DNA of 64,000 nt. Origin: Candidatus Altimarinota bacterium. GTDB taxonomy: Bacteria > Patescibacteriota > Gracilibacteria > UBA1369. The stretch spans positions 480,001 through 544,000 of the forward strand of contig OY782391.1 of the NCBI GenBank assembly GCA_963677745.1, in the 5' to 3' direction. The number at the start of each line of letters is the position of its first letter. The stretch's first letter is position 1. The notes under the pieces were generated by a model, which was given only the letters and a program-made list of their open reading frames with translations, was not told the DNA's origin and made no database searches. The position numbers were made by a program, and so were the translations under genes. This document shows, in pieces, positions 1 to 64,000 of the stretch.

Positions 1-1
1 C

Positions 2-199
2 ACAGAAGAACCAGCCGCAGCTGCAGCAGTTAAAAGACAGGATGACCGGAGAAACCAGGGAGGACCAAGAGGTCCCCGCCGTCCCCCTTTTAGAAAACCG
101 GCTGGAGCCCCCTCGGGAAAATCCGAACATCAGCAGGCCCCGGAAGCCCCCCAGACTCCCAAAGCTCCCCCAGCTCAGGCCGGAGAAAAAACTGAATAA
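2..199 (+). CDS. 3' end of upstream gene: low-complexity Pro/Ala/Arg-rich tail, probably 30S ribosomal protein S5 (partial)
   Basis: Frame 2 is open from the window edge (TEEPAAAAAVKRQDDRRNQGGPRGPRRPPFRKP...GEKTE) to TAA at 197-199. Identity is inferred only from its position before rplO. Confidence 0.5.
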   Translation, partial: TEEPAAAAAVKRQDDRRNQGGPRGPRRPPFRKPAGAPSGKSEHQQAPEAPQTPKAPPAQAGEKTE

Positions 200-227
200 T
201 CTAACTCACTTATAATACTATAAAGTT

Positions 228-707
228 ATGGACGCACTTTTAAACCTCAAGAGAAACAAAGGAGCCACCACTACCAGTAAAAGACTGGGCCGTGGAAACG
301 GTTCCGGCCTGGGTACCTATTCGGGACGCGGCGGCAAAGGTCAAACCGCCCGCACCGGTGGAAGCATCAAACCGGGTTTTGCCGGAGGTCAGACTCCGCT
401 TTACCGCAAAATGCCTAAATACAAGGGGTTCACCAACGTCAACCGCCAGGAATTCCAGGTGGTCAACGTAGTCGACCTCAACCTGTTTGATGACGGATCC
501 GAGATCAACGCCCAGAGTCTTTATGAACAAAAACTGGTCAATTCGCCTTCCGCCCCCATCAAAATTCTGGGAGACGGCGATCTGCAGAAAAAACTCACCG
601 TCACGGTAGACAGAGTATCCGTCACCGCCAAAGAAAAAATTGAAAAGGCCAAGGGAACCGTTACGGAGTTAATGACCAAGGCCCCGGTCAAAAAAGAGAC
701 GGCCTGA
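228..707 (+). CDS. rplO: 50S ribosomal protein L15
   Basis: KRLGRGNGSGLGTYSGRGGKGQTARTG and GGQTPLYRKMPK motifs; lies upstream of secY. Confidence 0.98.
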   Translation: MDALLNLKRNKGATTTSKRLGRGNGSGLGTYSGRGGKGQTARTGGSIKPGFAGGQTPLYRKMPKYKGFTNVNRQEFQVVNVVDLNLFDDGSEINAQSLYEQKLVNSPSAPIKILGDGDLQKKLTVTVDRVSVTAKEKIEKAKGTVTELMTKAPVKKETA

Positions 708-759
708 CCGCAGGCAATTTTATCAACTATATTAACCGCCAAATTTATCACTTCCCAAA

Positions 760-2058
760 ATGTTCAAACAAATACAACAAATTTGGAACTCCCGAGACCT
801 TAGAAACAAAATACTTTATACACTGGGAATCGTAATAATTGTCCGTCTCCTGGCACAGATCTCCATTCCCGGAGCCGATGTTAACGTAATCAGAGGAATT
901 TTCCAGCAAAACCAGCTGCTGGGAGCTTTTAGTCTGCTGACCGGAGGTAATGCGGAAAATTTCTCCATTATTTTGATGGGATTATCTCCTTATATTAATG
1001 CTTCCATTATCGTCCAGTTATTGGCGGTAATTATTCCCAGCTGGGAGAATCTTTCCAAAGAAGGTGAACAGGGACGCCGGAAACTGAACCAATATACCCG
1101 CTGGCTTTCCATCCCGATTGCCTTCATCCAATCATACGGAATGATCGCCGTTCTCAATTCCCAGGCAAAATCTTCCATTATCCCCAATATTTACTCTCCC
1201 AACGTGATCATCCCGATCATGATTACCCTGACCACCGGTACGGTCTTGATGATGTGGCTGGGCGAACTGATTACTGAAAAAGGCATCAGCAACGGCATTT
1301 CCATCCTGATCTTTGCCGGTATCATGTCCAGCATTCCCGCCGCCATCGCCCAAAACCTGACCCTGGCACAGCAGAGCAGCGAGTTCCTGTTTCCTTTTGT
1401 AATTGAATTACTGGTAACACTGATCCTGACAATTATAGTTATAATTATCGGCGAAGCGGAAAGAAGAGTCCCCATACTCTATGCCTCCCGCAGCGTCCGG
1501 GGCGGTGGTGAAAAATCCAATCTGCCCATGAAGATCAACCAGGCCGGCATGATTCCGATCATCTTCTCGCTCTCCATGGTCAGTATGCCAGGGATTATCG
1601 CCCAGTTCATGAAAAACTCTCCCAACGAGACACTGAAAGCGATAGCCGACGTAATTTCCACCAACTTCAGCGCCAATTCAGCCGTTTATTTGATTACTTA
1701 CTTTCTGTTAATCATAGCTTTTACCTATTTTTACGTCAGCATTACTTTCAATCCCGAACAGGTTGCGGAAAACGTACAGAAACGCGGGGGCTATATCCCC
1801 GGTATCCGTCCCGGTAAACAAACCGTCAAATACCTGGCCGACATTTCCTCCCGCCTCAATTTCTGGGGAGGCTTGTTCATCGCTATAATTGCCATTTCAC
1901 CGAATATCATCAAAGCTCTCACCGGCGCCTTCTCCATGGGTAGCGTAGCTACCATCATCAGTGGTGCAGGAATGATCATCATCGTCGGGGTAGTTCTGGA
2001 AATAATCCGCCAGATCAACGCTCAACTGGTCATGCACGATTACAACAAGCTCTATTAA
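760..2058 (+). CDS. secY: Preprotein translocase subunit SecY
   Basis: About 10 TM segments; SPYINASIIVQLL, WLGELITEKGISNGISILIF, GGYIPGIRPG. Confidence 0.99.
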   Translation: MFKQIQQIWNSRDLRNKILYTLGIVIIVRLLAQISIPGADVNVIRGIFQQNQLLGAFSLLTGGNAENFSIILMGLSPYINASIIVQLLAVIIPSWENLSKEGEQGRRKLNQYTRWLSIPIAFIQSYGMIAVLNSQAKSSIIPNIYSPNVIIPIMITLTTGTVLMMWLGELITEKGISNGISILIFAGIMSSIPAAIAQNLTLAQQSSEFLFPFVIELLVTLILTIIVIIIGEAERRVPILYASRSVRGGGEKSNLPMKINQAGMIPIIFSLSMVSMPGIIAQFMKNSPNETLKAIADVISTNFSANSAVYLITYFLLIIAFTYFYVSITFNPEQVAENVQKRGGYIPGIRPGKQTVKYLADISSRLNFWGGLFIAIIAISPNIIKALTGAFSMGSVATIISGAGMIIIVGVVLEIIRQINAQLVMHDYNKLY

Positions 2059-2080
2059 ACAAATATAAAAACTTCAGCCA

Positions 2081-2644
2081 ATGAACTTAGTTATTTTTGG
2101 CATTCAAGGGTCCGGAAAAGGCACCCAGGCTAAAATCATGACCGATCGCTATCACTTGGCCAACTTTGAGACAGGAGCAGAGCTCCGCCGGCTGGCCAAA
2201 GAAGACAGCCCGCTTGGCAAAAAAATCAAAAAATTCACGGAAAGCGGAAAACTGGTACCGGCGGAAGTAATAATGCAGATACTGGACAATTTTCTGAGCC
2301 ATGCTCCTCACCGCCAACGCATAATTTTCGACGGCATACCTCGCAACCAGAAACAGCAAAAGGCTTTCGACCGGATTATGAGAAAATGGAAAAGAAAATT
2401 TCTGGCCATCAACATTACCATCCCCGAAGAGGAAACGGTAAAAAGATTATTGCTGCGGGCCAGGCATGACGATACGCCGGAGGTGATACGCACCCGCATC
2501 AAAATATTTCAGAAAAACACTTCTCCCGTCATCGAAAAATACAGAAAAAACAGAGAAGTCATCGATATCAACGGTAATCAGTCCATCAAAAAAGTGGCGG
2601 CGGAAATTGCCAAAAAACTCGACAAAGATTTTTTACCCCGTTAA
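2081..2644 (+). CDS. adk: Adenylate kinase (short-LID type)
   Basis: GIQGSGKGTQA P-loop, FDGIPRN, R-x-DD short LID; follows secY. Confidence 0.93.
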   Translation: MNLVIFGIQGSGKGTQAKIMTDRYHLANFETGAELRRLAKEDSPLGKKIKKFTESGKLVPAEVIMQILDNFLSHAPHRQRIIFDGIPRNQKQQKAFDRIMRKWKRKFLAINITIPEEETVKRLLLRARHDDTPEVIRTRIKIFQKNTSPVIEKYRKNREVIDINGNQSIKKVAAEIAKKLDKDFLPR

Positions 2645-2709
2645 ACATTAAAATCTGGAAAGAGGGAAACTATAAAATTCCCCTTAAAAATTCGGAAGAA
2701 CTGGCTCTG

Positions 2710-3426
2710 ATGAAAAAATCAGGACAAATTTTGGGGTTGGTTCTGTCGCAAATCGAAACATATATACGGCCCGGACTGACTACTTTGGAAATCGATCAAT
2801 TGGCCGAAAAAATTATCAGACAGGAAGGAGGTGTTCCGGCTTTTTTGGGATACCAGGGATTTCCCGCTTCCACCTGCATCAGTATTAACGAAGAAGTTGT
2901 ACATGGCATTCCAGGCAGCAGAAAGATCCAAGCAGGCGATCTGGTCACCGTAGACTGCGGTGTGAATTATCATGGAATGATCACCGACTCCGCCATTACG
3001 GCGGGAACAGGCACCGTTACCGCGGAAGCCGAAAAACTCTGCCGGACCGCCGAAAAAGCCCTGCAAAGAGCAATTGAAATCGCCAGACCCGGCATCAGAA
3101 CCACCGAGATTAGCAAAACCATCGAAAAAATCGTCCGCAAAGAAGGTTTTGGTATCGTGGAAGATCTGTCCGGACATGGAGTCGGTTTCAAACTGCATGA
3201 AGATCCCTATATTTTCAATTTCTACAACGGACAGCCCGGCCCGATTATGCAACCGGGCATGACACTGGCCATCGAACCGATCATCACACTTGGAGCAAGC
3301 AACACCAAAACTCTCCAGGACGGCTGGACAATTGTCACTAAAGATGGTTCATTGTCAGTGCAGGTAGAACACACCATTGCGATAACCGAAAAAGGTGCTG
3401 AAATACTAACTAAACGCCCCAAATAA
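2710..3426 (+). CDS. map: Methionine aminopeptidase type I (true start probably upstream, near 2677)
   Basis: CISINEEVVHGIP, DCG...DSA, GHGVG..LHEDP, AIEP, QVEHT motifs. Confidence 0.97.
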   Translation: MKKSGQILGLVLSQIETYIRPGLTTLEIDQLAEKIIRQEGGVPAFLGYQGFPASTCISINEEVVHGIPGSRKIQAGDLVTVDCGVNYHGMITDSAITAGTGTVTAEAEKLCRTAEKALQRAIEIARPGIRTTEISKTIEKIVRKEGFGIVEDLSGHGVGFKLHEDPYIFNFYNGQPGPIMQPGMTLAIEPIITLGASNTKTLQDGWTIVTKDGSLSVQVEHTIAITEKGAEILTKRPK

Positions 3427-3443
3427 AAAACAAAAAAAATAAC

Positions 3444-3472
3444 TTGCAATCTAAAATTTCGTCATGTAGAAT
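3444..3472 (+). promoter_or_regulatory. sigma70-type promoter upstream of the infA-alpha operon
   Basis: TTGCAA-17 nt-TAGAAT with an A-rich upstream element. Confidence 0.6.
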
Positions 3473-3534
3473 CCTAACGCTTTTTAGGTTGGAAAATCAG
3501 GATTTTACCCTTAAAATAACAGTAAATTCGCCTT

Positions 3535-3819
3535 ATGGCAAAAGAAGAAATTGAAGCCTCTGGAATAGTGGTGGAAGCCTATCCGAACGCCACCTTTAAA
3601 GTCAAACTCCTCGACGAAAGCTTCTCTGGACACGAGATTTTGGCCCACGTATCAGGAAGAATGCGCATCAATTTTATCAGAATTTTGCCGGGCGACAAAG
3701 TGACGATTGTGATGACACCCTATGACCTGACTAAAGGCCGTATTACCTTCAGACACAAGGAATATGGCAAAGGGAAGCCAATGCCGGAAGAACCGGAAGC
3801 TCCCGCAGCAGCCAAATAA
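3535..3819 (+). CDS. infA: Translation initiation factor IF-1, with C-terminal extension
   Basis: [38 protein letters not shown]. Confidence 0.98.
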
Positions 3820-3846
3820 TATTTTTCAATAATCAAACCAACAGTC

Positions 3847-3960
3847 ATGAAAGTAAGATCATCCGTCAAACCAATTTGTTCCAAATGCAAGGTAATCAAA
3901 CGAAAAAACGTCGTCAGGGTTATTTGCGTTACCAAAAAGCATAAACAAAGACAGGGTTAA
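3847..3960 (+). CDS. rpmJ: 50S ribosomal protein L36 (not in the ORF track)
   Basis: Hand translation [37 protein letters not shown]; Zn-ribbon form. Confidence 0.98.
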
Positions 3961-3988
3961 TTTATATTCTTAATAATCCCAAGTAATT

Positions 3989-4363
3989 ATGGCCAGAATC
4001 GCTGGAGTCAATCTTCCTAAAGAAAAAAGAATCGCTATCGGCCTGACCGCCATCTATGGCATCGGCAGAGCCCTGGCGCGCAAAATACTGCAAGACCTCA
4101 AACTGGACGAAGATACCAAAGTCCAGGATCTGACGCCTGAACAGGAAAACAAACTGCGTGACCGGATCGCCGAATGTATCACCGAGGGTGATTTACGCCG
4201 TAAAATCCAGCTGGACATCAAATACCAGCAGGACATCGGTACTTATCGCGGACTTCGCCATAAAAAGGGTTTACCGGTACGCGGCCAGCTGACCAAAACC
4301 AATTCCAGAACCAGAAAGGGCAAGAGAAAGACCGTTGCCAACAAGAAGATTGCCACCAAATAA
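3989..4363 (+). CDS. rpsM: 30S ribosomal protein S13
   Basis: [25 protein letters not shown]. Confidence 0.99.
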
Positions 4364-4393
4364 TCATTATTCATCCTAATCATTAATTCTACC

Positions 4394-4933
4394 ATGGCCG
4401 AACAAGAAAAAAAACCAGCCGTAAAAGCCAAGAAAGCCCCTGAGAAGGAAGTTAAAAAAACTGAGGCTGCCGGCGAAAAAACCGCCCCGGTTGCCGCCAC
4501 CCCCGCCACCGCTTCCGCCGCATCAGCCGCAGCCACTCCCGCCGAAGGCGAAGTAAAGAAGATTAAGAAAAGCAAATCCAAAAGGACTGTGACGGAAGGA
4601 AAAGCCTTCGTTCAATCAAGTTTTAACAACACCATTGTCACCATCACCGACCTTAACGGAAAAGTGATAGCCTGGAGTAGCGCCGGTTCCAACGGATTCA
4701 AGGGAGCCAAAAAAGCCACTCCGTACGCGGCCCAGATTTCGGCTGAAGCAGCCATTAATAAGGCTCTTCTTTACGGAATAGAAAAGCTGCACGTTTTCGT
4801 CAAGGGAGTCGGTGCAGGAAGAGAACAAGCTGTTAGAGGCCTTCACTCCAACGGCGTGGACATCGAATCAATCACCGATGTCACTCCTGTTCCGCACAAT
4901 GGTTGTCGTTCCAGAAAATCCCGCCGAGTTTAA
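4394..4933 (+). CDS. rpsK: 30S ribosomal protein S11, with ~60-aa Lys/Ala-rich N-terminal extension
   Basis: SSFNNTIVTITD, GFKGAKKATPYAAQ, DVTPVPHNGCR. Confidence 0.98.
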   Translation: MAEQEKKPAVKAKKAPEKEVKKTEAAGEKTAPVAATPATASAASAAATPAEGEVKKIKKSKSKRTVTEGKAFVQSSFNNTIVTITDLNGKVIAWSSAGSNGFKGAKKATPYAAQISAEAAINKALLYGIEKLHVFVKGVGAGREQAVRGLHSNGVDIESITDVTPVPHNGCRSRKSRRV

Positions 4934-4957
4934 TATTTGTAATTTTTCCGAAAAATA

Positions 4958-5578
4958 ATGTCTAACACTACAGGTCCCAAATCACGTCTTTTTCGCCGCT
5001 TCGGCATAAGACTTCCCAGCAACAACGAACTGAAACAGACTCATCCCACCTTAAAAAAGGCTTATCCACCCGGCATGCACGGGCCCAAAGGAAGCTTCTC
5101 CAAAAAATCGGAATACGCCCGCCAGTTGATGGAAAAACAGAAAGCCAAGGTGATTTTCAACATCACTGAAAAGCAGATGCAGAAATATTATGATATGGCT
5201 TCCAGCCGCGAAGGCATCACTGGTGACGAATTGCTCCGCCTGCTGGAACAGAGACTGGACAACGTGATCTTCCGGTCCGGTTTGGCCACCACCCGCTATC
5301 AGGCCAGACAGATGGTTAATCATGGTTTGATCGAGCTTAACGGTAAGGTTGCTTCCATCCCATCCATCCAGGTTAAACCGGGGGACAAATTTAATCTGGT
5401 CAGCAAAAAGAAGGATTCCCCCGTCTTCAAGCAAAATTCAGAAAGAGGAACCAAAGGCCCAAAGTGGCTGAACGTTGATTTAAAAAATATGACCGGATCA
5501 GTGGACAGAACTCCCGACAAAGGAGAACTGGAACCTCTGGTTTCGGCCAGTATGATCGTTGAGTTCTACTCAAAATAA
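4958..5578 (+). CDS. rpsD: 30S ribosomal protein S4 (no Zn-binding Cys)
   Basis: PPGMHG, SEYARQLMEKQK, LEQRLDNVIFRSG, ARQMVNHG, IVEFYSK. Confidence 0.98.
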   Translation: MSNTTGPKSRLFRRFGIRLPSNNELKQTHPTLKKAYPPGMHGPKGSFSKKSEYARQLMEKQKAKVIFNITEKQMQKYYDMASSREGITGDELLRLLEQRLDNVIFRSGLATTRYQARQMVNHGLIELNGKVASIPSIQVKPGDKFNLVSKKKDSPVFKQNSERGTKGPKWLNVDLKNMTGSVDRTPDKGELEPLVSASMIVEFYSK

Positions 5579-5601
5579 AATAATTCATTAATCCTCTTCT
5601 A

Positions 5602-6576
5602 ATGCATCAAATTCAAGAAGAAATTGGCATTCCCAAAATCAAGGTGGAAAAAATTAGCGATTCACACGCTATTTTCACCGTCAGCCCTTTGCCACAGGGC
5701 TACGGTATCACCATTGGAAATGCTTTCAGAAGAGTACTTTTATCTTCACTTCCGGGCGCTTGTATCACCGGTGTGAAAATTGACGGGGTAACCCACGAAT
5801 ATTCCACCATCAAAGGAGTCAAAGACGGCATTTTGGATATTACACTGAATCTGAAATCGATTCGCCTGAGAAAGAGCTCCCCCGAAGTCAGCGTACTAAC
5901 GCTTTCGGCCAACAAAGAAGGAGAGATTTATGCCAAAGACATCAAATGTTCATCCGATGTGGAAATTCTGACCCCTGACCAGTACATCACTACTCTGGAA
6001 AAAGGCGCCAAACTACACATGGAAATCAAAGCGGAAAAAGGTGTTGGCTATATCCCCGTCTCGGTTAAACAGAAAAACGATTACGATCCGGAAATCATCC
6101 TGATCGATTCGATTTTCACTCCGGTCAAAAAAGTCCGTTATGACGTTGAGGCTGTTCGTGTCGGCCAAATGACCAACCTGGACAAACTGATTCTGGAAAT
6201 CGAAACCGACGGATCCATCACTCCCGATGACGCCCTAAAATTCAGCTCCAATATCCTGCAATCCTACTTCAACCTGTTTAATAAGGAAAACATCATGGTT
6301 GAGGCGGAATACATGAGTGACTTCCAGAAGATTTCCCAGAAACAGGAGCTGGAAGAGAAAAACAAGCCGGTTCAGGAAGCCTATACTCCGATTGAAATTC
6401 TCGGTTTCTCACCCCGAACCCTCAACGCACTGATCAACGGGGGCATCGGCTCAATCGAACAACTTTCCAAATGCACCGAAAGCAAACTGACCAACTTGCG
6501 TGGTTTCGGCCGAAAAGCATTAACTGAGGTCAAAGACGCCCTCAAGAGCCGGGGTCTGAATCTGGCCGAAGAATAA
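5602..6576 (+). CDS. rpoA: RNA polymerase subunit alpha
   Basis: PLPQGYGITIGNAFRRVLLSSLPG, HEYSTIKGVKD, alpha-CTD SPRTLNAL...LRGFGRK. Confidence 0.99.
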   Translation: MHQIQEEIGIPKIKVEKISDSHAIFTVSPLPQGYGITIGNAFRRVLLSSLPGACITGVKIDGVTHEYSTIKGVKDGILDITLNLKSIRLRKSSPEVSVLTLSANKEGEIYAKDIKCSSDVEILTPDQYITTLEKGAKLHMEIKAEKGVGYIPVSVKQKNDYDPEIILIDSIFTPVKKVRYDVEAVRVGQMTNLDKLILEIETDGSITPDDALKFSSNILQSYFNLFNKENIMVEAEYMSDFQKISQKQELEEKNKPVQEAYTPIEILGFSPRTLNALINGGIGSIEQLSKCTESKLTNLRGFGRKALTEVKDALKSRGLNLAEE

Positions 6577-6616
6577 AACATTGTAATCAATAAAGAACAA
6601 GTAACATCCTATTATC

Positions 6617-6970
6617 ATGAGACACCAGGTAAAAAAAACACGCCTTGCCCGTCCTATCGGTCCCCGGAAAGCGTTGATCGGCAATTTAGCCACTTCACTC
6701 GTTTTACACGGCAAAATCCAGACGACCAAAGCCAGAGCTAAAGCCATTCAGCCGATTATGGAGAAACTGATTTTGGCCGCCAAAAACAAGGACAAAAAAG
6801 CCGCCATCCGCGAGACCGGCGCCATCCTGCAAAATGAACTCAGTTCAAAAATTCTGTTTGAGGAACTGGTCAAAAAATATCAAACCCGCGCCACCGGATT
6901 CACCAAAATCACCGATATCGGTTTCCGCGCCGGTGATTCGGCTCCGTTGGTACAAATCGAATTATTATAA
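6617..6970 (+). CDS. rplQ: 50S ribosomal protein L17
   Basis: MRHQ, KIQTTKARAK, RAGDSAP. Confidence 0.97.
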   Translation: MRHQVKKTRLARPIGPRKALIGNLATSLVLHGKIQTTKARAKAIQPIMEKLILAAKNKDKKAAIRETGAILQNELSSKILFEELVKKYQTRATGFTKITDIGFRAGDSAPLVQIELL

Positions 6971-6988
6971 TCACTCATTACTACCGCA

Positions 6989-7447
6989 ATGAAAACCGCA
7001 GAGAAAAAGAAAGCAATTTTTAAGACTTATTCTCCCAAAAAGACCGACATCAAGCCACAGTGGTTGTTGGTCGACATCAAGGGAAAAACACTCGGCCGCA
7101 TCACCAACAAGATCGCTGATCTTCTTAGAGGGAAAGGTAAAACGACTTTTTCCCAGCACCAGGACTGCGGTGATTTTGTGGTCGTTATCAATGCCGCCGA
7201 AGTCAAACTGACCGGCAAAAAAGACCTTCAGAAAGAATATAACTGGCATACCCGCTATCCCAACGGACTCAAAACCGTAACCGCAGAGGTACTCCGCCAG
7301 AGCAATCCCGCCAAAATCATCGAACATGCCGTAGCCGGAATGCTCCCGCACAACAAGAACAAGAAGCTGATGATGAAAAGACTGAAAGTGTTCGCCGGTG
7401 CCGAGCATGATCATACAGCTCAGAATCCCCAACCAATAAAACTATAA
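6989..7447 (+). CDS. rplM: 50S ribosomal protein L13
   Basis: [34 protein letters not shown]. Confidence 0.98.
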
Positions 7448-7469
7448 TTTCCATAAATCCCAAATTCAC

Positions 7470-7919
7470 ATGCCAGTAAAAGAAACAGCTCCCGCCGCCC
7501 CCAAAACAATTAAGAAAGCCTCATCCGTACAGCAGTATTATTATGGTACGGGAAAAAGGAAAACAGCCGTTGCCCGGGTCAGACTTTATAAAAACGGCAA
7601 GGGCGACCTGACCATCAACGGTGATGACGGGGCCAAACATTTCACTTTAAAAAAACTCTTTTCCGTCCTGAACGCTCCGCTCAGAATCACCTCCCTGACC
7701 AAAAAATTCGACATCAGTGTCAAAGTTGACGGCGGAGGAATGGTTTCACAGGCGGAAGCAATAAGACACGCTATTGCCCGCGCCCTGCTCGAATACGATG
7801 TGGCACTCAGACTGACCCTCAAAAAAGCCGGTTTTCTGACCCGCGATCCCAGGGTCAAAGAAAGAAAGAAACCGGGTCTCAAAAAAGCCCGCCGAGCTCC
7901 GCAGTTCAGCAAACGCTAA
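7470..7919 (+). CDS. rpsI: 30S ribosomal protein S9
   Basis: [39 protein letters not shown]. Confidence 0.99.
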
Positions 7920-7940
7920 ATCTCACCATTTATTCATCAG

Positions 7941-7968
7941 AAAACACCCGCCCAGGCGGGTGTTTTTT
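7941..7968 (+). terminator. Intrinsic terminator ending the ribosomal cluster
   Basis: AAAACACCCGCC-ca-GGCGGGTGTTTTTT inverted repeat followed by a T run. Confidence 0.9.
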
Positions 7969-8022
7969 ATTTCAACAAAAGCCTGTATTGCTGTATAACA
8001 TATATGAAAAACTTCCAACCAT

Positions 8023-8709
8023 ATGAAAGCAATACGCTTTGATCTTATTACCATTTTCCCCCAGATTTTTGAATCATATTTCCGCGAAGGAATGATTCGC
8101 AAAGGTTTGGAGCAGAAAATTCTGGAAATTCATGTCCATAATCTGCGCGACTATACAAATGACAAATGGGGAAAGGTGGATGACATCCCCTACGGCGGAG
8201 GGGCCGGCATGGTTATGACTCCCCAACCGCTTTATGACGCGGTCACGGCCCTCCGCCGTAAAAATTGCGGCCCGGTGGTGTATCTGAGCCCGAAAGGAGA
8301 TACTTTGACCCATACCCGTGCCGTTAAAATCGCCGGAGAGCTGGTTGAAATGAAACCGGGCCGTGGCAAAAAGGCGGGAATGATACTTATTTGCGGACGC
8401 TATGAGGGCATAGACCAGCGTGTCCTGGATCTGTGCGTGGACCGGGAAATATCCATCGGTAAATATGTGCTGACCGGAGGAGAACTGCCGGCCATGGTAC
8501 TGATCGACGCCGTTTCCAGATTTATCCCGGGCATCCTGGGGGACGAAAACTCCCACCTGGAAGATACATTCTCACGAAAACTGGGCGGCAAAAAAGAATA
8601 CCCGCATTATACAAAACCCCGCCTCTTCAAGGGACTGTCCGTCCCCGATATACTTCTGAGCGGCCACCACGCCAATATAGAAAAATGGCGCCGCAATCAA
8701 TTAACCTAA
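8023..8709 (+). CDS. trmD: tRNA (guanine37-N1)-methyltransferase
   Basis: VDDIPYGGGAGMVM, CGRYEGIDQR, SIGKYVLTGGE, LLSGHH. Confidence 0.98.
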   Translation: MKAIRFDLITIFPQIFESYFREGMIRKGLEQKILEIHVHNLRDYTNDKWGKVDDIPYGGGAGMVMTPQPLYDAVTALRRKNCGPVVYLSPKGDTLTHTRAVKIAGELVEMKPGRGKKAGMILICGRYEGIDQRVLDLCVDREISIGKYVLTGGELPAMVLIDAVSRFIPGILGDENSHLEDTFSRKLGGKKEYPHYTKPRLFKGLSVPDILLSGHHANIEKWRRNQLT

Positions 8710-8720
8710 TCGCATAGAGC

Positions 8721-11561
8721 ATGAAAGAGCAACACCATTACGCTTATCAAAACATTTTTGAGACCTTTGACAGCAGTGAGCACGGACTGGACTCCAACGA
8801 AGCCGATTTCCGGCAGAAAAAATACGGACCGAATCAGCTCACCGAAAAGAAAAAGAAACTCCTGATTTTGCGTTTTCTGGAAGAATACAAAGACCCCATG
8901 ACCCTGCTGCTTCTTTGTGCCACGGTCGTTGCTTTTTTTTCGGGTGACAATACCGATGCCATCCTGATATTGATAGTGCTCATACTTAACGGAGCTATCA
9001 GTTTTATTCAAAAATACAGGGCTGAAAAAGCCATCGAAGCCCTCAAGAAAATGGTTTCCCCACAAGCCAGGGTTTTTCGTAATCGACAGCAGATACTTAT
9101 TAATACGTCGGAAATCGTCCCGGGGGACGTAATTATAGTCAATGAAGGAGACAGTGTCCCGGCAGACGCCATTGTCTTTGCTTCCAATGAACTGCAGTGT
9201 TCGGAGGCAGTCCTCACCGGAGAATCTTTTCCGGTTACAAAAACTCCTTTTGATACGGTAGAAAAAGGCAATCTGACCACGGTTGAAAATATAATTTTCA
9301 CCGGTACGACCATCGTTCGTGGCAACGGCAAAGCGCTGGTTATCAAAACGGGAATGGAAACCGAATTCGGGAAAATTGCCAATTTAACACAGGAAACCGA
9401 GAAGGATGAAACCCCTCTGGAAAAAGAAATCCACAAGATTGGAATATTTGCCGCCCAGACCACCCTGATCATTATTTCTCTGATTTTCATCTTTGAACTG
9501 CTGGTTCATCAAAGAAGCATTCTCGACAATATTGTTTTTGCAACATCCATAGCCGTGGCAGCCGTACCGGAAGGGTTGCCGGCAGTCATCACTATTGCCC
9601 TGGCCTTGGGGGTACAGCGGCTATCCAGGAAAAAAGCCGTCATCAGACAGCTTTCCTCGGTGGAAACATTGGGAGCCACCACAGTGATTTGTACGGATAA
9701 GACCGGAACGCTCACTAAAAACGAAATGACCGTAACGGAAGCTTTAATTGATGATTTTTACTTAACTTTCCAGGGTACGGGATATGCTCCAAGCGGGAAA
9801 TTCACGGTTTTCACCTCCAAGGAAGAAAAACTTGAGCTTGATCACAGCAAATTGACACCGGAATTCACCAGACAACATCTGACCCTCACCAGTTCCCTGA
9901 AATGGTTCAGCCTCTGCGCCGAACTATGCAACAATTCCGACCTGGTTTTCAAAAATAATACCTACACAATTATTGGGGATCCAACCGAGGGCGGGTTGCT
10001 GGCTATGGCCAAAAAACTTTCCTCAAACCTGGATTCCGAGTTGAAAGAAAACCTGGAATTGCTGATGGAACTGCCTTTTGATTCGGAAAGAAAAATGATG
10101 ACCAAGATTTTTTTGGATAAAAAACACAATAAATATTTTTCTTTTACAAAAGGAGCTCCCGAACAAATCATCCAGGCGTCGGATCAGAGAATGCACGGTG
10201 GAAGAATGGCCATCCTGACCAAGAGCATCAAAGAAGAATTACTCCAGACCAACGACAAACTCAGCGATGAAGCGCTGCGTACCATCGGATTGGCCTACAA
10301 AGAAATTTCCCCCTACGAAATAAACGACATTATCACCCAAAAATCCTTTGAGGAAAAACAACACCTGGTGGAAAGGAAGTTAACCTTCCTGGGTTTGGCC
10401 GGGCTGTCCGACCCGCCGCGCGAAGAAGTCAAAGAAGCAGTGGAAATGACCAAGATTGCCGGCATCAAAAGCTATATCATCACCGGCGATAATGGCTTCA
10501 CCACTGCGGCTATCGCCAAAAAAATCGGTATGATTTCGGAAAAACAGCATTATGAAATCATTACCGGCGAACAGCTGGACAAGCTTTCAGACCAGGAATT
10601 AAAAGAAAAATTTAAGAACAAGTCGCTCAACATTGTTTTCTCCCGAACCCGCCCCGAACATAAACTGCGGCTGGTTTCCCTGCTCAAAGAAAACGGCGAG
10701 GTAGTGGCGGTCACCGGCGACGGCGTAAATGACGCACCCGCCTTGAAAAGGGCGGATATCGGCGTGGCAATGGGGATAACCGGATCGGACGTCTCCAAAC
10801 AAGCCTCCAACATGGTTCTAATGGATGACAGTTTCGGCACAATCGTCACTGCGATCAATGAAGGAAGAGTAATTTATGCCAATCTTAAAAAGTTCATTTA
10901 TTATATTTTTTCCTCCAATATCGGTGAGGTATTCACCATCTTTTTCAGTCTGATTATCGGTCTGGCAGCCCCTATTTCAGCCATCCTGATCCTGACTGTA
11001 AATCTTGTCACGGATCTCCTGCCGGCCCTGGCCCTGGGCGTGGAACCGGCGGAAAAAGACATTATGAAACAACCTCCCAGAAACCCGCATGACAAGATCA
11101 TGAACCGCAGTTTCATTAAAAGAATTTTGATCACCGGATCGCTGATTGGAACAATCATTCTGGCACTTTATGCCTACCGGCTGTTTCTCGGCGGATGGAC
11201 CTATGGCAGCCCGGTTCCCGATCAACTGCTGGAGGAAGCTTACAGCGTTACCTTCATTGCCATGGTAACGTTGCAGGTCACCAATTCATTCAATGCCAAA
11301 ACCAAAAACACCTCTATTTTCCGGATTAATCCGTTCAACAACTGGAAACTGATCTGGGCCAATCTTTCCTCCGTCCTGATAGCAGTGGCAATTATCGAAA
11401 TACCCTTTCTACAGACCATTTTTCACACCCGTTCATTAAGTTTGAATGAATGGCTGCTCATTTTGGCCGGATGCGCGGCTCTCACGGTCATCACCGAAAT
11501 TATCAAATTATTCAGCAGAAAAGATCTATCACCCCTGCAACCCGATGCTTCAAAAACTTAA
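8721..11561 (+). CDS. Cation-transporting P-type ATPase (type IIA, Ca2+-like)
   Basis: LTGES, VPEGL, DKTGTLT, KGAPE, DPPR, TGDGVNDAPALK, NLVTD. Confidence 0.95.
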   Translation: MKEQHHYAYQNIFETFDSSEHGLDSNEADFRQKKYGPNQLTEKKKKLLILRFLEEYKDPMTLLLLCATVVAFFSGDNTDAILILIVLILNGAISFIQKYRAEKAIEALKKMVSPQARVFRNRQQILINTSEIVPGDVIIVNEGDSVPADAIVFASNELQCSEAVLTGESFPVTKTPFDTVEKGNLTTVENIIFTGTTIVRGNGKALVIKTGMETEFGKIANLTQETEKDETPLEKEIHKIGIFAAQTTLIIISLIFIFELLVHQRSILDNIVFATSIAVAAVPEGLPAVITIALALGVQRLSRKKAVIRQLSSVETLGATTVICTDKTGTLTKNEMTVTEALIDDFYLTFQGTGYAPSGKFTVFTSKEEKLELDHSKLTPEFTRQHLTLTSSLKWFSLCAELCNNSDLVFKNNTYTIIGDPTEGGLLAMAKKLSSNLDSELKENLELLMELPFDSERKMMTKIFLDKKHNKYFSFTKGAPEQIIQASDQRMHGGRMAILTKSIKEELLQTNDKLSDEALRTIGLAYKEISPYEINDIITQKSFEEKQHLVERKLTFLGLAGLSDPPREEVKEAVEMTKIAGIKSYIITGDNGFTTAAIAKKIGMISEKQHYEIITGEQLDKLSDQELKEKFKNKSLNIVFSRTRPEHKLRLVSLLKENGEVVAVTGDGVNDAPALKRADIGVAMGITGSDVSKQASNMVLMDDSFGTIVTAINEGRVIYANLKKFIYYIFSSNIGEVFTIFFSLIIGLAAPISAILILTVNLVTDLLPALALGVEPAEKDIMKQPPRNPHDKIMNRSFIKRILITGSLIGTIILALYAYRLFLGGWTYGSPVPDQLLEEAYSVTFIAMVTLQVTNSFNAKTKNTSIFRINPFNNWKLIWANLSSVLIAVAIIEIPFLQTIFHTRSLSLNEWLLILAGCAALTVITEIIKLFSRKDLSPLQPDASKT

Positions 11562-11835
11562 AACCCTGCTGGCAACACGTGGCCGGTTCAGGCTGTCTGT
11601 CCATGTAACCCCCAAAAGCCGGCAAAATCAGCTTGGCCAGGTGGAAATCAGCTCGGATCATCAAATCAGTGTTAAAGTGAAAATTACCGGAGTGCCCGAA
11701 AAAGGACAGGTCAATGAAAATCTGCTCCGCTTTCTGTCCAAAAACCTTGATCTGCCCCAATCTTCGTTAAAGATCATTTCCGGTTTCACCAGCCGTCACA
11801 AAATCATAGAAATCTCCACCAATGCTCTACTATAA
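11545..11835 (+). CDS. DUF167/YggU family protein
   Basis: VHVTPKS...KITGVPEKGQVNENL...IISGFTSRHK; start moved to the in-frame ATG at 11545. Confidence 0.88.
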   Translation: MLQKLKTLLATRGRFRLSVHVTPKSRQNQLGQVEISSDHQISVKVKITGVPEKGQVNENLLRFLSKNLDLPQSSLKIISGFTSRHKIIEISTNALL

Positions 11836-12649
11836 CCTGGGAGAATTACAGGATCTGCTCCGGAAAACCGGACTTTACACCGAGAAAAAACTGGGACAGA
11901 ATTTCCTGTTCAATCCGCAGGTAATACAAAAAATCATCCAAACGGCGGATCTGCAGGCGGACGATCAGGTGATAGAAATCGGACCGGGACTGGGCATCCT
12001 GACCATGGAAATACTGCCCAAAGTCAAAAAGCTCATTTCCGTGGAAAAAGATCAAAAACTGATTCCCTACCTGCAGGATTTATTTCATAAATATCCGGAT
12101 TTCCTGCTGGTCCAACAGGACGTTCTTGACTACCCGCCTCCCGCGGGACCCTACAAAATCGTCGCCAACATACCTTATTACATCACCTCGCCGATTATTA
12201 ACCACTTTCTGCAGGTCGACCAGTCCCGCCGCCCTGACAGTCTGACTATACTCACCCAGCTGGAAGTGGCTCAGAAAATCTGTTCCAAACCCGGCGATCA
12301 TTCCGTGTTAAGTCTGCAAACACAGCTCTACACCGAGCCAAAAATCATTGACCGGATCAGCCCCTACAATTTTTATCCCACTCCCAAAGTCCAGTCAGCC
12401 ATTCTGCACCTAAAGACACTGCCGCGGCCGCGCCTGCAGCGCGACCGCGAATTTCTGGAAATAATCAAAAAAGCCTTCAGTCAAAAACGGAAAAATCTTT
12501 CCAACGCCCTCCAGGGATTCCATAATCTAAGCAAAGAAGACCTAAGCCTGCTACTGCAAAAAGCCGGACTGGAGCCGGGTGCCCGTGCGCAGCAACTGGA
12601 CTTCCAGGATTGGGACAGGCTGCTCGATCTGATTTTTGGCAGAGTCTGA
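11822..12649 (+). CDS. rsmA: 16S rRNA m6,2A dimethyltransferase
   Basis: KKLGQNFL, EIGPGLG, VANIPYYITSPI, FSQKRK. Confidence 0.97.
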   Translation: MLYYNLGELQDLLRKTGLYTEKKLGQNFLFNPQVIQKIIQTADLQADDQVIEIGPGLGILTMEILPKVKKLISVEKDQKLIPYLQDLFHKYPDFLLVQQDVLDYPPPAGPYKIVANIPYYITSPIINHFLQVDQSRRPDSLTILTQLEVAQKICSKPGDHSVLSLQTQLYTEPKIIDRISPYNFYPTPKVQSAILHLKTLPRPRLQRDREFLEIIKKAFSQKRKNLSNALQGFHNLSKEDLSLLLQKAGLEPGARAQQLDFQDWDRLLDLIFGRV

Positions 12650-12655
12650 TCCTCC

Positions 12656-15600
12656 CTAAAACTGGGATAACTGAATGGATTTTTTCAGACTGGCCAACTC
12701 CTGCAAATCTTCACTTCGCTCCGATTCGGAAAGACCGGACATCTTGTTAACAACCGACTTCAGATCCGTCCTGACCTGGTTTTTATATTTTTCCAGCTGA
12801 GCCTGTTCCCGGTCAAAAAGCTCTTTCACCTGATCAACATCCTGACAAAGGTTCCCCTGCTGTAATTTCTCGGCAAGCCCGATTCTTCTCCACAAAGCCC
12901 CTTCCAGGGACTGCTCCAGATCAACGCCGTATAAAAACTTGCCGTGTTGCTGTTCCAATTCCTTTATTTCAGCCTCACGGAAATAATATTCATATTTGGA
13001 TCTCCAGATAAAAAAGTTTTTCAACACCTCCAGGGAAGACTGCCAGGCCAAGTCACGGTCTTCAAACAAAGTACGGACAATCTTCTTCCCTTCCATTCGC
13101 ATTCCGACATATACGAATAAATTCACCTGCCCGTCCTTTTTAAACAAACTGGCACCCACCTCTTTCCGCGACAACAGATCGGGCAAATAATGCCAGATTT
13201 CTTCAAACTTGATATTGCGGACCTCTTCCTCCCGCCTTAACTTCTTTAAATTCTTGCGTAAATGCCACCTGTCCACCTCTGTCTTAATCTCTTCCAGGCT
13301 TTTCCCTTCAGCCATACTGATGGTCCCCGGCCCGGAATTTACCACAAAATACGGATCAAGTTTTTCATATGATTTCAGATTGGCAGCGACCACCTGATCG
13401 TCCAGCCCCAACAAATCTTCAACCGACAGAACCACCACCGGCCCGCTGGGAAAACGATGATCGTCATAATGATAATCCACTTTATACTTTTTACCGGCCA
13501 GATAGATTTCCTCGGGAAACAATTTCCGGATTTTTTCGCGATCCCCGGCTGAAACGACTTCTTCCCAATTGATTTTCAAATAATCCCGCCCCCGTTCCGA
13601 CAACAGATTATCCAGAGCCTCCAGGGAAGTGACCGGCCGGCCGGCTTTATTGATTTTTTCCCAATACCAATCGCCTAAAACCTTGGTGGTAAAAACCCAT
13701 TCTTCCCGCGACAGCTTGGCGGCGTATACTTTAAGTTTGGCGATTGTCCGGTCGTTTTCTTCAATCCAGCTGTATTTCCAGGCCAGCTGTTTCTTAACCA
13801 GTCCCTCCGCTATCAGATAATCCTGGGCCTGCTCCTTATTTTCCTGGGCCAGCTCAACTATACGATCTTTGACTATCCGGTTCCCCCGAAACAGCACCTC
13901 TTCCTCCTGTACCGCCTTGCCGGTTTTTCTGTCAAACCAGACCGGTCCCCTCCTGTATTTACAAAGTTGCGGGGCTATTTCTTCCAGCCAGCGCGGATCA
14001 ATGACTGTATTGTTACGGGCAAACAAACGGGTTGTTTCGACAATTTCCGCCGACACGAAATAATGCGGTGAAATCGTAAACAAAGCCGATCCCGGGTGAA
14101 TAAAAACATTTTCGGTGCTGCGCATCCGATAGGTCTGTTTGCCTGTGGATTCGCAAAGATTTTGAATAAAACCGGAAGAAATTGATTTTAGAATCCCCTC
14201 TTTATTGGAAAGATCGACCGACAAATCGGACTGTTCAGGTTTGACCAGATAGCGGGAAAATTCGTCCTTGGCAAAAATATTCAGGGTGTCCAGCAACTGC
14301 CGGTAAATCTGGGCAATTTCCTTGAATACCAGATAATTCAGATAATTGGACTGGCAAAACAATTCACGTTCCTCTTCAGTCTTGATGATTTGCAGGCGGT
14401 TCCAGATCACCAGAAAAACCATTAAATCCGAAACCATCTCCAAACCGGTAAAAGACCTGTCAATCACCCTTTTGGTAAAGACCCTCCTCCCCCGGCGCAA
14501 ACGAAGTGTCTTGTATCTGGGCCCGCCGTTTTGTGCCATCCTCTGGAAATTCCTCTTGGCCCGGTCAGCCTCATCCTCCTCGCCAATCGGCCGCAAGAAA
14601 GGATCTTTCACGGAAAGTGATGAAGCAATGATGGCAACTTCATTTACGCAATGATATCGCTCGGCTGCCAGTAACATTGCTGAAATCCTCGGTTCCAACG
14701 GGAGATGGGCCATCTTCACGCCCAGTTCGGTCAGATTCTGCCGCTCATCCAAAGCCCCCAGTTCGATCAGATTGGCAATGGCATTGCGGAAAGCTTTGGG
14801 CTCGGGAGCATCGATAAAACTGAAACCCGTCAGATCATTTATTCCAATCAACAGCATATGCAAAACCACCGAAGACAGATCCGACCTCTGTATTTCCGGC
14901 TTGGTATATTTTTCCCTGTTTTCAAAATCCCTCTTGGAATACAAACGCAGACAAGTCCCTGCCTGAACGCGGCCGGCTCTGCCGGCCCGCTGAATAGCCG
15001 AGGCTTGGGAGATCGGCACAACCTCCAGACTGCCGATGCCCGTCCGAAAATTAAAATCGGTCATCCTGGCCAGACCGCAGTCAATTACGTATTTTATTTT
15101 GGGCACCGTCAGGGATGTCTCCGCGATATTGGTGGCCACCACGATCTTCATTTTTCCGGGATACTCATTATAGATCAGTTCCTGCTCGTCCATGGAAAGC
15201 CGGGAATAAAGAGGCAGACAAATTACATTGCCTTTCCCCAGTAATTCAATTTCCCGGATAGTATGAAAAATCTCCGCTTCACCGGGCAAAAAAGCCAGCA
15301 CATCCCCGCGCTCCGGTCCCTCGGCAATTTTCCGGATCAACTGGGCAATTTTTATATATACATCATCATCAAACTTGACCGGTTCATAAATTACGTCAAC
15401 CGGATAGAGACGTCCCGACACGTTGACTATGGGAATGGGCCGGGGATTGCCCATTTTATCCGAATTCAAACCGGCAAAAAAACCGGCAAACTTGGAAGCA
15501 TCAAAAGTGGCCGACGTCACCAGAATCTTCAATTCCGGCAAACCACCTGCCTTCCTCTTAATCTGAATATCGTTCAGTAATCCGATCAGAAAATCTATGT

Positions 15601-16033
15601 TTAAATTACGCTCATGAGCCTCGTCCACCAGAATGGCATCGTATCGGGCCAGCAAACCATCACCTTTCATCTCCTGCAGCAAAATACCATCCGTACAAAT
15701 TCGGATCAGGGTGCCGGCGGTCGTTTCATCATCAAAACGTATTTTATAACCAACTTCTTTTCCCAGTTCCACCTCCATTTCATGGGCAATCCACGAAGCT
15801 ATCGATACCGCCGCCAACCTCCGGGGCTGGGTGCAGGCAATTTTAAACTGTCCCAGGGTCGGATCTGTTTTTGCCACATTGGACAATGCCTCCAGTATCA
15901 TTTTGGGGATCTGGGTAGACTTTCCTGAACCTGTTTCACCTACCACAATCACTACCTGATTTTCCTCGATCGCCTTTACAATCTCCCCCCTGTGTGCCGT
16001 AATAGGCAGAATCTCCGGATAATTTAAACGCAT
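12656..16033 (-). CDS. hrpA: ATP-dependent DEAH-box RNA helicase, HrpA-like, with divergent C-terminus
   Basis: GETGSGKSTQ, TQPRRLAA, DEAHER, TSAT, ATNIAETSLT, QRAGRAGR, IHPGS. Confidence 0.88.
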   Translation of the reverse strand: MRLNYPEILPITAHRGEIVKAIEENQVVIVVGETGSGKSTQIPKMILEALSNVAKTDPTLGQFKIACTQPRRLAAVSIASWIAHEMEVELGKEVGYKIRFDDETTAGTLIRICTDGILLQEMKGDGLLARYDAILVDEAHERNLNIDFLIGLLNDIQIKRKAGGLPELKILVTSATFDASKFAGFFAGLNSDKMGNPRPIPIVNVSGRLYPVDVIYEPVKFDDDVYIKIAQLIRKIAEGPERGDVLAFLPGEAEIFHTIREIELLGKGNVICLPLYSRLSMDEQELIYNEYPGKMKIVVATNIAETSLTVPKIKYVIDCGLARMTDFNFRTGIGSLEVVPISQASAIQRAGRAGRVQAGTCLRLYSKRDFENREKYTKPEIQRSDLSSVVLHMLLIGINDLTGFSFIDAPEPKAFRNAIANLIELGALDERQNLTELGVKMAHLPLEPRISAMLLAAERYHCVNEVAIIASSLSVKDPFLRPIGEEDEADRAKRNFQRMAQNGGPRYKTLRLRRGRRVFTKRVIDRSFTGLEMVSDLMVFLVIWNRLQIIKTEEERELFCQSNYLNYLVFKEIAQIYRQLLDTLNIFAKDEFSRYLVKPEQSDLSVDLSNKEGILKSISSGFIQNLCESTGKQTYRMRSTENVFIHPGSALFTISPHYFVSAEIVETTRLFARNNTVIDPRWLEEIAPQLCKYRRGPVWFDRKTGKAVQEEEVLFRGNRIVKDRIVELAQENKEQAQDYLIAEGLVKKQLAWKYSWIEENDRTIAKLKVYAAKLSREEWVFTTKVLGDWYWEKINKAGRPVTSLEALDNLLSERGRDYLKINWEEVVSAGDREKIRKLFPEEIYLAGKKYKVDYHYDDHRFPSGPVVVLSVEDLLGLDDQVVAANLKSYEKLDPYFVVNSGPGTISMAEGKSLEEIKTEVDRWHLRKNLKKLRREEEVRNIKFEEIWHYLPDLLSRKEVGASLFKKDGQVNLFVYVGMRMEGKKIVRTLFEDRDLAWQSSLEVLKNFFIWRSKYEYYFREAEIKELEQQHGKFLYGVDLEQSLEGALWRRIGLAEKLQQGNLCQDVDQVKELFDREQAQLEKYKNQVRTDLKSVVNKMSGLSESERSEDLQELASLKKSIQLSQF

Positions 16034-16104
16034 CAATTTGTCTTATCAACTAAAAGTATTTTATATTAGTAGAAACAAATTCACCAGAAATAAGAAAACA
16101 TCCC

Positions 16105-17352
16105 ATGAAAGAAGATCTTAAAAATTTCCTGGAAGAACAAAAGTGGTTCCTCTACAAAAATTACCGGGATTATTTACCCGAGCTCGAGAATCAGGTCAGC
16201 TCCGGTCTGGGCAAACACAATATCAATCAAATCCATTTTCCCCATCAATGGTCGGCCGGCCGCAAACCGGTTCCGCAAAATTTTCTGGTAATGGATCTGG
16301 GCGGCATGTATCTGCGGCTCTACCTCTGCCAAATCAATGCGAAAGGCAAACTGACCGTTTCAGATCAATATAAAAAACCCTTTTACGAAGATAAGATCTA
16401 TACGCCCGAAATATTCTTTGCCGATTTAAAAAGACATCTGGACCTGTTTTCACATGACCTGACTTCCCTTCCCCGGACACTGATTTTTTCATTTGGTAAC
16501 GCCCTCCATCCCCATTTCCGCAAAAACGGGGTACTGGATGGCAAAATCCTCTATTGGGGGAAAAATCATCAACAAAGGGGAATGATTGAACTGGAGTTGG
16601 GACAGGAACTGGAAAAATTTCTTGGACAACGGGGCTATCCGGGACAGACCGTTTATGTCATTAACGACAGTTCCCTGGCTCTGCTCTCCACCGCTTTCGC
16701 CGCAAAACCTTTGCCAATCATCAACCTGGTTGCCGGAAGCGGCACCAATATCAGCGTCGGTTATGACACCGTACATGGTTTTAAGCTGTTCAATCTGGAA
16801 TTTGGTAACTTCGATTTCTTTCCATACTGCAGCCTCGACGACCGGCTAAATCACAAAAGCCGCATACCCAACAAATTCAGAACCGAAAAACTCTTTGCCG
16901 GAGCCTGGCAACACCATCTCTTTCGCATAGTTCTGGAAAAAGCCGTCATCAACGGGGTTATTCCCGACCAAAAAGCTTTCGCCCAATTCGAGACCATGTC
17001 CGCCGGTCAACTGGAAGAATTTTTCCACCAGAAGAAAACCATCAGCCATTTCCCGGAGTTACGGGACCTCTGGACGGCAATTACTGAAAGAGGGGCTTTT
17101 GTTTGCGCACAGGCCGTCTACAGCATCATCGTCAATCTTAAAAACAATCATCTGGCCAAAGAAAAGGTGATTGTCTCGGAAATCGGAGCAATGCTTGAAC
17201 ATAGTGTATTTTTCCGCAAAACTTTCGAAAAAGAGCTCAAAAATCTGGTTTGCCAAACAGCCAATCTGGAAGGAGTCAGGATAAAGACCACCCTGATTGA
17301 CAAAACCATCTGTCCGGGTGCCCAAAAACTGCTTGAACTTTGCGGGAAATAA
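16105..17352 (+). CDS. Hexokinase-family protein (eukaryote-type fold)
   Basis: MDLGGMYLR, YWGK, VINDS, AGSGTN, NLEFGNF and EKLFAG resemble the hexokinase motifs DLGGTNFR, WTK, NDT, GTGTN, NxEWG, EKMISG. Confidence 0.78.
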   Translation: MKEDLKNFLEEQKWFLYKNYRDYLPELENQVSSGLGKHNINQIHFPHQWSAGRKPVPQNFLVMDLGGMYLRLYLCQINAKGKLTVSDQYKKPFYEDKIYTPEIFFADLKRHLDLFSHDLTSLPRTLIFSFGNALHPHFRKNGVLDGKILYWGKNHQQRGMIELELGQELEKFLGQRGYPGQTVYVINDSSLALLSTAFAAKPLPIINLVAGSGTNISVGYDTVHGFKLFNLEFGNFDFFPYCSLDDRLNHKSRIPNKFRTEKLFAGAWQHHLFRIVLEKAVINGVIPDQKAFAQFETMSAGQLEEFFHQKKTISHFPELRDLWTAITERGAFVCAQAVYSIIVNLKNNHLAKEKVIVSEIGAMLEHSVFFRKTFEKELKNLVCQTANLEGVRIKTTLIDKTICPGAQKLLELCGK

Positions 17353-17460
17353 ATAAGACTGTCTTCACTTCCAGAACGCCCTGCCAACATGGTAAAACGG
17401 GGGTTTTTGTGTTATAATATGGCGATCTAAACATATCTGGAGCAGATCTCCAAAAATCAC

Positions 17461-18771
17461 ATGGGTTTCGAAGGCAGACCAACCGGGTTTATCAGCGAAA
17501 ACAAAGGCTCAGCGCCCAAAGACACAACTGCGCCCGAAGGTCGGGAAAAAAAGGAGACCGGTTCTGCTCTGGAAGAACTGATTAAACAAGCCAACACACT
17601 GGGAAGAGAAGGCCGTGACGCGGCACTAAAAACACTCAGTGAGCAGCTGGCCGGCTGCAAAGACCAGCTTGATCCGGCCATCCGGGAAAAAATTTTTAAC
17701 CCCGACGGAAGCCCCAATCTTTCACGAGCCTGCGGGCAACTGGGTTACGGCCCAAGGTTCAACAATCATCTGACCACGGACGGCAGGGTAAAACCAATCG
17801 AAGAAGTCCCCAAAGAAAAAGACGAGGAAGAAACTTCCGGTCAAAAAGACCTTCCCGACCGTCCCCGCAACGCACCGACCGGTACACAGCTGTTTGAATC
17901 CTGGGGCTTAAACAGGGATGTTAACAGCTTCCCCGACGAACTGGCGGACAAGATCATTGCCGAGATCGAAAAAGGTAATGTGCCCGATTCTGTACGCAAC
18001 ATGAGTACCATTTCCATGCGTGGAACAAATGGAGTGAAAATATCCTTCCGGACCTCCAACGGTTACCTGGCCGTGGGCTCCAATGAAGATAATATTCGAG
18101 TTCCCCTTTCCGGCCCCATGGCCAAAAGGATTGCCGATCATTTCGGATGGGCACTTCCCACCGCCGATATGGCCATGGAAACAGACAGAAAAGCTAACCT
18201 TCAACTGGTGGTCGGTGGAGAACAGGACATCAGTCGTATGGCGGACCTGGAATGGTCGGTTAGACATAATAAAAAAGCCAAACAGAAACTGGATAAATAT
18301 CTCTCGGACTATAACGAAAAAGCCAGACAAGAAAACCGTCCCACCATCACCGCGGCCGATCTGTCCAAAATGCTGATCAGAGGAGAGAAAAAGAACATCT
18401 TTATCGGCCGCGGAGCCACTAAAAACAACGGAGGCGTGGGAATAGGCGGACTTCTGGACGGCAGGGGTAATCCCATTCAGCCATATCAATACCCTCATGC
18501 CGGGGAGATTGACATAAACAAAAGGTCTGGAGGGCATTGTGATTATTCTCAGGATATTGCCCGCATTGACCAGACGATTGAAATTGCCGAAACCGACGGC
18601 ACCGTTAAAAGAATGCGTCTCTATGATGCCCTCAGAAACCCCCGTTATGCAGCCGTTTTGAATGCTTCGGATTATGACGCCAACAACAATCACACCTTTG
18701 ACGCCGACCTTGCCTATACCAGCCCCGAGGAAAAAGCGAGAATCCTGGAGCAAAGAAAACGCCGGAACTGA
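17461..18771 (+). CDS. Hypothetical protein: charged N-terminal region plus a conserved uncharacterised domain
   Basis: 436-aa ORF with extended -10 (TGTTATAAT, 17410-17418); GNVPD, YLAVGS..D.IRVP, LPT, PIQP, DYS motifs recalled from a widespread hypothetical family. Confidence 0.7.
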   Translation: MGFEGRPTGFISENKGSAPKDTTAPEGREKKETGSALEELIKQANTLGREGRDAALKTLSEQLAGCKDQLDPAIREKIFNPDGSPNLSRACGQLGYGPRFNNHLTTDGRVKPIEEVPKEKDEEETSGQKDLPDRPRNAPTGTQLFESWGLNRDVNSFPDELADKIIAEIEKGNVPDSVRNMSTISMRGTNGVKISFRTSNGYLAVGSNEDNIRVPLSGPMAKRIADHFGWALPTADMAMETDRKANLQLVVGGEQDISRMADLEWSVRHNKKAKQKLDKYLSDYNEKARQENRPTITAADLSKMLIRGEKKNIFIGRGATKNNGGVGIGGLLDGRGNPIQPYQYPHAGEIDINKRSGGHCDYSQDIARIDQTIEIAETDGTVKRMRLYDALRNPRYAAVLNASDYDANNNHTFDADLAYTSPEEKARILEQRKRRN

Positions 18772-18870
18772 TTTTTTAAGACAATCCAAAATCGTCCTTC
18801 CCAAGGTTAATTTGCCCCTTTGGACTATTTGATCTAAAATCTTAGCCAGTCCATTTATTAACTTTTCATT

Positions 18871-21222
18871 ATGAAAATCACCGCTAAATTGCTGGTTGTG
18901 ATTCTGTTCGGGCAACTCCTCTTCGGATTGACCGCCCAGGCTGCCACTGCACCGGCTCTTTCCGCCCCACCCAACACTTTCATTTATCTTGAGCTGAACA
19001 CAGCCAAGAAAAATCCTCTACAGGGTAAACTGGCTACCATGATCAGGGAAAATGCTGCAGATACGGACAATCAGACCGTCCTGAACACTATTGCCGACAA
19101 CATTGAAAACACTAACATCGGCTTCAGCCAGTCCTTCCACCAGACCGACGGTAGTGAAATTTATTTTCTCTCGGTAGCCCTGCCGGCAGAAGACTTTGAC
19201 GCAATTATTAACGGAATGACAGATGAACTGCAGAAAAAAAATCTGGGGGGAAACAGAATGCTTTACCTGACCAGTGAAGACTTCTTTTTTGCCTATAAAA
19301 ACGGAAATTTAATTGCTTCCAACAAGGAAGGCATTCTGTCCGACCTGCTGATCCAGGAAAACATCAGTTCACTTCAACAAAATCCGGATTGGCAATTTTT
19401 GCAGGGCAAAAGCAGCCCGGAAAGTTTTTTCAAAATGTTCATCAACTTTGAACAACTTCCGACAGACCTGACCACAGAACAGAACCCGGTTCTCGGTGAA
19501 ATAAACCTCCAGGATATGGTTAAATCCGAAGGATTCAGCTTATTGCAAACCACCAACGGTTTGAATGGAATCGTGACTGTTAATCCCGGCTTCAAAACCA
19601 GCCTCAATCCCGCCAATTTGGCCTTCTCTCCCGAACTGTTCAAAAAAATCGATGCCTCCAACCTGCTTTTCTTTAGTGAATCCAATAACCTGGCAACCAA
19701 TCTGCAGGAAAGCATCAATACCCTCTCTCAACTGTCAACTGACTCCTCCCTGCCTTCACCGGCCGAAATTTACGACGAACTGTCCACGGCTATCGTGGAA
19801 ATGACCGGACTGGATCCCGATACCGAAATTGCCCCGCTCTTCCGGAATAGAGCTGCTTTTGCCCTTCATTCGCAGGTCGGACAACAATATTTTCCCGGAA
19901 TCACGCTCATCTCAGAGGTCAAAGGACAGGAAACTCTGGCCAAATCAACTTTGGACAAATTACGAAACAAAATTCTGGCTTCAATCGAAGGAAATTTCAA
20001 GGCCACCTATGAGATGGAAGAATCCTATCAGCAAAGTCTGCTCGATTATGACTCCACCTACCAACCCACTCCGCTCCCGCCACTGGCCGAACTGGAAAAA
20101 CAGTTTTTTACCAGTACTTCCGTTACAGTAAACGGCACAACCTATGATCAAATCAGCTTCGATCCGGACGCTTCCAGCTATTTCTATGCCAACGGAGAAT
20201 ACAAAAGCGACCCCAAAATGGTCACCACCATCTCCACAGCTGTTACCGGCGACGGTTTAATGATAATCAGCACGCAGAAAGACCTCACTAAAACAATTTC
20301 AGCAAACAACAGCCTGTCAGCCGATCCGGAATGGCAGAAAAGTTATACCGGCGGACAGATGCTTGATCTCAGTTTCGTTAACCTCATAAATATCAGCTCC
20401 TATATTAAATCTCTGGCCCTGGAAAGCGGCGCAACGGAGGAAGACATCAAGCCGGTTATGGATTTCATGGCACCACTGAAAAGTCTCTACGCCAGCAGCA
20501 CCTATGAAAACGGTTATTATATAGGCAATCTCAAATTCAATTTTGACCTTAGTCAAATGTCCCAACTGATTTCGTCAGTCGAAAGTCTGGTCACATCGAT
20601 GACCGACAGTTACAGCCGCGACTTTGGTTATGAGCCGATTGATTCCCTGGAACAGGGACTGGTGAAATCCTTTGGATTCAGCGACGTGGACGAAGGCGCC
20701 TGGTACGCCCACTATGTCAACACTCTTGCCTACATCGACATAATGAAAGGCTACGGAACCGAATTCCATCCGAATCAAAACATTACCCGGGCCGAGTTCG
20801 TAAAAACTCTGATGTCCGCCTATGATTACGCCGGATTCTATACAATCGACCAGCAACCGGCATCCAAATTCAAGGATGTCCCCGCAGACGCCTGGTTCGC
20901 ACCTTATGTCAATCGCGCCACTGTTCTCTCCGTAATCAAAGGTTATTCTGACAACACTTTCCGGCCCAACCAGCCAATCAACAGGGCTGAAGCCATGACC
21001 ATGCTGATCAACTTGAGAAGAGCTTCCAACAGCCCGGATCCCGGCCTCAAAGAATTGCCGTTCACAGATGTCCCGCCAACCGACTGGTTTTATGGGGCGG
21101 TTCAAAAAGCGTTCAGCCTCAAATACGTCACCGGTAAGACCGCCACCGTCTTTGCCCCCTCCGATTACTTAACCAGGGCAGAGACAGCCGCCATCATTAC
21201 CCGGTATCTTGATAATTACTAG
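18871..21222 (+). CDS. Secreted DUF3352-like protein with three C-terminal SLH domains
   Basis: Signal peptide ending AQA; FSDV..W..GY..F.P...ITRAE, INRAE and LTRAE repeats; upstream TTGCCC-17-TAAAAT. Confidence 0.85.
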   Translation: MKITAKLLVVILFGQLLFGLTAQAATAPALSAPPNTFIYLELNTAKKNPLQGKLATMIRENAADTDNQTVLNTIADNIENTNIGFSQSFHQTDGSEIYFLSVALPAEDFDAIINGMTDELQKKNLGGNRMLYLTSEDFFFAYKNGNLIASNKEGILSDLLIQENISSLQQNPDWQFLQGKSSPESFFKMFINFEQLPTDLTTEQNPVLGEINLQDMVKSEGFSLLQTTNGLNGIVTVNPGFKTSLNPANLAFSPELFKKIDASNLLFFSESNNLATNLQESINTLSQLSTDSSLPSPAEIYDELSTAIVEMTGLDPDTEIAPLFRNRAAFALHSQVGQQYFPGITLISEVKGQETLAKSTLDKLRNKILASIEGNFKATYEMEESYQQSLLDYDSTYQPTPLPPLAELEKQFFTSTSVTVNGTTYDQISFDPDASSYFYANGEYKSDPKMVTTISTAVTGDGLMIISTQKDLTKTISANNSLSADPEWQKSYTGGQMLDLSFVNLINISSYIKSLALESGATEEDIKPVMDFMAPLKSLYASSTYENGYYIGNLKFNFDLSQMSQLISSVESLVTSMTDSYSRDFGYEPIDSLEQGLVKSFGFSDVDEGAWYAHYVNTLAYIDIMKGYGTEFHPNQNITRAEFVKTLMSAYDYAGFYTIDQQPASKFKDVPADAWFAPYVNRATVLSVIKGYSDNTFRPNQPINRAEAMTMLINLRRASNSPDPGLKELPFTDVPPTDWFYGAVQKAFSLKYVTGKTATVFAPSDYLTRAETAAIITRYLDNY

Positions 21223-21257
21223 AATTAATTAAACGAACACTCTACGGGACAAGTCAT

Positions 21258-21286
21258 AGAGCTGGCTCAAATGAGCCAGCTCTTTT
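21258..21286 (+). terminator. Intrinsic terminator
   Basis: AGAGCTGGCTCA-aa-TGAGCCAGCTCTTTT. Confidence 0.85.
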
Positions 21287-21430
21287 AAATTTTATTATTT
21301 TTTATTAAACACTCAACCCCCTTTCATAATACTCCCCGGTTTGCCTCCGAATTAAACCGCCGCCGGCCTTTTCCATTAGGTTTTAACTTCGTACTATGTT
21401 AGAAAATAATCAAGCAAAAGGAGAAAAACA

Positions 21431-24118
21431 ATGAATCAGACCTATATTGCCCTGGATCTGGAAACCACAGGCTTTGACCCCAGTGCCGATCAGGTTTTGG
21501 AAGTCGCAGCTATAAAGTTCCGGGGAGATAAAATTTTGGAAACTTTCGAGACACTGGTTAACCCCGGCATCGAAATACCGGCTATGGTTAGCCATATTAC
21601 TGGGATCAGCACCGAAACAGTCAAAGCTGCTCCCTCTTTTTCCGATATCAGCGACAACCTGGGCCGGTTCCTGGGGAATTTTCCGATAGTAGGCCACAAT
21701 ATTGACTTTGATTTAACCTTTCTGGAAGCCAAAGGCGTCCCGGTTCTGAATTCCCAAATCGACACCCTCAAACTTTCCGGAATCCTGCTCTCAGAACTCC
21801 CCTCTCTCAGCCTGGAAACAATCAGCCGGCAATTGAAAATCAAACATGAAAACAAGCACCGGGCTCTTTCCGATGCCAAAGTCTGCGTGGAGTTATTCCA
21901 GATTCTCCTGCAGAAAATCGCACAAATCCCCGTCCCCATCCTCAAACAGATACAAGCCTTGATTCCCCGCAGTGAATGGGAACTGGCCGATCTTTTTTTA
22001 AACACAGTCCCCCAGCCCGCCCGCCCCTCCCAAACACGCCCGGCGAAATCACCACCCCAAAAAACAACCAGCCTGCCCCTCCCGGCAGCGGCACCGGAAG
22101 ACTTCATCAATATTCTGGGTGAGCAAAGCTCCCTGTCAACATTCATTGATAAATACGAGTTCCGTCATGGCCAGCAGATACTTTTAAAAAAAATCCTTCA
22201 GGCCTTTGGTGAAAACTTTAACCTGATCGCCGAGGCCGGAACGGGAACCGGTAAAACCATGGCTTATCTGCTGGCCGCCGGCCACGCCTGTCATTTCCAG
22301 AGGAAAAAAGTAATCATCTCCACCTATACCAATAATTTACAGGACCAGGTGTTGGTCAAAGACTTCCCGCTGGTACAAAAACTGTTTCCTGAATTGAAAA
22401 TCGCGGTGTTAAAAGGCCGTAAAAAATATCTGGATCAGAACCGCTTTCGTCAACTTCTGGAAAAACCTCATCTGGAAGAGCATGAATTGACATCGATTAT
22501 AAAAATACTGATCTGGTTGAACCATACCGAAACCGGTGATCTGGATGAATTGAACCTCCAGAACAAAGAAACCCAGCTCTATGAGGAAATATGCGCCGAT
22601 CCGTCCTACATGACTGCGCCGGAAGAATACTCGGCCTCCCACCTTCCCTCTCCGCGTATTGATTTCCTGGAAAATGCCCGCCGTAAAGCCGAATCGGCAG
22701 ATATTATCGTGGTCAACCACGCCCTGCTGATCCAAGACCATTTGACGGACAACAAAATTCTTCCCGAAGCTCAAATTTTGATCGCGGATGAGGCCCATCA
22801 TCTCGAAAAGACGCTGACCGACGGTTTAACGATGTTTTTCAGTTATAGCAGGCTGGAAAGACAATGGGACCACCTGATCGAAAGCCTGGAAAGCCTTAAG
22901 AAAACACAGCCGTCCCTGGATCAGGAAACCCTGACAGCATCAACACAGATCAGAAAACTGTCTTCCGGATCTTTACAACTGGCGGAAAAACTTTTTGAAA
23001 AAAACCGGCTGCTGATCGAAAAATTTGCCAAAACCATGTATGGCCAGCCCTCTCAACTTGGCATTACGCAACAAATCGCCGACAGTCCGGAATGGGCTGA
23101 ATGTCTGGAACTGATTAATCAAATGACATTGAGCATAACGGATCTGAAAGAGCTGTCCGACCAGCTGCACCGGACTCTGTTAAAATGGGAAATCACCGAC
23201 CATCCCCTGCAGGGCAACCTGCATGATCTGCAAAATTTTTTCCAGAACCTCAAAACACTGTACGATTCACCCAAAAATAAAATCATCTGGGTCAACAAAG
23301 GATTTGATGAAAGCATCCATCTTTGCGTGGCTCCCCTTTCCGTTAAGGAAATTTTTGGCGAAAAGATTTTTACCGGCTATCAGTCGGTAATCCTTACTTC
23401 CGCCACACTCTCTACTTACGGCCATTTCTCTTATATCCGTTCCGAACTGGGACTGGATGAGAGCTTTGAAGAAATAAAAGTGCCGAGCCATTTCAGTTAT
23501 CCGGATCAGGTAAAAATCATCATCCCCGAAAATCTCTCCGACCCCAAGACACCTGATTATCTCCCTCAGTGCACCAAGGTGATCGGCTCAATTATCAATA
23601 AAAACGGCGGACGGACACTGGTACTCTTTACCGCCAAAAAAGATCTGGCCAGAGTATTTCATGAACTGGCTCCCTCGCTCAAAACCGAAGGCATTAACCT
23701 GCTGGCCCAGAACATCTCCGGCGGGCGCGGCAAGATAATTTCCCATTTTCAGGATGAACCGGCCAATTGTGCGATACTGGGAACCAACAGTTTCTGGGAA
23801 GGAGTCGATTTGATCGGACCGGTCCTGACCTGCGTAGTAATACAGAAACTGCCCTTTGATCCGCCTGATGATCCGATTGTCCGCGCCCGCTCCAGCCTGC
23901 TGGAAAAACCCTTCGAGCAATACTCCCTGCCCCGGGCAATTTTGCGTTTCAAACAGGGCTTTGGACGCCTGATCCGGTCGGCCCGCGACACCGGTGCCGT
24001 CGTCATTCTGGATTCCCGCCTGGTCCAAAAAAGTTATGGTCGTGAATTTATCTCCTCTCTGCCGGAAGGCATCAAAATTCACCAATGTGATCAAAAAGAG
24101 GTGGCAGACTTCCTGTAA
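21431..24118 (+). CDS. dinG: DEDDh 3'-5' exonuclease fused to DinG-family helicase
   Basis: DLETTG, GHNIDFD, HRALSD; AGTGTGKT, DEAHH, TSATL, FWEGVD, QGFGRLIR. Confidence 0.92.
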   Translation: MNQTYIALDLETTGFDPSADQVLEVAAIKFRGDKILETFETLVNPGIEIPAMVSHITGISTETVKAAPSFSDISDNLGRFLGNFPIVGHNIDFDLTFLEAKGVPVLNSQIDTLKLSGILLSELPSLSLETISRQLKIKHENKHRALSDAKVCVELFQILLQKIAQIPVPILKQIQALIPRSEWELADLFLNTVPQPARPSQTRPAKSPPQKTTSLPLPAAAPEDFINILGEQSSLSTFIDKYEFRHGQQILLKKILQAFGENFNLIAEAGTGTGKTMAYLLAAGHACHFQRKKVIISTYTNNLQDQVLVKDFPLVQKLFPELKIAVLKGRKKYLDQNRFRQLLEKPHLEEHELTSIIKILIWLNHTETGDLDELNLQNKETQLYEEICADPSYMTAPEEYSASHLPSPRIDFLENARRKAESADIIVVNHALLIQDHLTDNKILPEAQILIADEAHHLEKTLTDGLTMFFSYSRLERQWDHLIESLESLKKTQPSLDQETLTASTQIRKLSSGSLQLAEKLFEKNRLLIEKFAKTMYGQPSQLGITQQIADSPEWAECLELINQMTLSITDLKELSDQLHRTLLKWEITDHPLQGNLHDLQNFFQNLKTLYDSPKNKIIWVNKGFDESIHLCVAPLSVKEIFGEKIFTGYQSVILTSATLSTYGHFSYIRSELGLDESFEEIKVPSHFSYPDQVKIIIPENLSDPKTPDYLPQCTKVIGSIINKNGGRTLVLFTAKKDLARVFHELAPSLKTEGINLLAQNISGGRGKIISHFQDEPANCAILGTNSFWEGVDLIGPVLTCVVIQKLPFDPPDDPIVRARSSLLEKPFEQYSLPRAILRFKQGFGRLIRSARDTGAVVILDSRLVQKSYGREFISSLPEGIKIHQCDQKEVADFL

Positions 24119-24171
24119 ATCCGCCGGGAAACCGCCGGAATCTTCCAAAAACGCCAAAAAAATGCTACAAT

Positions 24172-25497
24172 ATGAGGATAATTAGCATTTTGACCATGAC
24201 TAAAAAAATCTTATTGATCCTGCTCGGCATCCTGATACTGGGCGGTCTGGTAACAATCGTTGTTATAGGCGGTCCTGGGAAATTTCTCCAGGGAGCTCTT
24301 TATAACATCAGACCAATCTACCGGGAATGTAAAATCGAAGGTAAAAATTTCAATAGCAGTGCCACCGCCGATTGCGAGGATTTCAACAAAAAACTTCAGG
24401 ACCGCTATTTCCCCAACGGCGAATACACCATCTACGCCAAATATACCGACCGCCGTCTTCCTGACAACATTATTCCGGTTACCGTTACCGAAAACCAGCT
24501 GGAATGTAATTTCCTGGGAAATGGATACGAACCGCGAATCAGTGTCTCCGACGCCAAGAACCCTTTGGCGTCCGAAACCATCAAAAACCGGGAAGAAGTA
24601 CCGGTTGGCAGCAACGGAGTGATTGTCCAAATCAATTACCGGAAAAACGATCAGCCCTATTTCTACGACACCAATATCTGTGAATCGGCCTTCCAGGCCA
24701 CAGTGATGGATGCCGACAAAAAAGAGCTGGGCACAGCCAAAATGGATTATAACGGTTTCATCAACAGCCGCGAACTGGTCAATGAAATTCTGATCACCGA
24801 TAAACCGTATTATTCGGATAAGACGGGCCAGACAATCAAGGATTTTCAGGCGGGCAATATCTTTGCCAGTCTCAACCTGGCTCCGGATTTCCTGTTTAAA
24901 TTCACACTCCCCTGCTCGGGACAAAAAATTTCGGTTCAAATCCCCAACCTGCAAACCGACAAAGATATTTTGATCCCCATTAAAGGACTGAGCGCCGGAT
25001 ATCTTAAAAACTGTGGATCCCGGCTTTACCTTGGTTTGCAAAACACCAATCGTTACGACGATATCCAGACAATTGAAAATCTGAATCTGGTTGACCAGGG
25101 GCAATTCACCACCTACCTTTTGAAATTGAATCAGATTGGCAGACTGAGTGACGTCAACACCACCTTCCCGATCAGTTTCAAGATTAATCTTCATCTGCGG
25201 GACAGAAGCGACTCCAAGGAAGTGATTACTTTGGGAGGCGGTGTGATCACCATTACCGGCTACAACCCGGCAACCGCGTCAGCAATTACTGACAACGGTG
25301 TAAACTCCGGACTAATTACCGACCAAAATGCCACCGCTGAAATCACTGCTACCACCGGTATACCCGGGCTAACCAACCTGCCTGTCACCATTACCGACAT
25401 GGTAGCAACTGCCGATCAGACCATCGGTTCGACAAATCCCGGCCCAACCATCGACAACCCGGCTGGAAAAGTACGCAGAACCCCTCTGGTTCCCTGA
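24172..25497 (+). CDS. Membrane-anchored/secreted hypothetical protein with Thr-rich C-terminal linker
   Basis: N-terminal hydrophobic helix (start may be ATG 24196), paired Cys, T/P-rich tail ending KVRRTPLVP. Confidence 0.75.
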   Translation: MRIISILTMTKKILLILLGILILGGLVTIVVIGGPGKFLQGALYNIRPIYRECKIEGKNFNSSATADCEDFNKKLQDRYFPNGEYTIYAKYTDRRLPDNIIPVTVTENQLECNFLGNGYEPRISVSDAKNPLASETIKNREEVPVGSNGVIVQINYRKNDQPYFYDTNICESAFQATVMDADKKELGTAKMDYNGFINSRELVNEILITDKPYYSDKTGQTIKDFQAGNIFASLNLAPDFLFKFTLPCSGQKISVQIPNLQTDKDILIPIKGLSAGYLKNCGSRLYLGLQNTNRYDDIQTIENLNLVDQGQFTTYLLKLNQIGRLSDVNTTFPISFKINLHLRDRSDSKEVITLGGGVITITGYNPATASAITDNGVNSGLITDQNATAEITATTGIPGLTNLPVTITDMVATADQTIGSTNPGPTIDNPAGKVRRTPLVP

Positions 25498-25626
25498 AAT
25501 CGGGGAATTCATAACGTCAACAGCATTTCCCATCGCTATTCCGCTTCAATTTGCATTGAAAGTCCAAGTACACTAAAATTGGCATAGTTGATTTTAACAG
25601 GGAAAATATATTTTAAATTTGCTAAC

Positions 25627-26196
25627 ATGGAACTTCTAATAGTCTTAGCCGTAGTAGTAGTCCTGGGTGGACTGGTAATCGGAGTCTATAACGGACTCAT
25701 CCAGCTGAAAAACAAAGTTGATGAGGGCTGGGCCGACATCGAAACACAATTAAAACGCCGCTACGACCTGATCCCCAATATGGTGGAAACCGTCAAAGGT
25801 TATGCCAAACATGAAAGCAAGACCCTGGAGGCGGTTACACAGGCCCGCAACATGGCAATGTCCGCCAACACCCCGGAAGAAAAGATAAAAGCTGAAAACG
25901 CCCTGACCGGAACCTTGAAAACTTTGTTCGCAGTTGCTGAAAACTATCCTGAACTCAAAGCCAACCAGAATTTCATGGATCTGCAGGCAACCCTCAAGGA
26001 AGTAGAAGAAAAATTGCAACTTTCCCGCCGCTATTACAACGCCACCGTCCGCGACTTCAATACCAAAGTGGAAATTTTTCCCAACAATCTGATTGCCGGC
26101 ATCTTCAAATTCACACGCCGCCAGTTCTTTGAGATAGAAAATCCCGAAGAACGGCAGAACGTCAAAGTCTCCTTCAGCGACGAACCGAAAAAATAA
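25627..26196 (+). CDS. lemA: LemA family protein
   Basis: YNGL...WADIETQLKRRYDLIPN, ENYPELKANQNF, RRYYN, FPNNLIA; start moved to ATG 25627. Confidence 0.96.
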   Translation: MELLIVLAVVVVLGGLVIGVYNGLIQLKNKVDEGWADIETQLKRRYDLIPNMVETVKGYAKHESKTLEAVTQARNMAMSANTPEEKIKAENALTGTLKTLFAVAENYPELKANQNFMDLQATLKEVEEKLQLSRRYYNATVRDFNTKVEIFPNNLIAGIFKFTRRQFFEIENPEERQNVKVSFSDEPKK

Positions 26197-26204
26197 TCAT
26201 CATC

Positions 26205-26234
26205 AAGCGCCCCGCCGGCCGGCGGGGCGCTTTT
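26205..26234 (+). terminator. GC-rich terminator-like hairpin between lemA and the DUF2207 gene
   Basis: AAGCGCCCCGCCGG/CCGGCGGGGCGCTTTT. Confidence 0.75.
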
Positions 26235-26265
26235 CAAATCAATGGCCCACTTAATCCCCGGCATT

Positions 26266-28068
26266 ATGAAAAAAAACCTCTTTTCTAAACTGCTGATTTT
26301 TTTGGCATTGTTACTCTTGCCGGTACTGGTACAAGCCCAGGACCAAACCGGCGATTTACGGAAAGTGGATTTTACCGGTTACAACCTTTACGGATGGGGA
26401 ATCAGCGACTTCCATGCTGATATTGCCATCAATGCCGACAGCACTTTCCTGGTCAAAGAAACCATCGAGGCCGATTTCACCAAAGCCGAAGGCACCAGCC
26501 GCCACGGAATCATCCGCAATATTCCCATTCATTATCAGGACCGTTATAACCAGAATCTCAACATCCGCTTCAAGCTGCTCAGCGTCACCGACGAACAGGG
26601 CAATCCCTACGAAGTGGAAACGTCATACTGGGGAAATGATGTCGATCTGAAAATCGGTTCAGCCGACGTGCTGGTCGACGGACAAATAAAAACTTATATA
26701 ATTTCCTACGAACTGGAACGGGGGCTGAATCAGTTTGAAGACTATGATGAACTGTTCTGGAATGTTACGGGAAACGGCTGGGACACGGCAATTGCCAAAG
26801 CTTCCGCTACGGTAACCCTGCCCAAAGAAGCCGATCAGAATAAAATGAAAGCCATCTGCTTCACCGGTTTTGGTTACAGCCGGGAGCAAAATTGCCAGGC
26901 ACAGGTAATCGACGGCAAAACCTATCAGTTTTCTTCCAGCTCCCTGCTCCCCACCGGAGCGGGACTGACCATTGCCGTCTCCTTTCCCAAAGGTACGATT
27001 AATTTCCCCTCCCCTTTGACCGTCTTCAGCTGGTTTGTGATAGATAATTGGGGCTATCTGATTCCGGTTATCGCTTTTTTTTTCCTGTATTATCTCTGGT
27101 ATAAAGACGGCCGGGATCCCCAAGCCACCCATACCGCCATCATGCCGGAATACGATGTCCCGGACAACCTGCGACCGGCGGAAGTCGGGACACTGCTCGA
27201 CAACAGTGTTGATATGCGGGATATCACCAGCACCATCATTGATCTGGCCACCCGCGGTTATCTGAAAATCATTGAAAGCAAAGAGAAAAAACTGTTCGGG
27301 GAAACCACCTATTATGAACTGGAAAAAACCACCCCCTCCAAGCCTGAAAAAGAGCCGTTGCAGGATTTTGAACTGAAAATTTACGACGCGATCTTCGGGA
27401 CAAAAACCAAGATCAACCTCACCGACCTCAAATATAAATTTTACCAGGACATCCCCGGCATCAAAACCTCGATTTACAACAGTCTGATCGGTAAAAAATA
27501 CTACACCTCCAATCCGGAGACAGCCAAGACCTCCTATTTCGGCTGTGGCGGAGGAATGCTTTTTCTGACCTTATTCTTTCTCGGTTTCCTGGCCGACATC
27601 AATCTGCCTCTCTTTTTGGGTCTTTTGATGACAGCTCCGATCATTTTTATTTTCGGCTTTTACATGCCCAAACGTACCCAAAAAGGAGCCGACACCCAAA
27701 TCCGCGTACTGGGACTGGAAGAATTTATTAAAACAGCGGAGGAAGACCGCATCAAATTCTACGAAAAAGAAAATATCTTCGAAAAAGTTTTGCCTTATGC
27801 CATTGCTTTCGGACTGGGCGACAAATGGGCCAAAGCCTGCGAAGGACTGTTCAAACAATCTCCCAACTGGTATCAAAGTTCCGATCCCAATATGCTCACT
27901 CACTTCAACACCTATTATTTTCTGCATACACTAAACAGCTTCAACTCCTCCATGTCTTCCAACATGCAGGCGGCCCCCCGCAGTTCCTCCTCCAGCGGAC
28001 ACAGCGGTTTTAGCGGCGGTGGATTCAGCGGCGGCGGCTTCGGCGGAGGCGGCGGCAGCAGCTGGTAA
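26266..28068 (+). CDS. DUF2207 membrane protein
   Basis: HGIIRNIP, ELFWNVTGNGW, PAEVG, IIDLATRGYL, LPYAIAFG, terminal GGGFGGGGGSSW; usual lemA neighbour. Confidence 0.92.
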   Translation: MKKNLFSKLLIFLALLLLPVLVQAQDQTGDLRKVDFTGYNLYGWGISDFHADIAINADSTFLVKETIEADFTKAEGTSRHGIIRNIPIHYQDRYNQNLNIRFKLLSVTDEQGNPYEVETSYWGNDVDLKIGSADVLVDGQIKTYIISYELERGLNQFEDYDELFWNVTGNGWDTAIAKASATVTLPKEADQNKMKAICFTGFGYSREQNCQAQVIDGKTYQFSSSSLLPTGAGLTIAVSFPKGTINFPSPLTVFSWFVIDNWGYLIPVIAFFFLYYLWYKDGRDPQATHTAIMPEYDVPDNLRPAEVGTLLDNSVDMRDITSTIIDLATRGYLKIIESKEKKLFGETTYYELEKTTPSKPEKEPLQDFELKIYDAIFGTKTKINLTDLKYKFYQDIPGIKTSIYNSLIGKKYYTSNPETAKTSYFGCGGGMLFLTLFFLGFLADINLPLFLGLLMTAPIIFIFGFYMPKRTQKGADTQIRVLGLEEFIKTAEEDRIKFYEKENIFEKVLPYAIAFGLGDKWAKACEGLFKQSPNWYQSSDPNMLTHFNTYYFLHTLNSFNSSMSSNMQAAPRSSSSSGHSGFSGGGFSGGGFGGGGGSSW

Positions 28069-28085
28069 CCTCCCGGATCGGATTT

Positions 28086-29300
28086 TCAGGTTATTCTGAA
28101 TCTGCGACGATTCATTAATCTGAGCATCAATGCCGTATAGACTTCCTGTCTCATCCACTCCAAATAATTTTCCTCCATATCCATATATTCCTGAAAATTC
28201 ACCTGGTTTTCGACCACCTGAAATGATCTCACCAGCAATTCCGCCTCATTGATCCTCCCTTCATCGGTCAAAGCTTTGATGGTCATCAGGATTTTTTCAG
28301 CAATCAGCGAGCCGGGATGATCTCCTGTTATTTCCAGATCACGATCCTCCTGCCTCTCCTGTCTAAGCACATTGGCACCAGGCACCGGTCTGTTTTTTTC
28401 ATAAAAATCAGTGAGACAGTTGCTCTTTAATTCAAGTGTTTTTTCTCCGAATACTTTTGCCGAAACCAAATCATTTTTCTCCGGATCTTCATCCAGGACT
28501 CCCACCAGTTCTTTCTCACCGTCGATAATCTGACGAAAATACTGCGGATAAACTTTGCAGGAATTCAGCATATCCAACAACACTTTTTCGGTTGCCGGAT
28601 TTTCTTCTCTGTCCAGTCGGGCAACAGCTTCTTTCAGGATGCCGCAGGCCCGAAGTAAAGACAAATAATCCGCTTCCACCAGTTGCTGATTGGCTTTGAC
28701 GGGAGACCCCAGAAGATACAATGATTTCTTCAAGCCGTCCAAACGCCAGGCCAGTGCTTCCAGCAGATATCCAACCTCTGTCCAAAGCTTAAGAGAGATC
28801 ATTGTCAGCAGAGAATAGTCGGACAAAAGCAGCTGTGCAGTCACCTCTTCGCCGGAAACCTCACCATGATAAACAAACAAAAGATTTTTCAATGAATTAT
28901 CCAGTTCTTTCAAAATTTTTCCGGCCACCTCCACCATCTCACTTTCAGTGGCATTATTCACGTCCAGGTTGAAATGGGAGAGAAAACTTTTTTCCAAAAA
29001 ATGCCTGGCTGAACTGCGCATTTTCACCTGCTCGACGTTTCTCTCCTCCCCCGGCGCAAAAACATAATCCCTTTCCCTGATTTTTTTAATTCTCCAGACC
29101 AGCTCGGTCAGCTGATCAAAAGGCACAATCAACTGTGTTTCAAACTTCTTCCAGAGCGGCTCATTCAAAAAACCCGCCACTCCGTCAATAAACCTCTCCC
29201 GGAAACCCTGATCAATCTTTCTTTCCCCCTCCAGCAACGAGCGAAAGAGGGACAAGCTACAGCTTTCATCACCTTCAATAATTCTCAGGCCGGAATTCAT
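28086..29300 (-). CDS. Hypothetical helical protein
   Basis: ~400-aa ORF filling the gap downstream of uvrB; no motif recognised; start taken at MNSG. Confidence 0.65.
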   Translation of the reverse strand: MNSGLRIIEGDESCSLSLFRSLLEGERKIDQGFRERFIDGVAGFLNEPLWKKFETQLIVPFDQLTELVWRIKKIRERDYVFAPGEERNVEQVKMRSSARHFLEKSFLSHFNLDVNNATESEMVEVAGKILKELDNSLKNLLFVYHGEVSGEEVTAQLLLSDYSLLTMISLKLWTEVGYLLEALAWRLDGLKKSLYLLGSPVKANQQLVEADYLSLLRACGILKEAVARLDREENPATEKVLLDMLNSCKVYPQYFRQIIDGEKELVGVLDEDPEKNDLVSAKVFGEKTLELKSNCLTDFYEKNRPVPGANVLRQERQEDRDLEITGDHPGSLIAEKILMTIKALTDEGRINEAELLVRSFQVVENQVNFQEYMDMEENYLEWMRQEVYTALMLRLMNRRRFRIT

Positions 29301-29358
29301 AGACAAAATAAATAAGACCGTATTAGAACACAAACTAAAAAAATATGCAATATTAGGT

Positions 29359-31359
29359 CTATTTGGAAAGACTCTGATCCTTCAACATCTCTATTTCATC
29401 GCGCAATTCAGCCGCCTTTTCAAACTCAAGATTAAGGGATGCCAACTCCATCTGTTCTTCCAGTTCCCGGATAAACCTGGCCATTTCGCTTCTTGGCACC
29501 TTTTTCGGATCAATTTTGTGTTCCGGACCGGTCTCCTTGTTTCCCCCGCCCATGGCAATGTCTTTAATGGCGCGAATAATGGTTTCCGGGGTAATACCGT
29601 GTTTAACGTTGTAGGCATGTTGAATTTCCCGTCTTCGCTCCGTTTCTCCGATCGCCCCTTTCATTGAATCGGTAATTCTATCGGCATACATCACCACCGT
29701 ACCGTTTATGTTACGGGCACAACGTCCGATAGTCTGAATCAGCGCGCTCTTGGACCGCAGGAAACCTTCTTTGTCCGCATCCAGAATCCCGATAAAAGAC
29801 ACTTCGGGAAGATCCAGGCCCTCCCTCAGCAGATTTATTCCCACCAGTACATCAAATTTGCCCAACCTCAAATCCCTCAATATTTCGATTCTTTCCAGTG
29901 TCTCAATGTCGGAGTGAAGATATTTAACCCTGATACCGGCATCAGTAAGGAAGTCAGTCAGATCCTCTGCCGAACGCTTGGTCAAAGTAGTAACCAAGGT
30001 TCTCTCCTTTACCACAATTCTTTTTTGGATCTCATTGATCAGATCGTCAATTTGCCCTTTGCGCGGCCGAACTTCGACCTTCGGATCCAGCAGGCCGGTG
30101 GGACGGATAATTTGTTCGATTACTTCTTTCCCGCTGTGTTCAAACTCATATTTGGATGGTGTAGCCGATACGTAAACGGTTTGATTAACCGCCTTTTCAA
30201 ATTCTTCAAATTTAAGAGGACGATTGTCATGGGAAGATGGCAACCGGAAACCATAATTGATCAAAGTCTCCTTGCGGGAATAATTGCCGTTAAACATGCC
30301 CCCGATTTGAGGAATACTGATATGTGATTCATCCACAATCATCAAAAAATCATCCGGGAAATAATCTAATAGAGTAGCGGGCGGCTGGCCTGGTTCCCGG
30401 GCATTGAGATAACGGGTATAATTTTCAATTCCCTGACAATATCCGGTCTCCCGCAGTATTTCCATATCATATTCGGTACGGGTTTTAATTCTTTCCGCTT
30501 CCAGAAGCCTTCCCTGTTTGAGAAACTCCTCGCGGCGTATTTCCATATCCTTCAGAATCAGGGAAACAGCCCTCTCAATTTTCTCCTTGGAAGTAATGTC
30601 ATGCTTGGCCGGAAAAATTTTCACCGAATCCAATTCGCGGTATTCCTCTCCGGTGAAAGAATCCGCCTCGGTGATTCGCTCGATCTCATCACCAAAAAAC
30701 TCTATGCGGAAAATGGTGTCCCTGTCAGGAGGGAAAATTTCCAGAGTGTCGCCGAGCACATGAAACATCCCCTGCTTAAACTCCATATGGCTGCGGTTGT
30801 ACTGAATATCGGTGAGATGACGCAGCAGCTTATCCCGCTTTCTCTCTTCACCTTTTTTCAGCTCAAAAGCAAAAGCGTTGTAATCCTCCACTGATCCCAA
30901 CCCGTATATACAGCTGACTGATGCAACTATCAACACATCCCGCCGCGTCAGTAGATGGGTAGTGGCAGCATGTCTGAACTTGGAAATTTCTTCATTGATG
31001 GAGGCATCCTTCTCAATATAGGTGTCGGTAGTGGCAATATAGGCTTCCGGCTGATAATAATCATAATAAGACACAAAATAGCTGACCGCGTTGTTGGGAA
31101 AAAATTCCTTGAATTCACTGCACAATTGGGCGGCCAGAGTTTTATTGTGGGCCAAAACCAACGTGGGCCGCTGTACCTGCTGTACCACATTGGCCATGGT
31201 AAAAGTTTTTCCCGTTCCCGTAGCACCCAGCAAAGTCTGATGTTTTACACCTTTTTTGAGGTTTTTCACCAGTTTTTCTATGGCCTGTGGTTGATCCCCT
31301 TTTGGCTGATAGGGAAATTTAAGATCAAATCCGGCCGGACTGCCAGGGATTAATGACAT
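29359..31359 (-). CDS. uvrB: Excinuclease ABC subunit B
   Basis: [46 protein letters not shown]. Confidence 0.99.
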
Positions 31360-31485
31360 ATTTTGATGGAAACAGAATTATAACAATATATAGACTATTT
31401 TCTCGGCGGCTCCAAGCCTTATTTTTGCCCGAAATAGCCTCGACCATTGACAACTTAAGAAAATATTGAAAAATCTTATTTTAGC

Positions 31486-31744
31486 TTTACTAATTTCAGT
31501 TTTAGTGTATAACTACTCTGGATCGGACTCCCTGGGGAGACCGACCGGATATTTGACATCTTGGCAACAAAACCAAGATAAACAGAAGGAAAAATAGTAT
31601 GTGCGGATTTGGCCAATTAGACCGGCCAGTCCGACAAGGATAAGAAGCCCTGACCAAACGAGTCAGTAAGGCGTTCCCTGTCTTAACCGACTGGGAGCAA
31701 AACCACAACCCTCAACCTTTTTCAAATCTGAGGAGGTGATGCCA
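31486..31744 (+). promoter_or_regulatory. Putative promoter and structured 5' leader of the Cys-rich gene
   Basis: TTTACT-16-TATAAC (31486-31513); five hairpins in 31517-31698; AGGAGGTGA at 31731-31739. Confidence 0.55.
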
Positions 31745-31852
31745 ATGTGCAACACTGTGGTGAGCCGACGGTATCACCACGACATCCGGAGTCTATGCGC
31801 TGGCCATCCCGGCAGCGCGGTCACGAAAATACGAGAGGAGAGATTTCCATGA
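31745..31852 (+). CDS. Putative 35-aa leader peptide (uORF)
   Basis: MCNTVVSRRYHHDIRSLCAGHPGSAVTKIREERFP*; perfect SD upstream; stop overlaps the next start (ATGA). Confidence 0.45.
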   Translation: MCNTVVSRRYHHDIRSLCAGHPGSAVTKIREERFP

Positions 31853-34800
31853 AATTGAAGAAGCGCGAATGGATGGCAGCGCTGATGATGGTAGCGCTGA
31901 CAGGACTGGTCATGACCCAGGCGGGGTGTGAATCGGATCCCCCCACCAGCTGCGACCCGGACAGCCCCTGGTGCAACGACAACACGGTGGACCCTGGGAC
32001 CGGCGGATCGGCCGGCCACCAGAACACCTGCACCTACCCGGAGAAGCAGTGCGGCGGCAACTGCACCAACGTTCTGATCGACAACCAGAACTGCGGAAGT
32101 TGCAACCTCACCTGCGGAACCGGCACCAACTGCCAGAACGGCGTCTGTGCCTATCAGTGTGTTCCGACCGGGCCCGAGACCTGCAACGGCAAGGACGACA
32201 ACTGCGACGGCCACATCGACGAAGAACTCCTGAACCTGTGCGGAAGCTGCGGGGTAGCTCCTGCGGAGTCCTGCAACGGGATCGACGACAACTGCAACGG
32301 CAGCGTCGACGAGGACTGCGAATGCCAGGGAGACGCGATCAAGCCCTGCGGCAGCAACCTCGGAACGTGCTCCACCGGCGTGCAGGAATGCATCAACGGC
32401 ATCTGGAGCCTCTGCTCCGGTGTAGCTCCCGCGGTGGAGACCTGCGACGGGCTGGACAACAACTGCAACGGGCAAGTGGATGAGAACCTGCTGAATGCCT
32501 GTGGCGGCTGTGGCATCGTCCAAGCCGAGCTCTGCGATGGCCAGGACAACAACTGCGACGGCCACATCGACGAAGGCTATCTCAATTCCTGCGGCGTGTG
32601 TGGACCCTTGCCATCAGAGAGCTGCAACGGCCTCGACGACAACTGCGACGGCATCGTCGACAACGGGCTCCTCAATGCCTGTGGAAATTGCGGTGCAACT
32701 CCGTCCGAGACCTGCAACGGGATCGACGACAACTGCAACGGGCAGGTGGACGAAGGACTCCGCAATCTCTGCGGAACCTGCGGTCCCCCTCCCGCCGAGA
32801 TCTGCGACGGCGTCGACAACGACTGCAACGGAACCATCGACCAGGGATGTCCCTGCATGACGGGGCTGACCCAGCCCTGCGGTAAGGATCTGGGAGTCTG
32901 TACCTCGGGTACCCAGACCTGCGTCGGAGGAACCTGGGGAACGTGCTCCGGTACGCCCCCTGCTGTCGAAGTCTGCGACGACGTGGACAACAACTGCGAC
33001 GGGAATGTCGACGAAGGGCTGAAGAATGCCTGTGGAGGCTGTGGCCCGACTCCCGTCGAAGTCTGCAACGGCGCGGACGACAACTGCAATGGCATCGCGG
33101 ACGAAGGTCTGCTCAACCAGTGCGGCAACTGCGGGCCTCTGCCCGCCGAAGTCTGCAACGGCGCGGACGACAACTGCGACGGCATCATCGACAACGGATT
33201 GTTGAACCGCTGCGGCAACTGCGGGCCCCTGCCCGTGGAAACCTGCGACGGGAACGACAACGACTGTGACGGAATCGTGGACAACGGCCTCCGCAACCTC
33301 TGCGGGAACTGCGGTCCCTCCGATCCTGACCTGTGCGATGGCGTCGACAATGACTGCGACGGCACTGTGGACCCGGGATGCCCCTGCATCACCGGTTTGA
33401 CTGAGCCCTGCGGCAAAGATCTGGGAGTCTGTACCTCGGGTACCCAGACCTGCGTCGGAGGAACCTGGGGAACGTGCTCCGGTACGCCCCCTGCTGTCGA
33501 AGTCTGCGACGGAGTGGATAACAACTGCGACGGGAATGTCGACGAAGGGCTGAAGAATGCCTGTGGAGGCTGTGGCCCGACCCCCGTCGAGATCTGTGAT
33601 GGTGTCGACAACAACTGCAATGGCATCGCGGACGAAGGTCTGCTCAACCAGTGCGGCAACTGCGGCCCCCTGCCCGCCGAGATCTGTGACGGGGTCGACA
33701 ACAACTGCAACGGCATCATCGATGACAACCTTCGCAACCGCTGCGGCAACTGCGGGCCCCTGCCCGCCGAAGTCTGCGACGGCGTCGACAACGACTGCGA
33801 TGGAACCATCGACAACGGATGTGGCTGCCAGACCGGAGCCACCATGCCCTGCGGCAAGAACCTGGGCACCTGCACCACCGGCCAGCAAGCCTGTGTGGCA
33901 GGACAGTGGACCCTTTGCTCCGGCACACCCCCCGCTGTCGAAGTCTGCGACGGCGTGGACAACAACTGCGACGGAAATGCCGACGAAGGCGTGAAGAACG
34001 CCTGCGGCGGGTGCGGCCCGACCCCCGCCGAGATCTGTGACGGGGTCGACAACAACTGCAACGGCATCATCGATGACAACCTTCGCAACCGCTGCGGCCT
34101 CTGCGGGCCCCTGCCCGCCGAAGTCTGCGACGGCGTCGACAACGACTGCGATGGAACCATCGACAACGGATGTGGCTGCCAGACCGGAGCCACCATGCCC
34201 TGCGGCAAGAACCTGGGCGCCTGCACCACCGGCCAGCAAACGTGTGTGGCAGGACAATGGTCACTCTGCAGCGGCGTCGAAGCGGTCTCCGAGACCTGCA
34301 ACGGCGTCGATGACGACTGCGACGGTGACGTGGACGAAGGTCTGCGTAACCGCTGCGGCAACTGCGGAGCATTGCCGGCCGATGTGTGCGACGGCGTCGA
34401 CAACGACTGCGACGGCACCATCGACAACAACTGCCCCTGTCAGACGGGGGCATCCAAACCCTGCGGAACCGACACCGGTATCTGCACAACCGGGACGCAG
34501 AATTGCGTTGCCGGACAATGGGGACTCTGCTCGGGCGTCGCGCCTGGAGTGGAGACCTGCGACGGACAAGACAACAATTGCAACGGGCTGAGCGACGAAT
34601 ACTTGCTCAATGCCTGCGGCAACTGCGGTCCGGTCCCCGCCGAAACCTGCAACGGCATCGACGACAACTGCAACGGGCAGATCGACGAAGGCCTGCGCAA
34701 CGCCTGCGGCAACTGCGGCCCCGCCCCGGCCGAGCTCTGCGACGGCGTGGACAACAACTGCGATGGAACCATCGACAACGGATGTGGCTGCCAGACTGGA

Positions 34801-35760
34801 GCCACCAAGCCCTGCGGTACGAGCACCGGAGCCTGCACCACCGGAACACAGAACTGTGTCAGTGGACAGTGGAGCCTCTGCTCCGGCACCGAAGCGGTTC
34901 CCGAAACCTGCAACAACATCGATGACAACTGCGACGGTATCATCGACAACGGCCTGCGCAACGCCTGTGGCACCTGCGGTGCGCCACCGGTGGAGATCTG
35001 CGACGGCATCGACAACAACTGCGACGGGCATGTCGATGAGAACCTGCGCAACCGTTGCGGCAACTGCGGGCCCCTGCCTGCTGATGTCTGTGACGGCGTC
35101 GACAACGACTGCGACGGCACCATCGACAACAACTGCCCCTGCCAGGCCGGGGCGACCATGCCCTGCGGTACGGACATGGGAGCCTGCACCACAGGAACTC
35201 AGAGCTGCATCGCCGGTCATTGGGGACTTTGCAACGGCGTGGCCCCCACTCCCGAGACCTGCAACAACGTCGACGACAACTGCGACGGACACGTGGACGA
35301 GTTCCTCAGGAACGCCTGCGGTAACTGCGGAGTCATCCCCGCCGAGACCTGCAACGGCATCGACGACAACTGCAACGGGCAGATCGACGAAGGCCTGCGC
35401 AACCGCTGCGGCAACTGCGGGGCCCTCCCTGCTGATGTCTGCGACGGCGTCGACAACGACTGCGACGGCACGATCGACAACGGCTGTTCCTGCCAGTCGG
35501 GAGCAATCCTGCCCTGCGGGAAGAACCTCGGAACGTGCTCCACCGGCAACCAGTTCTGCGTCGGTGGACAGTGGAGCCTCTGCAACGGCAACGGCCCCAC
35601 GATCGAAGTCTGCGACGGCGCGGACAACAATTGCGACGGACTGGTCGACGAGTTCCTTCGCAATGACTGCGGAACCTGCGGTACCGTCCCCGCGGAGTTC
35701 TGCAGCGATGGTCTGGACAACAACTGCAACGGGCTGACCGACGAGCCCGGCTGCATCTGA
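31849..35760 (+). CDS. Giant Cys-rich repeat lipoprotein (MopE-related metal-binding motif repeats; myxobacterial-type Cys-rich N-domain)
   Basis: GAGGAG SD before ATG 31849; signal MKLKK...TQAG-C; 32 ExC[DN]GxD[DN][DN]C[DN]GxxD motifs; about 175 Cys in 1303 aa (hand count). Confidence 0.9.
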   Translation: MKLKKREWMAALMMVALTGLVMTQAGCESDPPTSCDPDSPWCNDNTVDPGTGGSAGHQNTCTYPEKQCGGNCTNVLIDNQNCGSCNLTCGTGTNCQNGVCAYQCVPTGPETCNGKDDNCDGHIDEELLNLCGSCGVAPAESCNGIDDNCNGSVDEDCECQGDAIKPCGSNLGTCSTGVQECINGIWSLCSGVAPAVETCDGLDNNCNGQVDENLLNACGGCGIVQAELCDGQDNNCDGHIDEGYLNSCGVCGPLPSESCNGLDDNCDGIVDNGLLNACGNCGATPSETCNGIDDNCNGQVDEGLRNLCGTCGPPPAEICDGVDNDCNGTIDQGCPCMTGLTQPCGKDLGVCTSGTQTCVGGTWGTCSGTPPAVEVCDDVDNNCDGNVDEGLKNACGGCGPTPVEVCNGADDNCNGIADEGLLNQCGNCGPLPAEVCNGADDNCDGIIDNGLLNRCGNCGPLPVETCDGNDNDCDGIVDNGLRNLCGNCGPSDPDLCDGVDNDCDGTVDPGCPCITGLTEPCGKDLGVCTSGTQTCVGGTWGTCSGTPPAVEVCDGVDNNCDGNVDEGLKNACGGCGPTPVEICDGVDNNCNGIADEGLLNQCGNCGPLPAEICDGVDNNCNGIIDDNLRNRCGNCGPLPAEVCDGVDNDCDGTIDNGCGCQTGATMPCGKNLGTCTTGQQACVAGQWTLCSGTPPAVEVCDGVDNNCDGNADEGVKNACGGCGPTPAEICDGVDNNCNGIIDDNLRNRCGLCGPLPAEVCDGVDNDCDGTIDNGCGCQTGATMPCGKNLGACTTGQQTCVAGQWSLCSGVEAVSETCNGVDDDCDGDVDEGLRNRCGNCGALPADVCDGVDNDCDGTIDNNCPCQTGASKPCGTDTGICTTGTQNCVAGQWGLCSGVAPGVETCDGQDNNCNGLSDEYLLNACGNCGPVPAETCNGIDDNCNGQIDEGLRNACGNCGPAPAELCDGVDNNCDGTIDNGCGCQTGATKPCGTSTGACTTGTQNCVSGQWSLCSGTEAVPETCNNIDDNCDGIIDNGLRNACGTCGAPPVEICDGIDNNCDGHVDENLRNRCGNCGPLPADVCDGVDNDCDGTIDNNCPCQAGATMPCGTDMGACTTGTQSCIAGHWGLCNGVAPTPETCNNVDDNCDGHVDEFLRNACGNCGVIPAETCNGIDDNCNGQIDEGLRNRCGNCGALPADVCDGVDNDCDGTIDNGCSCQSGAILPCGKNLGTCSTGNQFCVGGQWSLCNGNGPTIEVCDGADNNCDGLVDEFLRNDCGTCGTVPAEFCSDGLDNNCNGLTDEPGCI
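32173..35757 (+). repeat. Intragenic mosaic array of 90-bp (22x) and 171-bp (9x) units
   Basis: 30-aa/4-Cys and 57-aa/8-Cys modules; near-identical DNA at offsets of 531 nt (32887 vs 33418) and 351 nt (33673 vs 34024). Confidence 0.92.
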
Positions 35761-35985
35761 CCATCAACAAGAATCATCGTCGCGCGCCATTCGCCGCAGC
35801 GAATGGCATACCGGTTCCCCCACTGACGCAGCAGCAAGGGAGCCCTTCACCCCAAAACCCGCCCCGTCGCACTGAGACGTCGTCTCTCGCGACGGGGCAC
35901 CGACCGTCGGCTGAAGCTTCTCCGGACTGACGAGCAGGATCTCACATCCCGCTCCTTCCGGACAGGCCACAGCCGCAAGAACCAG

Positions 35986-36027
35986 AAAGGCCGCTCACCC
36001 GCGTCATACGCGGGTAGCGGCCTTTTT
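35986..36027 (+). terminator. Intrinsic terminator of the Cys-rich unit
   Basis: AAAGGCCGCT-c-ACCCGCGT-cat-ACGCGGGT-AGCGGCCTTTTT. Confidence 0.85.
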
Positions 36028-36047
36028 GCTGTCCGGATTTAATTTAC

Positions 36048-36086
36048 AAAAAGCCCCCGCGATCACCTTGTGACGCGGGGGCTTTT
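36048..36086 (-). terminator. Intrinsic (bidirectional) terminator of the SLH gene
   Basis: AAAAAGCCCCCGCG...CGCGGGGGCTTTT. Confidence 0.85.
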
Positions 36087-36106
36087 CCATAAAGTATCAC
36101 GCTATA

Positions 36107-37378
36107 TTAGATCTTTCCCAGATTATGCAGTTTGTATATCACTTCTGCCACTTCGCGGCGGGTAGTGAAATTGGTGGGATACAATTTTGTCCCGCTGAAC
36201 AAAGCGTTGTTTTTGGAATACTTGGCATAATCGGCATACCAGGCGTCCGCGGGCACATCGGTATAAGAAGTGCCGGTAGGCATTATTTCTCCCAGATTGC
36301 GGAGCAGTAGAGCCAGGAACTCAGCCCTGTTCACCGATCTGGCCGGTCTGAAATACCCGGCATCGGGTCCGGACAGATAACCGGTAACCACCGACAAAGC
36401 CTTGGCACGGCATACATACTGATAAGCCCAACTGGACTCGGTTACATCCGGAAAAGGATTGCTGCCGGCACAATAATCCGATACCGAGTTGAAATTATCG
36501 AAAGTTTCCAAAGCAATTTTGGCAATCTGATCTCTCTGCAACAAACCTCCCGGATCAAAAGTGCCGTCGGGATTTCCGGTTATGGCACCGATACTCTTTA
36601 CATAGGAAATAGCGGCACAGTCACTGTCCACCAATGAAACGTCGGTAAAACCTGCACATTTAGTCAGGATTGGCGGAGTGTTGATGGTAAAAGAAGGAAT
36701 AGTCAAAGCATCGCTCGTATTGCCGGACAGATCGGTTACCCTGACTTTACAATTACTGTAGGTGCCCGGAAGCATCGACTGGAACGTGACTGAGTTGTCC
36801 CCGCTCACCCCATTGGTAGTTGAACTGGAACAGGCTCCCTCATAAGTAATTGTCCCTGCTTCATTGGAGTTAAAAACTATGCCTGGAGTAGTATCGTCGG
36901 TCGGGCTACTCACTCCGCTCACCAGAGTCAGTGTGGGAGCGGTAATATCAATAATCATATTAACCTTGACCGTGAAGGCGGCAATATTCAAATTATCCGA
37001 AGTCAATCCGCTGACTGTGCCCTTCACGGTTAATTTGCAGTTTGTATGGGCTCCCAAGGCCAGAGAATTGAAAGTAATAGTATTGTTTCCCGACACCGCG
37101 TTGACGGTTGCACTGGAACAGTCACCGGAATAGGTGATTGTTCCGGCCTGGGTGCTGGAAAAGGTAAAATCCGGAGTCTTGTCATAAGTTACAGCGGGAA
37201 CAGGAGTAACCACGGCCAGAGTCGGAGCGACAAAAAGAGGTAACTGGGGATCAAAAGGAATTTCGGGAGTAATCGGATATGGATCGGGCAATTTTGCCAT
37301 AGCCAACATCTGCATGGAAAAAACACCAATCAAAACCATCGACACCAGCGCTATCTTTTGGAAAGGGAATCTATTCAT
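36107..37378 (-). CDS. Secreted protein with two Ig-like repeats and SLH domains
   Basis: Signal peptide; duplicated PTL...D.TP...F.S..AGTITY.G.CSS...NCK unit; FTDV/FPDV/YTDV, VNRAE, TTRRE. Confidence 0.85.
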   Translation of the reverse strand: MNRFPFQKIALVSMVLIGVFSMQMLAMAKLPDPYPITPEIPFDPQLPLFVAPTLAVVTPVPAVTYDKTPDFTFSSTQAGTITYSGDCSSATVNAVSGNNTITFNSLALGAHTNCKLTVKGTVSGLTSDNLNIAAFTVKVNMIIDITAPTLTLVSGVSSPTDDTTPGIVFNSNEAGTITYEGACSSSTTNGVSGDNSVTFQSMLPGTYSNCKVRVTDLSGNTSDALTIPSFTINTPPILTKCAGFTDVSLVDSDCAAISYVKSIGAITGNPDGTFDPGGLLQRDQIAKIALETFDNFNSVSDYCAGSNPFPDVTESSWAYQYVCRAKALSVVTGYLSGPDAGYFRPARSVNRAEFLALLLRNLGEIMPTGTSYTDVPADAWYADYAKYSKNNALFSGTKLYPTNFTTRREVAEVIYKLHNLGKI

Positions 37379-37495
37379 AATAATTAAAATTATGTGATTA
37401 CATACAATTAAACCACTATTTGGGAAAATAGTTACGATTCTCTATTTGACAAAAGACGGGAAAGACTTAAAATCCTGGCCGAATCACCATCGAAA

Positions 37496-38017
37496 ATGAA
37501 AGCACTGGCAAAACAAACCGATTTGGCTCCGGAACATTCTCAGGATCTGCAAACAGCAAATCCGGGAAAAGGAAAAACAACATCTCCCGAACCGTCTGAT
37601 TCGCAAATCCGCGTAAACACCCATGGCATCATCGAAGAAGTAGTTGGTTGGTACGACCATAACCAGCCTTCGATTATTCTGATCGCACCTGCCGAAATCG
37701 ACCTGGAAAGAAGTCTGGCCTTCAGAAAACGTCTTTTCAATATACTTAAAAACTCCTTTCTTAAACCGGCCTTTTCCTCCGATCCCGGATTTGCAGACCA
37801 TACAAATCATTGCTTATGGCTGCGCCACGACTTTCTGAACTATTTGTCAGGAATCATCAGTAATCCCGATTATGACCAGTATCTTCCCTCGGCCATCACC
37901 AGGAACATTTTCGATCAGGCAATGAACCTTGATTGGACTGCTCCCCGGGCAATAAAAAATCTGCTTCTGACCATCCGGCGCGATTTGATGATCCCTCCCA
38001 AAACCAAAAAAAAATAA
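37496..38017 (+). CDS. Hypothetical protein
   Basis: 173-aa ORF preceded by TTGACA-16-TAAAAT (37446-37473). Confidence 0.6.
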   Translation: MKALAKQTDLAPEHSQDLQTANPGKGKTTSPEPSDSQIRVNTHGIIEEVVGWYDHNQPSIILIAPAEIDLERSLAFRKRLFNILKNSFLKPAFSSDPGFADHTNHCLWLRHDFLNYLSGIISNPDYDQYLPSAITRNIFDQAMNLDWTAPRAIKNLLLTIRRDLMIPPKTKKK

Positions 38018-38692
38018 TTATTCCCCTGTAGCCTGTGCCATCTGTGGCTCGGCCTCTTTTGATTTGGGATTGGCTTTTGCATAAAGACCTACTGCCCGGT
38101 TGGCCAGCTGCGGCCATTTTTCCGCCTTCTCCGTTAACTGCCTGATCTTTTCTTCCGAAACTCCGGCCTCCCGCGCCTTCTTGATCATTTCCTGCGTTTG
38201 GTCCTCAAAACTTTTGGCACTCCATTTGTTGGCCTTGAAAAAATAATCGGCGGCATCCCCGGCAATCGGAATCGCTCCGACGGCAAAATCAGCGGCTTGC
38301 AAACCAATGATTTTTAGATAAGAACCTGTACCCAAGTCAGCCTTTTTGGCTTCCATTAAAAGATAGACTCCTGAAACGATCGAACTTCCTCCATCCCCCA
38401 ATTCCGGAATCAGAGAAAGCAGCGGATCCAGGCCAATATCATCAGCCACCGTCGCAAATACCTTGACCCTCTCTTCAGAGTTCTTGGCATCACGCAACTT
38501 TTTCAGAGCTTCTTGTTGTTGGGGAGTCAAATCCTCTTTTTCCACCTGCTGCTTCATTTTGTCCTGCTGCTCCTGGGACTTTTGTTTTACGGTCTGTTTG
38601 GCTCCTTCCCGGGTAATCTCCCCGCTCTCTATAGCCTGCTTGGCCCGGGGACCTCTCAGCACTTCTCCTCCCTGTTCAGTGGCATCTGCCAT
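38018..38692 (-). CDS. DUF4112 domain protein with charged terminal extensions
   Basis: GLDPLLSLIPELGD and D..VGAIPIAGDAADYFFKAN. Confidence 0.85.
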   Translation of the reverse strand: MADATEQGGEVLRGPRAKQAIESGEITREGAKQTVKQKSQEQQDKMKQQVEKEDLTPQQQEALKKLRDAKNSEERVKVFATVADDIGLDPLLSLIPELGDGGSSIVSGVYLLMEAKKADLGTGSYLKIIGLQAADFAVGAIPIAGDAADYFFKANKWSAKSFEDQTQEMIKKAREAGVSEEKIRQLTEKAEKWPQLANRAVGLYAKANPKSKEAEPQMAQATGE

Positions 38693-38830
38693 TTTGGTAA
38701 AATTATTGAAATATTTATCTTTTAATTATATCACCAAAGCAAGCCTCAAAGCCAGATTTATTCATACCGGACTCTGCTTGCTTTTGATAAAAGCTGGCAT
38801 CAAAACACTTATGATGATAAATATATTTCG

Positions 38831-39391
38831 ATGGGGGAAAAAAAACAATCAATCATAGTCACAGGTATATTGGCGGGGCTCGTTCTGGTAGCCTGCCACA
38901 GTCCGTCTGCCACCCCCCTCACCTCGAATATTCCAATAAAAACAACCAATATGAAAATTTCCAGCCCCAGTTTTGAAAATAATTCAGCCATTCCTCCCCA
39001 ATTCACCTGCCAGGGAGAAGGTTTCTCCCCTCAACTTGATTTCTCGGAAGTTCCCGGTGAAAGCAAATCTCTGGCCCTGATTGTCGAAGATCCGGATGCT
39101 CCGAACGGCAACTGGGTACACTGGCTGGTTTGGAACATCCCGGCGGACACAACCACCATCCCGGAAAATGTCGGCCCCAAATTTGCCGTACAGGGCAACA
39201 ATTCCTCGCCCAAAGCAGCCTATGAAGGACCTTGCCCCCCTTCGGGTACCCACCGCTATTTCTTCAAACTATATGCACTGTCCCATGAGCTCACTCTGCC
39301 TGCCGGATCGCCCCGCGATCAACTGCTCAAGGAAATGGAAGACCGCATTATCGACCAGGCCCAATTGATGGGTACCTTTAAAAAACCCTAA
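38831..39391 (+). CDS. YbhB/YbcL (PEBP/Raf-kinase-inhibitor-like) lipoprotein
   Basis: EDPDAP, VHWLVWNIP, YEGPCPPSGTHRYFFKLYAL; lipobox LVAC. Confidence 0.93.
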   Translation: MGEKKQSIIVTGILAGLVLVACHSPSATPLTSNIPIKTTNMKISSPSFENNSAIPPQFTCQGEGFSPQLDFSEVPGESKSLALIVEDPDAPNGNWVHWLVWNIPADTTTIPENVGPKFAVQGNNSSPKAAYEGPCPPSGTHRYFFKLYALSHELTLPAGSPRDQLLKEMEDRIIDQAQLMGTFKKP

Positions 39392-39425
39392 CATAATAGC
39401 CGCTTCCGGAATTGTCTTAGTCGGC

Positions 39426-41201
39426 TTATTTGGCCAGAAGCCCCTTCACCTGGAGATTTACCAATTCCTGATAAACACCGGGAATGTTTTTCAACTCGGG
39501 ATGTTTACCCACCTGAACTATTTTCCCCTTATTCATCACGACGATTTTATCAGCCTCGGTAACCGTACTGAGCCTGTGAGCAATCACAATCGATGTCCGT
39601 CCCTTCATCACACGCTCCAAAGCTTTCTGGATAATTCTCTCATTCTTGGAATCCAGAGCTGAAGTAGCCTCATCAAGAATCAGTATCGGCGGATTCTTAA
39701 GAATCACCCTGGCGATAGCCACACGCTGTTTTTCACCTCCAGAAAGTTTTAAACCGCGTTCCCCCACCATGGTCTTATAAGTTTTCGGCTTACTCATGAT
39801 AAATTTATGAATATTGGCTTTTCTGGCAGCTTCATATACCTCCCAGCGGGTTGCCCCGGGCTTGGCATAGGCAATATTATTGTAAATTGTATCGTTGAAT
39901 AAGGTGTTTTCCTGCATCACCAGACCAATATTCCGGCGCAGTGAAGTCTGGCTTACTTTGGTAATATCCTGACCGTCAATCAAAATCCGGCCGCTCTGCA
40001 CATCATAAAATCTGTTGAGCAAAGAAGTGATAGTCGATTTACCGGCTCCGGAATGTCCCACCAAAGCTGTCATCTGGGCCGGTTCAAAATCAATAGTGGC
40101 ATTGGAAAGTATATTTTTATCCTGATACTTAAAACCCACCCCTCTCATTTCCACCCGACCGGCGGTCACTTTCAACGTCTTGGCCTCGGGAATATCCTGC
40201 ACCGTGGGTATCCTTTCCAGGATTTTTCTGGCCTCTTCCAGTCTTAATATTGCATATTGCAATCCCCTTAAATCGCCTCCGATGGCATAAATCGGATCAT
40301 AAAGATAGCGTGAAAAAGAAGTGAACATCACCAATTGTCCCAGCGTCAAATTCCCCTGAAGAATCAGATATATGCCAAAAGCAATAATCAAAATCCTCTG
40401 CATGGTGGACGTACTCTGTCCCCAGATGTCTATTCTTCCCCAGCGTATAGAGGCCTGCTTCTGCAAATCCACATATTTTTTAAACTTGCCCAAAAAACTT
40501 TTCTGCTCTTTCTTCTCCTGGGCAAAACTTTTTACCACCACAATATTGGAGACCGCATCATAGGCACGCCCGATTGCCGAATCAAAAAGATCGTTGGATT
40601 CATCCTGTAAGGCGCTGGTCTTTTTAATACCCACGATAAAGATCCAAATGGCCAAAGGATAAAAAGCCATCGAAACCAGGGTCATCTGCCAATTAATAGT
40701 CAACGCCCAAATTAACACCACGACGCCCAGCAAAAACTTGGGTATCAGTTCCGGCACCATAATCATGGTAATAGTCCAAAAACTGTCCACTCCGCGGTCA
40801 ATTTTTTTCATCATCTCACCACTTTTCTTTTCCAGATGAAACGACATATCCAGCGCCAATACTTTTTGCATGGCCTCCTCAAAATAATTCCGGTCTACAT
40901 TGGGCATGCTCATACTGAAAAGCATTCTGATCCCGGTCATCACGACCGCGCTGACCAGTAACACTCCCGCCCAGATGCCGACAAACCAGATCACTTTGGT
41001 TAAATTCATACCCGCCGGCTGGCCGATTTTTACAATCTCGTCAAAAACATTCTGATAGACATAAGGTTCCACCAGCTGACTCAACAGCAGTACCAGCCAG
41101 ACCGGCCAGATATACCAGATTTTTGCCATTACCGGAGCCGTATAATGCCAGTAAAAACGCAAAGCCGGCCCCCATTCCCTGATTTTCAGTTTCTTGGACA
41201 T
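39426..41201 (-). CDS. ABC exporter, fused TMD-NBD (MsbA/ATM1-like)
   Basis: About 6 TM; [32 protein letters not shown]. Confidence 0.95.
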   Translation of the reverse strand: MSKKLKIREWGPALRFYWHYTAPVMAKIWYIWPVWLVLLLSQLVEPYVYQNVFDEIVKIGQPAGMNLTKVIWFVGIWAGVLLVSAVVMTGIRMLFSMSMPNVDRNYFEEAMQKVLALDMSFHLEKKSGEMMKKIDRGVDSFWTITMIMVPELIPKFLLGVVVLIWALTINWQMTLVSMAFYPLAIWIFIVGIKKTSALQDESNDLFDSAIGRAYDAVSNIVVVKSFAQEKKEQKSFLGKFKKYVDLQKQASIRWGRIDIWGQSTSTMQRILIIAFGIYLILQGNLTLGQLVMFTSFSRYLYDPIYAIGGDLRGLQYAILRLEEARKILERIPTVQDIPEAKTLKVTAGRVEMRGVGFKYQDKNILSNATIDFEPAQMTALVGHSGAGKSTITSLLNRFYDVQSGRILIDGQDITKVSQTSLRRNIGLVMQENTLFNDTIYNNIAYAKPGATRWEVYEAARKANIHKFIMSKPKTYKTMVGERGLKLSGGEKQRVAIARVILKNPPILILDEATSALDSKNERIIQKALERVMKGRTSIVIAHRLSTVTEADKIVVMNKGKIVQVGKHPELKNIPGVYQELVNLQVKGLLAK

Positions 41202-41309
41202 GATGAAAAGCCATAATTTGACTTACGCGAGCAATATTATAGATTAGTAATTATGTATTTGCAATTAGACTTTTTTATACTATGATACGCAGGCGAAAAG
41301 ATAAATTGT

Positions 41310-41386
41310 GAGCCCGTAGCTCAGCTGGATAGAGCGTTGGTTTGCGGAGCCAAAGGTCGTGCGTTCGACTCGCACCGGGCTCACCA
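41310..41386 (+). tRNA. tRNA-Arg(GCG)
   Basis: Cloverleaf: GAGCCCG/CGGGCTC acceptor, GCTC/GAGC D-stem with A20, TTGGT-TTGCGGA-GCCAA anticodon arm, GTGCG-TTCGACT-CGCAC T-arm, encoded CCA. Confidence 0.97.
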
Positions 41387-41403
41387 TGAAAAAATCATAA
41401 TAA

Positions 41404-42888
41404 ATGTATAAAAAGACTTTTCTTCCGTTGTTGGTTGCTCTGACACTGACTGCCTGCCAGCAACCTTCCATCGCCCCCGAACAGATTCAGCCGGAGGAGG
41501 AAGGACCGCCCCTTCTTACCGCTACCGTTCCCGGCGTCATCCCTCCGGAATTATTGGATCTGGCACCCGGTAAAGACGCTGAAGCTTTGATAATCGGCAA
41601 TCTTCCGGATAGTCTGGTTCAATCGGTTACCGACGAAAACATCAAAGCACAATTACAAAAACTAAAGGGAGGTGTTTTGGTGACCAAAAAAGACCCCCTC
41701 AAGCCCGGACTGCCGTATGTCTGGTTGGGAATAGTATTTCGTGACGAAGCAGCCGCTCAGGAAGCCCTGGATTTTTATCAAAAAAGCAGTTTCATCTCAT
41801 CTACCACCAAGGAACAGTTGGCCCTGGAAAGACAACAGAACCTCCTGGTCAGCAAAAAAGAAAATTCCGCCAGATTCCTTGGAAAATTGTCTGAACATTC
41901 GGAACTTTCAAAAATTACCGGCCTGACTCCCCAACCAATCTTCTTCGCCTACCAGAATTCGACGCGTATTCCCGAGCTCAATCTGACCCTGAAGTCACAG
42001 TCCCCCATCCTGATCGATCCCTTGAACAATCCCGACCTAAGCGCGGTTTTCAACGCCGCCACCTTCTCGGCCAAAGAGCTGACCACCCTCGGAGAATGGC
42101 AGGACAACCAACTCAAACTGACGGTCAAAGATGTTTTGATTTCCGACCAGAAAATACTGGGCAACCTGATGCTTTCCACACTTTTCCCTGCCAACAACAC
42201 CCAACCCGTAACCGAAGAACAAAAAACCTTCGTCTCCAGCACCGTCCAAAGCACCCTTGATGAATACAAGGAAGTTTACACAAACAAACTGTCCGCTGTG
42301 AAAACCTTTATTGAGCAGAAAAATTCCGAATACCCGGAACTGATTTCCCTTCTGGATTTAAAACCGGCCCAGCTTGATCTAACCTTGCTGGTAAAACCGC
42401 CGGCACTGGAAAATTTTTACGGGCAAATGGTTGCCGGATGGAATTACAATGAAAACAAAGCAAAGAACTACAATAAACAAACCATCCTAAGCGACATCAT
42501 GACCGCCCTGGACCAGTACCGGATACAAAACAACCGCTATCCCGAAAACGACGGCTGTCTGGAAAATGTTCTGGAAATCAAAACCTTCGTCAAAAACAAT
42601 GTTATTCCCAAAGATCCCCAAGGTCCCCAGAAATTCGGAGACACTCTTTGCAAAAGCGGATTTTTACTGCAAAAAATCAACGACGATAACTATATCCTCT
42701 GGGCAAAGACGGAAGGGGAAAAACAGGGTAACACCGAGTGGCCCGAAACTGACACAAGCGCCGGTAAAGGTAATTTCTATATAATCAAATTGGAATATCT
42801 GCCTGCTTTGGAACAACCGCTGCTCGAAGAACCTCCTCTGGAAGAAGAAGTGATTCCCAATAAGCCCAAGGTGAAAAGACCTCTCTAG
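41404..42888 (+). CDS. Lipoprotein with C-terminal GspG/pilin-like domain
   Basis: Lipobox LTAC; LSDIMTALDQYRIQNNRYP...IPKDP; acidic/Pro tail ending KVKRPL. Confidence 0.72.
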   Translation: MYKKTFLPLLVALTLTACQQPSIAPEQIQPEEEGPPLLTATVPGVIPPELLDLAPGKDAEALIIGNLPDSLVQSVTDENIKAQLQKLKGGVLVTKKDPLKPGLPYVWLGIVFRDEAAAQEALDFYQKSSFISSTTKEQLALERQQNLLVSKKENSARFLGKLSEHSELSKITGLTPQPIFFAYQNSTRIPELNLTLKSQSPILIDPLNNPDLSAVFNAATFSAKELTTLGEWQDNQLKLTVKDVLISDQKILGNLMLSTLFPANNTQPVTEEQKTFVSSTVQSTLDEYKEVYTNKLSAVKTFIEQKNSEYPELISLLDLKPAQLDLTLLVKPPALENFYGQMVAGWNYNENKAKNYNKQTILSDIMTALDQYRIQNNRYPENDGCLENVLEIKTFVKNNVIPKDPQGPQKFGDTLCKSGFLLQKINDDNYILWAKTEGEKQGNTEWPETDTSAGKGNFYIIKLEYLPALEQPLLEEPPLEEEVIPNKPKVKRPL

Positions 42889-42899
42889 AAAAACTTTTC

Positions 42900-43550
42900 T
42901 TATCCCCGTAAACTGGCAATCGCCCGCTTTCTGTCTGTTGCGCCGAATATATACGATCCGGCCACCAAAATATCCGCACCGGCCTGCCGGCAGATTTTGG
43001 CAGTTTCAGCATTTATGCCGCCATCCACTTCCACCAGTAACCGGGGACTCTTTTGTTTCAGCCATTTGATCTTCTCCACGGCCAGAGCGATGAATTTCTG
43101 TCCTCCAAATCCCGGATTGACACTCATCACCAGCACCATATCCAGCAAGGGCAAAATTGCCGAAAGACTTTCCACAGATGTCCCGGGATTTACCGCCACT
43201 GCGGCTTTCATCCCCAGCTCTTTGATTTTGGAAACCACACGGTGTAAATGCCTGCAGGCTTCCACATGAACTGTAACGGAAGCGACCCCGGCTGCTGCCA
43301 GATCATCCAGATACAACTCCGGATTCTCCACCATCAGATGGCAATCCATGGGCAGACGGGTCTTGATAAATTTTATTACCGGCGGACCAAAAGTCAGATT
43401 GGGTACAAAATGATAATCCATCACATCCAGATGGATCAGGTCGGCAAAAGGTTCTATCGAGGCAATCTCGGTGTTCAGTTTGCCGAAATCCGACGACAGA
43501 ACGGAAGGGGCCACCAGAATTCTCCTTTTTGATTTGTTAGAAACTGCCAT
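42900..43550 (-). CDS. rpe: Ribulose-phosphate 3-epimerase
   Basis: HLDVMDYHFVPNLTFG, DCHLMV, MSVNPGFGGQ, VDGGI. Confidence 0.98.
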   Translation of the reverse strand: MAVSNKSKRRILVAPSVLSSDFGKLNTEIASIEPFADLIHLDVMDYHFVPNLTFGPPVIKFIKTRLPMDCHLMVENPELYLDDLAAAGVASVTVHVEACRHLHRVVSKIKELGMKAAVAVNPGTSVESLSAILPLLDMVLVMSVNPGFGGQKFIALAVEKIKWLKQKSPRLLVEVDGGINAETAKICRQAGADILVAGSYIFGATDRKRAIASLRG

Positions 43551-43565
43551 ATTTATTTAATCTGA

Positions 43566-44054
43566 CTAAGAAACCTTCCCGTTATCGGAAACACCAGTGT
43601 TCTTCATCACCTGTTCGATCTTCTCGATACGACGCAAATGTCTCTCTTCGGCGTCAAACTTGGTATCAATAAACACATCGACAATCGCTTCGGCCAAATC
43701 GCGTCCGGTCAGTCTCTCTCCCAAACAAAGTACATTGGCATTGTTATGGGCCCTTCCCATGCGGGCTGTAATTTCGTTGTTGGCCAGTACAGCTCTGATA
43801 CCGTTTTTCCGGTTGGCAGTGATGGACATACCGACCCCGCTTCCACAGATCAAAATCCCCATTGCTCCCTTATTTTCCAAAACTTTTTCACACACTTCCC
43901 GGGCAATGTCCGGATAATCAGTGGAGTCATTGGTAAAAACACCCAGATCCAGCACGGAAGAATCATCCTTGCCCTGGAATTTCTGTTCCAGATAATCCTT
44001 AATCTCACGCTTCAGATTGATCCCGGCATGATCGGATCCCAAATAAACTTGCAT
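43566..44054 (-). CDS. rpiB: Ribose-5-phosphate isomerase B
   Basis: GSDHAG, DYPD, ICGSGVGMS, RAHNNANVL, RHLRR. Confidence 0.97.
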   Translation of the reverse strand: MQVYLGSDHAGINLKREIKDYLEQKFQGKDDSSVLDLGVFTNDSTDYPDIAREVCEKVLENKGAMGILICGSGVGMSITANRKNGIRAVLANNEITARMGRAHNNANVLCLGERLTGRDLAEAIVDVFIDTKFDAEERHLRRIEKIEQVMKNTGVSDNGKVS

Positions 44055-44140
44055 ATATTTTGTATTAAATTATGTTTCTATATATTATAACACCGAAAGT
44101 GGCTTGTTTGAAAGGACAAAAGCAATTACAGTCAATAGCG

Positions 44141-45079
44141 ATGAATGAAAACATAAATCTGCCAAAAATCTTCGGTGAATATCTGGAAAAGCTTGGAACA
44201 AAAGCCAAAAACCTGGTAGTACTTGATTCAGATTTAAGTAACAATCTCCACACTCTCTATTTTGCCAAAGCCTTCCCCGATCGGCATTTTTCCGTGGAAA
44301 TGGCGGAAAGCAGCCTGCCCGGCTTGGCAGCCGGAATGACCGTCCGGAAAAAACTGCCTTTTATCTGCGCCGAAGCCCCGGCTCTGTTGGGTAAAAGCCT
44401 GGACATGATCAGAAATTGCATTGTCTCCCCCCATCTCAACCTAAAAATAATTCTTTCCACGGTCGGCTTGAGCCGTATTGAAGATGGCCTTGCCAAAACC
44501 TGCACCGAAGACCTCGCTATTCTAGGAGCACTTCCCAATATTAAAATATTTACCCCCGCCGACCAGTTTGAGCTGAGAGCGATGATGGATTTCATGATTA
44601 ATGATTTCGGACCGACGGTTCTGCGTATTCCCAGGCACTGCAGGGAAAATCTTCACGACAGCAATTGTGTCTTTCGTCCGGGACAACCGGAAATAGTAAA
44701 AAAAGGAGAACAAATCTGTCTTATTTCATCAGGGGCAATTCTGCACGAATGTCTAAGAGCCGCTATCGACCTCGAACACAAAGGCCTCTCCACCCAAGTC
44801 ATCAATCTGTCTTCATTGAGACCCCTGGACTCGGAAAAACTGGCTGAACTCTGTCGGAACTGTGAACTGATCCTGACTGTGGAGGATCATAGTCTGCACG
44901 GCGGAATCGGCAGCAGGGTCTGTGAAATTATGCAACATTACGGAATTCCCAAAAAACTATTGAAATTGGGGCTGGATGGATTGCCTGAATGCGGCAAATA
45001 TCAGGAAATTCTTGGAAAATACGGTCTGGACGCCAAAAATATTTACGAAACAGTCCGTGAAAACTGGCTGAAAAATTAA
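44141..45079 (+). CDS. Transketolase C-terminal subunit homolog (degenerate active site)
   Basis: VVLDSDL, FPDR, AE...GLAAG, EDG, PAD, TVEDH...GGIGS; start moved to ATG 44141. Confidence 0.85.
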   Translation: MNENINLPKIFGEYLEKLGTKAKNLVVLDSDLSNNLHTLYFAKAFPDRHFSVEMAESSLPGLAAGMTVRKKLPFICAEAPALLGKSLDMIRNCIVSPHLNLKIILSTVGLSRIEDGLAKTCTEDLAILGALPNIKIFTPADQFELRAMMDFMINDFGPTVLRIPRHCRENLHDSNCVFRPGQPEIVKKGEQICLISSGAILHECLRAAIDLEHKGLSTQVINLSSLRPLDSEKLAELCRNCELILTVEDHSLHGGIGSRVCEIMQHYGIPKKLLKLGLDGLPECGKYQEILGKYGLDAKNIYETVRENWLKN

Positions 45080-45133
45080 ACCAAAGCGAAAAATCAACAC
45101 CAAGCCGTCCCTCCGGACTACGGAAGTAAACCT

Positions 45134-45673
45134 TTATAGCCAGCTGACTTTATCACCGGTTTTAATCCCCAGTTTGTCGGTCAGACCGGCGTTAACTTCC
45201 AAAACATACCTGGCCGGCATTTCCGAGCCGTATAAAAGACAGGCCTGATCGGACTGATCAACGCAAGGCAGAGCCTTTTTGGCAACGTGTTTGATATAAC
45301 CGCTCTCATCAATAAAAATCATATCCAGTGCGATCAGCGTGTTTTTCATCCAGAAATTCAGATAGCCCTGTTTCTCAAAAATAAACAGCATCCCTTTGTT
45401 TTCGTCCAGACTTTTTCTGTTCATCAAACCGACTTTCCGCTGGGCATCAGTGGCAGCCACCTCCACTTCCAGCTGATGGTTGTTATTTCCCGAAGTGATA
45501 ACCAGTTTTTTTACAGGCAAATCAACATTCATGATAATCGGGTCATTGTTAGCTTTGGTGTCGGCAGAATCGATCTTATAATCCAGACTGTCGGTCTTTA
45601 CTTCATTCCCGGGAATTATATTGCATCCTGTCAAAAAAAGCAGCAACGACATCAAAACAATTATTTTTTTCAT
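45134..45673 (-). CDS. DUF192 lipoprotein
   Basis: LTGC lipobox; EVA...GLMNR, GMLFIF, FWMKNT..LDMIFI, YVLEVNAG. Confidence 0.93.
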   Translation of the reverse strand: MKKIIVLMSLLLFLTGCNIIPGNEVKTDSLDYKIDSADTKANNDPIIMNVDLPVKKLVITSGNNNHQLEVEVAATDAQRKVGLMNRKSLDENKGMLFIFEKQGYLNFWMKNTLIALDMIFIDESGYIKHVAKKALPCVDQSDQACLLYGSEMPARYVLEVNAGLTDKLGIKTGDKVSWL

Positions 45674-45740
45674 AGAATTTTATTACTGCGCATAAATCTA
45701 AAACTATCGGCCGTTTTGTCAATATATATAGTATGGCCGT

Positions 45741-46205
45741 TTAGGGATAAATATAGCGTCCATAAATTTGATCAAGTCTGACATAAGGATAAACAAATGT
45801 GCGCGAATCTTTGCTATGGAAACGGTTATCCCCGAAAACCAGATACTCGCCGGAAGGTACCAGGAAAAAACGTTCATCTCCGTAATTAAAATGCTGTGCC
45901 ATCAAATAAGGTTCGGCCAAAACATCATAACCGCCTTCCTGATTTTTAATCATTACCTGATCAGCTTTGATTTTAATTGTTTCTCCCGGTAAGCCCACCA
46001 CCCTTTTGACGTAATAATATTGATCGTCAAAGCTAAAAACGACTATATCCCCCCGCTTCAGGGGATGATTGCCCTGAATCTGACGGTCGATCAAAAAAAG
46101 TTCCCGGTCGTGGAGTGTGGGATCCATAGACTGACCTTCGACCAAGAACGGACTAATAAACATCAATCTGGCTATCAGGACCGCACAAAACAAAAAACTG
46201 CTCAT
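45741..46205 (-). CDS. lepB: Signal peptidase I
   Basis: GQSMDPTL (Ser), YVKRVVGLPGE (Lys), GDNR..SKDSR. Confidence 0.93.
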   Translation of the reverse strand: MSSFLFCAVLIARLMFISPFLVEGQSMDPTLHDRELFLIDRQIQGNHPLKRGDIVVFSFDDQYYYVKRVVGLPGETIKIKADQVMIKNQEGGYDVLAEPYLMAQHFNYGDERFFLVPSGEYLVFGDNRFHSKDSRTFVYPYVRLDQIYGRYIYP

Positions 46206-46214
46206 TTTAATAAT

Positions 46215-47066
46215 TTATTCGATTTTTTTCTCCAGTGAAGCAAGCGCCTCAGCCAACTCTTCGCGACTCAGCGGCTGATCGTGATAAAAACTTTTATTCT
46301 CGGCAAAATCCACCCCCTTGGCTTTGACCGTCTTGGCAATTATGGCAACCGGCAGACGGGTTTCCACTACAGCTTTCTCCAGGGCTCCCAGCAGCTGATC
46401 AAAATCATGGCCGGCAAAAACATTGATGGTGCGAAACCCGAAAGCCTCCAGTTTATCGGAAAGCGGATCGGCAATGTTAAGATTTCTGACTATCCCGTCC
46501 TGTTGTATGCCATTTCTGTCCACCATCAGCACAAAGTTGCCCAGCTTGGCGTGTCCGGCCTCCAACAAAGACTCCCAGGCAGTGCCGTTAACCATCTCGG
46601 CATCGCCGGCCAGAACAAATACTTTGTTCCGGGAACGTTCTGCTTTGAGTGCCAGTGAAAGTCCGACTGCGCTGGCAATCCCCTGCCCGGCCAGACCAGC
46701 CGCCAGCGGTACACCGGGAATTTTCGATCTGGGCATGGCGGTAAGCAGAGCCCCGGTTGCCTTGAAATAATTAAGCTCATCAGCAGGAAAATAACCAAGA
46801 TCGGCCAAAATGGCATACCAGGCCGGTGCCGCACCGGATTTTGACAGAACAAAATAATCCTGTTCCCCGGAATTGGGGTTGCCTGGGTCAATATTCAGAA
46901 GCGGACCGGAAGAAGTTTGCCCATAGTAAAGCGCGGTCAGCAGTTCCACGCAGGACAAAGCGCTTCCCACAGCCCCCGACTCGGCAGCGGTAATCATTTT
47001 GAGAGTTTCTATCCTGATTTCGGTGGCCTTCCTCCGCAGAGCGGCCAGATATTCCTGAAAAGACAT
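46215..47066 (-). CDS. Transketolase N-terminal subunit homolog (degenerate active site)
   Basis: FVLSK, GQG, GDAE...WE, VDRN..Q.DG, GHD, TVKAKGV. Confidence 0.87.
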   Translation of the reverse strand: MSFQEYLAALRRKATEIRIETLKMITAAESGAVGSALSCVELLTALYYGQTSSGPLLNIDPGNPNSGEQDYFVLSKSGAAPAWYAILADLGYFPADELNYFKATGALLTAMPRSKIPGVPLAAGLAGQGIASAVGLSLALKAERSRNKVFVLAGDAEMVNGTAWESLLEAGHAKLGNFVLMVDRNGIQQDGIVRNLNIADPLSDKLEAFGFRTINVFAGHDFDQLLGALEKAVVETRLPVAIIAKTVKAKGVDFAENKSFYHDQPLSREELAEALASLEKKIE

Positions 47067-47197
47067 AATATTAATTTATCCAAAAGCAGGTTATATCCTT
47101 TGCTTCTGCCAGGCAAGACCTGCTTGGCAAAAAAGATAGTCTTGATGATGCCAATTTTTTACTTTAAAAGTATATCACCAAATAAATCTAAAAAATT

Positions 47198-47599
47198 ATG
47201 ATTGACGATCAAATCCAATTATCCCTGCAAAGTCTGAAAAAACTCCGGGAAGAACTGCGGGAAATTAAAAAAGACATCAAGGAAGAGGAAAAGATAGACA
47301 GTCCGGAATACCAGGATCTGGAAAAAGCACTAAAAGATTTGAAAAAACAGGTTAAGGATTTCAAAGATAAATGGATGTTGGAAATGCAAAGTGACGAGAA
47401 TTACAACAAACTCAGGGAAATCAAGATCAAGAAAGACGAGGAAATTGCCGAAGCCAACGAGAAATTATTTGAATTAATCTCCAAACTTCCCCCCAAACCG
47501 ATTGAGATGAAAATGGACACCGAGGAAGGACCGGTGCGCATTCAAATCATGCCGGAAATGAAACTTTATCTGAACGGACGGGAAGAAAAACGCCGCTAA
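47198..47599 (+). CDS. Hypothetical coiled-coil protein
   Basis: K/E-rich heptads; co-directional with the next gene. Confidence 0.75.
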   Translation: MIDDQIQLSLQSLKKLREELREIKKDIKEEEKIDSPEYQDLEKALKDLKKQVKDFKDKWMLEMQSDENYNKLREIKIKKDEEIAEANEKLFELISKLPPKPIEMKMDTEEGPVRIQIMPEMKLYLNGREEKRR

Positions 47600-47607
47600 T
47601 TACACCT

Positions 47608-48903
47608 ATGGCCAAAAAGCCACCACTTATTCCGGCCGAATCTGCCCCAGACACCATCGTCATTGTCGGTGGAGGAGCAGCGGGGTTGATGGCTGCCTAC
47701 TTTGCCAAACTGAAACATGCGAATTCGACGGTGATACTGGTTGAAAAAAACTCTTATCTTGGTGCTAAAATCCTCCTCTCCGGAGGCGGAAGATGCAACG
47801 TCACCACCGGCCTGCAATCGGTACCGGAAATCCTCAAAAACTACCCCCGGGGAGCTGATTTTCTGCGGACCGCCATGCAGCAATTCCCGCCCCGGGCCGT
47901 CATGGACTGGTTTGAATCACAGGGAGTCCCTCTTAAAACCGAGCCTGACCGAAGAGTGTTCCCGGTTTCCAACGATGGAAAAGATATTGTTAAAGCCTTG
48001 GAAAACGCACTTATCCAAGCCGGAGTAAAAATTCTGCGGAACCAGCAGCTGACATCGGTAGAAAATTTACCTGATCAAAAATTCAAACTCATTTTTAATA
48101 ACAGGCAGGATATATCGACAGACCGGCTGATCATTACAACCGGCGGCAATGCCTACCGGCAAACGGGATCAACAGGTGACGGTTACACCTTCGCCACTCA
48201 GCTGGGCCATCATATCACCCGTCTTTTCCCCTCCCTGGCTGCGCTAAGAACCTCCGAGGACTGGTCACATCAGTTAAGCGGAATCTCTTTCCCCTCGGCC
48301 GCACTAACCTTAAAAACATCCTCCCATGATTATCAGCGCCTGGGACCTTTTCTCTTTACCCATCAGGGTGTGACCGGCCCGGCCGTTTTTACACTCTCCA
48401 GCCTATCGGCCTTTGATACTATCGACCCCGGTAAACCCGCCCGCCTGTTCATAGATTTTTTCCCCGATCAAACGGCCGAAAAACTTTTACAAATGCTCGA
48501 TCAAAAAATTGACGCCAACCCCGGCAAGAAAACCGGCAATCTGATTGCCCTGTTTCTGCCTCATTCTCTCGCCGAAAAAATTGTGGACGTTCTTTTATCT
48601 CCGGCTTTTCCGGAAAAACAGTTGACCACAGTTAACGCCGCCAATCTGCCAAAAGCCGTACGGCGGAAAATTGTCGCCACTTTCAAAGAATTACCACTTA
48701 CCGTGATCAGCCGCAGTGCCGGCGATGAGTTTGTCACGGCGGGAGGAGTTGATATAAACGAAGTAAACCCGAAGACAATGGAATCACAGCTGCGCCCCGG
48801 ACTGTTCTTGGCCGGCGAATTGCTGGATATCGACGGTTTCACGGGAGGATTCAATCTGCAGGCCAGCTGGGCTACCGGTGCACTGGCCGGCGAATCAGTT
48901 TAA
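47608..48903 (+). CDS. HI0933/BaiN family FAD-dependent oxidoreductase
   Basis: GGGAAGLMAA, KILLSGGGRCNVT, TGSTGDGY, LFTHQG, VTAGGV, TGGFNLQ. Confidence 0.95.
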   Translation: MAKKPPLIPAESAPDTIVIVGGGAAGLMAAYFAKLKHANSTVILVEKNSYLGAKILLSGGGRCNVTTGLQSVPEILKNYPRGADFLRTAMQQFPPRAVMDWFESQGVPLKTEPDRRVFPVSNDGKDIVKALENALIQAGVKILRNQQLTSVENLPDQKFKLIFNNRQDISTDRLIITTGGNAYRQTGSTGDGYTFATQLGHHITRLFPSLAALRTSEDWSHQLSGISFPSAALTLKTSSHDYQRLGPFLFTHQGVTGPAVFTLSSLSAFDTIDPGKPARLFIDFFPDQTAEKLLQMLDQKIDANPGKKTGNLIALFLPHSLAEKIVDVLLSPAFPEKQLTTVNAANLPKAVRRKIVATFKELPLTVISRSAGDEFVTAGGVDINEVNPKTMESQLRPGLFLAGELLDIDGFTGGFNLQASWATGALAGESV

Positions 48904-49056
48904 ACATCTCCCGACAACAGAATGCAAAATAAACTTATCTTGCATTAAATTTGATAATGGGTAAAATCAGCACCTGCTCATAATCTGGCTGCAAAGTCAT
49001 GGTTATAGGGCGATCTTCGACAGGGACAGACAAACTGAGAGGAAGGGAAAATTCAC

Positions 49057-49626
49057 ATGAACTCGGTGAACGGAATTCATCACAACGACGTGCTGTACGT
49101 TCTGCAGCTGATGGGAGACTATGTGCGGGCGGGCAAACGGCCCAAGCCCAGCCACCCGGTCTCGATCAGGCTCTGCAAGCTGATCATCAGCGCCAACGTC
49201 TTCACGCTCTATTGTGAAGAAGTCAAGATGCGACTGGATGTGCTACACAACAGGTACAGCGACCGGAACCCGGTCGGTCTGAAACACCAGCAAATGGAGG
49301 AGTTTCAGCTGGTATTGCCTCAATACGACCGGCTTCACTCCGTCGCCCACGGGCTGGACATGTGGGAAAGCATGAACCCCGAGACCTTCGGCGCCAATGC
49401 TTTGGAGCGGATCAATCAGCTCCGGCATCTGGACAGGAACGTCTTCCAGCTGCTCATCAACAAGGGACTGACCCGCGAGTTGGCAGAGGATGCTCTGATC
49501 TTTTCCGGCCGTGAGCTGATTGATCCGGAGATGACCTGCTACCGCGACGTCCCCACTGAGTCCAGCCTCTTGTCCCCCTCGAACAGCACCGGGAGCAAAC
49601 GGGAAACCGACTGCTTCCGGCGCTGA
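49057..49626 (+). CDS. Orphan hypothetical protein in a GC-elevated monocistronic unit
   Basis: 189-aa ORF; purine-rich SD-like GAGGAAGGGA; upstream TTGCAT-16-TAAAAT (48940-48967). Confidence 0.65.
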   Translation: MNSVNGIHHNDVLYVLQLMGDYVRAGKRPKPSHPVSIRLCKLIISANVFTLYCEEVKMRLDVLHNRYSDRNPVGLKHQQMEEFQLVLPQYDRLHSVAHGLDMWESMNPETFGANALERINQLRHLDRNVFQLLINKGLTRELAEDALIFSGRELIDPEMTCYRDVPTESSLLSPSNSTGSKRETDCFRR

Positions 49627-49635
49627 CCAACCAAA

Positions 49636-49672
49636 CGCCGCCCTGCCGTCATAAGTGACGGGCAGGGCGGCG
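49636..49672. terminator. Strong GC hairpin between convergent genes
   Basis: CGCCGCCCTGCC-GTCA-taag-TGAC-g-GGCAGGGCGGCG; no clear U-tract on +. Confidence 0.7.
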
Positions 49673-49702
49673 CAATCCAATCTCTAAAATTCTATTTTAT
49701 CA

Positions 49703-50194
49703 TCACTCCCCCCGCTCTTCCGTGTGATAAACATGTTCGAATTCTGTTTTGTCGTATTCCAGTATTTCGTCCTCCTTGAAAAATCTGGGAACTTCTTTCA
49801 TGGCCGTCTCAACGGAATCCGAAGCATGAACAACATTGCAGGTCAAACTCATGGCAAAATCACCGCGGATTGAACCGGCCTCCGCGTCTCGCGCCTTGGT
49901 GATTCCGACAATTTTCCGGACAGCTGATACTACCTCCAGACCTTCCAGACAGATGGCAATTACCGGTGATTTTCTCATAAAGTGGCTGACACCGGGGAAA
50001 AAAGGTTTATCTGCTATATGCGCATAATGTTCACGCAACAAAGCTTCATCCAAAGTCATCATCTTGACCCCGGAAATTTTCAGGCCCTTTCTTTCAAATC
50101 TCCTGAATACCTCTCCCACCAGTCCCCGCTGAATGCCGTCCGGCTTGATTAAAATCAATGTTTTCTCGTGTATTCCAGCAAAATTCATTGGCAT
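49703..50194 (-). CDS. ndk: Nucleoside diphosphate kinase
   Basis: EKTLILIKPDGIQRGL, HYAH, GSIRGDF, NVVHASDS; start moved to ATG 50194. Confidence 0.97.
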   Translation of the reverse strand: MPMNFAGIHEKTLILIKPDGIQRGLVGEVFRRFERKGLKISGVKMMTLDEALLREHYAHIADKPFFPGVSHFMRKSPVIAICLEGLEVVSAVRKIVGITKARDAEAGSIRGDFAMSLTCNVVHASDSVETAMKEVPRFFKEDEILEYDKTEFEHVYHTEERGE

Positions 50195-50299
50195 AAAAAT
50201 ATCGTTTAAAAAATAAATTTCGCGCGAATTATAATAGAAAGGCGAACAATTGTCACCTTTGGAATTACCAGCTTTGAACATTTCAGAAAACTGGAACTT

Positions 50300-51232
50300 T
50301 TAGCCGGCAGCTCCTTCCGCTTCTTGTGGATTATCAATATCAGCGCGCCCTGCTGCCTGCACAAACTTGCTATTTTTCCAGGCTTTATGAGCTCTTAAAA
50401 ATTTCTGCACCTGAGTTATTTGTTCATTTTCCTTTTCACCTTCGGCTGAATATTTCTCAAAAATTGTCACCGGCATGCCCGTAAACACATCGCTGATGCG
50501 ATTCCGTACCGATTCCAGATAAATACCGACCGGACGATAGATTTCCGCGTATTCCAGAAGTTTTCCGACCTGGTTGCCCGCCACGTTGCTGGCCAGCCAC
50601 TGCAGAGACTCCCTCAATTCCGACTCCAGTTCGGGAGACAACCCTCTCATCACTTTTCCCGGTGGTCTGCTGCTGGCTGTCCAGGCGTTTAAACCGCTGC
50701 GCATATACCCGACTCTTTCAATGGCATTAAAAATTTTTCCCAAGCGGGAATCTCTGTCTTTTACCGTGGAATACACCTGCATCAAGGTTTCCCGGGACAA
50801 TTTTCCACCCAGCATCCGCTTCAGTAAAAATGTCATCATATGGGCTTCCTCTTCATCTTCAACTACGGTTTTCTGATCAAATGATTTATCATCAGTAATC
50901 GATTCAGCCCAGTCATGGACTTCGGAAGCCAGTACCATGATCTGAGAATCCGTACGGTTCAAAGCTTTTTCGGGATCTTGATGTTTCAAAAAAGATCTGG
51001 TCAGACCGGCAATCAGAGGCATATGTTTCAGATTGTTCATATCGGCTCCCAAAGGAGCTCCAATCCAGGCTTCCCTGGAAATTGAAGCTGGTTTAAAACG
51101 AAGCCAGCGCAATTGCCCATCCAGATGCTGACCAAAATGAGACTGGGCAAACTTATCGTGTATTTCAGAAAATTTTATTTCTCCACCATCAACCGTGTCT
51201 ATAGAATTTGGCACATGTATCTCTTTCCCCAT
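50300..51232 (-). CDS. HD-domain protein (YfbR-like, divergent)
   Basis: H...HDWAESITDD...E pattern. Confidence 0.65.
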   Translation of the reverse strand: MGKEIHVPNSIDTVDGGEIKFSEIHDKFAQSHFGQHLDGQLRWLRFKPASISREAWIGAPLGADMNNLKHMPLIAGLTRSFLKHQDPEKALNRTDSQIMVLASEVHDWAESITDDKSFDQKTVVEDEEEAHMMTFLLKRMLGGKLSRETLMQVYSTVKDRDSRLGKIFNAIERVGYMRSGLNAWTASSRPPGKVMRGLSPELESELRESLQWLASNVAGNQVGKLLEYAEIYRPVGIYLESVRNRISDVFTGMPVTIFEKYSAEGEKENEQITQVQKFLRAHKAWKNSKFVQAAGRADIDNPQEAEGAAG

Positions 51233-51337
51233 ATATGTATGTTAAATATAGGCAGAATCCAGCGCCTCAATCTTAGCACAAAGTTAGAGTTTTGCAACAA
51301 TTTGTGGATATATCAAGGGCGTGGCCGAAAACTGCCT

Positions 51338-52504
51338 CTATTTGGCGTCTACAGGCTTTATGTCCGCACCTACGGCCTCCGAAATATTCTTGAATCCGTC
51401 GCGCTGTAAGAGCTCCTCCAGCCCCAGATTAATCTGGCTGATGGCGGACGGCCCGATAAAAATCATACCTGTAATCAGCTGCACCAGATTGGCACCCAGT
51501 CTGATTTTGGCATAGGCATCTTCTGCATTGAAGACACCGCCGACACCTATTATCACTTTTTTACCTCCGGTTTTCTTATAAATATGGGTAATCAGATCAT
51601 CCGACAGATGTTTGACCACTTTCCCGCTGATACCACCCTTTTCCGGCACTTCTTTGTCGACAATTTTGTGATTTCCCCTCTTCTTGGTCAAATTGGTACA
51701 GACAAAACCGTCCACTTTGTGACGTCCACAAACCTCCAGTAACTCATCAATTTCCTTTTTGCTTAAATCGGGTGAGAATTTCAAAAACACCGGTTTTCCC
51801 TGGACATGCAAATGATCCAGATCGCTTAAAAGCAGTTCCAGACTTTCCTTATCCGTGAAAGGTTCACCGCCGAAAGCATTGGGACAACTGATATTCACAG
51901 TAATATAATCAGCGGATTCACGCATCAGTTCATAGGCTTTATGATAGTCGGCAATTCCCGCTTTTCTGTCCACGGTACAACTGGAATTGGTCTTGGCCAC
52001 GCTGACTCCATAAACAAAATGTTTGCCGGTTTTGGTCCGGTGGGCCTTGGCCTTCATTTTTTTCAGATGTTTGGAAAGCACCTCCGCCCCCTCGTTTTTT
52101 AATCCGTAATAAACCACCAGCGACTCGGATCTCTTGAGTCTCCATAAACGCGGCTTGGGATTCCCTTCACATGGTTCTCCGGTCACTGATCCGAATTCGG
52201 CAAAACCGAATCCCAGGTTGGAAAGCACCAGTGGAAGTTCAATATTCTTATCAAAACCGGCTGCCAGACCGACGGGACTGACAAAATCCAATCCGGCCAC
52301 TTTTTGCCGCAACATGGGACTGTGCGAATAAAACATCACCCGCATCAACCACCTTCCCGCTGCAGTTATCCCAAGGATTTTACCGGTCTTGACCATCCGG
52401 TCGTGAATTTTTTCGGGATCCATCAGAAAAAACACCGGCTTCAGTACGTGTTTGTAACTAAAAGAGATAAAAGCATCACGTGCCCGACAAATAATTTTTA
52501 ACAT
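51338..52504 (-). CDS. pyrD: Dihydroorotate dehydrogenase, class 2 (quinone)
   Basis: DPEKIH, GLAAGFDKN, GNPKPRL, NISCPN, TN, GGISG, GVGGV. Confidence 0.93.
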   Translation of the reverse strand: MLKIICRARDAFISFSYKHVLKPVFFLMDPEKIHDRMVKTGKILGITAAGRWLMRVMFYSHSPMLRQKVAGLDFVSPVGLAAGFDKNIELPLVLSNLGFGFAEFGSVTGEPCEGNPKPRLWRLKRSESLVVYYGLKNEGAEVLSKHLKKMKAKAHRTKTGKHFVYGVSVAKTNSSCTVDRKAGIADYHKAYELMRESADYITVNISCPNAFGGEPFTDKESLELLLSDLDHLHVQGKPVFLKFSPDLSKKEIDELLEVCGRHKVDGFVCTNLTKKRGNHKIVDKEVPEKGGISGKVVKHLSDDLITHIYKKTGGKKVIIGVGGVFNAEDAYAKIRLGANLVQLITGMIFIGPSAISQINLGLEELLQRDGFKNISEAVGADIKPVDAK

Positions 52505-52528
52505 AACCGCAAATAATTATTTTATAAA

Positions 52529-53800
52529 TCAGGAATTTAAAAGTTTCTCAAAACGGCTCTGGTCGTCATAGGGACCAATCACAGCCATTCTCAGCTTGTC
52601 ACGGACCAACAGGTTTTCGGCTACGGCATTCACCTGCCCTATCTTCACCGCTTCAATTTTTGACAAAACCTCACCGGCACCCATCAGTTTATCCTGGAGC
52701 AATTCATATTTTCCAATCAGATGCGAATACTCTTCCGAATCCTCCAGTCGTAAAATGATTTTTCCTTTCAGATAGGATTTGGCTTTCTCCAGTTCGGCCG
52801 CCGTAACACCGTCTTTCCTGGCCGTTTCATACTGCTCGATAATGGAAACTATCGCCCGGTCAATTTTTTCCACGGAAACCCCCGCGTTGGTGGAAAATGT
52901 ACCGGTATCATGGTACTCATCGGTAGTTGTACTGATGTAATAGGCCAAGCCCTGTGCTTCGCGAATATTCAGAAACATTCTGGAACTCATATTGCCTCCC
53001 AAAATTATCGCCAGCAATCTGGCTGCATAGTGCTCGTCCGATCCGTCGGCATATCCCGGGAACCCCATAACCAGATGGGCCTGCTCCGTCTTTTTATTCC
53101 TCAGCAAGAGCCTTTTACCGCCCTGCTGCTCGATGAACCGGTCAAATTTGAGGGATTTTTCCAGCCGATTCTTGGGAAATGCAAACAACTTCTCAATTTT
53201 CTGGGACAATGTTTTCTGATCAAAACTGCCTGCCACAGCAATCACCGTATTATCAGGCGTATAAAGATTGCCCAGATAGTCGAAAAACTGCTGCTGCGTG
53301 ACCGAGTTGATCAGCTCTTTGGTTCCCACCTGATCCCAGCCCAGGGGCTGGTCTCCAAACACCAGTTTTTCAAAATCCCAGCCGATCTGATACATCGGAG
53401 TATCCTGATACATATTATATTCTTCCATGATCACTCCTCTTTCCTTATCTATTTCAACAGGATCAAACCGTGAACTGATCAGCATGTCGGCCAGCACTTC
53501 CAGGGCCGTATCAATCTTTTCGGCCGCCACCTTCACATAATACCCTGCATATTCCTTGCCGGTAAAAGCATTAAAATCTCCTCCCACCGAATCAATCGCA
53601 CCGGAAACCTCCTTGGTATTGCGAAATTTCTTGGCCCCCTTGAAAAACATGTGCTCCAGAAAATGGGAAATACCGTTGGTGGCTTTCGTCTCATAACGCG
53701 AACCGGCGCCCACCAACACCAAAACCGTCACCGAACCGGTATTGGGTAAAGCCTTGGTGACCAAGCGCAAACCACTTCCAAAATTTGTCTTCTTGACCAT
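52529..53800 (-). CDS. M16 family zinc peptidase
   Basis: GISHFLEHM (HxxEH), NAFT, ERGVIMEE, LGGNMSSRMF..IRE..GLAY; start ATG 53800. Confidence 0.95.
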   Translation of the reverse strand: MVKKTNFGSGLRLVTKALPNTGSVTVLVLVGAGSRYETKATNGISHFLEHMFFKGAKKFRNTKEVSGAIDSVGGDFNAFTGKEYAGYYVKVAAEKIDTALEVLADMLISSRFDPVEIDKERGVIMEEYNMYQDTPMYQIGWDFEKLVFGDQPLGWDQVGTKELINSVTQQQFFDYLGNLYTPDNTVIAVAGSFDQKTLSQKIEKLFAFPKNRLEKSLKFDRFIEQQGGKRLLLRNKKTEQAHLVMGFPGYADGSDEHYAARLLAIILGGNMSSRMFLNIREAQGLAYYISTTTDEYHDTGTFSTNAGVSVEKIDRAIVSIIEQYETARKDGVTAAELEKAKSYLKGKIILRLEDSEEYSHLIGKYELLQDKLMGAGEVLSKIEAVKIGQVNAVAENLLVRDKLRMAVIGPYDDQSRFEKLLNS

Positions 53801-53903
53801 AATTTTTATACTTCTATAGTACTTAAGCCGGACATTGTGTTGCAATGCCGGAAACGCTAAAATAATATCTCATAATCCACTTTACTCCAAGGTCAAACTA
53901 GCA

Positions 53904-56165
53904 ATGCCTCATCAAAATAAAAGATCGGCACTCAGTCATTTCTTCAGGAAAATCAACCCTGACCGCAACCTGGTCTTCCTGATCATCGTGGCTTTTATAA
54001 TCTTAATCATTTTGGCCAGGCTGTTTTATCTGCAGGTGATCACCCATTCCTATTATGCCGGTATCGCCGCCCGGGAACATTATGGATACAGTGAATTGCC
54101 CGCCCACCGGGGGGAAATCTATATCAAGGACTATGCTTCCGGGGAAAACGTGCGGGTAGCCACCAATTCCACGCTGGACCTGCTGTTTGCCGACCCCTCG
54201 CTGATCAAAAACAAGAAACTGGTGGCCGACCGGATAGTTCCCCTGATCTACAATCTGGATGAAAACCGCAAAATCGACGAAGAAAGGGTCAAAACAGGAA
54301 TCCTCAGAGCAAAAACAGCCGAGGAACTGGAAGCAGTCAAACCCAACAGCGACGACGAGCTTTATCAGAATTTTTACAATGACTTTCTGGAAAAGATCAG
54401 CTCGGACGTCAGACCTGTAATAATCCTCAGCAACGAAATTTCGGCGGCTCAGGGGGAAGCCATCACCAAACTTGCCCAACCGGGCATCGAAGTTACTGCC
54501 GACTTCCAACTGAAAGCCTATCCGCCCAGTATTACCAACATCAAGGCGGTCGCCCAACAACTCGGAGAAATTCTGGAAACCGCTCCCCTGCAACTGGAAA
54601 GTTTATTGAGGGGCCGCAATCGTTACGTGGTACTCAAGAAAAAACTGGCGCCGGAAATTTCGGCAAAAATAAAGGAAATCATCAGTCAGGACGAATCACA
54701 GAATTTTACCGGTCTGGGCCTGAAAGAAGAATACTACCGTTACTATCCCGAAGGAAATCTGGTGGCCAACGTTCTGGGATTTGTCACCCCCGAAGGCGAG
54801 GGCAGTTATGGTATTGAAACCAAATTCAACACGGAATTGAAAGGCGTAAAAGGCGTTTTTCAGACTCAAAAAGATTCAGTGGGAAGATTGATTACCGTCG
54901 GCGACACGCTGATTCAGCCCGCCGAAGACGGTAAAAACATCGTCCTCACCATCGACCGGGCGGTACAAATGGCCGTAGAAGCAAAATTAAAAAGAGCCGT
55001 GCAGGACTACCGGGCTGATTCGGGACAGGTGGTGGTAATGGATCCAAAAACCGGCAGAATTCTGGCCCTGGCTCATTATCCCAGCTTTGACCCCAACGAT
55101 TACGGCACCGTTTACGACCGTGAAGAAATTAAACTGACCGAACAGCAGATTAAAGACCTGGTACCGGTCAAAGATCAGGATAATGTTTTCTGGCTTTACC
55201 GTAATGTGGCCGCCCAGGACCGCCTGATGATTTTCAAAAAAGAACTGGCTGACGGCACCGTGGTTTACGAACACTATAAAAACAATATCGGCCCCGAGGC
55301 CTACCAGAACAAAGTGGTCAGCGAACCTTATGAGCCGGGTTCGGTATTCAAAATCATTACCATGGCCTCCGCCATTGATGACAACGATGTCTCACCTTCC
55401 ACCACCATCAACGACAGCGGAAGCCTCAAAGTCGACGAATATGAAATCAAAAACGTCTCCGCCAAATGTACCGGACGAATCAATATGGCCAAATCGTTTG
55501 CCAACTCCTGTAACACGGGCATGGGTTGGGTAGCCCAGAAAATGGGGCGTAATCTTTTCTACAATTATATGAAACGCTTCGGGTTCGGAGAAAGAACCGA
55601 AATCGAGTTCGACAACGAAAATACCGGTAAAATACCTCACTACAGTCAGTGGGCCGATTCCGAATTGGTCACCCACGGTTTTGGACAGGGTCTGACCGCC
55701 ACCCCCATCCAGATGATCTCAGCCATTTCCGCCATTGCCAACGGCGGAGTCATGATGCAGCCTTTTATCATAGACAGCATCGAAAAATCCCCCAGCCAAT
55801 GGGTAACCACCGAACCGCAGATTCTGGGACAGGTAATTTCGGCAGAAACCGCCAAAACCATGACCGGCTTTATGGTGGGGGCTGTGGAAGACGGCGTCTC
55901 CAGCAATAACCGCATGGACAAATATTACGTTGCCGCCAAAACCGGAACCTCCCAAACCTATAAAAACGGTAAACCTCTCTCCGGAGCAGGTACCACCATT
56001 GCCACTGTTGGCGGTTTCGGACCGATCGACAATCCCCGCTTCGTCATTCTGGCTAAACTGGACCGACCAAGAAGCAGTGAATGGGCCGATAACACCACCA
56101 GTAATCTCTTCAAAGGAGTGGCGGAATTTTTATTTGAATACTATTCTCTCCCCCCCGACAAATAA
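53904..56165 (+). CDS. Class B penicillin-binding protein (FtsI/PBP2-like)
   Basis: N-terminal TM, RGEI, RYYP; EPGSVFK (SxxK), SCN (SxN), KTGT. Confidence 0.93.
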   Translation: MPHQNKRSALSHFFRKINPDRNLVFLIIVAFIILIILARLFYLQVITHSYYAGIAAREHYGYSELPAHRGEIYIKDYASGENVRVATNSTLDLLFADPSLIKNKKLVADRIVPLIYNLDENRKIDEERVKTGILRAKTAEELEAVKPNSDDELYQNFYNDFLEKISSDVRPVIILSNEISAAQGEAITKLAQPGIEVTADFQLKAYPPSITNIKAVAQQLGEILETAPLQLESLLRGRNRYVVLKKKLAPEISAKIKEIISQDESQNFTGLGLKEEYYRYYPEGNLVANVLGFVTPEGEGSYGIETKFNTELKGVKGVFQTQKDSVGRLITVGDTLIQPAEDGKNIVLTIDRAVQMAVEAKLKRAVQDYRADSGQVVVMDPKTGRILALAHYPSFDPNDYGTVYDREEIKLTEQQIKDLVPVKDQDNVFWLYRNVAAQDRLMIFKKELADGTVVYEHYKNNIGPEAYQNKVVSEPYEPGSVFKIITMASAIDDNDVSPSTTINDSGSLKVDEYEIKNVSAKCTGRINMAKSFANSCNTGMGWVAQKMGRNLFYNYMKRFGFGERTEIEFDNENTGKIPHYSQWADSELVTHGFGQGLTATPIQMISAISAIANGGVMMQPFIIDSIEKSPSQWVTTEPQILGQVISAETAKTMTGFMVGAVEDGVSSNNRMDKYYVAAKTGTSQTYKNGKPLSGAGTTIATVGGFGPIDNPRFVILAKLDRPRSSEWADNTTSNLFKGVAEFLFEYYSLPPDK

Positions 56166-56168
56166 AAA

Positions 56169-57401
56169 TCATTCATAACGCAGTGCCTCGATCGGATCCA
56201 GTCGGGCCGCTTTTCTGGCCGGATAAAGACCAAAAACGATCCCTGTCACTACAGCCACGGCCACAGAAATCAGTACTGCCTCAACGTTAACGGAAAATTT
56301 CCACATACTCTGGAAGCGAATGATAATCAGCGACAACAAATAGGATGTCCCTATTCCAAAAAACACACCCAGTAAACCTCCCGCCACGGTCAGAGTGACC
56401 GACTCAATCAGAAACTGTAACATTATATCCAGACGCGTCGCACCAACCGCCTTGCGCAGACCTATTTCACGGGTGCGCTGATTAACGGAGACATACATTA
56501 TGTTCATTATGCCGATACCTCCTACAATCAATGAAATAGATGCTATTAAAACAATAAATATGGTCAGGACACTGGAGACGGTAGTAAAGATGCCAACAGC
56601 CTGTGCCTGACTCATAATCGTAAAATCATCTTTGGACAAATCATCCTCCGGATTGTCAATGTTGTGCAAACGGCGGAGAGTATTTCTGGTTTGAATAATT
56701 GCATCATCCATATTGCCGCGGGCACCGGCCATAATTGTCTGCACATAATCAACGCCAAAAAGGTAGGTTCGCATGGTAGTAACCGGAATAAAAACCATGT
56801 CGTCCCAGTTCTCAAAAGCATTACCGCCCTGAGGCTCCAGTATACCGATAACCCGGAAGGAAAGACCTTTTATTTTCACCTCCTGATTCAATGGATCCTG
56901 ATCTCCAAACAGACGGTCGGAAATATTATATCCCAACACAATTACCCTGCTGGCCGCATCAACGTCAAAATCTTCAATAAAACGTCCCCTCTGGGGAAAG
57001 AAATTCATCAGATTTGTGTATCCCTTGCTGGTTCCATGGACCTGCGCTTTTTCATTCTCCTGTTCGTGCACCAGCACGGCGTCATAAACCAGAAACGGAG
57101 TCACATCATTCAGAAAATCGACATCGCGCAGACCGAGATAATCACGATATTTAAGCCGGTCCATCGCAGTAATTACCCCCGTCAGCCCCTCGTCGGGAGA
57201 ACCGGGCATAATATAGATCAGATCCGATCCCAGACTTGTCACAGAACCCAAGATCAGAGACTCGGCTCCCCTGCCCAGCGAAGTCATCAGTACCACGGCC
57301 CCCACGCCGATAATAATCCCCAACATGGTTAAAAAAGACCGGCCACGATTTTCCTTAATCGCCATCCAGGAAACCCCGAAATATTTGAGCAGTCTTTTCA
57401 T
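56169..57401 (-). CDS. MacB-family ABC permease
   Basis: RSFLTMLGIIIGV, VGGIGIMNIM, RTREIGLRKAVGA, DPIEALRYE; TAATG overlap with the upstream permease. Confidence 0.95.
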   Translation of the reverse strand: MKRLLKYFGVSWMAIKENRGRSFLTMLGIIIGVGAVVLMTSLGRGAESLILGSVTSLGSDLIYIMPGSPDEGLTGVITAMDRLKYRDYLGLRDVDFLNDVTPFLVYDAVLVHEQENEKAQVHGTSKGYTNLMNFFPQRGRFIEDFDVDAASRVIVLGYNISDRLFGDQDPLNQEVKIKGLSFRVIGILEPQGGNAFENWDDMVFIPVTTMRTYLFGVDYVQTIMAGARGNMDDAIIQTRNTLRRLHNIDNPEDDLSKDDFTIMSQAQAVGIFTTVSSVLTIFIVLIASISLIVGGIGIMNIMYVSVNQRTREIGLRKAVGATRLDIMLQFLIESVTLTVAGGLLGVFFGIGTSYLLSLIIIRFQSMWKFSVNVEAVLISVAVAVVTGIVFGLYPARKAARLDPIEALRYE

Positions 57402-58633
57402 TATTCGGATCTTAAACATTCAATCGGATCAAGTTTGGACGCGCTTCTGGCCGGATAAATTCCAAACAATATACCCAGCAGCACGGAAACACCAAAAGCC
57501 AGCGCCACGGAATCCCAGGTAACAATAAAACGCCAGTTCTCCTGATACCGCACTAAAACAGCTGCAATCAGACGCGAAGACATAATCCCGCCGGCCACAC
57601 CCAATGCCCCGGCTATCAAAGTTAACATGGCCGACTCAATCAGAAATTGCAGCAATATATCCGAATTGCTGGCTCCCACCGCTTTGCGCAGACCAATTTC
57701 CCTTGTTCTTTCGGACACGGCAGCCAACATAATGTTCATAATGCCTATTCCGCCAACCAGCAAAGAAATTGCGGCAATGGCAACGAGAGAAATTGTTAGC
57801 ACGTCGGAAATTTGTTTGAAAGCGTCAACCGCGTCAACCTGACTGACCACGCGAAAATCATCCTGATCAGGATCATTTTCGGGATTGTAAATAGCATGGC
57901 GTTTACGAATAAAACTCCTCAAATCCGCCATGACCTCCGAGAGATCTCCCTTGGCATTGGCCATAATGGTCATCAAATAATCCACGCCGTACAACTCGTT
58001 TTTCATGGTAGAAACAGGAATCAGACTACGCTCATCAAAATCCTGAAAAAAACGAGTCCCCTGTTCTTCCATCACACCTATTACCTGAAAATGCTTGCCA
58101 TTAATTTTGACGTTTTTGGCAATGGGATCCCTGTCTCCAAAAAGCTGATCGGCATTTTTCGAACCCAGAACTATCACGCGTGAAGAATTGGCCAGGTCTT
58201 CCACACTGATAAACCTTCCCTGCTGCACACCCGTATTGATTGACTTCAAATAACTTTCGTTCGTTCCAATCAAACGAACCTTCTTATTCTCGCTGCCAAA
58301 ATTAATTACGGTAGGATACATCAAAAGCGGTGTAACATCCTCCAGATAATCCAAATTTCTCATCGCCAGATAATCCTTGTATTTAACCTTATCTATTGCA
58401 GTAAACGATGGCGGGCCGTTCTGTGACCCTCCGCCCGGCTGGATAAAGATGCTTCTGTTGCCAAAGCTCTGAACGGAATCCAGAATCAGCGCTTCAGCCC
58501 CCTTCCCCACGGAAACCATCAGGATAACTGAACCAATGCCGATAATAATTCCCAACATCGTCAAAAAAGACCTGGATTTGTTTTCCGTTAACGATGCCAG
58601 GGCAAGCCGGATAAATTTAATTATTCTCTGCAT
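57401..58633 (-). CDS. MacB-family ABC permease (paralog)
   Basis: Same motifs as the neighbouring permease. Confidence 0.95.
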   Translation of the reverse strand: MQRIIKFIRLALASLTENKSRSFLTMLGIIIGIGSVILMVSVGKGAEALILDSVQSFGNRSIFIQPGGGSQNGPPSFTAIDKVKYKDYLAMRNLDYLEDVTPLLMYPTVINFGSENKKVRLIGTNESYLKSINTGVQQGRFISVEDLANSSRVIVLGSKNADQLFGDRDPIAKNVKINGKHFQVIGVMEEQGTRFFQDFDERSLIPVSTMKNELYGVDYLMTIMANAKGDLSEVMADLRSFIRKRHAIYNPENDPDQDDFRVVSQVDAVDAFKQISDVLTISLVAIAAISLLVGGIGIMNIMLAAVSERTREIGLRKAVGASNSDILLQFLIESAMLTLIAGALGVAGGIMSSRLIAAVLVRYQENWRFIVTWDSVALAFGVSVLLGILFGIYPARSASKLDPIECLRSE

Positions 58634-58647
58634 GAGCGGACCAGCTG

Positions 58648-59394
58648 TTATTTTTGATAATGTCCGTTTACCCCCAGACGATTAGTCACAAACTCGTGTT
58701 TTTCAATCAAACCGTCACGTATATGTACAATCTTCTCGGCATTCTGGGCAGTCACACTTTCATGCGTCACCAGGATGATCGTGTGACCTTCTTTATTCAG
58801 TTTTTGGAAAATATCCATCACCTGCTTGCCGGAAACGGAATCCAGATTGCCGGTCGGCTCATCGGCAAAAATAACCGAAGGTGAATTAACCAGTGCGCGC
58901 GCAATGGCAGCCCGCTGTTTTTCCCCGCCGGAGAGATTTACGGGTAAATAATTCATGCGGTGTTCCAACCCCACCGACTCAATGGCCCGCATCGCTTTTT
59001 CACGGTGATGGTCGGGACCGCGGGAATAAATCAGAGGCAGCATCACGTTTTCCAGGACAGTGGCATGCGGCAAAAGAAAAAAAGCCTGAAACACAAAACC
59101 GATTCTCTCCCGTCTGACCATCGCCAGATCGTCCTCGCTCAGACTGCTGACATCAATTTTTTCAAAAAAATACTGCCCCTCCGTTGGTTTGTCCAGAAAG
59201 CCCAGGATATGCATAAGAGTGGATTTCCCGGAACCGGAAGGCCCCATGATCGCCAAAAACTCTCCTGGATGTATTTCCAGATCTATACCGTGTAAGACAG
59301 GAGTGGGCGACCCTTCGGAGTAATAAGTCTTCTTCAGTCCCTGCACCGCGATAATATGATGCGACGGGCCAAATTTGCCTTTATTAGCGTCCAT
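58648..59394 (-). CDS. ABC ATP-binding protein (MacB/LolD type)
   Basis: [30 protein letters not shown]. Confidence 0.96.
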
Positions 59395-61411
59395 TGGATG
59401 TCCTTAAAATAATTTCCTGTCCCTCAACTAGACCCTTCTTGATCTCCACGTTCCCCTGTAAATCCCTGATACCGGTTTCCACGTCTATATTCTTTACCTT
59501 TTCGCCCTGCAGAATCCTCACATATTTTCTGGTACCGTCCGTCTGTATTGCTTTTTCCGGGACAGTCACCACTCCCAGTGCTTTCTGCAGTACAATCTCA
59601 ACATTGGCTGTCATACCGGGTTTGATTCTCTCATCCACACTTTCTATAACCACTTCCGTTTTATAGAAAACCACATCCTGAATTATTGTTTCCACGGGAT
59701 CAATCTTAACTATCGTACCGTCAAACGGGAACTCTTCCCCAACCGCATCCAGGGTTATCTTGGCCTTATCACCAACCTTCAGTTTATTGATATCGACCTC
59801 GGCAATTTCCGCATTAATCTTGAATTTCTTGGAAGAGATCATCTCAAAAGCCCCTTGTATGCCGGTAGTCATGGCATTGGAAGACAAAACATCTTCACCA
59901 ACTTCAATATTTTTCCTGGACAAAGTCCCGTCCCAGGGAGCCCTCAACAAGGTTTTTTCCACAGCCTCCTCGGCCAGCGCCACCGCAATCTGATTTGCGG
60001 TTACCTGCGCACGCAGAAAAGCCACGTCCACCGCCCGCGGTCCAACCCGCCTCTGTTGCAAACCTGCCTTGGCGGCATCTATCTCCGCCAGCTGAATCTG
60101 ATATTGTGCCTGAAGGCTGAGAATCTCTGACTGGCGTGCATTCAAGTCCACCTGATGGTCAATTCTGGTTCTCTCCAGATTCTGCAATTGTTGATCGTAA
60201 TAATTTTTGGCCGAAGCCAGCTCGGATTCACGGGCATCCCCGGTCGTAATTTTCCCCAGTTTGGCATCCAGAATAACCTGATACTTATAACTCAGGCCGG
60301 CCAGGCTTGTGGACAAATTATTGCTGTCATTCAAAACTTTGGTTTTAAGTTCGGTTATTTCCGTATCAACCAGAGACGAAGAGGCGGGCAAAACCGACAA
60401 GGCGTCCACCGTCATTTTCTGCGACTGAAGAAGTTTTGCAATAATTGTTTGCTCCTGGATCGCGAATTCTTCCAACTTGGCAGGTTCATAACCGCTTTTT
60501 GACTTCAACTCGGAAAACATCGGCTCAAAAAGTTGTTTTGCCTCGACATAAAGCTGAACGGCCGGATTAACATAAGAATAGTCCAGTCTATTGACATCTG
60601 TACCAAGCAACGAATTGCCGTCATTGACGATTATACTTTTGAGAGTAACAAGGCTTTGCTGAATCTGACTACCCGTCAGATATAACTGGGCTTCCAAATC
60701 CAGACGGGCCGTTTCAATCGCCTGCACTTCGGTATTACCAGTGTTCTGCAGGTTTTTCTGGGCGAATTCATATTTGCTTTTAGCGTCATCAACCATTAAT
60801 TGTGCCGTTTTTTCATCCTGCTCATACTTCTTTTTCATCAATTCCAGTTCTTTTTTGGCATTATCCCAGTCGATAGTAATTTTGTCCGCAGAGGCATCCG
60901 CTTTCTGAACTCCTGTTTCAGCGATACGGATTTCTTCGTTGGTATATCCGGCCAGTCTTTCATTCAGATTGGCCCTGGCTCCCGCCAGGTTTGCCTCGGC
61001 CTGTGAAAGCCTCAGTTCCTGATCCCTGTTGGTCAGACTGGCAATGATGTCACCTTTTTTCAAAATAGCACCCACATCATGAAAGATCTCGCCAACCTGG
61101 CCTGAATCGCGAAACGTCAAATTAATACTGGCGCCAGGTTCCACATTGCCGGTTATTTCCACCGATTCAAAAACATCCTTTTTGGCGGCTTTCACTAATT
61201 CATATTTGACCCCCCCGCTATCTGCAAAAAAAAGCATATAGATACCGCCTAATACGGCCAGAGCCGCCAAACCGAACAACAACCGCCGGGTCCAACGCTT
61301 CTTACCGCTGGACAACCGTTCTTTGGTAAGTTTTTCACCCAATCCTACTGAAACTTCATTTTCTGTTTTTTCTTTTGCCATTTCCTCTTTTGTTTTTAAC
61401 CCAAAAAGCAT
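59384..61411 (-). CDS. Efflux adaptor (MacA/HlyD-like) with long coiled coil
   Basis: TM anchor, lipoyl halves (G...KKGD.IA / LRAPWDG), EVDI..LKVG, IKPGMTANV. Confidence 0.9.
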   Translation of the reverse strand: MLFGLKTKEEMAKEKTENEVSVGLGEKLTKERLSSGKKRWTRRLLFGLAALAVLGGIYMLFFADSGGVKYELVKAAKKDVFESVEITGNVEPGASINLTFRDSGQVGEIFHDVGAILKKGDIIASLTNRDQELRLSQAEANLAGARANLNERLAGYTNEEIRIAETGVQKADASADKITIDWDNAKKELELMKKKYEQDEKTAQLMVDDAKSKYEFAQKNLQNTGNTEVQAIETARLDLEAQLYLTGSQIQQSLVTLKSIIVNDGNSLLGTDVNRLDYSYVNPAVQLYVEAKQLFEPMFSELKSKSGYEPAKLEEFAIQEQTIIAKLLQSQKMTVDALSVLPASSSLVDTEITELKTKVLNDSNNLSTSLAGLSYKYQVILDAKLGKITTGDARESELASAKNYYDQQLQNLERTRIDHQVDLNARQSEILSLQAQYQIQLAEIDAAKAGLQQRRVGPRAVDVAFLRAQVTANQIAVALAEEAVEKTLLRAPWDGTLSRKNIEVGEDVLSSNAMTTGIQGAFEMISSKKFKINAEIAEVDINKLKVGDKAKITLDAVGEEFPFDGTIVKIDPVETIIQDVVFYKTEVVIESVDERIKPGMTANVEIVLQKALGVVTVPEKAIQTDGTRKYVRILQGEKVKNIDVETGIRDLQGNVEIKKGLVEGQEIILRTSNGR

Positions 61412-61490
61412 AAATTAATCAGCCTGTTTTAGCAACATTTTCTTGTCGCTGAAAAAGTGCTACAATATACAGATATAAACAAAAAACAAT

Positions 61491-61976
61491 ATGGAAACAA
61501 TCCCCCATCAAATGGACCAGGAATTCGGTCTGCATATCTACCAAAATACCGCCAGAATATTTGACCAATATTCGCTCATAATCGGTAAGCTCCCGCCGGG
61601 AACCCTGTCTGTCGACGATCCCAGCAGGGCCATCAGCCGTGTCTACCGGAAAGAACTGGGAAAAAACCGCAAGCAAATCGAATACAATGCCGACATGGCC
61701 TGCGTCACTTTTTTAATTAGAAATTATCGCGACAAAATCACATCCAGCGAAGAACTGAGGGACCTCGGACGCCAAGTAGCAAATCTTGCCCAAGCCGAAC
61801 TGGAAAACGGCGAGGAATTGGCAACTGCAGACCGATCTGCCGTCTTGGAGATCAGCCAGTCAACGGTTAAACAAGCCGGAGAAGCAGCCGGTCCCGTTTC
61901 TGATCCTGCGGCATCAACCGATCGAAAAATTGATGACTGGATAGTTGAACAAATCAATCGGAACCCCGACAATTGA
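61491..61976 (+). CDS. Hypothetical protein
   Basis: 161-aa ORF in the gap between minus-strand genes; TGcTACAAT upstream. Confidence 0.6.
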   Translation: METIPHQMDQEFGLHIYQNTARIFDQYSLIIGKLPPGTLSVDDPSRAISRVYRKELGKNRKQIEYNADMACVTFLIRNYRDKITSSEELRDLGRQVANLAQAELENGEELATADRSAVLEISQSTVKQAGEAAGPVSDPAASTDRKIDDWIVEQINRNPDN

Positions 61977-62005
61977 CTTCCTTCACTTCAAAGAATTTCT
62001 CTTTT

Positions 62006-63772
62006 TTATTGGGAAATGTGGACAAAAGCTTCGGCACTGATTTTGTTTTTTTCCACGCCTCCGGAGGCAACCGCCAAACTCTTGAAGGGCAGAACATAAG
62101 ACTTGATCTGTTCGTACTGTGTCAAATCTTCGGTCTTCCCGCTGATTTCATTAACCAGTTTCAACACCCTGTCCGCATAAACAAAAAACTGACTGGGAGA
62201 CAGATAACTTACGCCTTTGTCCGCCCCGCGCAGATAAGACAGGGCTTGCTTGTATTCCGGAGCCTCGGCGACGGTCGGTGATTTACCGTATACTTTTTCC
62301 AGATCGGGCTTGAAAGCGATTACCAGTATATTCTCCGGTAAAACACCATAGTAAAATTCAATTTTTTGCCCGCTGAGTTTCTTTGTTATCTCGGACGGAG
62401 CTCCTACCAGTAAAGAATCTATGTTGACCGCAATTTTCCACAATTTCCCCTGGATCACTTCCTCTTTTGACAAAAAAACATCCAGTTCAGGATTCTCCAC
62501 CATGGCCTGTACCCATATTTCATCAACCGCCTGGCTGATTTTACCCGCCACTTTAACCGCTCCCGCAGGATTGCCGCTGACATCAAAATAGACTCCCAGG
62601 GCAGGGACAGTGGAATCGGTATCTTCCAGCACAAACGCATAGCCTTTATCCAGAAAACTTAAAACGTCCTTCTCCAAATCAAGATCCTGACCGGCCAGAA
62701 ATTCTTTCATTTGTGACAGGCCGTCTTTCATTTCGGCATCGGTTTCAGACAGTTTCAAAAAATTCTCATAAACGGATTTCAGATTATAGGCCTCTGAATA
62801 GATTACCGGATATTTCGAAGGAATTTTTTCGGCCAGATAAGATTTGGAGATTTGACCGGACTTGGTCAAATCGGCATTTTCCTTCCCCAGAAGATTGGCC
62901 GATAACCTGATTCCATCCTTTTCCAGGGACATAATGATCGTTTCAGACTCTACCATATCTATCCTGCTGTCACTGACCCCCGCCGAACTCATTGCTTGAA
63001 TCACCTGCTCTCCATCGGTACCGATTTTTTTCAGGAAATCTACCAGTTTGGGGAAATCGCCGTAAACGAAAGCAACCGAAGGAAGATATTGCTTCATTGC
63101 CCTCTGATAAACCTGGTTATTGTTGAGAACAACATTATTAATACTTACATTATCCAATCCCGACTTAAACGTCTGCAAGTCGGTGAAAACAAAAGCCACA
63201 TCCTTCATCCGAACCAGCATCGACTGGGCCTTTTCGGGGTCTTTTTGGGTGAAATAGTTGTAATCGTTATATACCTCCCGGGACAAAGTCCCCTTTTCCA
63301 CCTGTTTATTTAAAAGATCGTCGAACTTGCCTTCATCGGCAAGAGTCATCGCCAGAATGGCATTAAGATTTTCCAGCGCCGGAGTTTTACCGGGAGCGGT
63401 AGCCAGGTAGATTTCTGTTTTTGGGCTCAGCATCGGCAAAAGATCTTTTTCCAGATCCAGTCCGGTATCATCAAGATTAGCCCCCTCCTCAAAGCCCGTC
63501 TTAAACTCGTTCACCAGCATCCCCAAAGGATCATTGGGAAAATAAGAGTTCAGCTGTTTTAGATTGGCCAGTTGCTGATCATCACGCGTTCCCAATTTGG
63601 CCAGAAGAAAGGTGTCGGCCGGAAACGCCGCCTCAATATTCACACCTTTTTCAGACACAAACCTTCCCGTAAGCAGAGGAGTCTGTTGACAGGCGGACAG
63701 AAATATTAGACCAAAAAACCCCAGGGCTAGAACCCCGGGAGCTAAATTATTTACTCTTGAGTTTCCAGCCAT
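62006..63772 (-). CDS. DUF3352-like lipoprotein
   Basis: Lipobox LSAC; FPADTF, LDLEKD.L repeated twice, YL.PFKSL; resembles 18871..21222. Confidence 0.7.
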   Translation of the reverse strand: MAGNSRVNNLAPGVLALGFFGLIFLSACQQTPLLTGRFVSEKGVNIEAAFPADTFLLAKLGTRDDQQLANLKQLNSYFPNDPLGMLVNEFKTGFEEGANLDDTGLDLEKDLLPMLSPKTEIYLATAPGKTPALENLNAILAMTLADEGKFDDLLNKQVEKGTLSREVYNDYNYFTQKDPEKAQSMLVRMKDVAFVFTDLQTFKSGLDNVSINNVVLNNNQVYQRAMKQYLPSVAFVYGDFPKLVDFLKKIGTDGEQVIQAMSSAGVSDSRIDMVESETIIMSLEKDGIRLSANLLGKENADLTKSGQISKSYLAEKIPSKYPVIYSEAYNLKSVYENFLKLSETDAEMKDGLSQMKEFLAGQDLDLEKDVLSFLDKGYAFVLEDTDSTVPALGVYFDVSGNPAGAVKVAGKISQAVDEIWVQAMVENPELDVFLSKEEVIQGKLWKIAVNIDSLLVGAPSEITKKLSGQKIEFYYGVLPENILVIAFKPDLEKVYGKSPTVAEAPEYKQALSYLRGADKGVSYLSPSQFFVYADRVLKLVNEISGKTEDLTQYEQIKSYVLPFKSLAVASGGVEKNKISAEAFVHISQ

Positions 63773-63796
63773 GGGGAAAACATTAAATTTTAAAAT

Positions 63797-63979
63797 TTAT
63801 TTTGAAGCCTTCTTGGTATCTTTACGCTTAAAATCAACATGTTTGCGGCAAACCTTGCAGAACATACTTAATTCCTTGGCGATCTTGTCGTTATTTTTCT
63901 TGTTGTAGGCCGTGGTTTTCTTGGGGGTATTACAGACGGTACAATACCAGGTACAGAATGTGCTTTTTCCTTTTGCCAT
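63797..63979 (-). CDS. rpmG: 50S ribosomal protein L33 (Zn-ribbon form, divergent)
   Basis: MAKG...CTVC...NKKN...FCKVCRKHVDFK. Confidence 0.85.
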   Translation of the reverse strand: MAKGKSTFCTWYCTVCNTPKKTTAYNKKNNDKIAKELSMFCKVCRKHVDFKRKDTKKASK

Positions 63980-64000
63980 ATTATAAAAATTGCTAATATT

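What the first reader, a model, noticed from the sequence alone, without database searches (positions are those of the whole stretch)
31486..49680. Two self-contained GC-rich transcription units with a shared layout: a candidate class of host-adapted, stem-loop-capped mRNAs
Seen: units at ~31517-36027 and ~48973-49672 share a layout. Each has an AT-rich native-looking sigma70 promoter, a stem-loop starting about at the predicted TSS, a purine-rich SD (most genes here have none; dinG is an exception), a GC-elevated main CDS nearly free of the poly-A runs typical of the flanks, TGA stop followed by CCA and a C/A-rich spacer, and strong 3' hairpin(s). The compositional shift follows transcript boundaries, and no integrase, transposase or att-like repeat is visible. 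Inference: the plain explanation is gene capture from a high-GC host or prey lineage. The bolder hypothesis is that these RNAs are tuned for stability and translation in a host cell, i.e. exported mRNAs of an episymbiont. Two examples make this speculative.
Basis: partly seen in the sequence, partly recalled or inferred. Interest (0 to 1): 0.8.

Follow-up and report, generated by a model that had tools for sequence, protein, structure and literature searches.

The report
Conserved GC-rich, Shine-Dalgarno-led gene class
Two GC-rich genes in a tiny candidate-phyla-radiation bacterium are long-resident members of a conserved set of about 13 mostly surface-protein genes that keep an odd base composition and an odd way of starting translation, not recent imports.

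Summary
Unit 1 (31486-36028) encodes a 1303-aa lipoprotein-like protein built of MopE-type Cys-rich repeats. Unit 2 (48940-49672) encodes a 189-aa helical protein of a tiny lineage-restricted family. Both have GC3 of about 0.80, against a genome mean of 0.53.

They belong to a genome-wide class of about 13 genes. SD-like cores occur in 12 of 13 class genes against 45 of 1110 other ORFs. Class genes have far stronger 3' hairpins and almost no poly-A runs, and 7 of 13 have signal-peptide or lipobox-like N-termini.

The plain reading, recent capture from a high-GC donor, does not hold. Both genes lie in collinear blocks in two congeneric genomes, and unit 1 also in another genus. They are GC-rich there too, with conserved promoters, 5' hairpins and leader. 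Synonymous sites between these genomes are nearly saturated, so the GC3 must be actively held. No close donor was found, and independent contigs bridge both island borders.

Most likely these are stable, SD-dependent mRNAs for fast-evolving envelope proteins in an otherwise SD-poor Peregrinibacteria genome. Biased gene conversion remains a serious rival for the composition. Nothing supports mRNA export. TGA+CCA is coincidence.

The parts
31447..31474 (+). Upstream promoter-like site TTGACA-16-AAAAAT in the UvrB/MopE intergenic region
   Evidence: Consensus scan, 10 of 12 matches. The TTGACA block is also present in G002.
31486..31513 (+). Unit 1 promoter: TTTACT (31486-91), 16-nt spacer, TATAAC (31508-13), preceded by TAGTG. 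Predicted start of transcription is about 31520.
   Evidence: Nearly base-for-base conserved in G001 and G002; -10 block TAGTGTATA(A/G)CTAC also in G004. Not listed by the consensus scan. Unique in the genome.
31517..31549 (+). Unit 1 5'-terminal stem-loop
   Evidence: -18.4 kcal/mol, z -2.96, 0 of 200 shuffles fold as well. Hairpins of different sequence sit at the same place in G001, G002 and G004 (by eye).
31560..31577 (+). Second leader hairpin CTTGG-N8-CCAAG
   Evidence: G002 has ATTGG-N7-CCAAT at the aligned place, a change on both sides (by eye). Only 2-3 sequences, so weak.
31730..31852 (+). Leader element. It has a strong SD (GAGGAGGT, 31730-37) and a short upstream ORF 31739-31852 (37 codons; its TGA overlaps the main ATG as ATGA). 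Arm GGTGATGCC (31735-43) can pair with GGTATCACC (31770-78). The alternative hairpin is GTGGTGA (31757-63)/TCACCAC (31774-80). A further helix is GCGCTGGCC (31797-805)/GGCAGCGC (31811-18).
   Evidence: SD+ATG and both helices are conserved in G000, G001 and G002. The peptide frame is not conserved in G001, so conservation is at RNA/DNA level. No Rfam match. Unique in the genome.
31833..31842 (+). Main Shine-Dalgarno GAGAGGAGAG of unit 1
   Evidence: Complementary to the 16S 3' end ...CCTCCTTTCT. Conserved in G001; G002 has GTGAGGAG.
31849..35760 (+). Unit 1 CDS: 1303-aa Cys-rich repeat protein with a signal-peptide/lipobox-like N-terminus (Cys27). It holds 30 copies of a 90-nt unit in 351-nt super-repeats.
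   Evidence: PF11617 Cu-binding_MopE, E 1e-141, 25 stretches. Repeat structure. GC3 0.80-0.81. Syntenic orthologues in G001, G002 and G004.
35786..35898 (+). Two internal 3'-UTR hairpins (35786-35807 and 35861-35898) in a C/A-rich, T-poor trailer
   Evidence: z -1.96 (10 of 200 shuffles as good) and z -3.59 (2 of 200). Trailer composition A 0.21, C 0.38, G 0.26, T 0.15. Blocks such as GACCGTCGGCTGAAGC recur in G001 and G002 trailers (by eye).
35983..36028 (+). Unit 1 intrinsic terminator (long GC-rich stem, then T run)
   Evidence: -37.3 kcal/mol, z -7.8, 0 of 200 shuffles as good. Terminator scan hit at 36011-36035. Equivalent hairpins end the G001 and G002 trailers.
36049..36086 (-). Terminator hairpin of the neighbouring native SLH-domain gene (not part of the unit). 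It shows that strong GC-rich terminators also occur on native genes.
   Evidence: -29.5 kcal/mol, z -7.08. Neighbour is PF00395 SLH.
48940..48967 (+). Unit 2 promoter: TTGCAT, 16-nt spacer, TAAAAT. Predicted start is about 48973.
   Evidence: -10 invariant, and -35 is TTGACA or TTGACT in the two congeners. Not listed by the consensus scan.
48975..49012 (+). Unit 2 5' stem-loop
   Evidence: Alone z -1.16. The same stem folds in all 3 orthologous leaders, consensus -14.0 kcal/mol, with CATAATC/CCTAATC changes matched on the 3' arm.
49037..49048 (+). Unit 2 purine-rich Shine-Dalgarno GAGAGGAAGGGA
   Evidence: core GAGGA. G002 has AAGGAGGG.
49057..49626 (+). Unit 2 CDS: 189-aa all-helical protein of unknown function, with no signal peptide seen
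   Evidence: No Pfam or NCBIfam match. Orthologues only in the 2 congeners among 40 relatives. 12 hits in 1.84 billion representatives. AF2 pLDDT 66. No significant fold match.
49636..49672 (+). Unit 2 3' hairpin between convergent genes (NDK on the minus strand follows)
   Evidence: -33.3 kcal/mol, z -6.77, 0 of 200 shuffles as good. No clear T run on the + strand. G002 has an equivalent GCCGCCCTG...CAGGGCGGC hairpin.

Best explanation
Both units are resident, vertically inherited genes of a Peregrinibacteria (candidate phyla radiation) bacterium. They belong to a small conserved class of about 13 genes, with a fuzzy edge up to about 18.

**Layout of the class.** Each gene is a self-contained transcription unit:
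- an AT-rich sigma-70-type promoter;
- in both units studied here, a 5'-proximal stem-loop;
- a true Shine-Dalgarno site;
- a GC-rich, T-poor, poly-A-free body;
- one or more strong 3' hairpins.

Almost all other genes in this genome have AT-rich leaders without an SD.

**Products.** Most class products are fast-evolving exported or envelope proteins. Unit 1 is a 1303-aa lipoprotein-like protein made of MopE-type Cys-rich repeats, probably an attachment protein. Unit 2 is a 189-aa helical protein found only in this lineage.

**What is shown.** The class exists. The two units and four other class genes tested are orthologous to genes in relatives, where they stay GC-rich; synteny was checked for the two units. 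Promoters and leader structures are conserved. SD use is coupled to high GC3. The high GC3 is a maintained state and not a relic of transfer.

**What is inferred.** These mRNAs are built for long life and efficient SD-dependent initiation. The 5' hairpin and a ribosome bound at the SD would shield the 5' end from RNase J. Unit 1 has an extra SD with a short upstream ORF that may act in the same way. The GC-rich, U-poor body would offer few targets to RNase Y. The terminator hairpins would block 3' decay. A structured, GC-rich leader cannot use the A/U-rich SD-less entry route of the native genes, which is why the SD co-occurs with the composition.

The domain families (MopE, DUF4215) are shared with Myxococcota, so an ancient transfer of the building blocks is possible. 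It predates the family.
For: **The class.**
- GC3 outliers lie at nine dispersed places.
- An SD core of 4 nt or more occurs in 12 of 13 class genes against 45 of 1110 others (Fisher p 1e-15). A core of 5 nt or more occurs in 8 of 13 against 10 of 1110.
- With automatic calls only, SD at the longest-ORF start is about 4% (2-7% per bin) in every GC3 bin below 0.70, 45% of 11 genes at 0.70-0.75, and 71% of 7 genes at 0.75 or above.
- SD-like cores occur by chance in 14.4% of 1032 windows inside class CDSs.
- The best 60-nt fold within 300 nt downstream has a median of -34.1 kcal/mol in the class against -18.9 in 200 sampled natives (p 1.4e-7).
- Native leaders are 34% GC; class leaders are 53% GC with T at 0.19.

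**Residence.**
- The block 36107-52504 is collinear with G001 and G002. Neighbours are 50-91% identical in protein, MopE only 31-32%, and unit 2 only 36-40%. In G004 the order is UvrB (84%), then MopE (57%).
- Orthologue GC3 is 0.83, 0.84 and 0.86 for MopE, and 0.73 and 0.69 for unit 2, on 0.40-0.55 GC flanks.
- Orthologues of three other class genes (8 loci) also have GC3 0.67-0.83; SD-like motifs precede 5 of them.
- Promoters and leaders are conserved.

**Maintenance.** Four-fold sites are close to saturation: 0.32-0.46 identical against 0.26-0.34 expected. A passive relic would therefore need an ancestral GC3 above 1.

**Not ordinary translational selection.** Ribosomal and EF-Tu genes have GC3 of about 0.47-0.63. 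MopE avoids the A/T-ending codons that they prefer (GAA, AGA, GGT, GTA).

**Not an artefact.** Contigs of 3 runs from 2 studies bridge both borders with 0 differences.

**Decay machinery.** RNase Y and RNase J are present, RNase E/G and CsrA were not found. The 16S rRNA keeps CCTCCT. LspA and three Lgt genes are present.
Against: - There is no RNA or protein data. No RNA run was listed, so starts, ends, half-lives and expression are all predicted.
- The stability mechanism rests on knowledge of other bacteria with RNase J and Y, recalled and not tested here.
- In coding third positions A and T are depleted about equally (A3 0.09, T3 0.10 in MopE). That is what symmetric GC-biased gene conversion would give, and it does not point specifically to selection on the RNA strand.
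- The class edge is fuzzy. In the automatic calls, most genes in the 0.70-0.75 bin lack an SD at the longest-ORF start, and one clear class member (genome 850296-852698) has none.
- I chose class start codons by eye, while native starts follow the longest-ORF rule, which understates native SD use. Allowing any start in the first 50 codons gives natives 29% for cores of 4 nt or more and 9% for 5 nt or more.
- Covariation rests on three genomes.
- The saturation arithmetic assumes that class genes mutate like their neighbours.
- Strong GC-rich terminators also occur on native genes (36049-36086), and the downstream fold comparison is confounded by GC.
- The shared domain families (MopE, DUF4215, an FHA region closest to GltG) keep a transfer origin at some depth open.
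Confidence: 0.55

Rival explanations
1. GC-biased gene conversion at recombination hot spots. These surface-protein genes are exchanged often between strains and recombine within their own repeats, and biased repair drives GC up in the whole tract. The SD and hairpins are then secondary adaptations to a GC-rich transcript, and no selection on RNA stability is needed.
For: - These are by far the fastest-diverging genes in their syntenic block.
- MopE is a 30-unit repeat array with copies up to 90-91% alike.
- A3 and T3 are depleted symmetrically.
- Non-coding leader and trailer are GC-enriched too.
- The Peribacter paper reports strain variation concentrated in large Cys-rich extracellular proteins (PMC4736985, passages).
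- That recombining bacterial genes have higher GC3 is recalled from the literature and was not read here.
Against: - The UTRs are strand-asymmetric: T 0.13-0.18 against A 0.21-0.32, with C above G in trailers, in 4 genomes. Symmetric conversion does not predict this.
- GC drops sharply at the promoters inside multi-gene islands.
- Unit 2 is short and non-repetitive yet has GC3 0.79.
- No recombination rate was measured.
Confidence: 0.25
2. Recent capture of foreign genes from a high-GC donor such as a Myxococcota host or prey.
For: - Atypical composition.
- The domain families are commonest in Myxococcota. By my reading of the titles, 38 of the 80 kept loci carry Myxococcota-type names.
- DUF4215 relatives occur in Myxococcota.
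- SD use differs from that of the resident genes.
Against: - Syntenic, equally GC-rich orthologues with conserved promoters and leaders exist in two congeners and another genus.
- Synonymous sites are saturated between them.
- The best outside segment identity is 50% or less.
- Unit 2 has no relatives outside a 12-member family.
- There are no mobility genes or flanking repeats.
- In Ala, Thr, Pro and Val codons MopE uses C far more than G, as the resident genes do for Ala and Thr.
Confidence: 0.04
3. Repeated replacement of the resident allele by xenologues from a shared high-GC gene pool, which keeps the locus but renews the GC-rich body in each lineage.
For: - G000 MopE is closer to that of another genus (57% overall, 68-69% in segments) than to its congeners (31-32%, segments 44-50%).
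- The module make-up differs between congeners.
Against: - The GC-rich leader with its upstream ORF and helices is conserved at nucleotide level in the three congeners, so the 5' part of the island descends vertically.
- The N-terminal anchor motif C(D/E)SNPP..C..G.P(W/F)C is shared within the genus.
- No candidate donor was found.
- Differential expansion of repeat modules explains the identity pattern without transfer.
Confidence: 0.07
4. Exported mRNAs: the transcripts are tuned to be handed to a host cell and translated there.
For: Only indirect evidence. The units are self-contained and hairpin-bounded, with canonical SDs and a composition unlike the rest of the genome. The lineage is presumably symbiotic, with a small genome and no uL30 gene between the S5 and L15 genes.
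Against: - No export machinery or precedent was identified.
- 7 of 13 products have ordinary signal-peptide or lipobox-like N-termini (by eye), and the genome has its own LspA and Lgt to process them.
- The 16S rRNA keeps the anti-SD, so the cell's own ribosomes can use these SDs.
- A simpler in-cell explanation covers every feature.
Confidence: 0.01
5. Assembly or binning artefact: foreign high-GC fragments wrongly joined into the contig.
For: Sharp compositional borders. The interior of the repeat gene is fragmented in short-read contigs.
Against: - Contigs from X1, X2 and X4 (2 studies) cross both borders with 0 differences. Examples are a 32,121-nt record covering 30500-32299 and a 23,424-nt record covering 35442-37000.
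- The same arrangement is found in three other independently assembled genomes.
Confidence: 0.01

Closest known systems
Large Cys-rich extracellular proteins of Candidatus Peribacter riflensis (Peregrinibacteria), PMC4736985 (passages read)
   Same: Same phylum-level lineage. [quoted passage not shown] They are proposed to act in attachment, and strain variation is concentrated in them.
   Different: Those genomes average 58.5% GC. The passages found mention no compositional anomaly, SD usage or leader structure ('Shine', 'horizontal' and 'lateral' have 0 occurrences). Their supplementary gene table could not be opened.
MopE / Myxococcus-type Cys-rich repeat proteins (Pfam PF11617 Cu-binding_MopE; PF13948 DUF4215)
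   Same: Unit 1 matches PF11617 at E 1e-141 in 25 stretches. Another class member shares a DUF4215-bearing segment with Myxococcota proteins.
   Different: The best outside segment identity is 50% or less. The closest relatives are in the organism's own family. Metal binding and function are untested.
5' mRNA stabilisers of bacteria with RNase J/Y: 5'-terminal stem-loops and SD-like 'STAB-SD' elements such as the B. thuringiensis cryIIIA leader (recalled, not read here)
   Same: A 5'-proximal hairpin, plus a strong SD well upstream of the main start in unit 1 (31730-37). RNase J and RNase Y are present and RNase E/G was not found.
   Different: Here the upstream SD heads a short ORF and can be sequestered in a conserved helix. 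No half-life data exist. Membership is functional only and untested.
Horizontally acquired genomic islands and their amelioration (recalled concept)
   Same: A sharp compositional island with codon usage unlike the rest of the genome.
   Different: The islands are present and equally deviant in syntenic position across genus and family, beyond synonymous saturation. They carry no mobility genes or att repeats, and no donor was found.
SD-poor genomes in which only a few genes keep an SD, such as Bacteroidota (recalled)
   Same: The anti-SD is retained in 16S rRNA while SD motifs are depleted below chance upstream of most genes.
   Different: Here the SD-bearing minority coincides with a compositional class of mostly exported proteins. 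I found no description of this.

Membership tests
Pfam PF11617 Cu-binding_MopE repeat proteins (unit 1) | Profile match above the curated cut-off (27 bits), repeated along the protein | tested here: met
   461.1 bits, E 1e-141, 25 stretches. 30 copies of the 40-nt core at DNA level.
Pfam PF11617 Cu-binding_MopE repeat proteins (unit 1) | Metal (copper or calcium) binding by the repeat | not testable with these tools
The name is the family's annotation only.
Bacterial lipoprotein (Sec/SPase II substrate) | N-terminal charged region, hydrophobic stretch and lipobox ending in Cys | tested here: inconclusive
   The N-terminus MKLKKREWMAALMMVALTGLVMTQAGC has Cys27, but position -3 is Q and not L/V/I. 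The Cys is conserved in G001 (LLGC), G002 (IGGC) and G004 (QGGC). Judged by eye, as no signal-peptide predictor was available.
Bacterial lipoprotein (Sec/SPase II substrate) | Cognate processing enzymes in the same genome | tested here: met
   LspA PF01252 at 105.6 bits. Lgt PF01790 has 3 matches above the cut-off.
Recently acquired genomic island | Atypical base composition and codon usage | tested here: met
   GC 0.64 against 0.47; GC3 0.80 against 0.53.
Recently acquired genomic island | Absent from the same site in close relatives | tested here: not met
   Syntenic orthologues in G001, G002 and G004.
Recently acquired genomic island | Mobility genes, an adjoining tRNA or flanking direct repeats | tested here: not met
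   No flanking repeats. Neighbours are UvrB, SLH, HI0933-like and NDK. The only tRNA is at 41310-41383, more than 5 kb from either unit.
Recently acquired genomic island | A close homologue in a plausible donor | tested here: not met
   Best segment identity is 50% or less among the 80 loci kept from one genome per species. Unit 2 has 12 family members in all. Absence from a collection is not proof.
Intrinsic (Rho-independent) terminator | GC-rich stem-loop directly followed by a T run | tested here: met
   Unit 1: 35983-36028, z -7.8, then TTTTT. Unit 2: hairpin z -6.8 but no clear T run on the + strand, so only partly met there.
Sigma-70-type promoter | -35 and -10 hexamers at 16-18 nt spacing | tested here: inconclusive
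   TTTACT-16-TATAAC and TTGCAT-16-TAAAAT fall below the scan's threshold but are conserved in relatives. No start-site data.
5' mRNA stabiliser (5' hairpin / STAB-SD type) | Stem-loop within a few nt of the 5' end, or an SD-like site in the leader that binds 30S without serving the main start | tested here: inconclusive
   Hairpins lie at the predicted 5' ends and are conserved in position. An extra SD lies at 31730-37. The true 5' ends are unknown.
5' mRNA stabiliser (5' hairpin / STAB-SD type) | Measured increase in mRNA half-life | not testable with these tools
   No RNA run was listed for this stretch.
Known RNA families (Rfam 15) for the leaders and trailers | Covariance-model match | tested here: not met
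   Only a tRNA was found in 31000-50000 at E up to 1.

The most novel reading that the evidence does not exclude
Peregrinibacteria of this family may run two regimes of gene expression side by side. Most genes use AT-rich leaders without an SD. A small dedicated set of mRNAs encodes the fast-evolving contact surface, and selection acts on the RNA itself to hold their whole transcribed sequence, UTRs included, at a GC-rich, U-poor composition. These mRNAs depend on canonical SD pairing and are capped by hairpins at both ends. A compositional island would then mark a functional mRNA class and not foreign DNA. The boldest form, that such mRNAs are built to work in another cell, is not excluded, but I put it at 0.02 or less.
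Probability: 0.3. Interest if true: 0.75.

Novelty: new variant of a known kind. Interest (0 to 1): 0.6.

Why it matters
Compositional outliers in bacterial genomes are routinely read as horizontal transfer. Here a set of outliers stays deviant in the same chromosomal places across genus- and family-level divergence, well past synonymous saturation. The deviance is also tied to a switch in how translation starts. That gives a concrete system for three questions:

- Is base composition held by selection on mRNA or by biased gene conversion?
- How do SD-poor bacteria use the anti-SD that they keep?
- How do ultra-small symbionts express and diversify the proteins with which they probably touch other cells? 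The genes picked out are the Cys-rich, repeat-rich exported proteins already suspected of attachment in this phylum.

The result also warns annotation pipelines that call such islands foreign.

Tried and rejected
**Ordinary translational selection as the cause of high GC3: rejected.** Ribosomal-protein, EF-G and EF-Tu genes have GC3 of about 0.47-0.63. MopE avoids their preferred A/T-ending codons.

**TGA+CCA as a signal: rejected.** See the observation check.

**A leader motif shared by the whole class: rejected.** The unit-1 promoter, SD-ATG block and hairpin each occur once in the genome. The unit-2 leader word has one unrelated second hit.

**CsrA binding to the GGA-rich leaders: rejected.** No CsrA gene was found.

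**Rfam.** Nothing in the UTRs.

**Function of the unit-2 protein: led nowhere.**
- No Pfam or NCBIfam match.
- No protein-atlas hit.
- The word-based homology search found only the protein itself.
- The AF2 model has pLDDT 66. Foldseek against PDB gave 0 matches at E of 0.001 or better. The top match is a TetR/SlmA-like chain at E 0.097, TM 0.30.

**The 800-aa class member.** No atlas hit. NCBIfam did not confirm its MYXO-CTERM-like tail at E up to 0.01.

**RNA evidence.** No RNA holder was listed, so expression, transcript starts and ends could not be observed. The interior of the MopE repeat array is covered only by short contig pieces with a few discordant joints. I draw nothing from that.

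**Literature.** Searches found no paper describing a GC3/SD gene class in CPR bacteria. Only listings were seen, apart from passages of PMC4736985 and PMC9297842. Supplementary tables, such as the Cys-rich gene list of PMC4736985, were closed and may bear on which genes are meant there.

**Not attempted.** No polarised substitution analysis was tried, because synonymous sites are saturated.

Full report
**What is there.** The window is G000:C1:480001-544000 of a single-contig genome of 1,335,835 bp with GC 0.474. The genome has no uL30 gene between the S5 and L15 genes. A congener's locus is titled Candidatus Peregrinibacteria (L059, the same gene as in G001). The organism is therefore a candidate-phyla-radiation bacterium.

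Unit 1 is a 4.5-kb stretch whose GC reaches 0.657 in 1-kb windows. Its CDS 31849-35760 encodes a 1303-aa protein.
- The N-terminus looks like a signal peptide ending in a lipobox Cys (Cys27).
- The body matches PF11617 (Cu-binding_MopE) at E 1e-141 in 25 stretches.
- At DNA level it holds 30 copies of a 90-nt unit arranged in 351-nt super-repeats. Copies are 60-91% alike.

Unit 2's CDS 49057-49626 encodes a 189-aa protein without any Pfam or NCBIfam match.

GC3 is 0.80 for unit 1 and 0.79 for unit 2, against a mean of 0.529 (sd 0.072) over 1128 automatic ORF calls. The shift follows the predicted transcript:
- promoter stretch GC 0.31;
- leader GC 0.52;
- CDS GC 0.64;
- trailer GC 0.64;
- then AT-rich again.

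The 3' hairpins are strong, with z -7.8 and -6.8. The unit-1 5' hairpin beats all 200 shuffles. The unit-2 hairpin does not (33 of 200 shuffles fold as well), but the same stem forms in all three orthologous leaders. Poly-A runs are 13-fold rarer than in other genes. TGA followed by CCA is coincidence: it occurs in 2 of 13 class genes, in 5 of 266 TGA stops, and in none of 5 orthologues.

**A genome-wide class exists.** GC-rich islands and GC3 outliers lie at about 99, 511, 529, 625, 792, 806, 851, 914 and 1307-1311 kb. I curated 13 genes with GC3 0.71-0.82.
- By eye, 7 have signal-peptide or lipobox-like N-termini.
- They include a collagen-like protein, an FHA protein and a CDP-alcohol transferase-like membrane protein.
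- They also include an 800-aa protein with a MYXO-CTERM-like tail and Gly-rich lipoprotein-like proteins.
- A 14th candidate, a 179-aa MopE-unit protein at 1,031,471, has GC3 0.71.

The class is tied to SD use.
- Cores of 4 nt or more occur in 12 of 13 class genes against 45 of 1110 other ORFs. Cores of 5 nt or more occur in 8 of 13 against 10 of 1110.
- Using automatic calls only, SD frequency is about 4% (2-7% per bin) in every GC3 bin below 0.70. It is 45% of 11 genes at 0.70-0.75 and 71% of 7 genes at 0.75 or above.
- Across the genome, SD cores upstream of starts are rarer than at random positions, 4.7% against 11.7%, although the 16S rRNA ends in ...CCTCCTTTCT.
- Native leaders are 34% GC.

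Caveats apply. I chose the class start codons by eye, and longest-ORF starts understate native SDs. Allowing any start in the first 50 codons gives natives 29% for cores of 4 nt or more and 9% for 5 nt or more.

**Not recent transfer.** Among 40 relatives, the unit-2 protein is found only in the 2 congeners. MopE-type proteins are found in 17 of the 40.

The block from 36107 to 52504 is collinear with G001 and G002.
- Neighbouring proteins are 50-91% identical.
- MopE is only 31-32% identical.
- Unit 2 is 36-40% identical.

In G004, a different genus, the order is UvrB (84%), then MopE (57%). In all of these genomes the orthologues are GC-rich islands on ordinary flanks. GC3 is 0.83, 0.84 and 0.86 for MopE, and 0.73 and 0.69 for unit 2. 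Orthologues of three further class genes, at 8 loci in four relatives, have GC3 0.67-0.83, and SD-like motifs precede 5 of them.

Four-fold sites at conserved residues are close to saturation. Between G000 and G002 natives, 0.39-0.46 are identical against 0.26-0.34 expected. For UvrB against G004 the figures are 0.32 against 0.26. With that turnover, a passively decaying relic would need an ancestral GC3 of 1.16-1.69, which is impossible. This assumes that class genes mutate like their neighbours.

Outside the family, the best-segment identity of 80 kept loci (474 of 598 candidates confirmed) is 50% or less. By my reading of the titles:
- 38 of the 80 are Myxococcota-type;
- 9 are 'Deltaproteobacteria';
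- 3 are Bradymonadia-type;
- 2 are Bdellovibrio-type;
- 4 are CPR;
- 3 are archaeal.

A profile of the three unit-2 orthologues finds 12 proteins among 1.84 billion representatives. There are no flanking repeats or mobility genes. Contigs from three runs in two studies cross both island borders without a difference.

**Why the composition?** Ordinary translational selection fails. Ribosomal-protein, EF-G and EF-Tu genes have GC3 of about 0.47-0.63, and MopE avoids the A/T-ending codons that they prefer. MopE's third positions are C 0.62, G 0.19, A 0.09 and T 0.10. In Ala and Thr codons C far exceeds G, as in resident genes.

The UTRs are GC-enriched and T-poor (T 0.13-0.18) in four genomes. 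This hints at a constraint on the transcript. The symmetric loss of A3 and T3 fits biased gene conversion equally well. I cannot separate the two.

**How it most likely works (inferred).** The genome has RNase Y and RNase J but no detectable RNase E/G or CsrA. In bacteria with RNase J and Y, 5' hairpins and ribosomes held at an SD protect mRNAs from 5' attack. This is recalled knowledge. The class has exactly these parts, plus strong 3' hairpins (median best fold -34.1 against -18.9 kcal/mol in 200 natives). A GC-rich leader cannot offer the unstructured A/U-rich entry site of the native genes, so an SD is needed.

Unit 1 adds a conserved leader element with three parts:
- a strong SD with a short upstream ORF at 31739-31852, whose stop overlaps the main ATG in G000;
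- an SD-ATG region that can pair with a downstream arm;
- that same arm can alternatively form a local hairpin.

The peptide frame is not conserved in G001, so the conservation is in the RNA. The cell has its own LspA and Lgt, so nothing requires translation elsewhere.

**Compared with what is known.** Large Cys-rich extracellular proteins with weak likeness to Myxococcus repeats, variable between strains, were described in Peribacter genomes (PMC4736985, passages). The protein side is therefore known. Frequent loss of bS21 in this clade and anti-SD statistics for CPR are also in print (PMC9297842, passages). I found no description of a conserved GC3/SD class.

**Verdict.** This is a real, conserved and unusual class of genes. 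Recent horizontal transfer and assembly error are excluded. mRNA export has no support. The mechanism that holds the composition remains open.

Noticed in passing
window 31730-31852: The conserved unit-1 leader has a strong SD, a short upstream ORF (37 codons, ATGA overlap with the main start) and two mutually exclusive helices around the SD-ATG. It looks like a switch or stabiliser and matches no Rfam family.
   Followed up: partly
genome 913,698-915,652 (L007:1698-3652): Two tandem Gly-rich lipoprotein-like genes, each with its own TTGACA promoter. Each is followed by a near-duplicate 3' element of about 100 nt that ends in the same hairpin (GCCCCGCG...CGCGGGGC).
   Followed up: no
genome 850,296-852,698 (L006:1796-4198, minus strand): An 800-aa secreted class member ends in a Cys-containing Gly-rich stretch, a hydrophobic helix and RRRRQ, like a MYXO-CTERM sorting tail. 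One relative is named 'MYXO-CTERM domain-containing protein' by its source (P0022). NCBIfam gave no match. It is the only clear class gene without an SD.
   Followed up: partly
whole genome: SD-like cores upstream of ORF starts are rarer than at random positions (4.7% against 11.7%), although the 16S rRNA keeps CCTCCT. Native leaders are 34% GC.
   Followed up: yes
window 1-707 (genome 479,507-480,707): The S5 gene is followed directly by the L15 gene with no uL30 gene between them. This is a hallmark of candidate-phyla-radiation genomes.
   Followed up: no
loci L023-L102: By record titles, close MopE-repeat relatives concentrate in predatory or cell-contact lineages (Myxococcota, Bradymonadia, Bdellovibrio-type). 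They also occur in ultra-small symbiont lineages (Peregrinibacteria/Patescibacteria, Aenigmarchaeota). This hints at a shared role in cell-cell contact.
   Followed up: no
genome 1,031,471-1,032,010 (L012:971-1510): A 179-aa lipoprotein-like protein carries two MopE units, one 76% identical to residues 900-949 of the unit-1 protein. GC3 is 0.71, so it is a likely further class member.
   Followed up: partly
window 36107-37378 (minus strand): The gene next to unit 1 encodes an SLH (S-layer homology) domain protein, 60-65% identical to those in the congeners. Unit 1 therefore sits in an envelope-related neighbourhood.
   Followed up: no
Its GC3 is an ordinary 0.55.
   Followed up: no
G001 and G002 MopE orthologues (L021:1262-4783; L020:14106-17936): In the congeners most of the gene is built from repeats of a different module, matching residues 74-126 of the G000 protein. 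G000 and G004 are dominated by the 30-aa MopE unit. Module turnover, and not point change, drives the low identity.
   Followed up: partly
window 41310-41383: The only Rfam match in 31000-50000 is a tRNA gene (65.5 bits).
   Followed up: no

What the first reader, a model, noticed from the sequence alone, without database searches (positions are those of the whole stretch)
31849..35760. Myxobacterial-style 1303-aa Cys-rich lipoprotein in a CPR-like genome
Seen: a lipoprotein signal, an N-terminal Cys domain (CGGNCTNVLIDNQNCGSCNLTC...CQNGVC), then 32 Asp/Asn-rich ExCDGxDNxCDG motifs and no catalytic domain. Third positions are almost all C/G (42/60 GC in line 33121-33180) and Lys is mostly AAG. 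Known: these motifs resemble the MopE-related putative metal-binding repeat and the Stig1/MXAN_6577-like Cys domain typical of Myxococcota surface proteins. Inference: a disulfide-rich Ca/Cu-binding rod used for adhesion or host mimicry, and a clue to host identity.
Basis: partly seen in the sequence, partly recalled or inferred. Interest (0 to 1): 0.72.

Follow-up and report, generated by a model that had tools for sequence, protein, structure and literature searches.

The report
Conserved GC-rich cysteine-repeat surface lipoprotein gene
This is a real gene for a giant cysteine-rich surface lipoprotein of a tiny Peregrinibacteria (CPR) cell; it is an old resident of a conserved locus rather than a recent import, yet it has stayed oddly GC-rich in every relative that carries it.

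Summary
Window 31849-35760 (+) encodes a 1303-aa protein with a signal peptide and lipobox Cys27, one Stig1-like Cys domain and 32 PF11617 stretches. It has no catalytic domain, 13.4% Cys and GC3 0.81, against a genome mean of 0.53.

The genome is a 1.34-Mb single-contig Peregrinibacteria (CPR). It encodes Lgt, LspA, VKOR and DsbA-like proteins.

The recent-transfer and host-clue reading is not supported. The gene lies beside uvrB, behind a conserved promoter-like block, in 6 of 10 relatives examined (five genera). In all six it is a GC-rich island (GC3 0.59-0.86, against 0.20-0.63 in uvrB). Four-fold sites are near saturation between genera. Its avoidance of CpG-ending codons matches the host genome, not GC-matched non-CPR homologues.

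Other GC-rich islands in this genome encode secreted orphan proteins. Three were searched for in five relatives; each has homologues in four, and the nine open frames measured are GC-rich too.

Best reading: a vertically inherited, fast-evolving, lipid-anchored, disulfide-knotted and probably Ca-binding adhesin stalk. Such proteins were already noted in Peribacteria in 2016. What keeps it GC-rich is unexplained, and that is the interesting part.

The parts
31447..31516 (+). Promoter-like region
   Evidence: TTGACA-16-AAAAAT at 31447-31474. The block TTTACTAATT...TAGTGTATAACTA, ending at 31515, is conserved upstream of the gene in all 6 syntenic genomes aligned. This region is still AT-rich (0.35-0.37 GC).
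31517..31848 (+). Long 5' leader. It holds a 37-codon upstream frame (31739-31852) whose TGA overlaps the main ATG, a hairpin GCGCTGGCC...GGCAGCGC (31797-31818), and an AGGAG box before the ATG.
   Evidence: Sequence. The frame and hairpin are alignable in the 3 same-genus genomes. Nine pairs are mostly invariant, which is too few sequences to test. GC rises from 0.45 to 0.60 along the leader.
31849..31929 (+). Signal peptide with lipobox (..TQAG-C27)
   Evidence: Translation. A Cys at this place is present in 6 of 6 orthologues. Lgt and LspA are encoded in the genome. No dedicated signal-peptide predictor was run.
32029..32157 (+). Single Stig1-like cysteine domain (about residues 61-103, CTYPEKQCGGNCTNVLIDNQNCGSCNLTC..CQNGVC)
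   Evidence: A search with residues 1-135 finds PF04885-bearing proteins, E 2.5e-26. Residues 74-126 match the many Stig1 units of the G001 and G002 orthologues. The domain is below threshold in this protein's own hmmscan.
32173..35742 (+). Repeat body. It is made of 30-aa units (ExC[DN]GxD[DN][DN]C[DN]GxxD-ExLxNxCGxCGxxP). Every 2-5 units a 35-aa 'knot' follows (CxCxxGxxxPCGxxxGxCxxGxQxCxxGxWxxCxG). Together these give super-repeats of 87-177 aa.
   Evidence: PF11617 in 32 stretches. A regex map finds 29 core motifs, 8 strict knots and 21 linkers. TRF periods are 90 and 351 nt. Internal DNA repeats are only 70-82% identical. AF2 of residues 546-692 gives pLDDT 83.6 and almost no regular secondary structure.
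35761..36027 (+). GC- and C-rich 3' untranslated region ending in an intrinsic terminator (hairpin 35989-36022 followed by TTTTT)
   Evidence: Sequence. GC is 0.64 over 35761-36010. The intergenic segment that contains it is the most GC-rich of 206 in the genome (0.601, against mean 0.412, sd 0.07). The terminator is conserved in the genus. Base composition is C 0.36, T 0.18.
29359..31359 (-). uvrB, the conserved divergent neighbour that marks the locus
   Evidence: Pfam UvrB domains. It is 79-91% identical to the neighbour of the orthologous gene in 6 relatives.
36107..37378 (-). Convergent SLH-domain surface protein. It is present next to the gene in G001, G002 and G018. No homologue was found beside the gene in the stretches read from G004 and G024, and none at the locus in G003.
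   Evidence: PF00395, E 5e-18. Synteny tables.

Best explanation
The gene encodes a lipid-anchored, extracellular, disulfide-knotted modular stalk. It consists of one Stig1-like domain followed by about 32 small Asp/Asn-rich, DxDxDG-type (probably Ca2+-binding) modules with interspersed Trp-containing knots. It most likely serves as an adhesin or spacer on the surface of a Peregrinibacteria (CPR) cell.

It is not a fresh import. It is an old resident of the uvrB locus of this family, inherited with its promoter. It evolves fast by gain, loss and shuffling of modules.

Its domain vocabulary is shared mostly with Myxococcota, so an ancient transfer from a GC-rich donor is the likely origin (inferred).

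Its GC-rich make-up now marks a whole class of conserved secreted-protein genes in these small genomes, noncoding 3' ends included. It is held in place by a local force that favours G/C over A/T. Candidates are GC-biased repair at often-recombining surface-protein loci, or patchwise conversion from GC-rich homologues. That force is not identified here.
For: Shown:
- ORF, signal peptide with lipobox, 32 PF11617 stretches and no enzyme domain.
- Lgt, LspA, VKOR and DsbA-like proteins are encoded.
- It is the most Cys-rich ORF of the genome: 13.4%, against 0.87% for the proteome.
- There are 32 DxDxDG-like sites and only 6 His.
- The same gene lies next to uvrB in 6 of 10 relatives examined: G001, G002, G004, G018, G024 and G006. 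All 6 genomes aligned, the window included, share the promoter-like block. The 3 same-genus genomes also share the terminator.
- The N-terminal signal and PWC region is alignable across these genomes.
- In 6 of 6 orthologues GC3 is 0.59-0.86, while the adjacent uvrB has 0.20-0.63.
- Four-fold sites of uvrB between G000 and other genera are 0.32 identical, against 0.25-0.27 expected at random. Those of this gene are 0.32-0.40 identical, against 0.30-0.36. Synonymous sites have therefore turned over while GC stayed high.
- Control: in 65 of 74 homologous loci from other organisms, gene GC lies within 0.05 of flank GC. Low-GC Bacteroidota, Bdellovibrionota and one Peregrinibacteria record have low-GC3 copies. 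The protein type therefore does not force GC-rich codons.
- NCG/(NCG+NCC) is 0.23-0.38 in the 6 Peregrinibacteria genes and 0.30 genome-wide in G000. The median is 0.52 in 26 non-CPR homologues of like GC.
- The 3' intergenic segment is the most GC-rich of 206. The next ranks include the flanks of other islands.
- Three other island genes were searched in 5 relatives. Each has homologues in 4 of the 5. The nine matching open frames measured have GC3 0.66-0.81.
- Both borders are bridged by independent contigs.
Against: - Similarity does not follow the species tree. The repeat body is closest to G004, another genus (68-69% local identity). The same-genus G001 and G002 carry a Stig1+MopE alternating architecture and are only about 32% identical by BLASTP. 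This points to mosaic exchange or long-kept allele types.
- Presence is patchy. Thirteen of 24 family genomes have any match. G003 keeps the neighbourhood but lacks the gene. G013, G019 and G020 have other neighbours at uvrB.
- GC-rich PF11617 genes also occur at non-syntenic places in other low-GC genomes (L041 +0.245, L036 +0.084). Repeated imports are therefore possible.
- DNA identity to a Myxococcales gene (74% over 397 nt) is close to that with the G004 orthologue (77% over 571 nt).
- No structural relative was found. Ca binding, surface location and adhesion are inferred, not shown.
- Position -3 of the lipobox is Gln, which is unusual.
- The force that keeps GC high is unknown. Internal repeats are only 70-82% identical, which argues against frequent conversion among the repeats themselves.
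Confidence: 0.6

Rival explanations
1. Ongoing patchwise import. The locus is old, but its modules are repeatedly overwritten by homeologous recombination with GC-rich PF11617 DNA taken up from co-resident Myxococcota-like bacteria. Donor-type GC is thereby renewed.
For: Stretches of 46-60 nt that encode the core motif are 90-96% identical to Myxococcota genes, which is long enough for recombination. Architecture differs sharply between congeners, and similarity is mosaic. Third-position C 0.62 and G 0.19 resemble homologues from genomes of about 0.63-0.66 GC.
Against: Among the 89 loci compared, no segment of 60 nt or more exceeds 93% identity to a non-CPR gene, and none of 100 nt or more exceeds about 82%. 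The signal-peptide codons and the unrepeated 3' UTR are GC-rich too. Island genes without PF11617 repeats are also GC-rich in relatives. The use of CpG-ending codons matches the host, not the 26 GC-matched non-CPR homologues.
Confidence: 0.2
2. One reading: a single recent horizontal transfer from a myxobacterium into this genome, which is informative about the current host.
For: Composition is strongly atypical. About half of the best genome hits are labelled Myxococcota.
Against: The same locus and promoter-like block are found in six relatives from five genera. The nearest homologue is a syntenic CPR gene. No tRNA lies at the borders (the only tRNA is at 41310), no mobility-gene-sized ORF lies between uvrB and the SLH gene, and the two flanks share no exact direct repeat of 9 nt or more. 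Synonymous sites are saturated between orthologues.
Confidence: 0.04
3. Native translational selection. The gene is very highly expressed and simply uses the host's optimal codons to an extreme.
For: On the ribosomal-protein-versus-genome codon axis the gene scores 0.059, against a ribosomal-protein mean of 0.062. Only 8 of 898 ORFs score higher. NNC codons, which ribosomal-protein genes prefer, are used even more here.
Against: The gene also favours G-ending codons that ribosomal-protein genes avoid: AAG 0.81 against 0.30, GAG 0.45 against 0.17, GCG 0.25 against 0.03, GGG 0.17 against 0.04. The noncoding 3' end is GC-rich as well. With ribosomal-protein codon usage and this amino-acid composition, the expected third-position C is 0.46, but 0.62 is observed.
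Confidence: 0.1
4. Assembly artefact: a GC-rich fragment of another organism was joined into the contig.
For: The GC step is abrupt. The interior is repetitive and breaks up in short-read contigs.
Against: Contigs from 3 runs in 2 studies cross both borders with no differences and equal depth. Six other assemblies show the same arrangement.
Confidence: 0.01

Closest known systems
Large cysteine-rich extracellular proteins of Candidatus Peribacter riflensis (Anantharaman et al. 2016, PMC4736985; passages read with 'find')
   Same: Same phylum. [quoted passage not shown] They were proposed to act in attachment and are variable between strains. That paper also reports several Lgt copies and one disulfide-bond protein.
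   Different: Those genomes are 58.5% GC. In the passages I searched the paper reports no compositional anomaly ('GC content' occurs twice, neither about islands; 'horizontal', 'lateral' and 'GC-rich' occur 0 times). Its Supplementary Table S4, which lists the Cys-rich genes, could not be opened. Here the host genome is 47% GC and the gene forms a 64% GC island kept across genera.
PF11617 'putative metal-binding motif' repeat proteins (annotated 'MopE-related') of Myxococcota and others
   Same: The same 30-residue motif in long tandem arrays, in secreted proteins. There were 3913 hits at E<=0.001 among the 8000 candidates scored.
   Different: In 65 of 74 loci from other organisms, gene GC lies within 0.05 of the neighbouring DNA. 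Here and in the syntenic Peregrinibacteria genes it does not. True MopE/CorA share only this short motif (PMC6189053, methods passage). The MopE copper site uses two His and a kynurenine (abstract start of PMC3423442, seen in the listing).
MXAN_6577-like cysteine-rich proteins (NF041328) and the Stig1 domain (PF04885)
   Same: The G001 and G002 orthologues at the same locus are members (about 1e-101; 13-18 Stig1 stretches). The window's protein keeps one such unit at residues 61-103.
   Different: The window's protein itself does not reach either model. Its body is made of PF11617 units plus knot modules instead.
DxDxDG-type calcium-binding repeats, for example thrombospondin type 3 repeats and the teneurin Cys-rich core
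   Same: Acidic D-x-D-x-D-G loops braced by nearby disulfides. The PF11617 consensus was aligned to the teneurin core in PMC3278476 (passage read).
   Different: No sequence or fold match to any solved structure was obtained here. The DxDxDG rule is recalled, not tested.
Hypervariable surface-antigen loci with atypical GC at a fixed chromosomal site, for example enterobacterial O-antigen clusters (recalled, no call)
   Same: A conserved position between housekeeping genes, very fast divergence of the cargo, and a long-lasting composition unlike that of the genome.
   Different: Those are multi-gene, low-GC clusters in mid-GC genomes. This is a single high-GC gene, one of several such genes, in 1-Mb genomes.

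Membership tests
PF11617 (Cu-binding_MopE, putative metal-binding motif) repeat proteins | Match to the Pfam model above the gathering score (27 bits) | tested here: met
   461 bits, E 1e-141, 32 stretches. In the six-frame genome search, 29 of the 33 matched stretches lie in this ORF.
MopE/CorA copper-binding proteins | Similarity beyond the short motif, and a copper site of two His plus an oxidised Trp | tested here: not met
   No PDB chain matched, either with the protein (E<=0.01) or with a profile of 19 repeat units (only two chance ribosomal hits at E 1.8-3.4). The protein has 6 His in 1303 residues. The copper-site description comes from the abstract start of PMC3423442.
MXAN_6577-like cysteine-rich protein (NF041328) / Stig1 (PF04885) | Model score above the cut-off | tested here: not met
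   There were 0 NCBIfam families and no PF04885 hit at E<=0.1 for this protein. The G001 and G002 orthologues pass both models. Residues 1-135 find PF04885-bearing proteins, so one diverged unit is present.
Bacterial lipoprotein | Signal peptide ending in a lipobox with an invariant Cys | tested here: met
   The sequence ..LVMTQAG-C27 is read directly. A Cys follows the hydrophobic core in 6 of 6 orthologues. Position -3 is Gln, which is atypical. No predictor was run.
Bacterial lipoprotein | Lgt and LspA encoded by the organism | tested here: met
   PF01790 has 3 matches over the cut-off and PF01252 has 1.
Extracytoplasmic disulfide-rich protein | An oxidising pathway (VKOR or DsbB, plus a DsbA-like protein) encoded | tested here: met
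   PF07884 (VKOR) matches one 230-aa frame. PF13462 has 2 matches. DsbB was not searched for.
Recently acquired genomic island | Atypical composition | tested here: met
   GC 0.637 against 0.474. GC3 is 4 sd above the mean.
Recently acquired genomic island | Absent from the same site in close relatives | tested here: not met
   Present beside uvrB in 6 of 10 relatives examined, both same-genus genomes included.
Recently acquired genomic island | Mobility marks at the borders (tRNA, integrase, direct repeats) | tested here: not met
   The only tRNA is at 41310. The neighbours are uvrB and an SLH-domain gene. The two flanks share no exact direct repeat of 9 nt or more.
Recently acquired genomic island | Codon habits of the donor rather than the host | tested here: inconclusive
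   Overall third-position make-up resembles homologues of 0.63-0.66 GC. The share of CpG-ending codons matches the host (0.23 against 0.30) and not the GC-matched non-CPR homologues (median 0.52).
DxDxDG calcium-binding repeats | The motif is present, and metal binding occurs | not testable with these tools
   There are 32 D-x-[DN]-x-[DN]-G sites. Binding needs an experiment.

The most novel reading that the evidence does not exclude
A conserved set of Myxococcota-like, Cys-rich secreted-protein genes in a Peregrinibacteria family is kept GC-rich for longer than synonymous sites take to saturate. Their GC3 is about 0.6-0.86, while the neighbouring uvrB ranges from 0.20 to 0.63. The cause would be a locus-specific force that favours G/C, such as strong GC-biased repair at hyper-recombining surface-protein loci. 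It acts on coding and flanking noncoding DNA alike. This would be an isochore-like compositional compartment in 1-Mb bacterial genomes.
Probability: 0.4. Interest if true: 0.72.

Novelty: new member of a known kind. Interest (0 to 1): 0.5.

Why it matters
The protein itself is one more of the large Cys-rich surface proteins already noted in Peregrinibacteria. It is a reasonable candidate for how these tiny, probably cell-attached bacteria hold on to partners.

The wider lesson concerns method. A 17-point GC jump and foreign-looking codons would normally be read as recent transfer and used to guess a donor or host. Here synteny across genera shows that reading to be wrong.

If the persistent GC-rich state of this gene class is confirmed, it gives a compact natural system in which to ask whether biased gene conversion or another local force can hold part of a bacterial genome away from its mutational equilibrium. 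The system comprises several complete 1-Mb genomes, a handful of loci, and neighbouring-gene (uvrB) GC3 from 0.20 to 0.63.

Tried and rejected
- NCBIfam on the protein found nothing.
- PDB sequence searches with the protein and with a repeat profile gave no real match.
- No RNA holder was listed among the sequencing runs, so nothing can be said on expression.
- The repeat interior is covered only by short contigs with some skips and loose ends. I draw nothing from these.
- I tested whether the conserved promoter-like block is shared by the other GC-rich islands. It occurs once in the genome; the 6 weaker matches are not before islands. A shared regulon is not supported.
- I looked for direct repeats bounding the island. 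None of 9 nt or more was found; the longest inverted match is 10 nt.
- I tried a tree of motif-plus-knot modules to separate in-situ growth from import. A strict pattern found only 19 modules, 15 of them in G000 and G004, so the tree was abandoned.
- I tested whether Cys content predicts GC3 genome-wide. It does not: Spearman 0.003 over 920 ORFs.
- Frequent conversion among the gene's own repeats as the GC driver is weakened by their 70-82% DNA identity.
- The 3' UTRs show no remnants of Cys-rich coding sequence in any frame.
- The long antisense ORFs inside the gene (for example 32577-34430, minus strand, 617 aa) are taken as by-products of NNC codon periodicity, not as genes.
- Literature searches for the GC anomaly: one search found 151 papers holding at least 3 of the 4 terms, and none of the 12 listed is on the topic by title or abstract start. 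One search found 0 papers. Supplements are closed, so Table S4 of that paper was not seen.
- The search of protein representatives, the protein-atlas search, complex prediction and the second structure job were not used.

Full report
**What is there.** Window 31849-35760 (+) is an uninterrupted 1303-codon frame. The product starts with a signal peptide and a lipobox cysteine (MKLKKREWMAALMMVALTGLVMTQAG-C27). Next comes a short Gly/Pro-rich linker and one cysteine domain (about residues 61-103). A repeat body follows from residue 109 to 1298.

Pfam finds a single family, PF11617, with 32 stretches (E 1e-141). NCBIfam finds nothing.

A pattern map shows 30-residue units of the form ExC[DN]GxD[DN][DN]C[DN]GxxDExLxNxCGxCGxxP. 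Every 2-5 units a 35-residue knot with one Trp and six Cys follows. Together they form super-repeats of 87-177 residues. TRF sees periods of 90 and 351 nt.

The protein has 13.4% Cys, the highest of any ORF in the genome (the proteome has 0.87%). It has 32 D-x-[DN]-x-[DN]-G sites and only 6 His.

**The host genome.** The window is C1:480001-544000 of a single 1,335,835-bp contig. Completeness is 97.9% and GC is 0.474. A same-genus relative, G001, contains letter for letter a record titled Candidatus Peregrinibacteria bacterium UBA1369. All 40 relatives listed have genomes of 0.9-1.9 Mb. The 'CPR-like' label is therefore correct.

The genome encodes three Lgt, one LspA, a VKOR and two DsbA-like proteins. 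Lipidation and extracytoplasmic disulfide formation are therefore available.

**Composition.** The gene is 0.637 GC. GC3 is 0.807, against a mean of 0.533 (sd 0.069) over 920 ORFs. GC rises within the 5' leader and falls only at the terminator near 36027.

The 3' intergenic segment is the most GC-rich of 206 intergenic segments in the genome (0.601, against 0.412 ± 0.07).

This is not a chimeric join. Logan contigs from three runs in two studies run from the AT-rich flanks into the gene on both sides, with no differences and equal depth.

**Recent import from a myxobacterium?** The protein family is indeed commonest in records labelled Myxococcota: 41 of the best 80 genome loci by my reading of the titles. 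Named hits agree.

Three results nevertheless speak against a recent transfer.

(a) Synteny. I examined the uvrB neighbourhood of 10 relatives. In 6 of them (G001 and G002 of the same genus; G004, G006, G018 and G024 of other genera) a PF11617 lipoprotein gene lies divergently next to uvrB, as it does here. G003 keeps the neighbourhood but lacks the gene and the SLH neighbour. G013, G019 and G020 have different neighbours at uvrB.

A promoter-like block (TTTACTAATT...TAGTGTATAACTA) is conserved upstream in all six genomes aligned. The three same-genus genomes also share leader elements and the terminator.

(b) The closest relative is the syntenic gene of G004, at 68-69% local identity. No hit in the large protein collection exceeds 51% identity, and the top hit has 43% over 74% of the query.

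(c) There are no mobility marks.

**The anomaly is shared by the orthologues.** In all six syntenic orthologues the gene is a GC-rich island (gene GC3, then uvrB GC3):

- G006: 0.61, 0.20
- G018: 0.73, 0.32
- G024: 0.59, 0.36
- G004: 0.86, 0.51
- G002: 0.83, 0.53
- G001: 0.84, 0.63

Third-position C is 0.47-0.64 in the genes and 0.06-0.29 in uvrB.

Four-fold sites of uvrB are close to random between G000 and other genera: 0.32 identical, against 0.25-0.27 expected. Those of this gene are equally scrambled: 0.32-0.40, against 0.30-0.36. Synonymous sites have therefore turned over completely, and a passively ameliorating import should by now look like its host.

**Controls on the cause.** Does the protein type force GC-rich codons? 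No. In 65 of 74 homologous loci from other organisms, gene GC lies within 0.05 of flank GC. Copies in low-GC Bacteroidota, Bdellovibrionota and one Peregrinibacteria record (L102, GC3 0.32) are AT-rich at third positions.

Is it native translational optimisation? Only in part. NNC codons go the same way as in ribosomal-protein genes. But the gene also prefers AAG, GAG, GCG, ACG and GGG, which those genes avoid. Noncoding flanks are GC-rich too.

Is it donor dialect, renewed by import? The overall third-position make-up resembles homologues from genomes of about 0.63-0.66 GC. Motif-coding stretches of 46-60 nt are 90-96% identical to Myxococcota genes.

Against this, the share of CpG-ending codons among NCC and NCG codons is 0.23-0.38 in the six Peregrinibacteria genes. 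That matches G000's genome-wide 0.30. The median is 0.52 in 26 GC-matched non-CPR homologues, chosen from the 33 examined (Mann-Whitney p 1.4e-4; the six genes are kin, so this overstates the evidence).

The signal-peptide codons are GC-rich as well (GC3 0.70-0.93 in the first 30 codons of five orthologues; the G018 frame as cut carries an upstream extension).

Conversion among the gene's own repeats is unlikely to be the driver, because they are only 70-82% identical at the DNA level.

**A class of such genes.** G000 has further GC-rich islands, near 99 kb, 725 kb, 850 kb, 914 kb, 1031 kb and 1307-1311 kb. They encode proteins without Pfam families, or with only weak PF11617 hits. Eight of the nine start with an N-terminal hydrophobic stretch, judged by eye, and most have above-average Cys.

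Three of these proteins were searched for in five relatives. Each has homologues in four of the five. The nine matching open frames I measured have GC3 0.66-0.81, inside AT-richer DNA.

The 800-aa protein has partial relatives that carry DUF4215, the Myxococcus-type Cys-rich repeat. The intergenic flanks of several islands rank among the most GC-rich in the genome.

**Evolution of the gene itself.** It is a mosaic:

- The N-terminal signal and PWC region is most like that of the congeners G001 and G002.
- The Stig1-like unit is most like that of G024.
- The repeat body is most like that of G004.

G001 and G002 have amplified a Stig1+MopE pair and pass the MXAN_6577-like model. G000 keeps one Stig1-like unit and has amplified MopE units and knots.

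This fits rapid module turnover at a surface-protein locus. Allele exchange within the family is not excluded.

**Function.** This part is inferred. The protein has a lipid anchor, 175 Cys in small modules, an oxidising pathway in the genome, DxDxDG-type acidic loops (a rule I recall, not tested here), no enzyme domain and a neighbouring SLH protein. Together these point to a long, Ca-stabilised, disulfide-braced stalk or adhesin on the cell surface.

AF2 of residues 546-692, run with an 11-row alignment of super-repeats, gives pLDDT 83.6 and pTM 0.46, with almost no helices or sheets. That is consistent with a string of small knotted modules. Foldseek finds no PDB relative.

Copper binding as in MopE is unlikely, given the few His and no similarity beyond the motif.

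**What is known.** Anantharaman et al. 2016 (PMC4736985; passages read) already described large, Cys-rich, probably extracellular proteins in Peribacteria. They noted weak similarity to Myxococcus Cys-rich repeat proteins, strain variation, and a proposed role in attachment.

I found no mention of a compositional anomaly in that paper's searched passages, nor in two literature searches. Supplements could not be read.

**Verdict.** The protein is a new member of a known kind.

The recent-transfer and host-clue interpretation is not supported.

The unexpected result is that the foreign-looking composition is old, shared by orthologues across genera and by a class of secreted-protein genes. Its cause is open.

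Noticed in passing
window 31739-31852 and 31797-31818: The long 5' leader holds a 37-codon upstream frame. It is preceded by GAGGAGG, and its TGA overlaps the main ATG (ATGA). A GC-rich hairpin lies just before the AGGAG box. G002 keeps a similar frame (MPM..VVS..HH..HPGSA) with an in-frame 3-nt difference. The hairpin is alignable in G000, G001 and G002.
   Followed up: partly
G000:C1 about 99043-100053, 724611-726860, 850296-852698, 913698-915652, 1031471-1032010, 1307222-1311527 (loci L108-L113): There are six further GC-rich islands (GC 0.56-0.67). They encode signal-peptide-like orphan proteins, and three of them carry PF11617 hits (two below the Pfam cut-off, one above). Three island genes were searched for in 5 relatives: each has homologues in 4 of them, and the nine open frames measured are GC-rich there too.
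   Followed up: partly
window 49057-49626 (+): A 189-aa ORF with GC3 0.795 and no Pfam family, in a window segment of raised GC (0.517). It has no obvious signal peptide.
   Followed up: no
L041 (record titled uncultured Gammaproteobacteria bacterium), match 4001-5923: Another PF11617 gene forms a strong GC island (0.656, against 0.411 in the flanks) in a low-GC genome. It is not at a uvrB locus. The flanking ORFs are only 30-47% identical to G000 proteins.
   Followed up: partly
L130 (G003:C1:35000-48000): A same-family genome is extremely AT-rich (flanking genes have GC 0.25-0.32 and GC3 0.10-0.21). It keeps the gene order around uvrB but lacks both the PF11617 gene and the SLH neighbour.
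   Followed up: partly
window 32577-34430 and 32614-34257 (minus strand): Very long antisense open frames (617 and 547 aa) lie inside the gene. They are the expected by-product of NNC-rich codons and are not supported as genes.
   Followed up: no
L024 (G032:C1:342000-356691): In a different family of the same order, a multi-gene GC-rich island (0.56-0.65, against about 0.40) includes a PF11617 gene and a 383-aa secreted-looking ORF. It is not next to uvrB.
   Followed up: no
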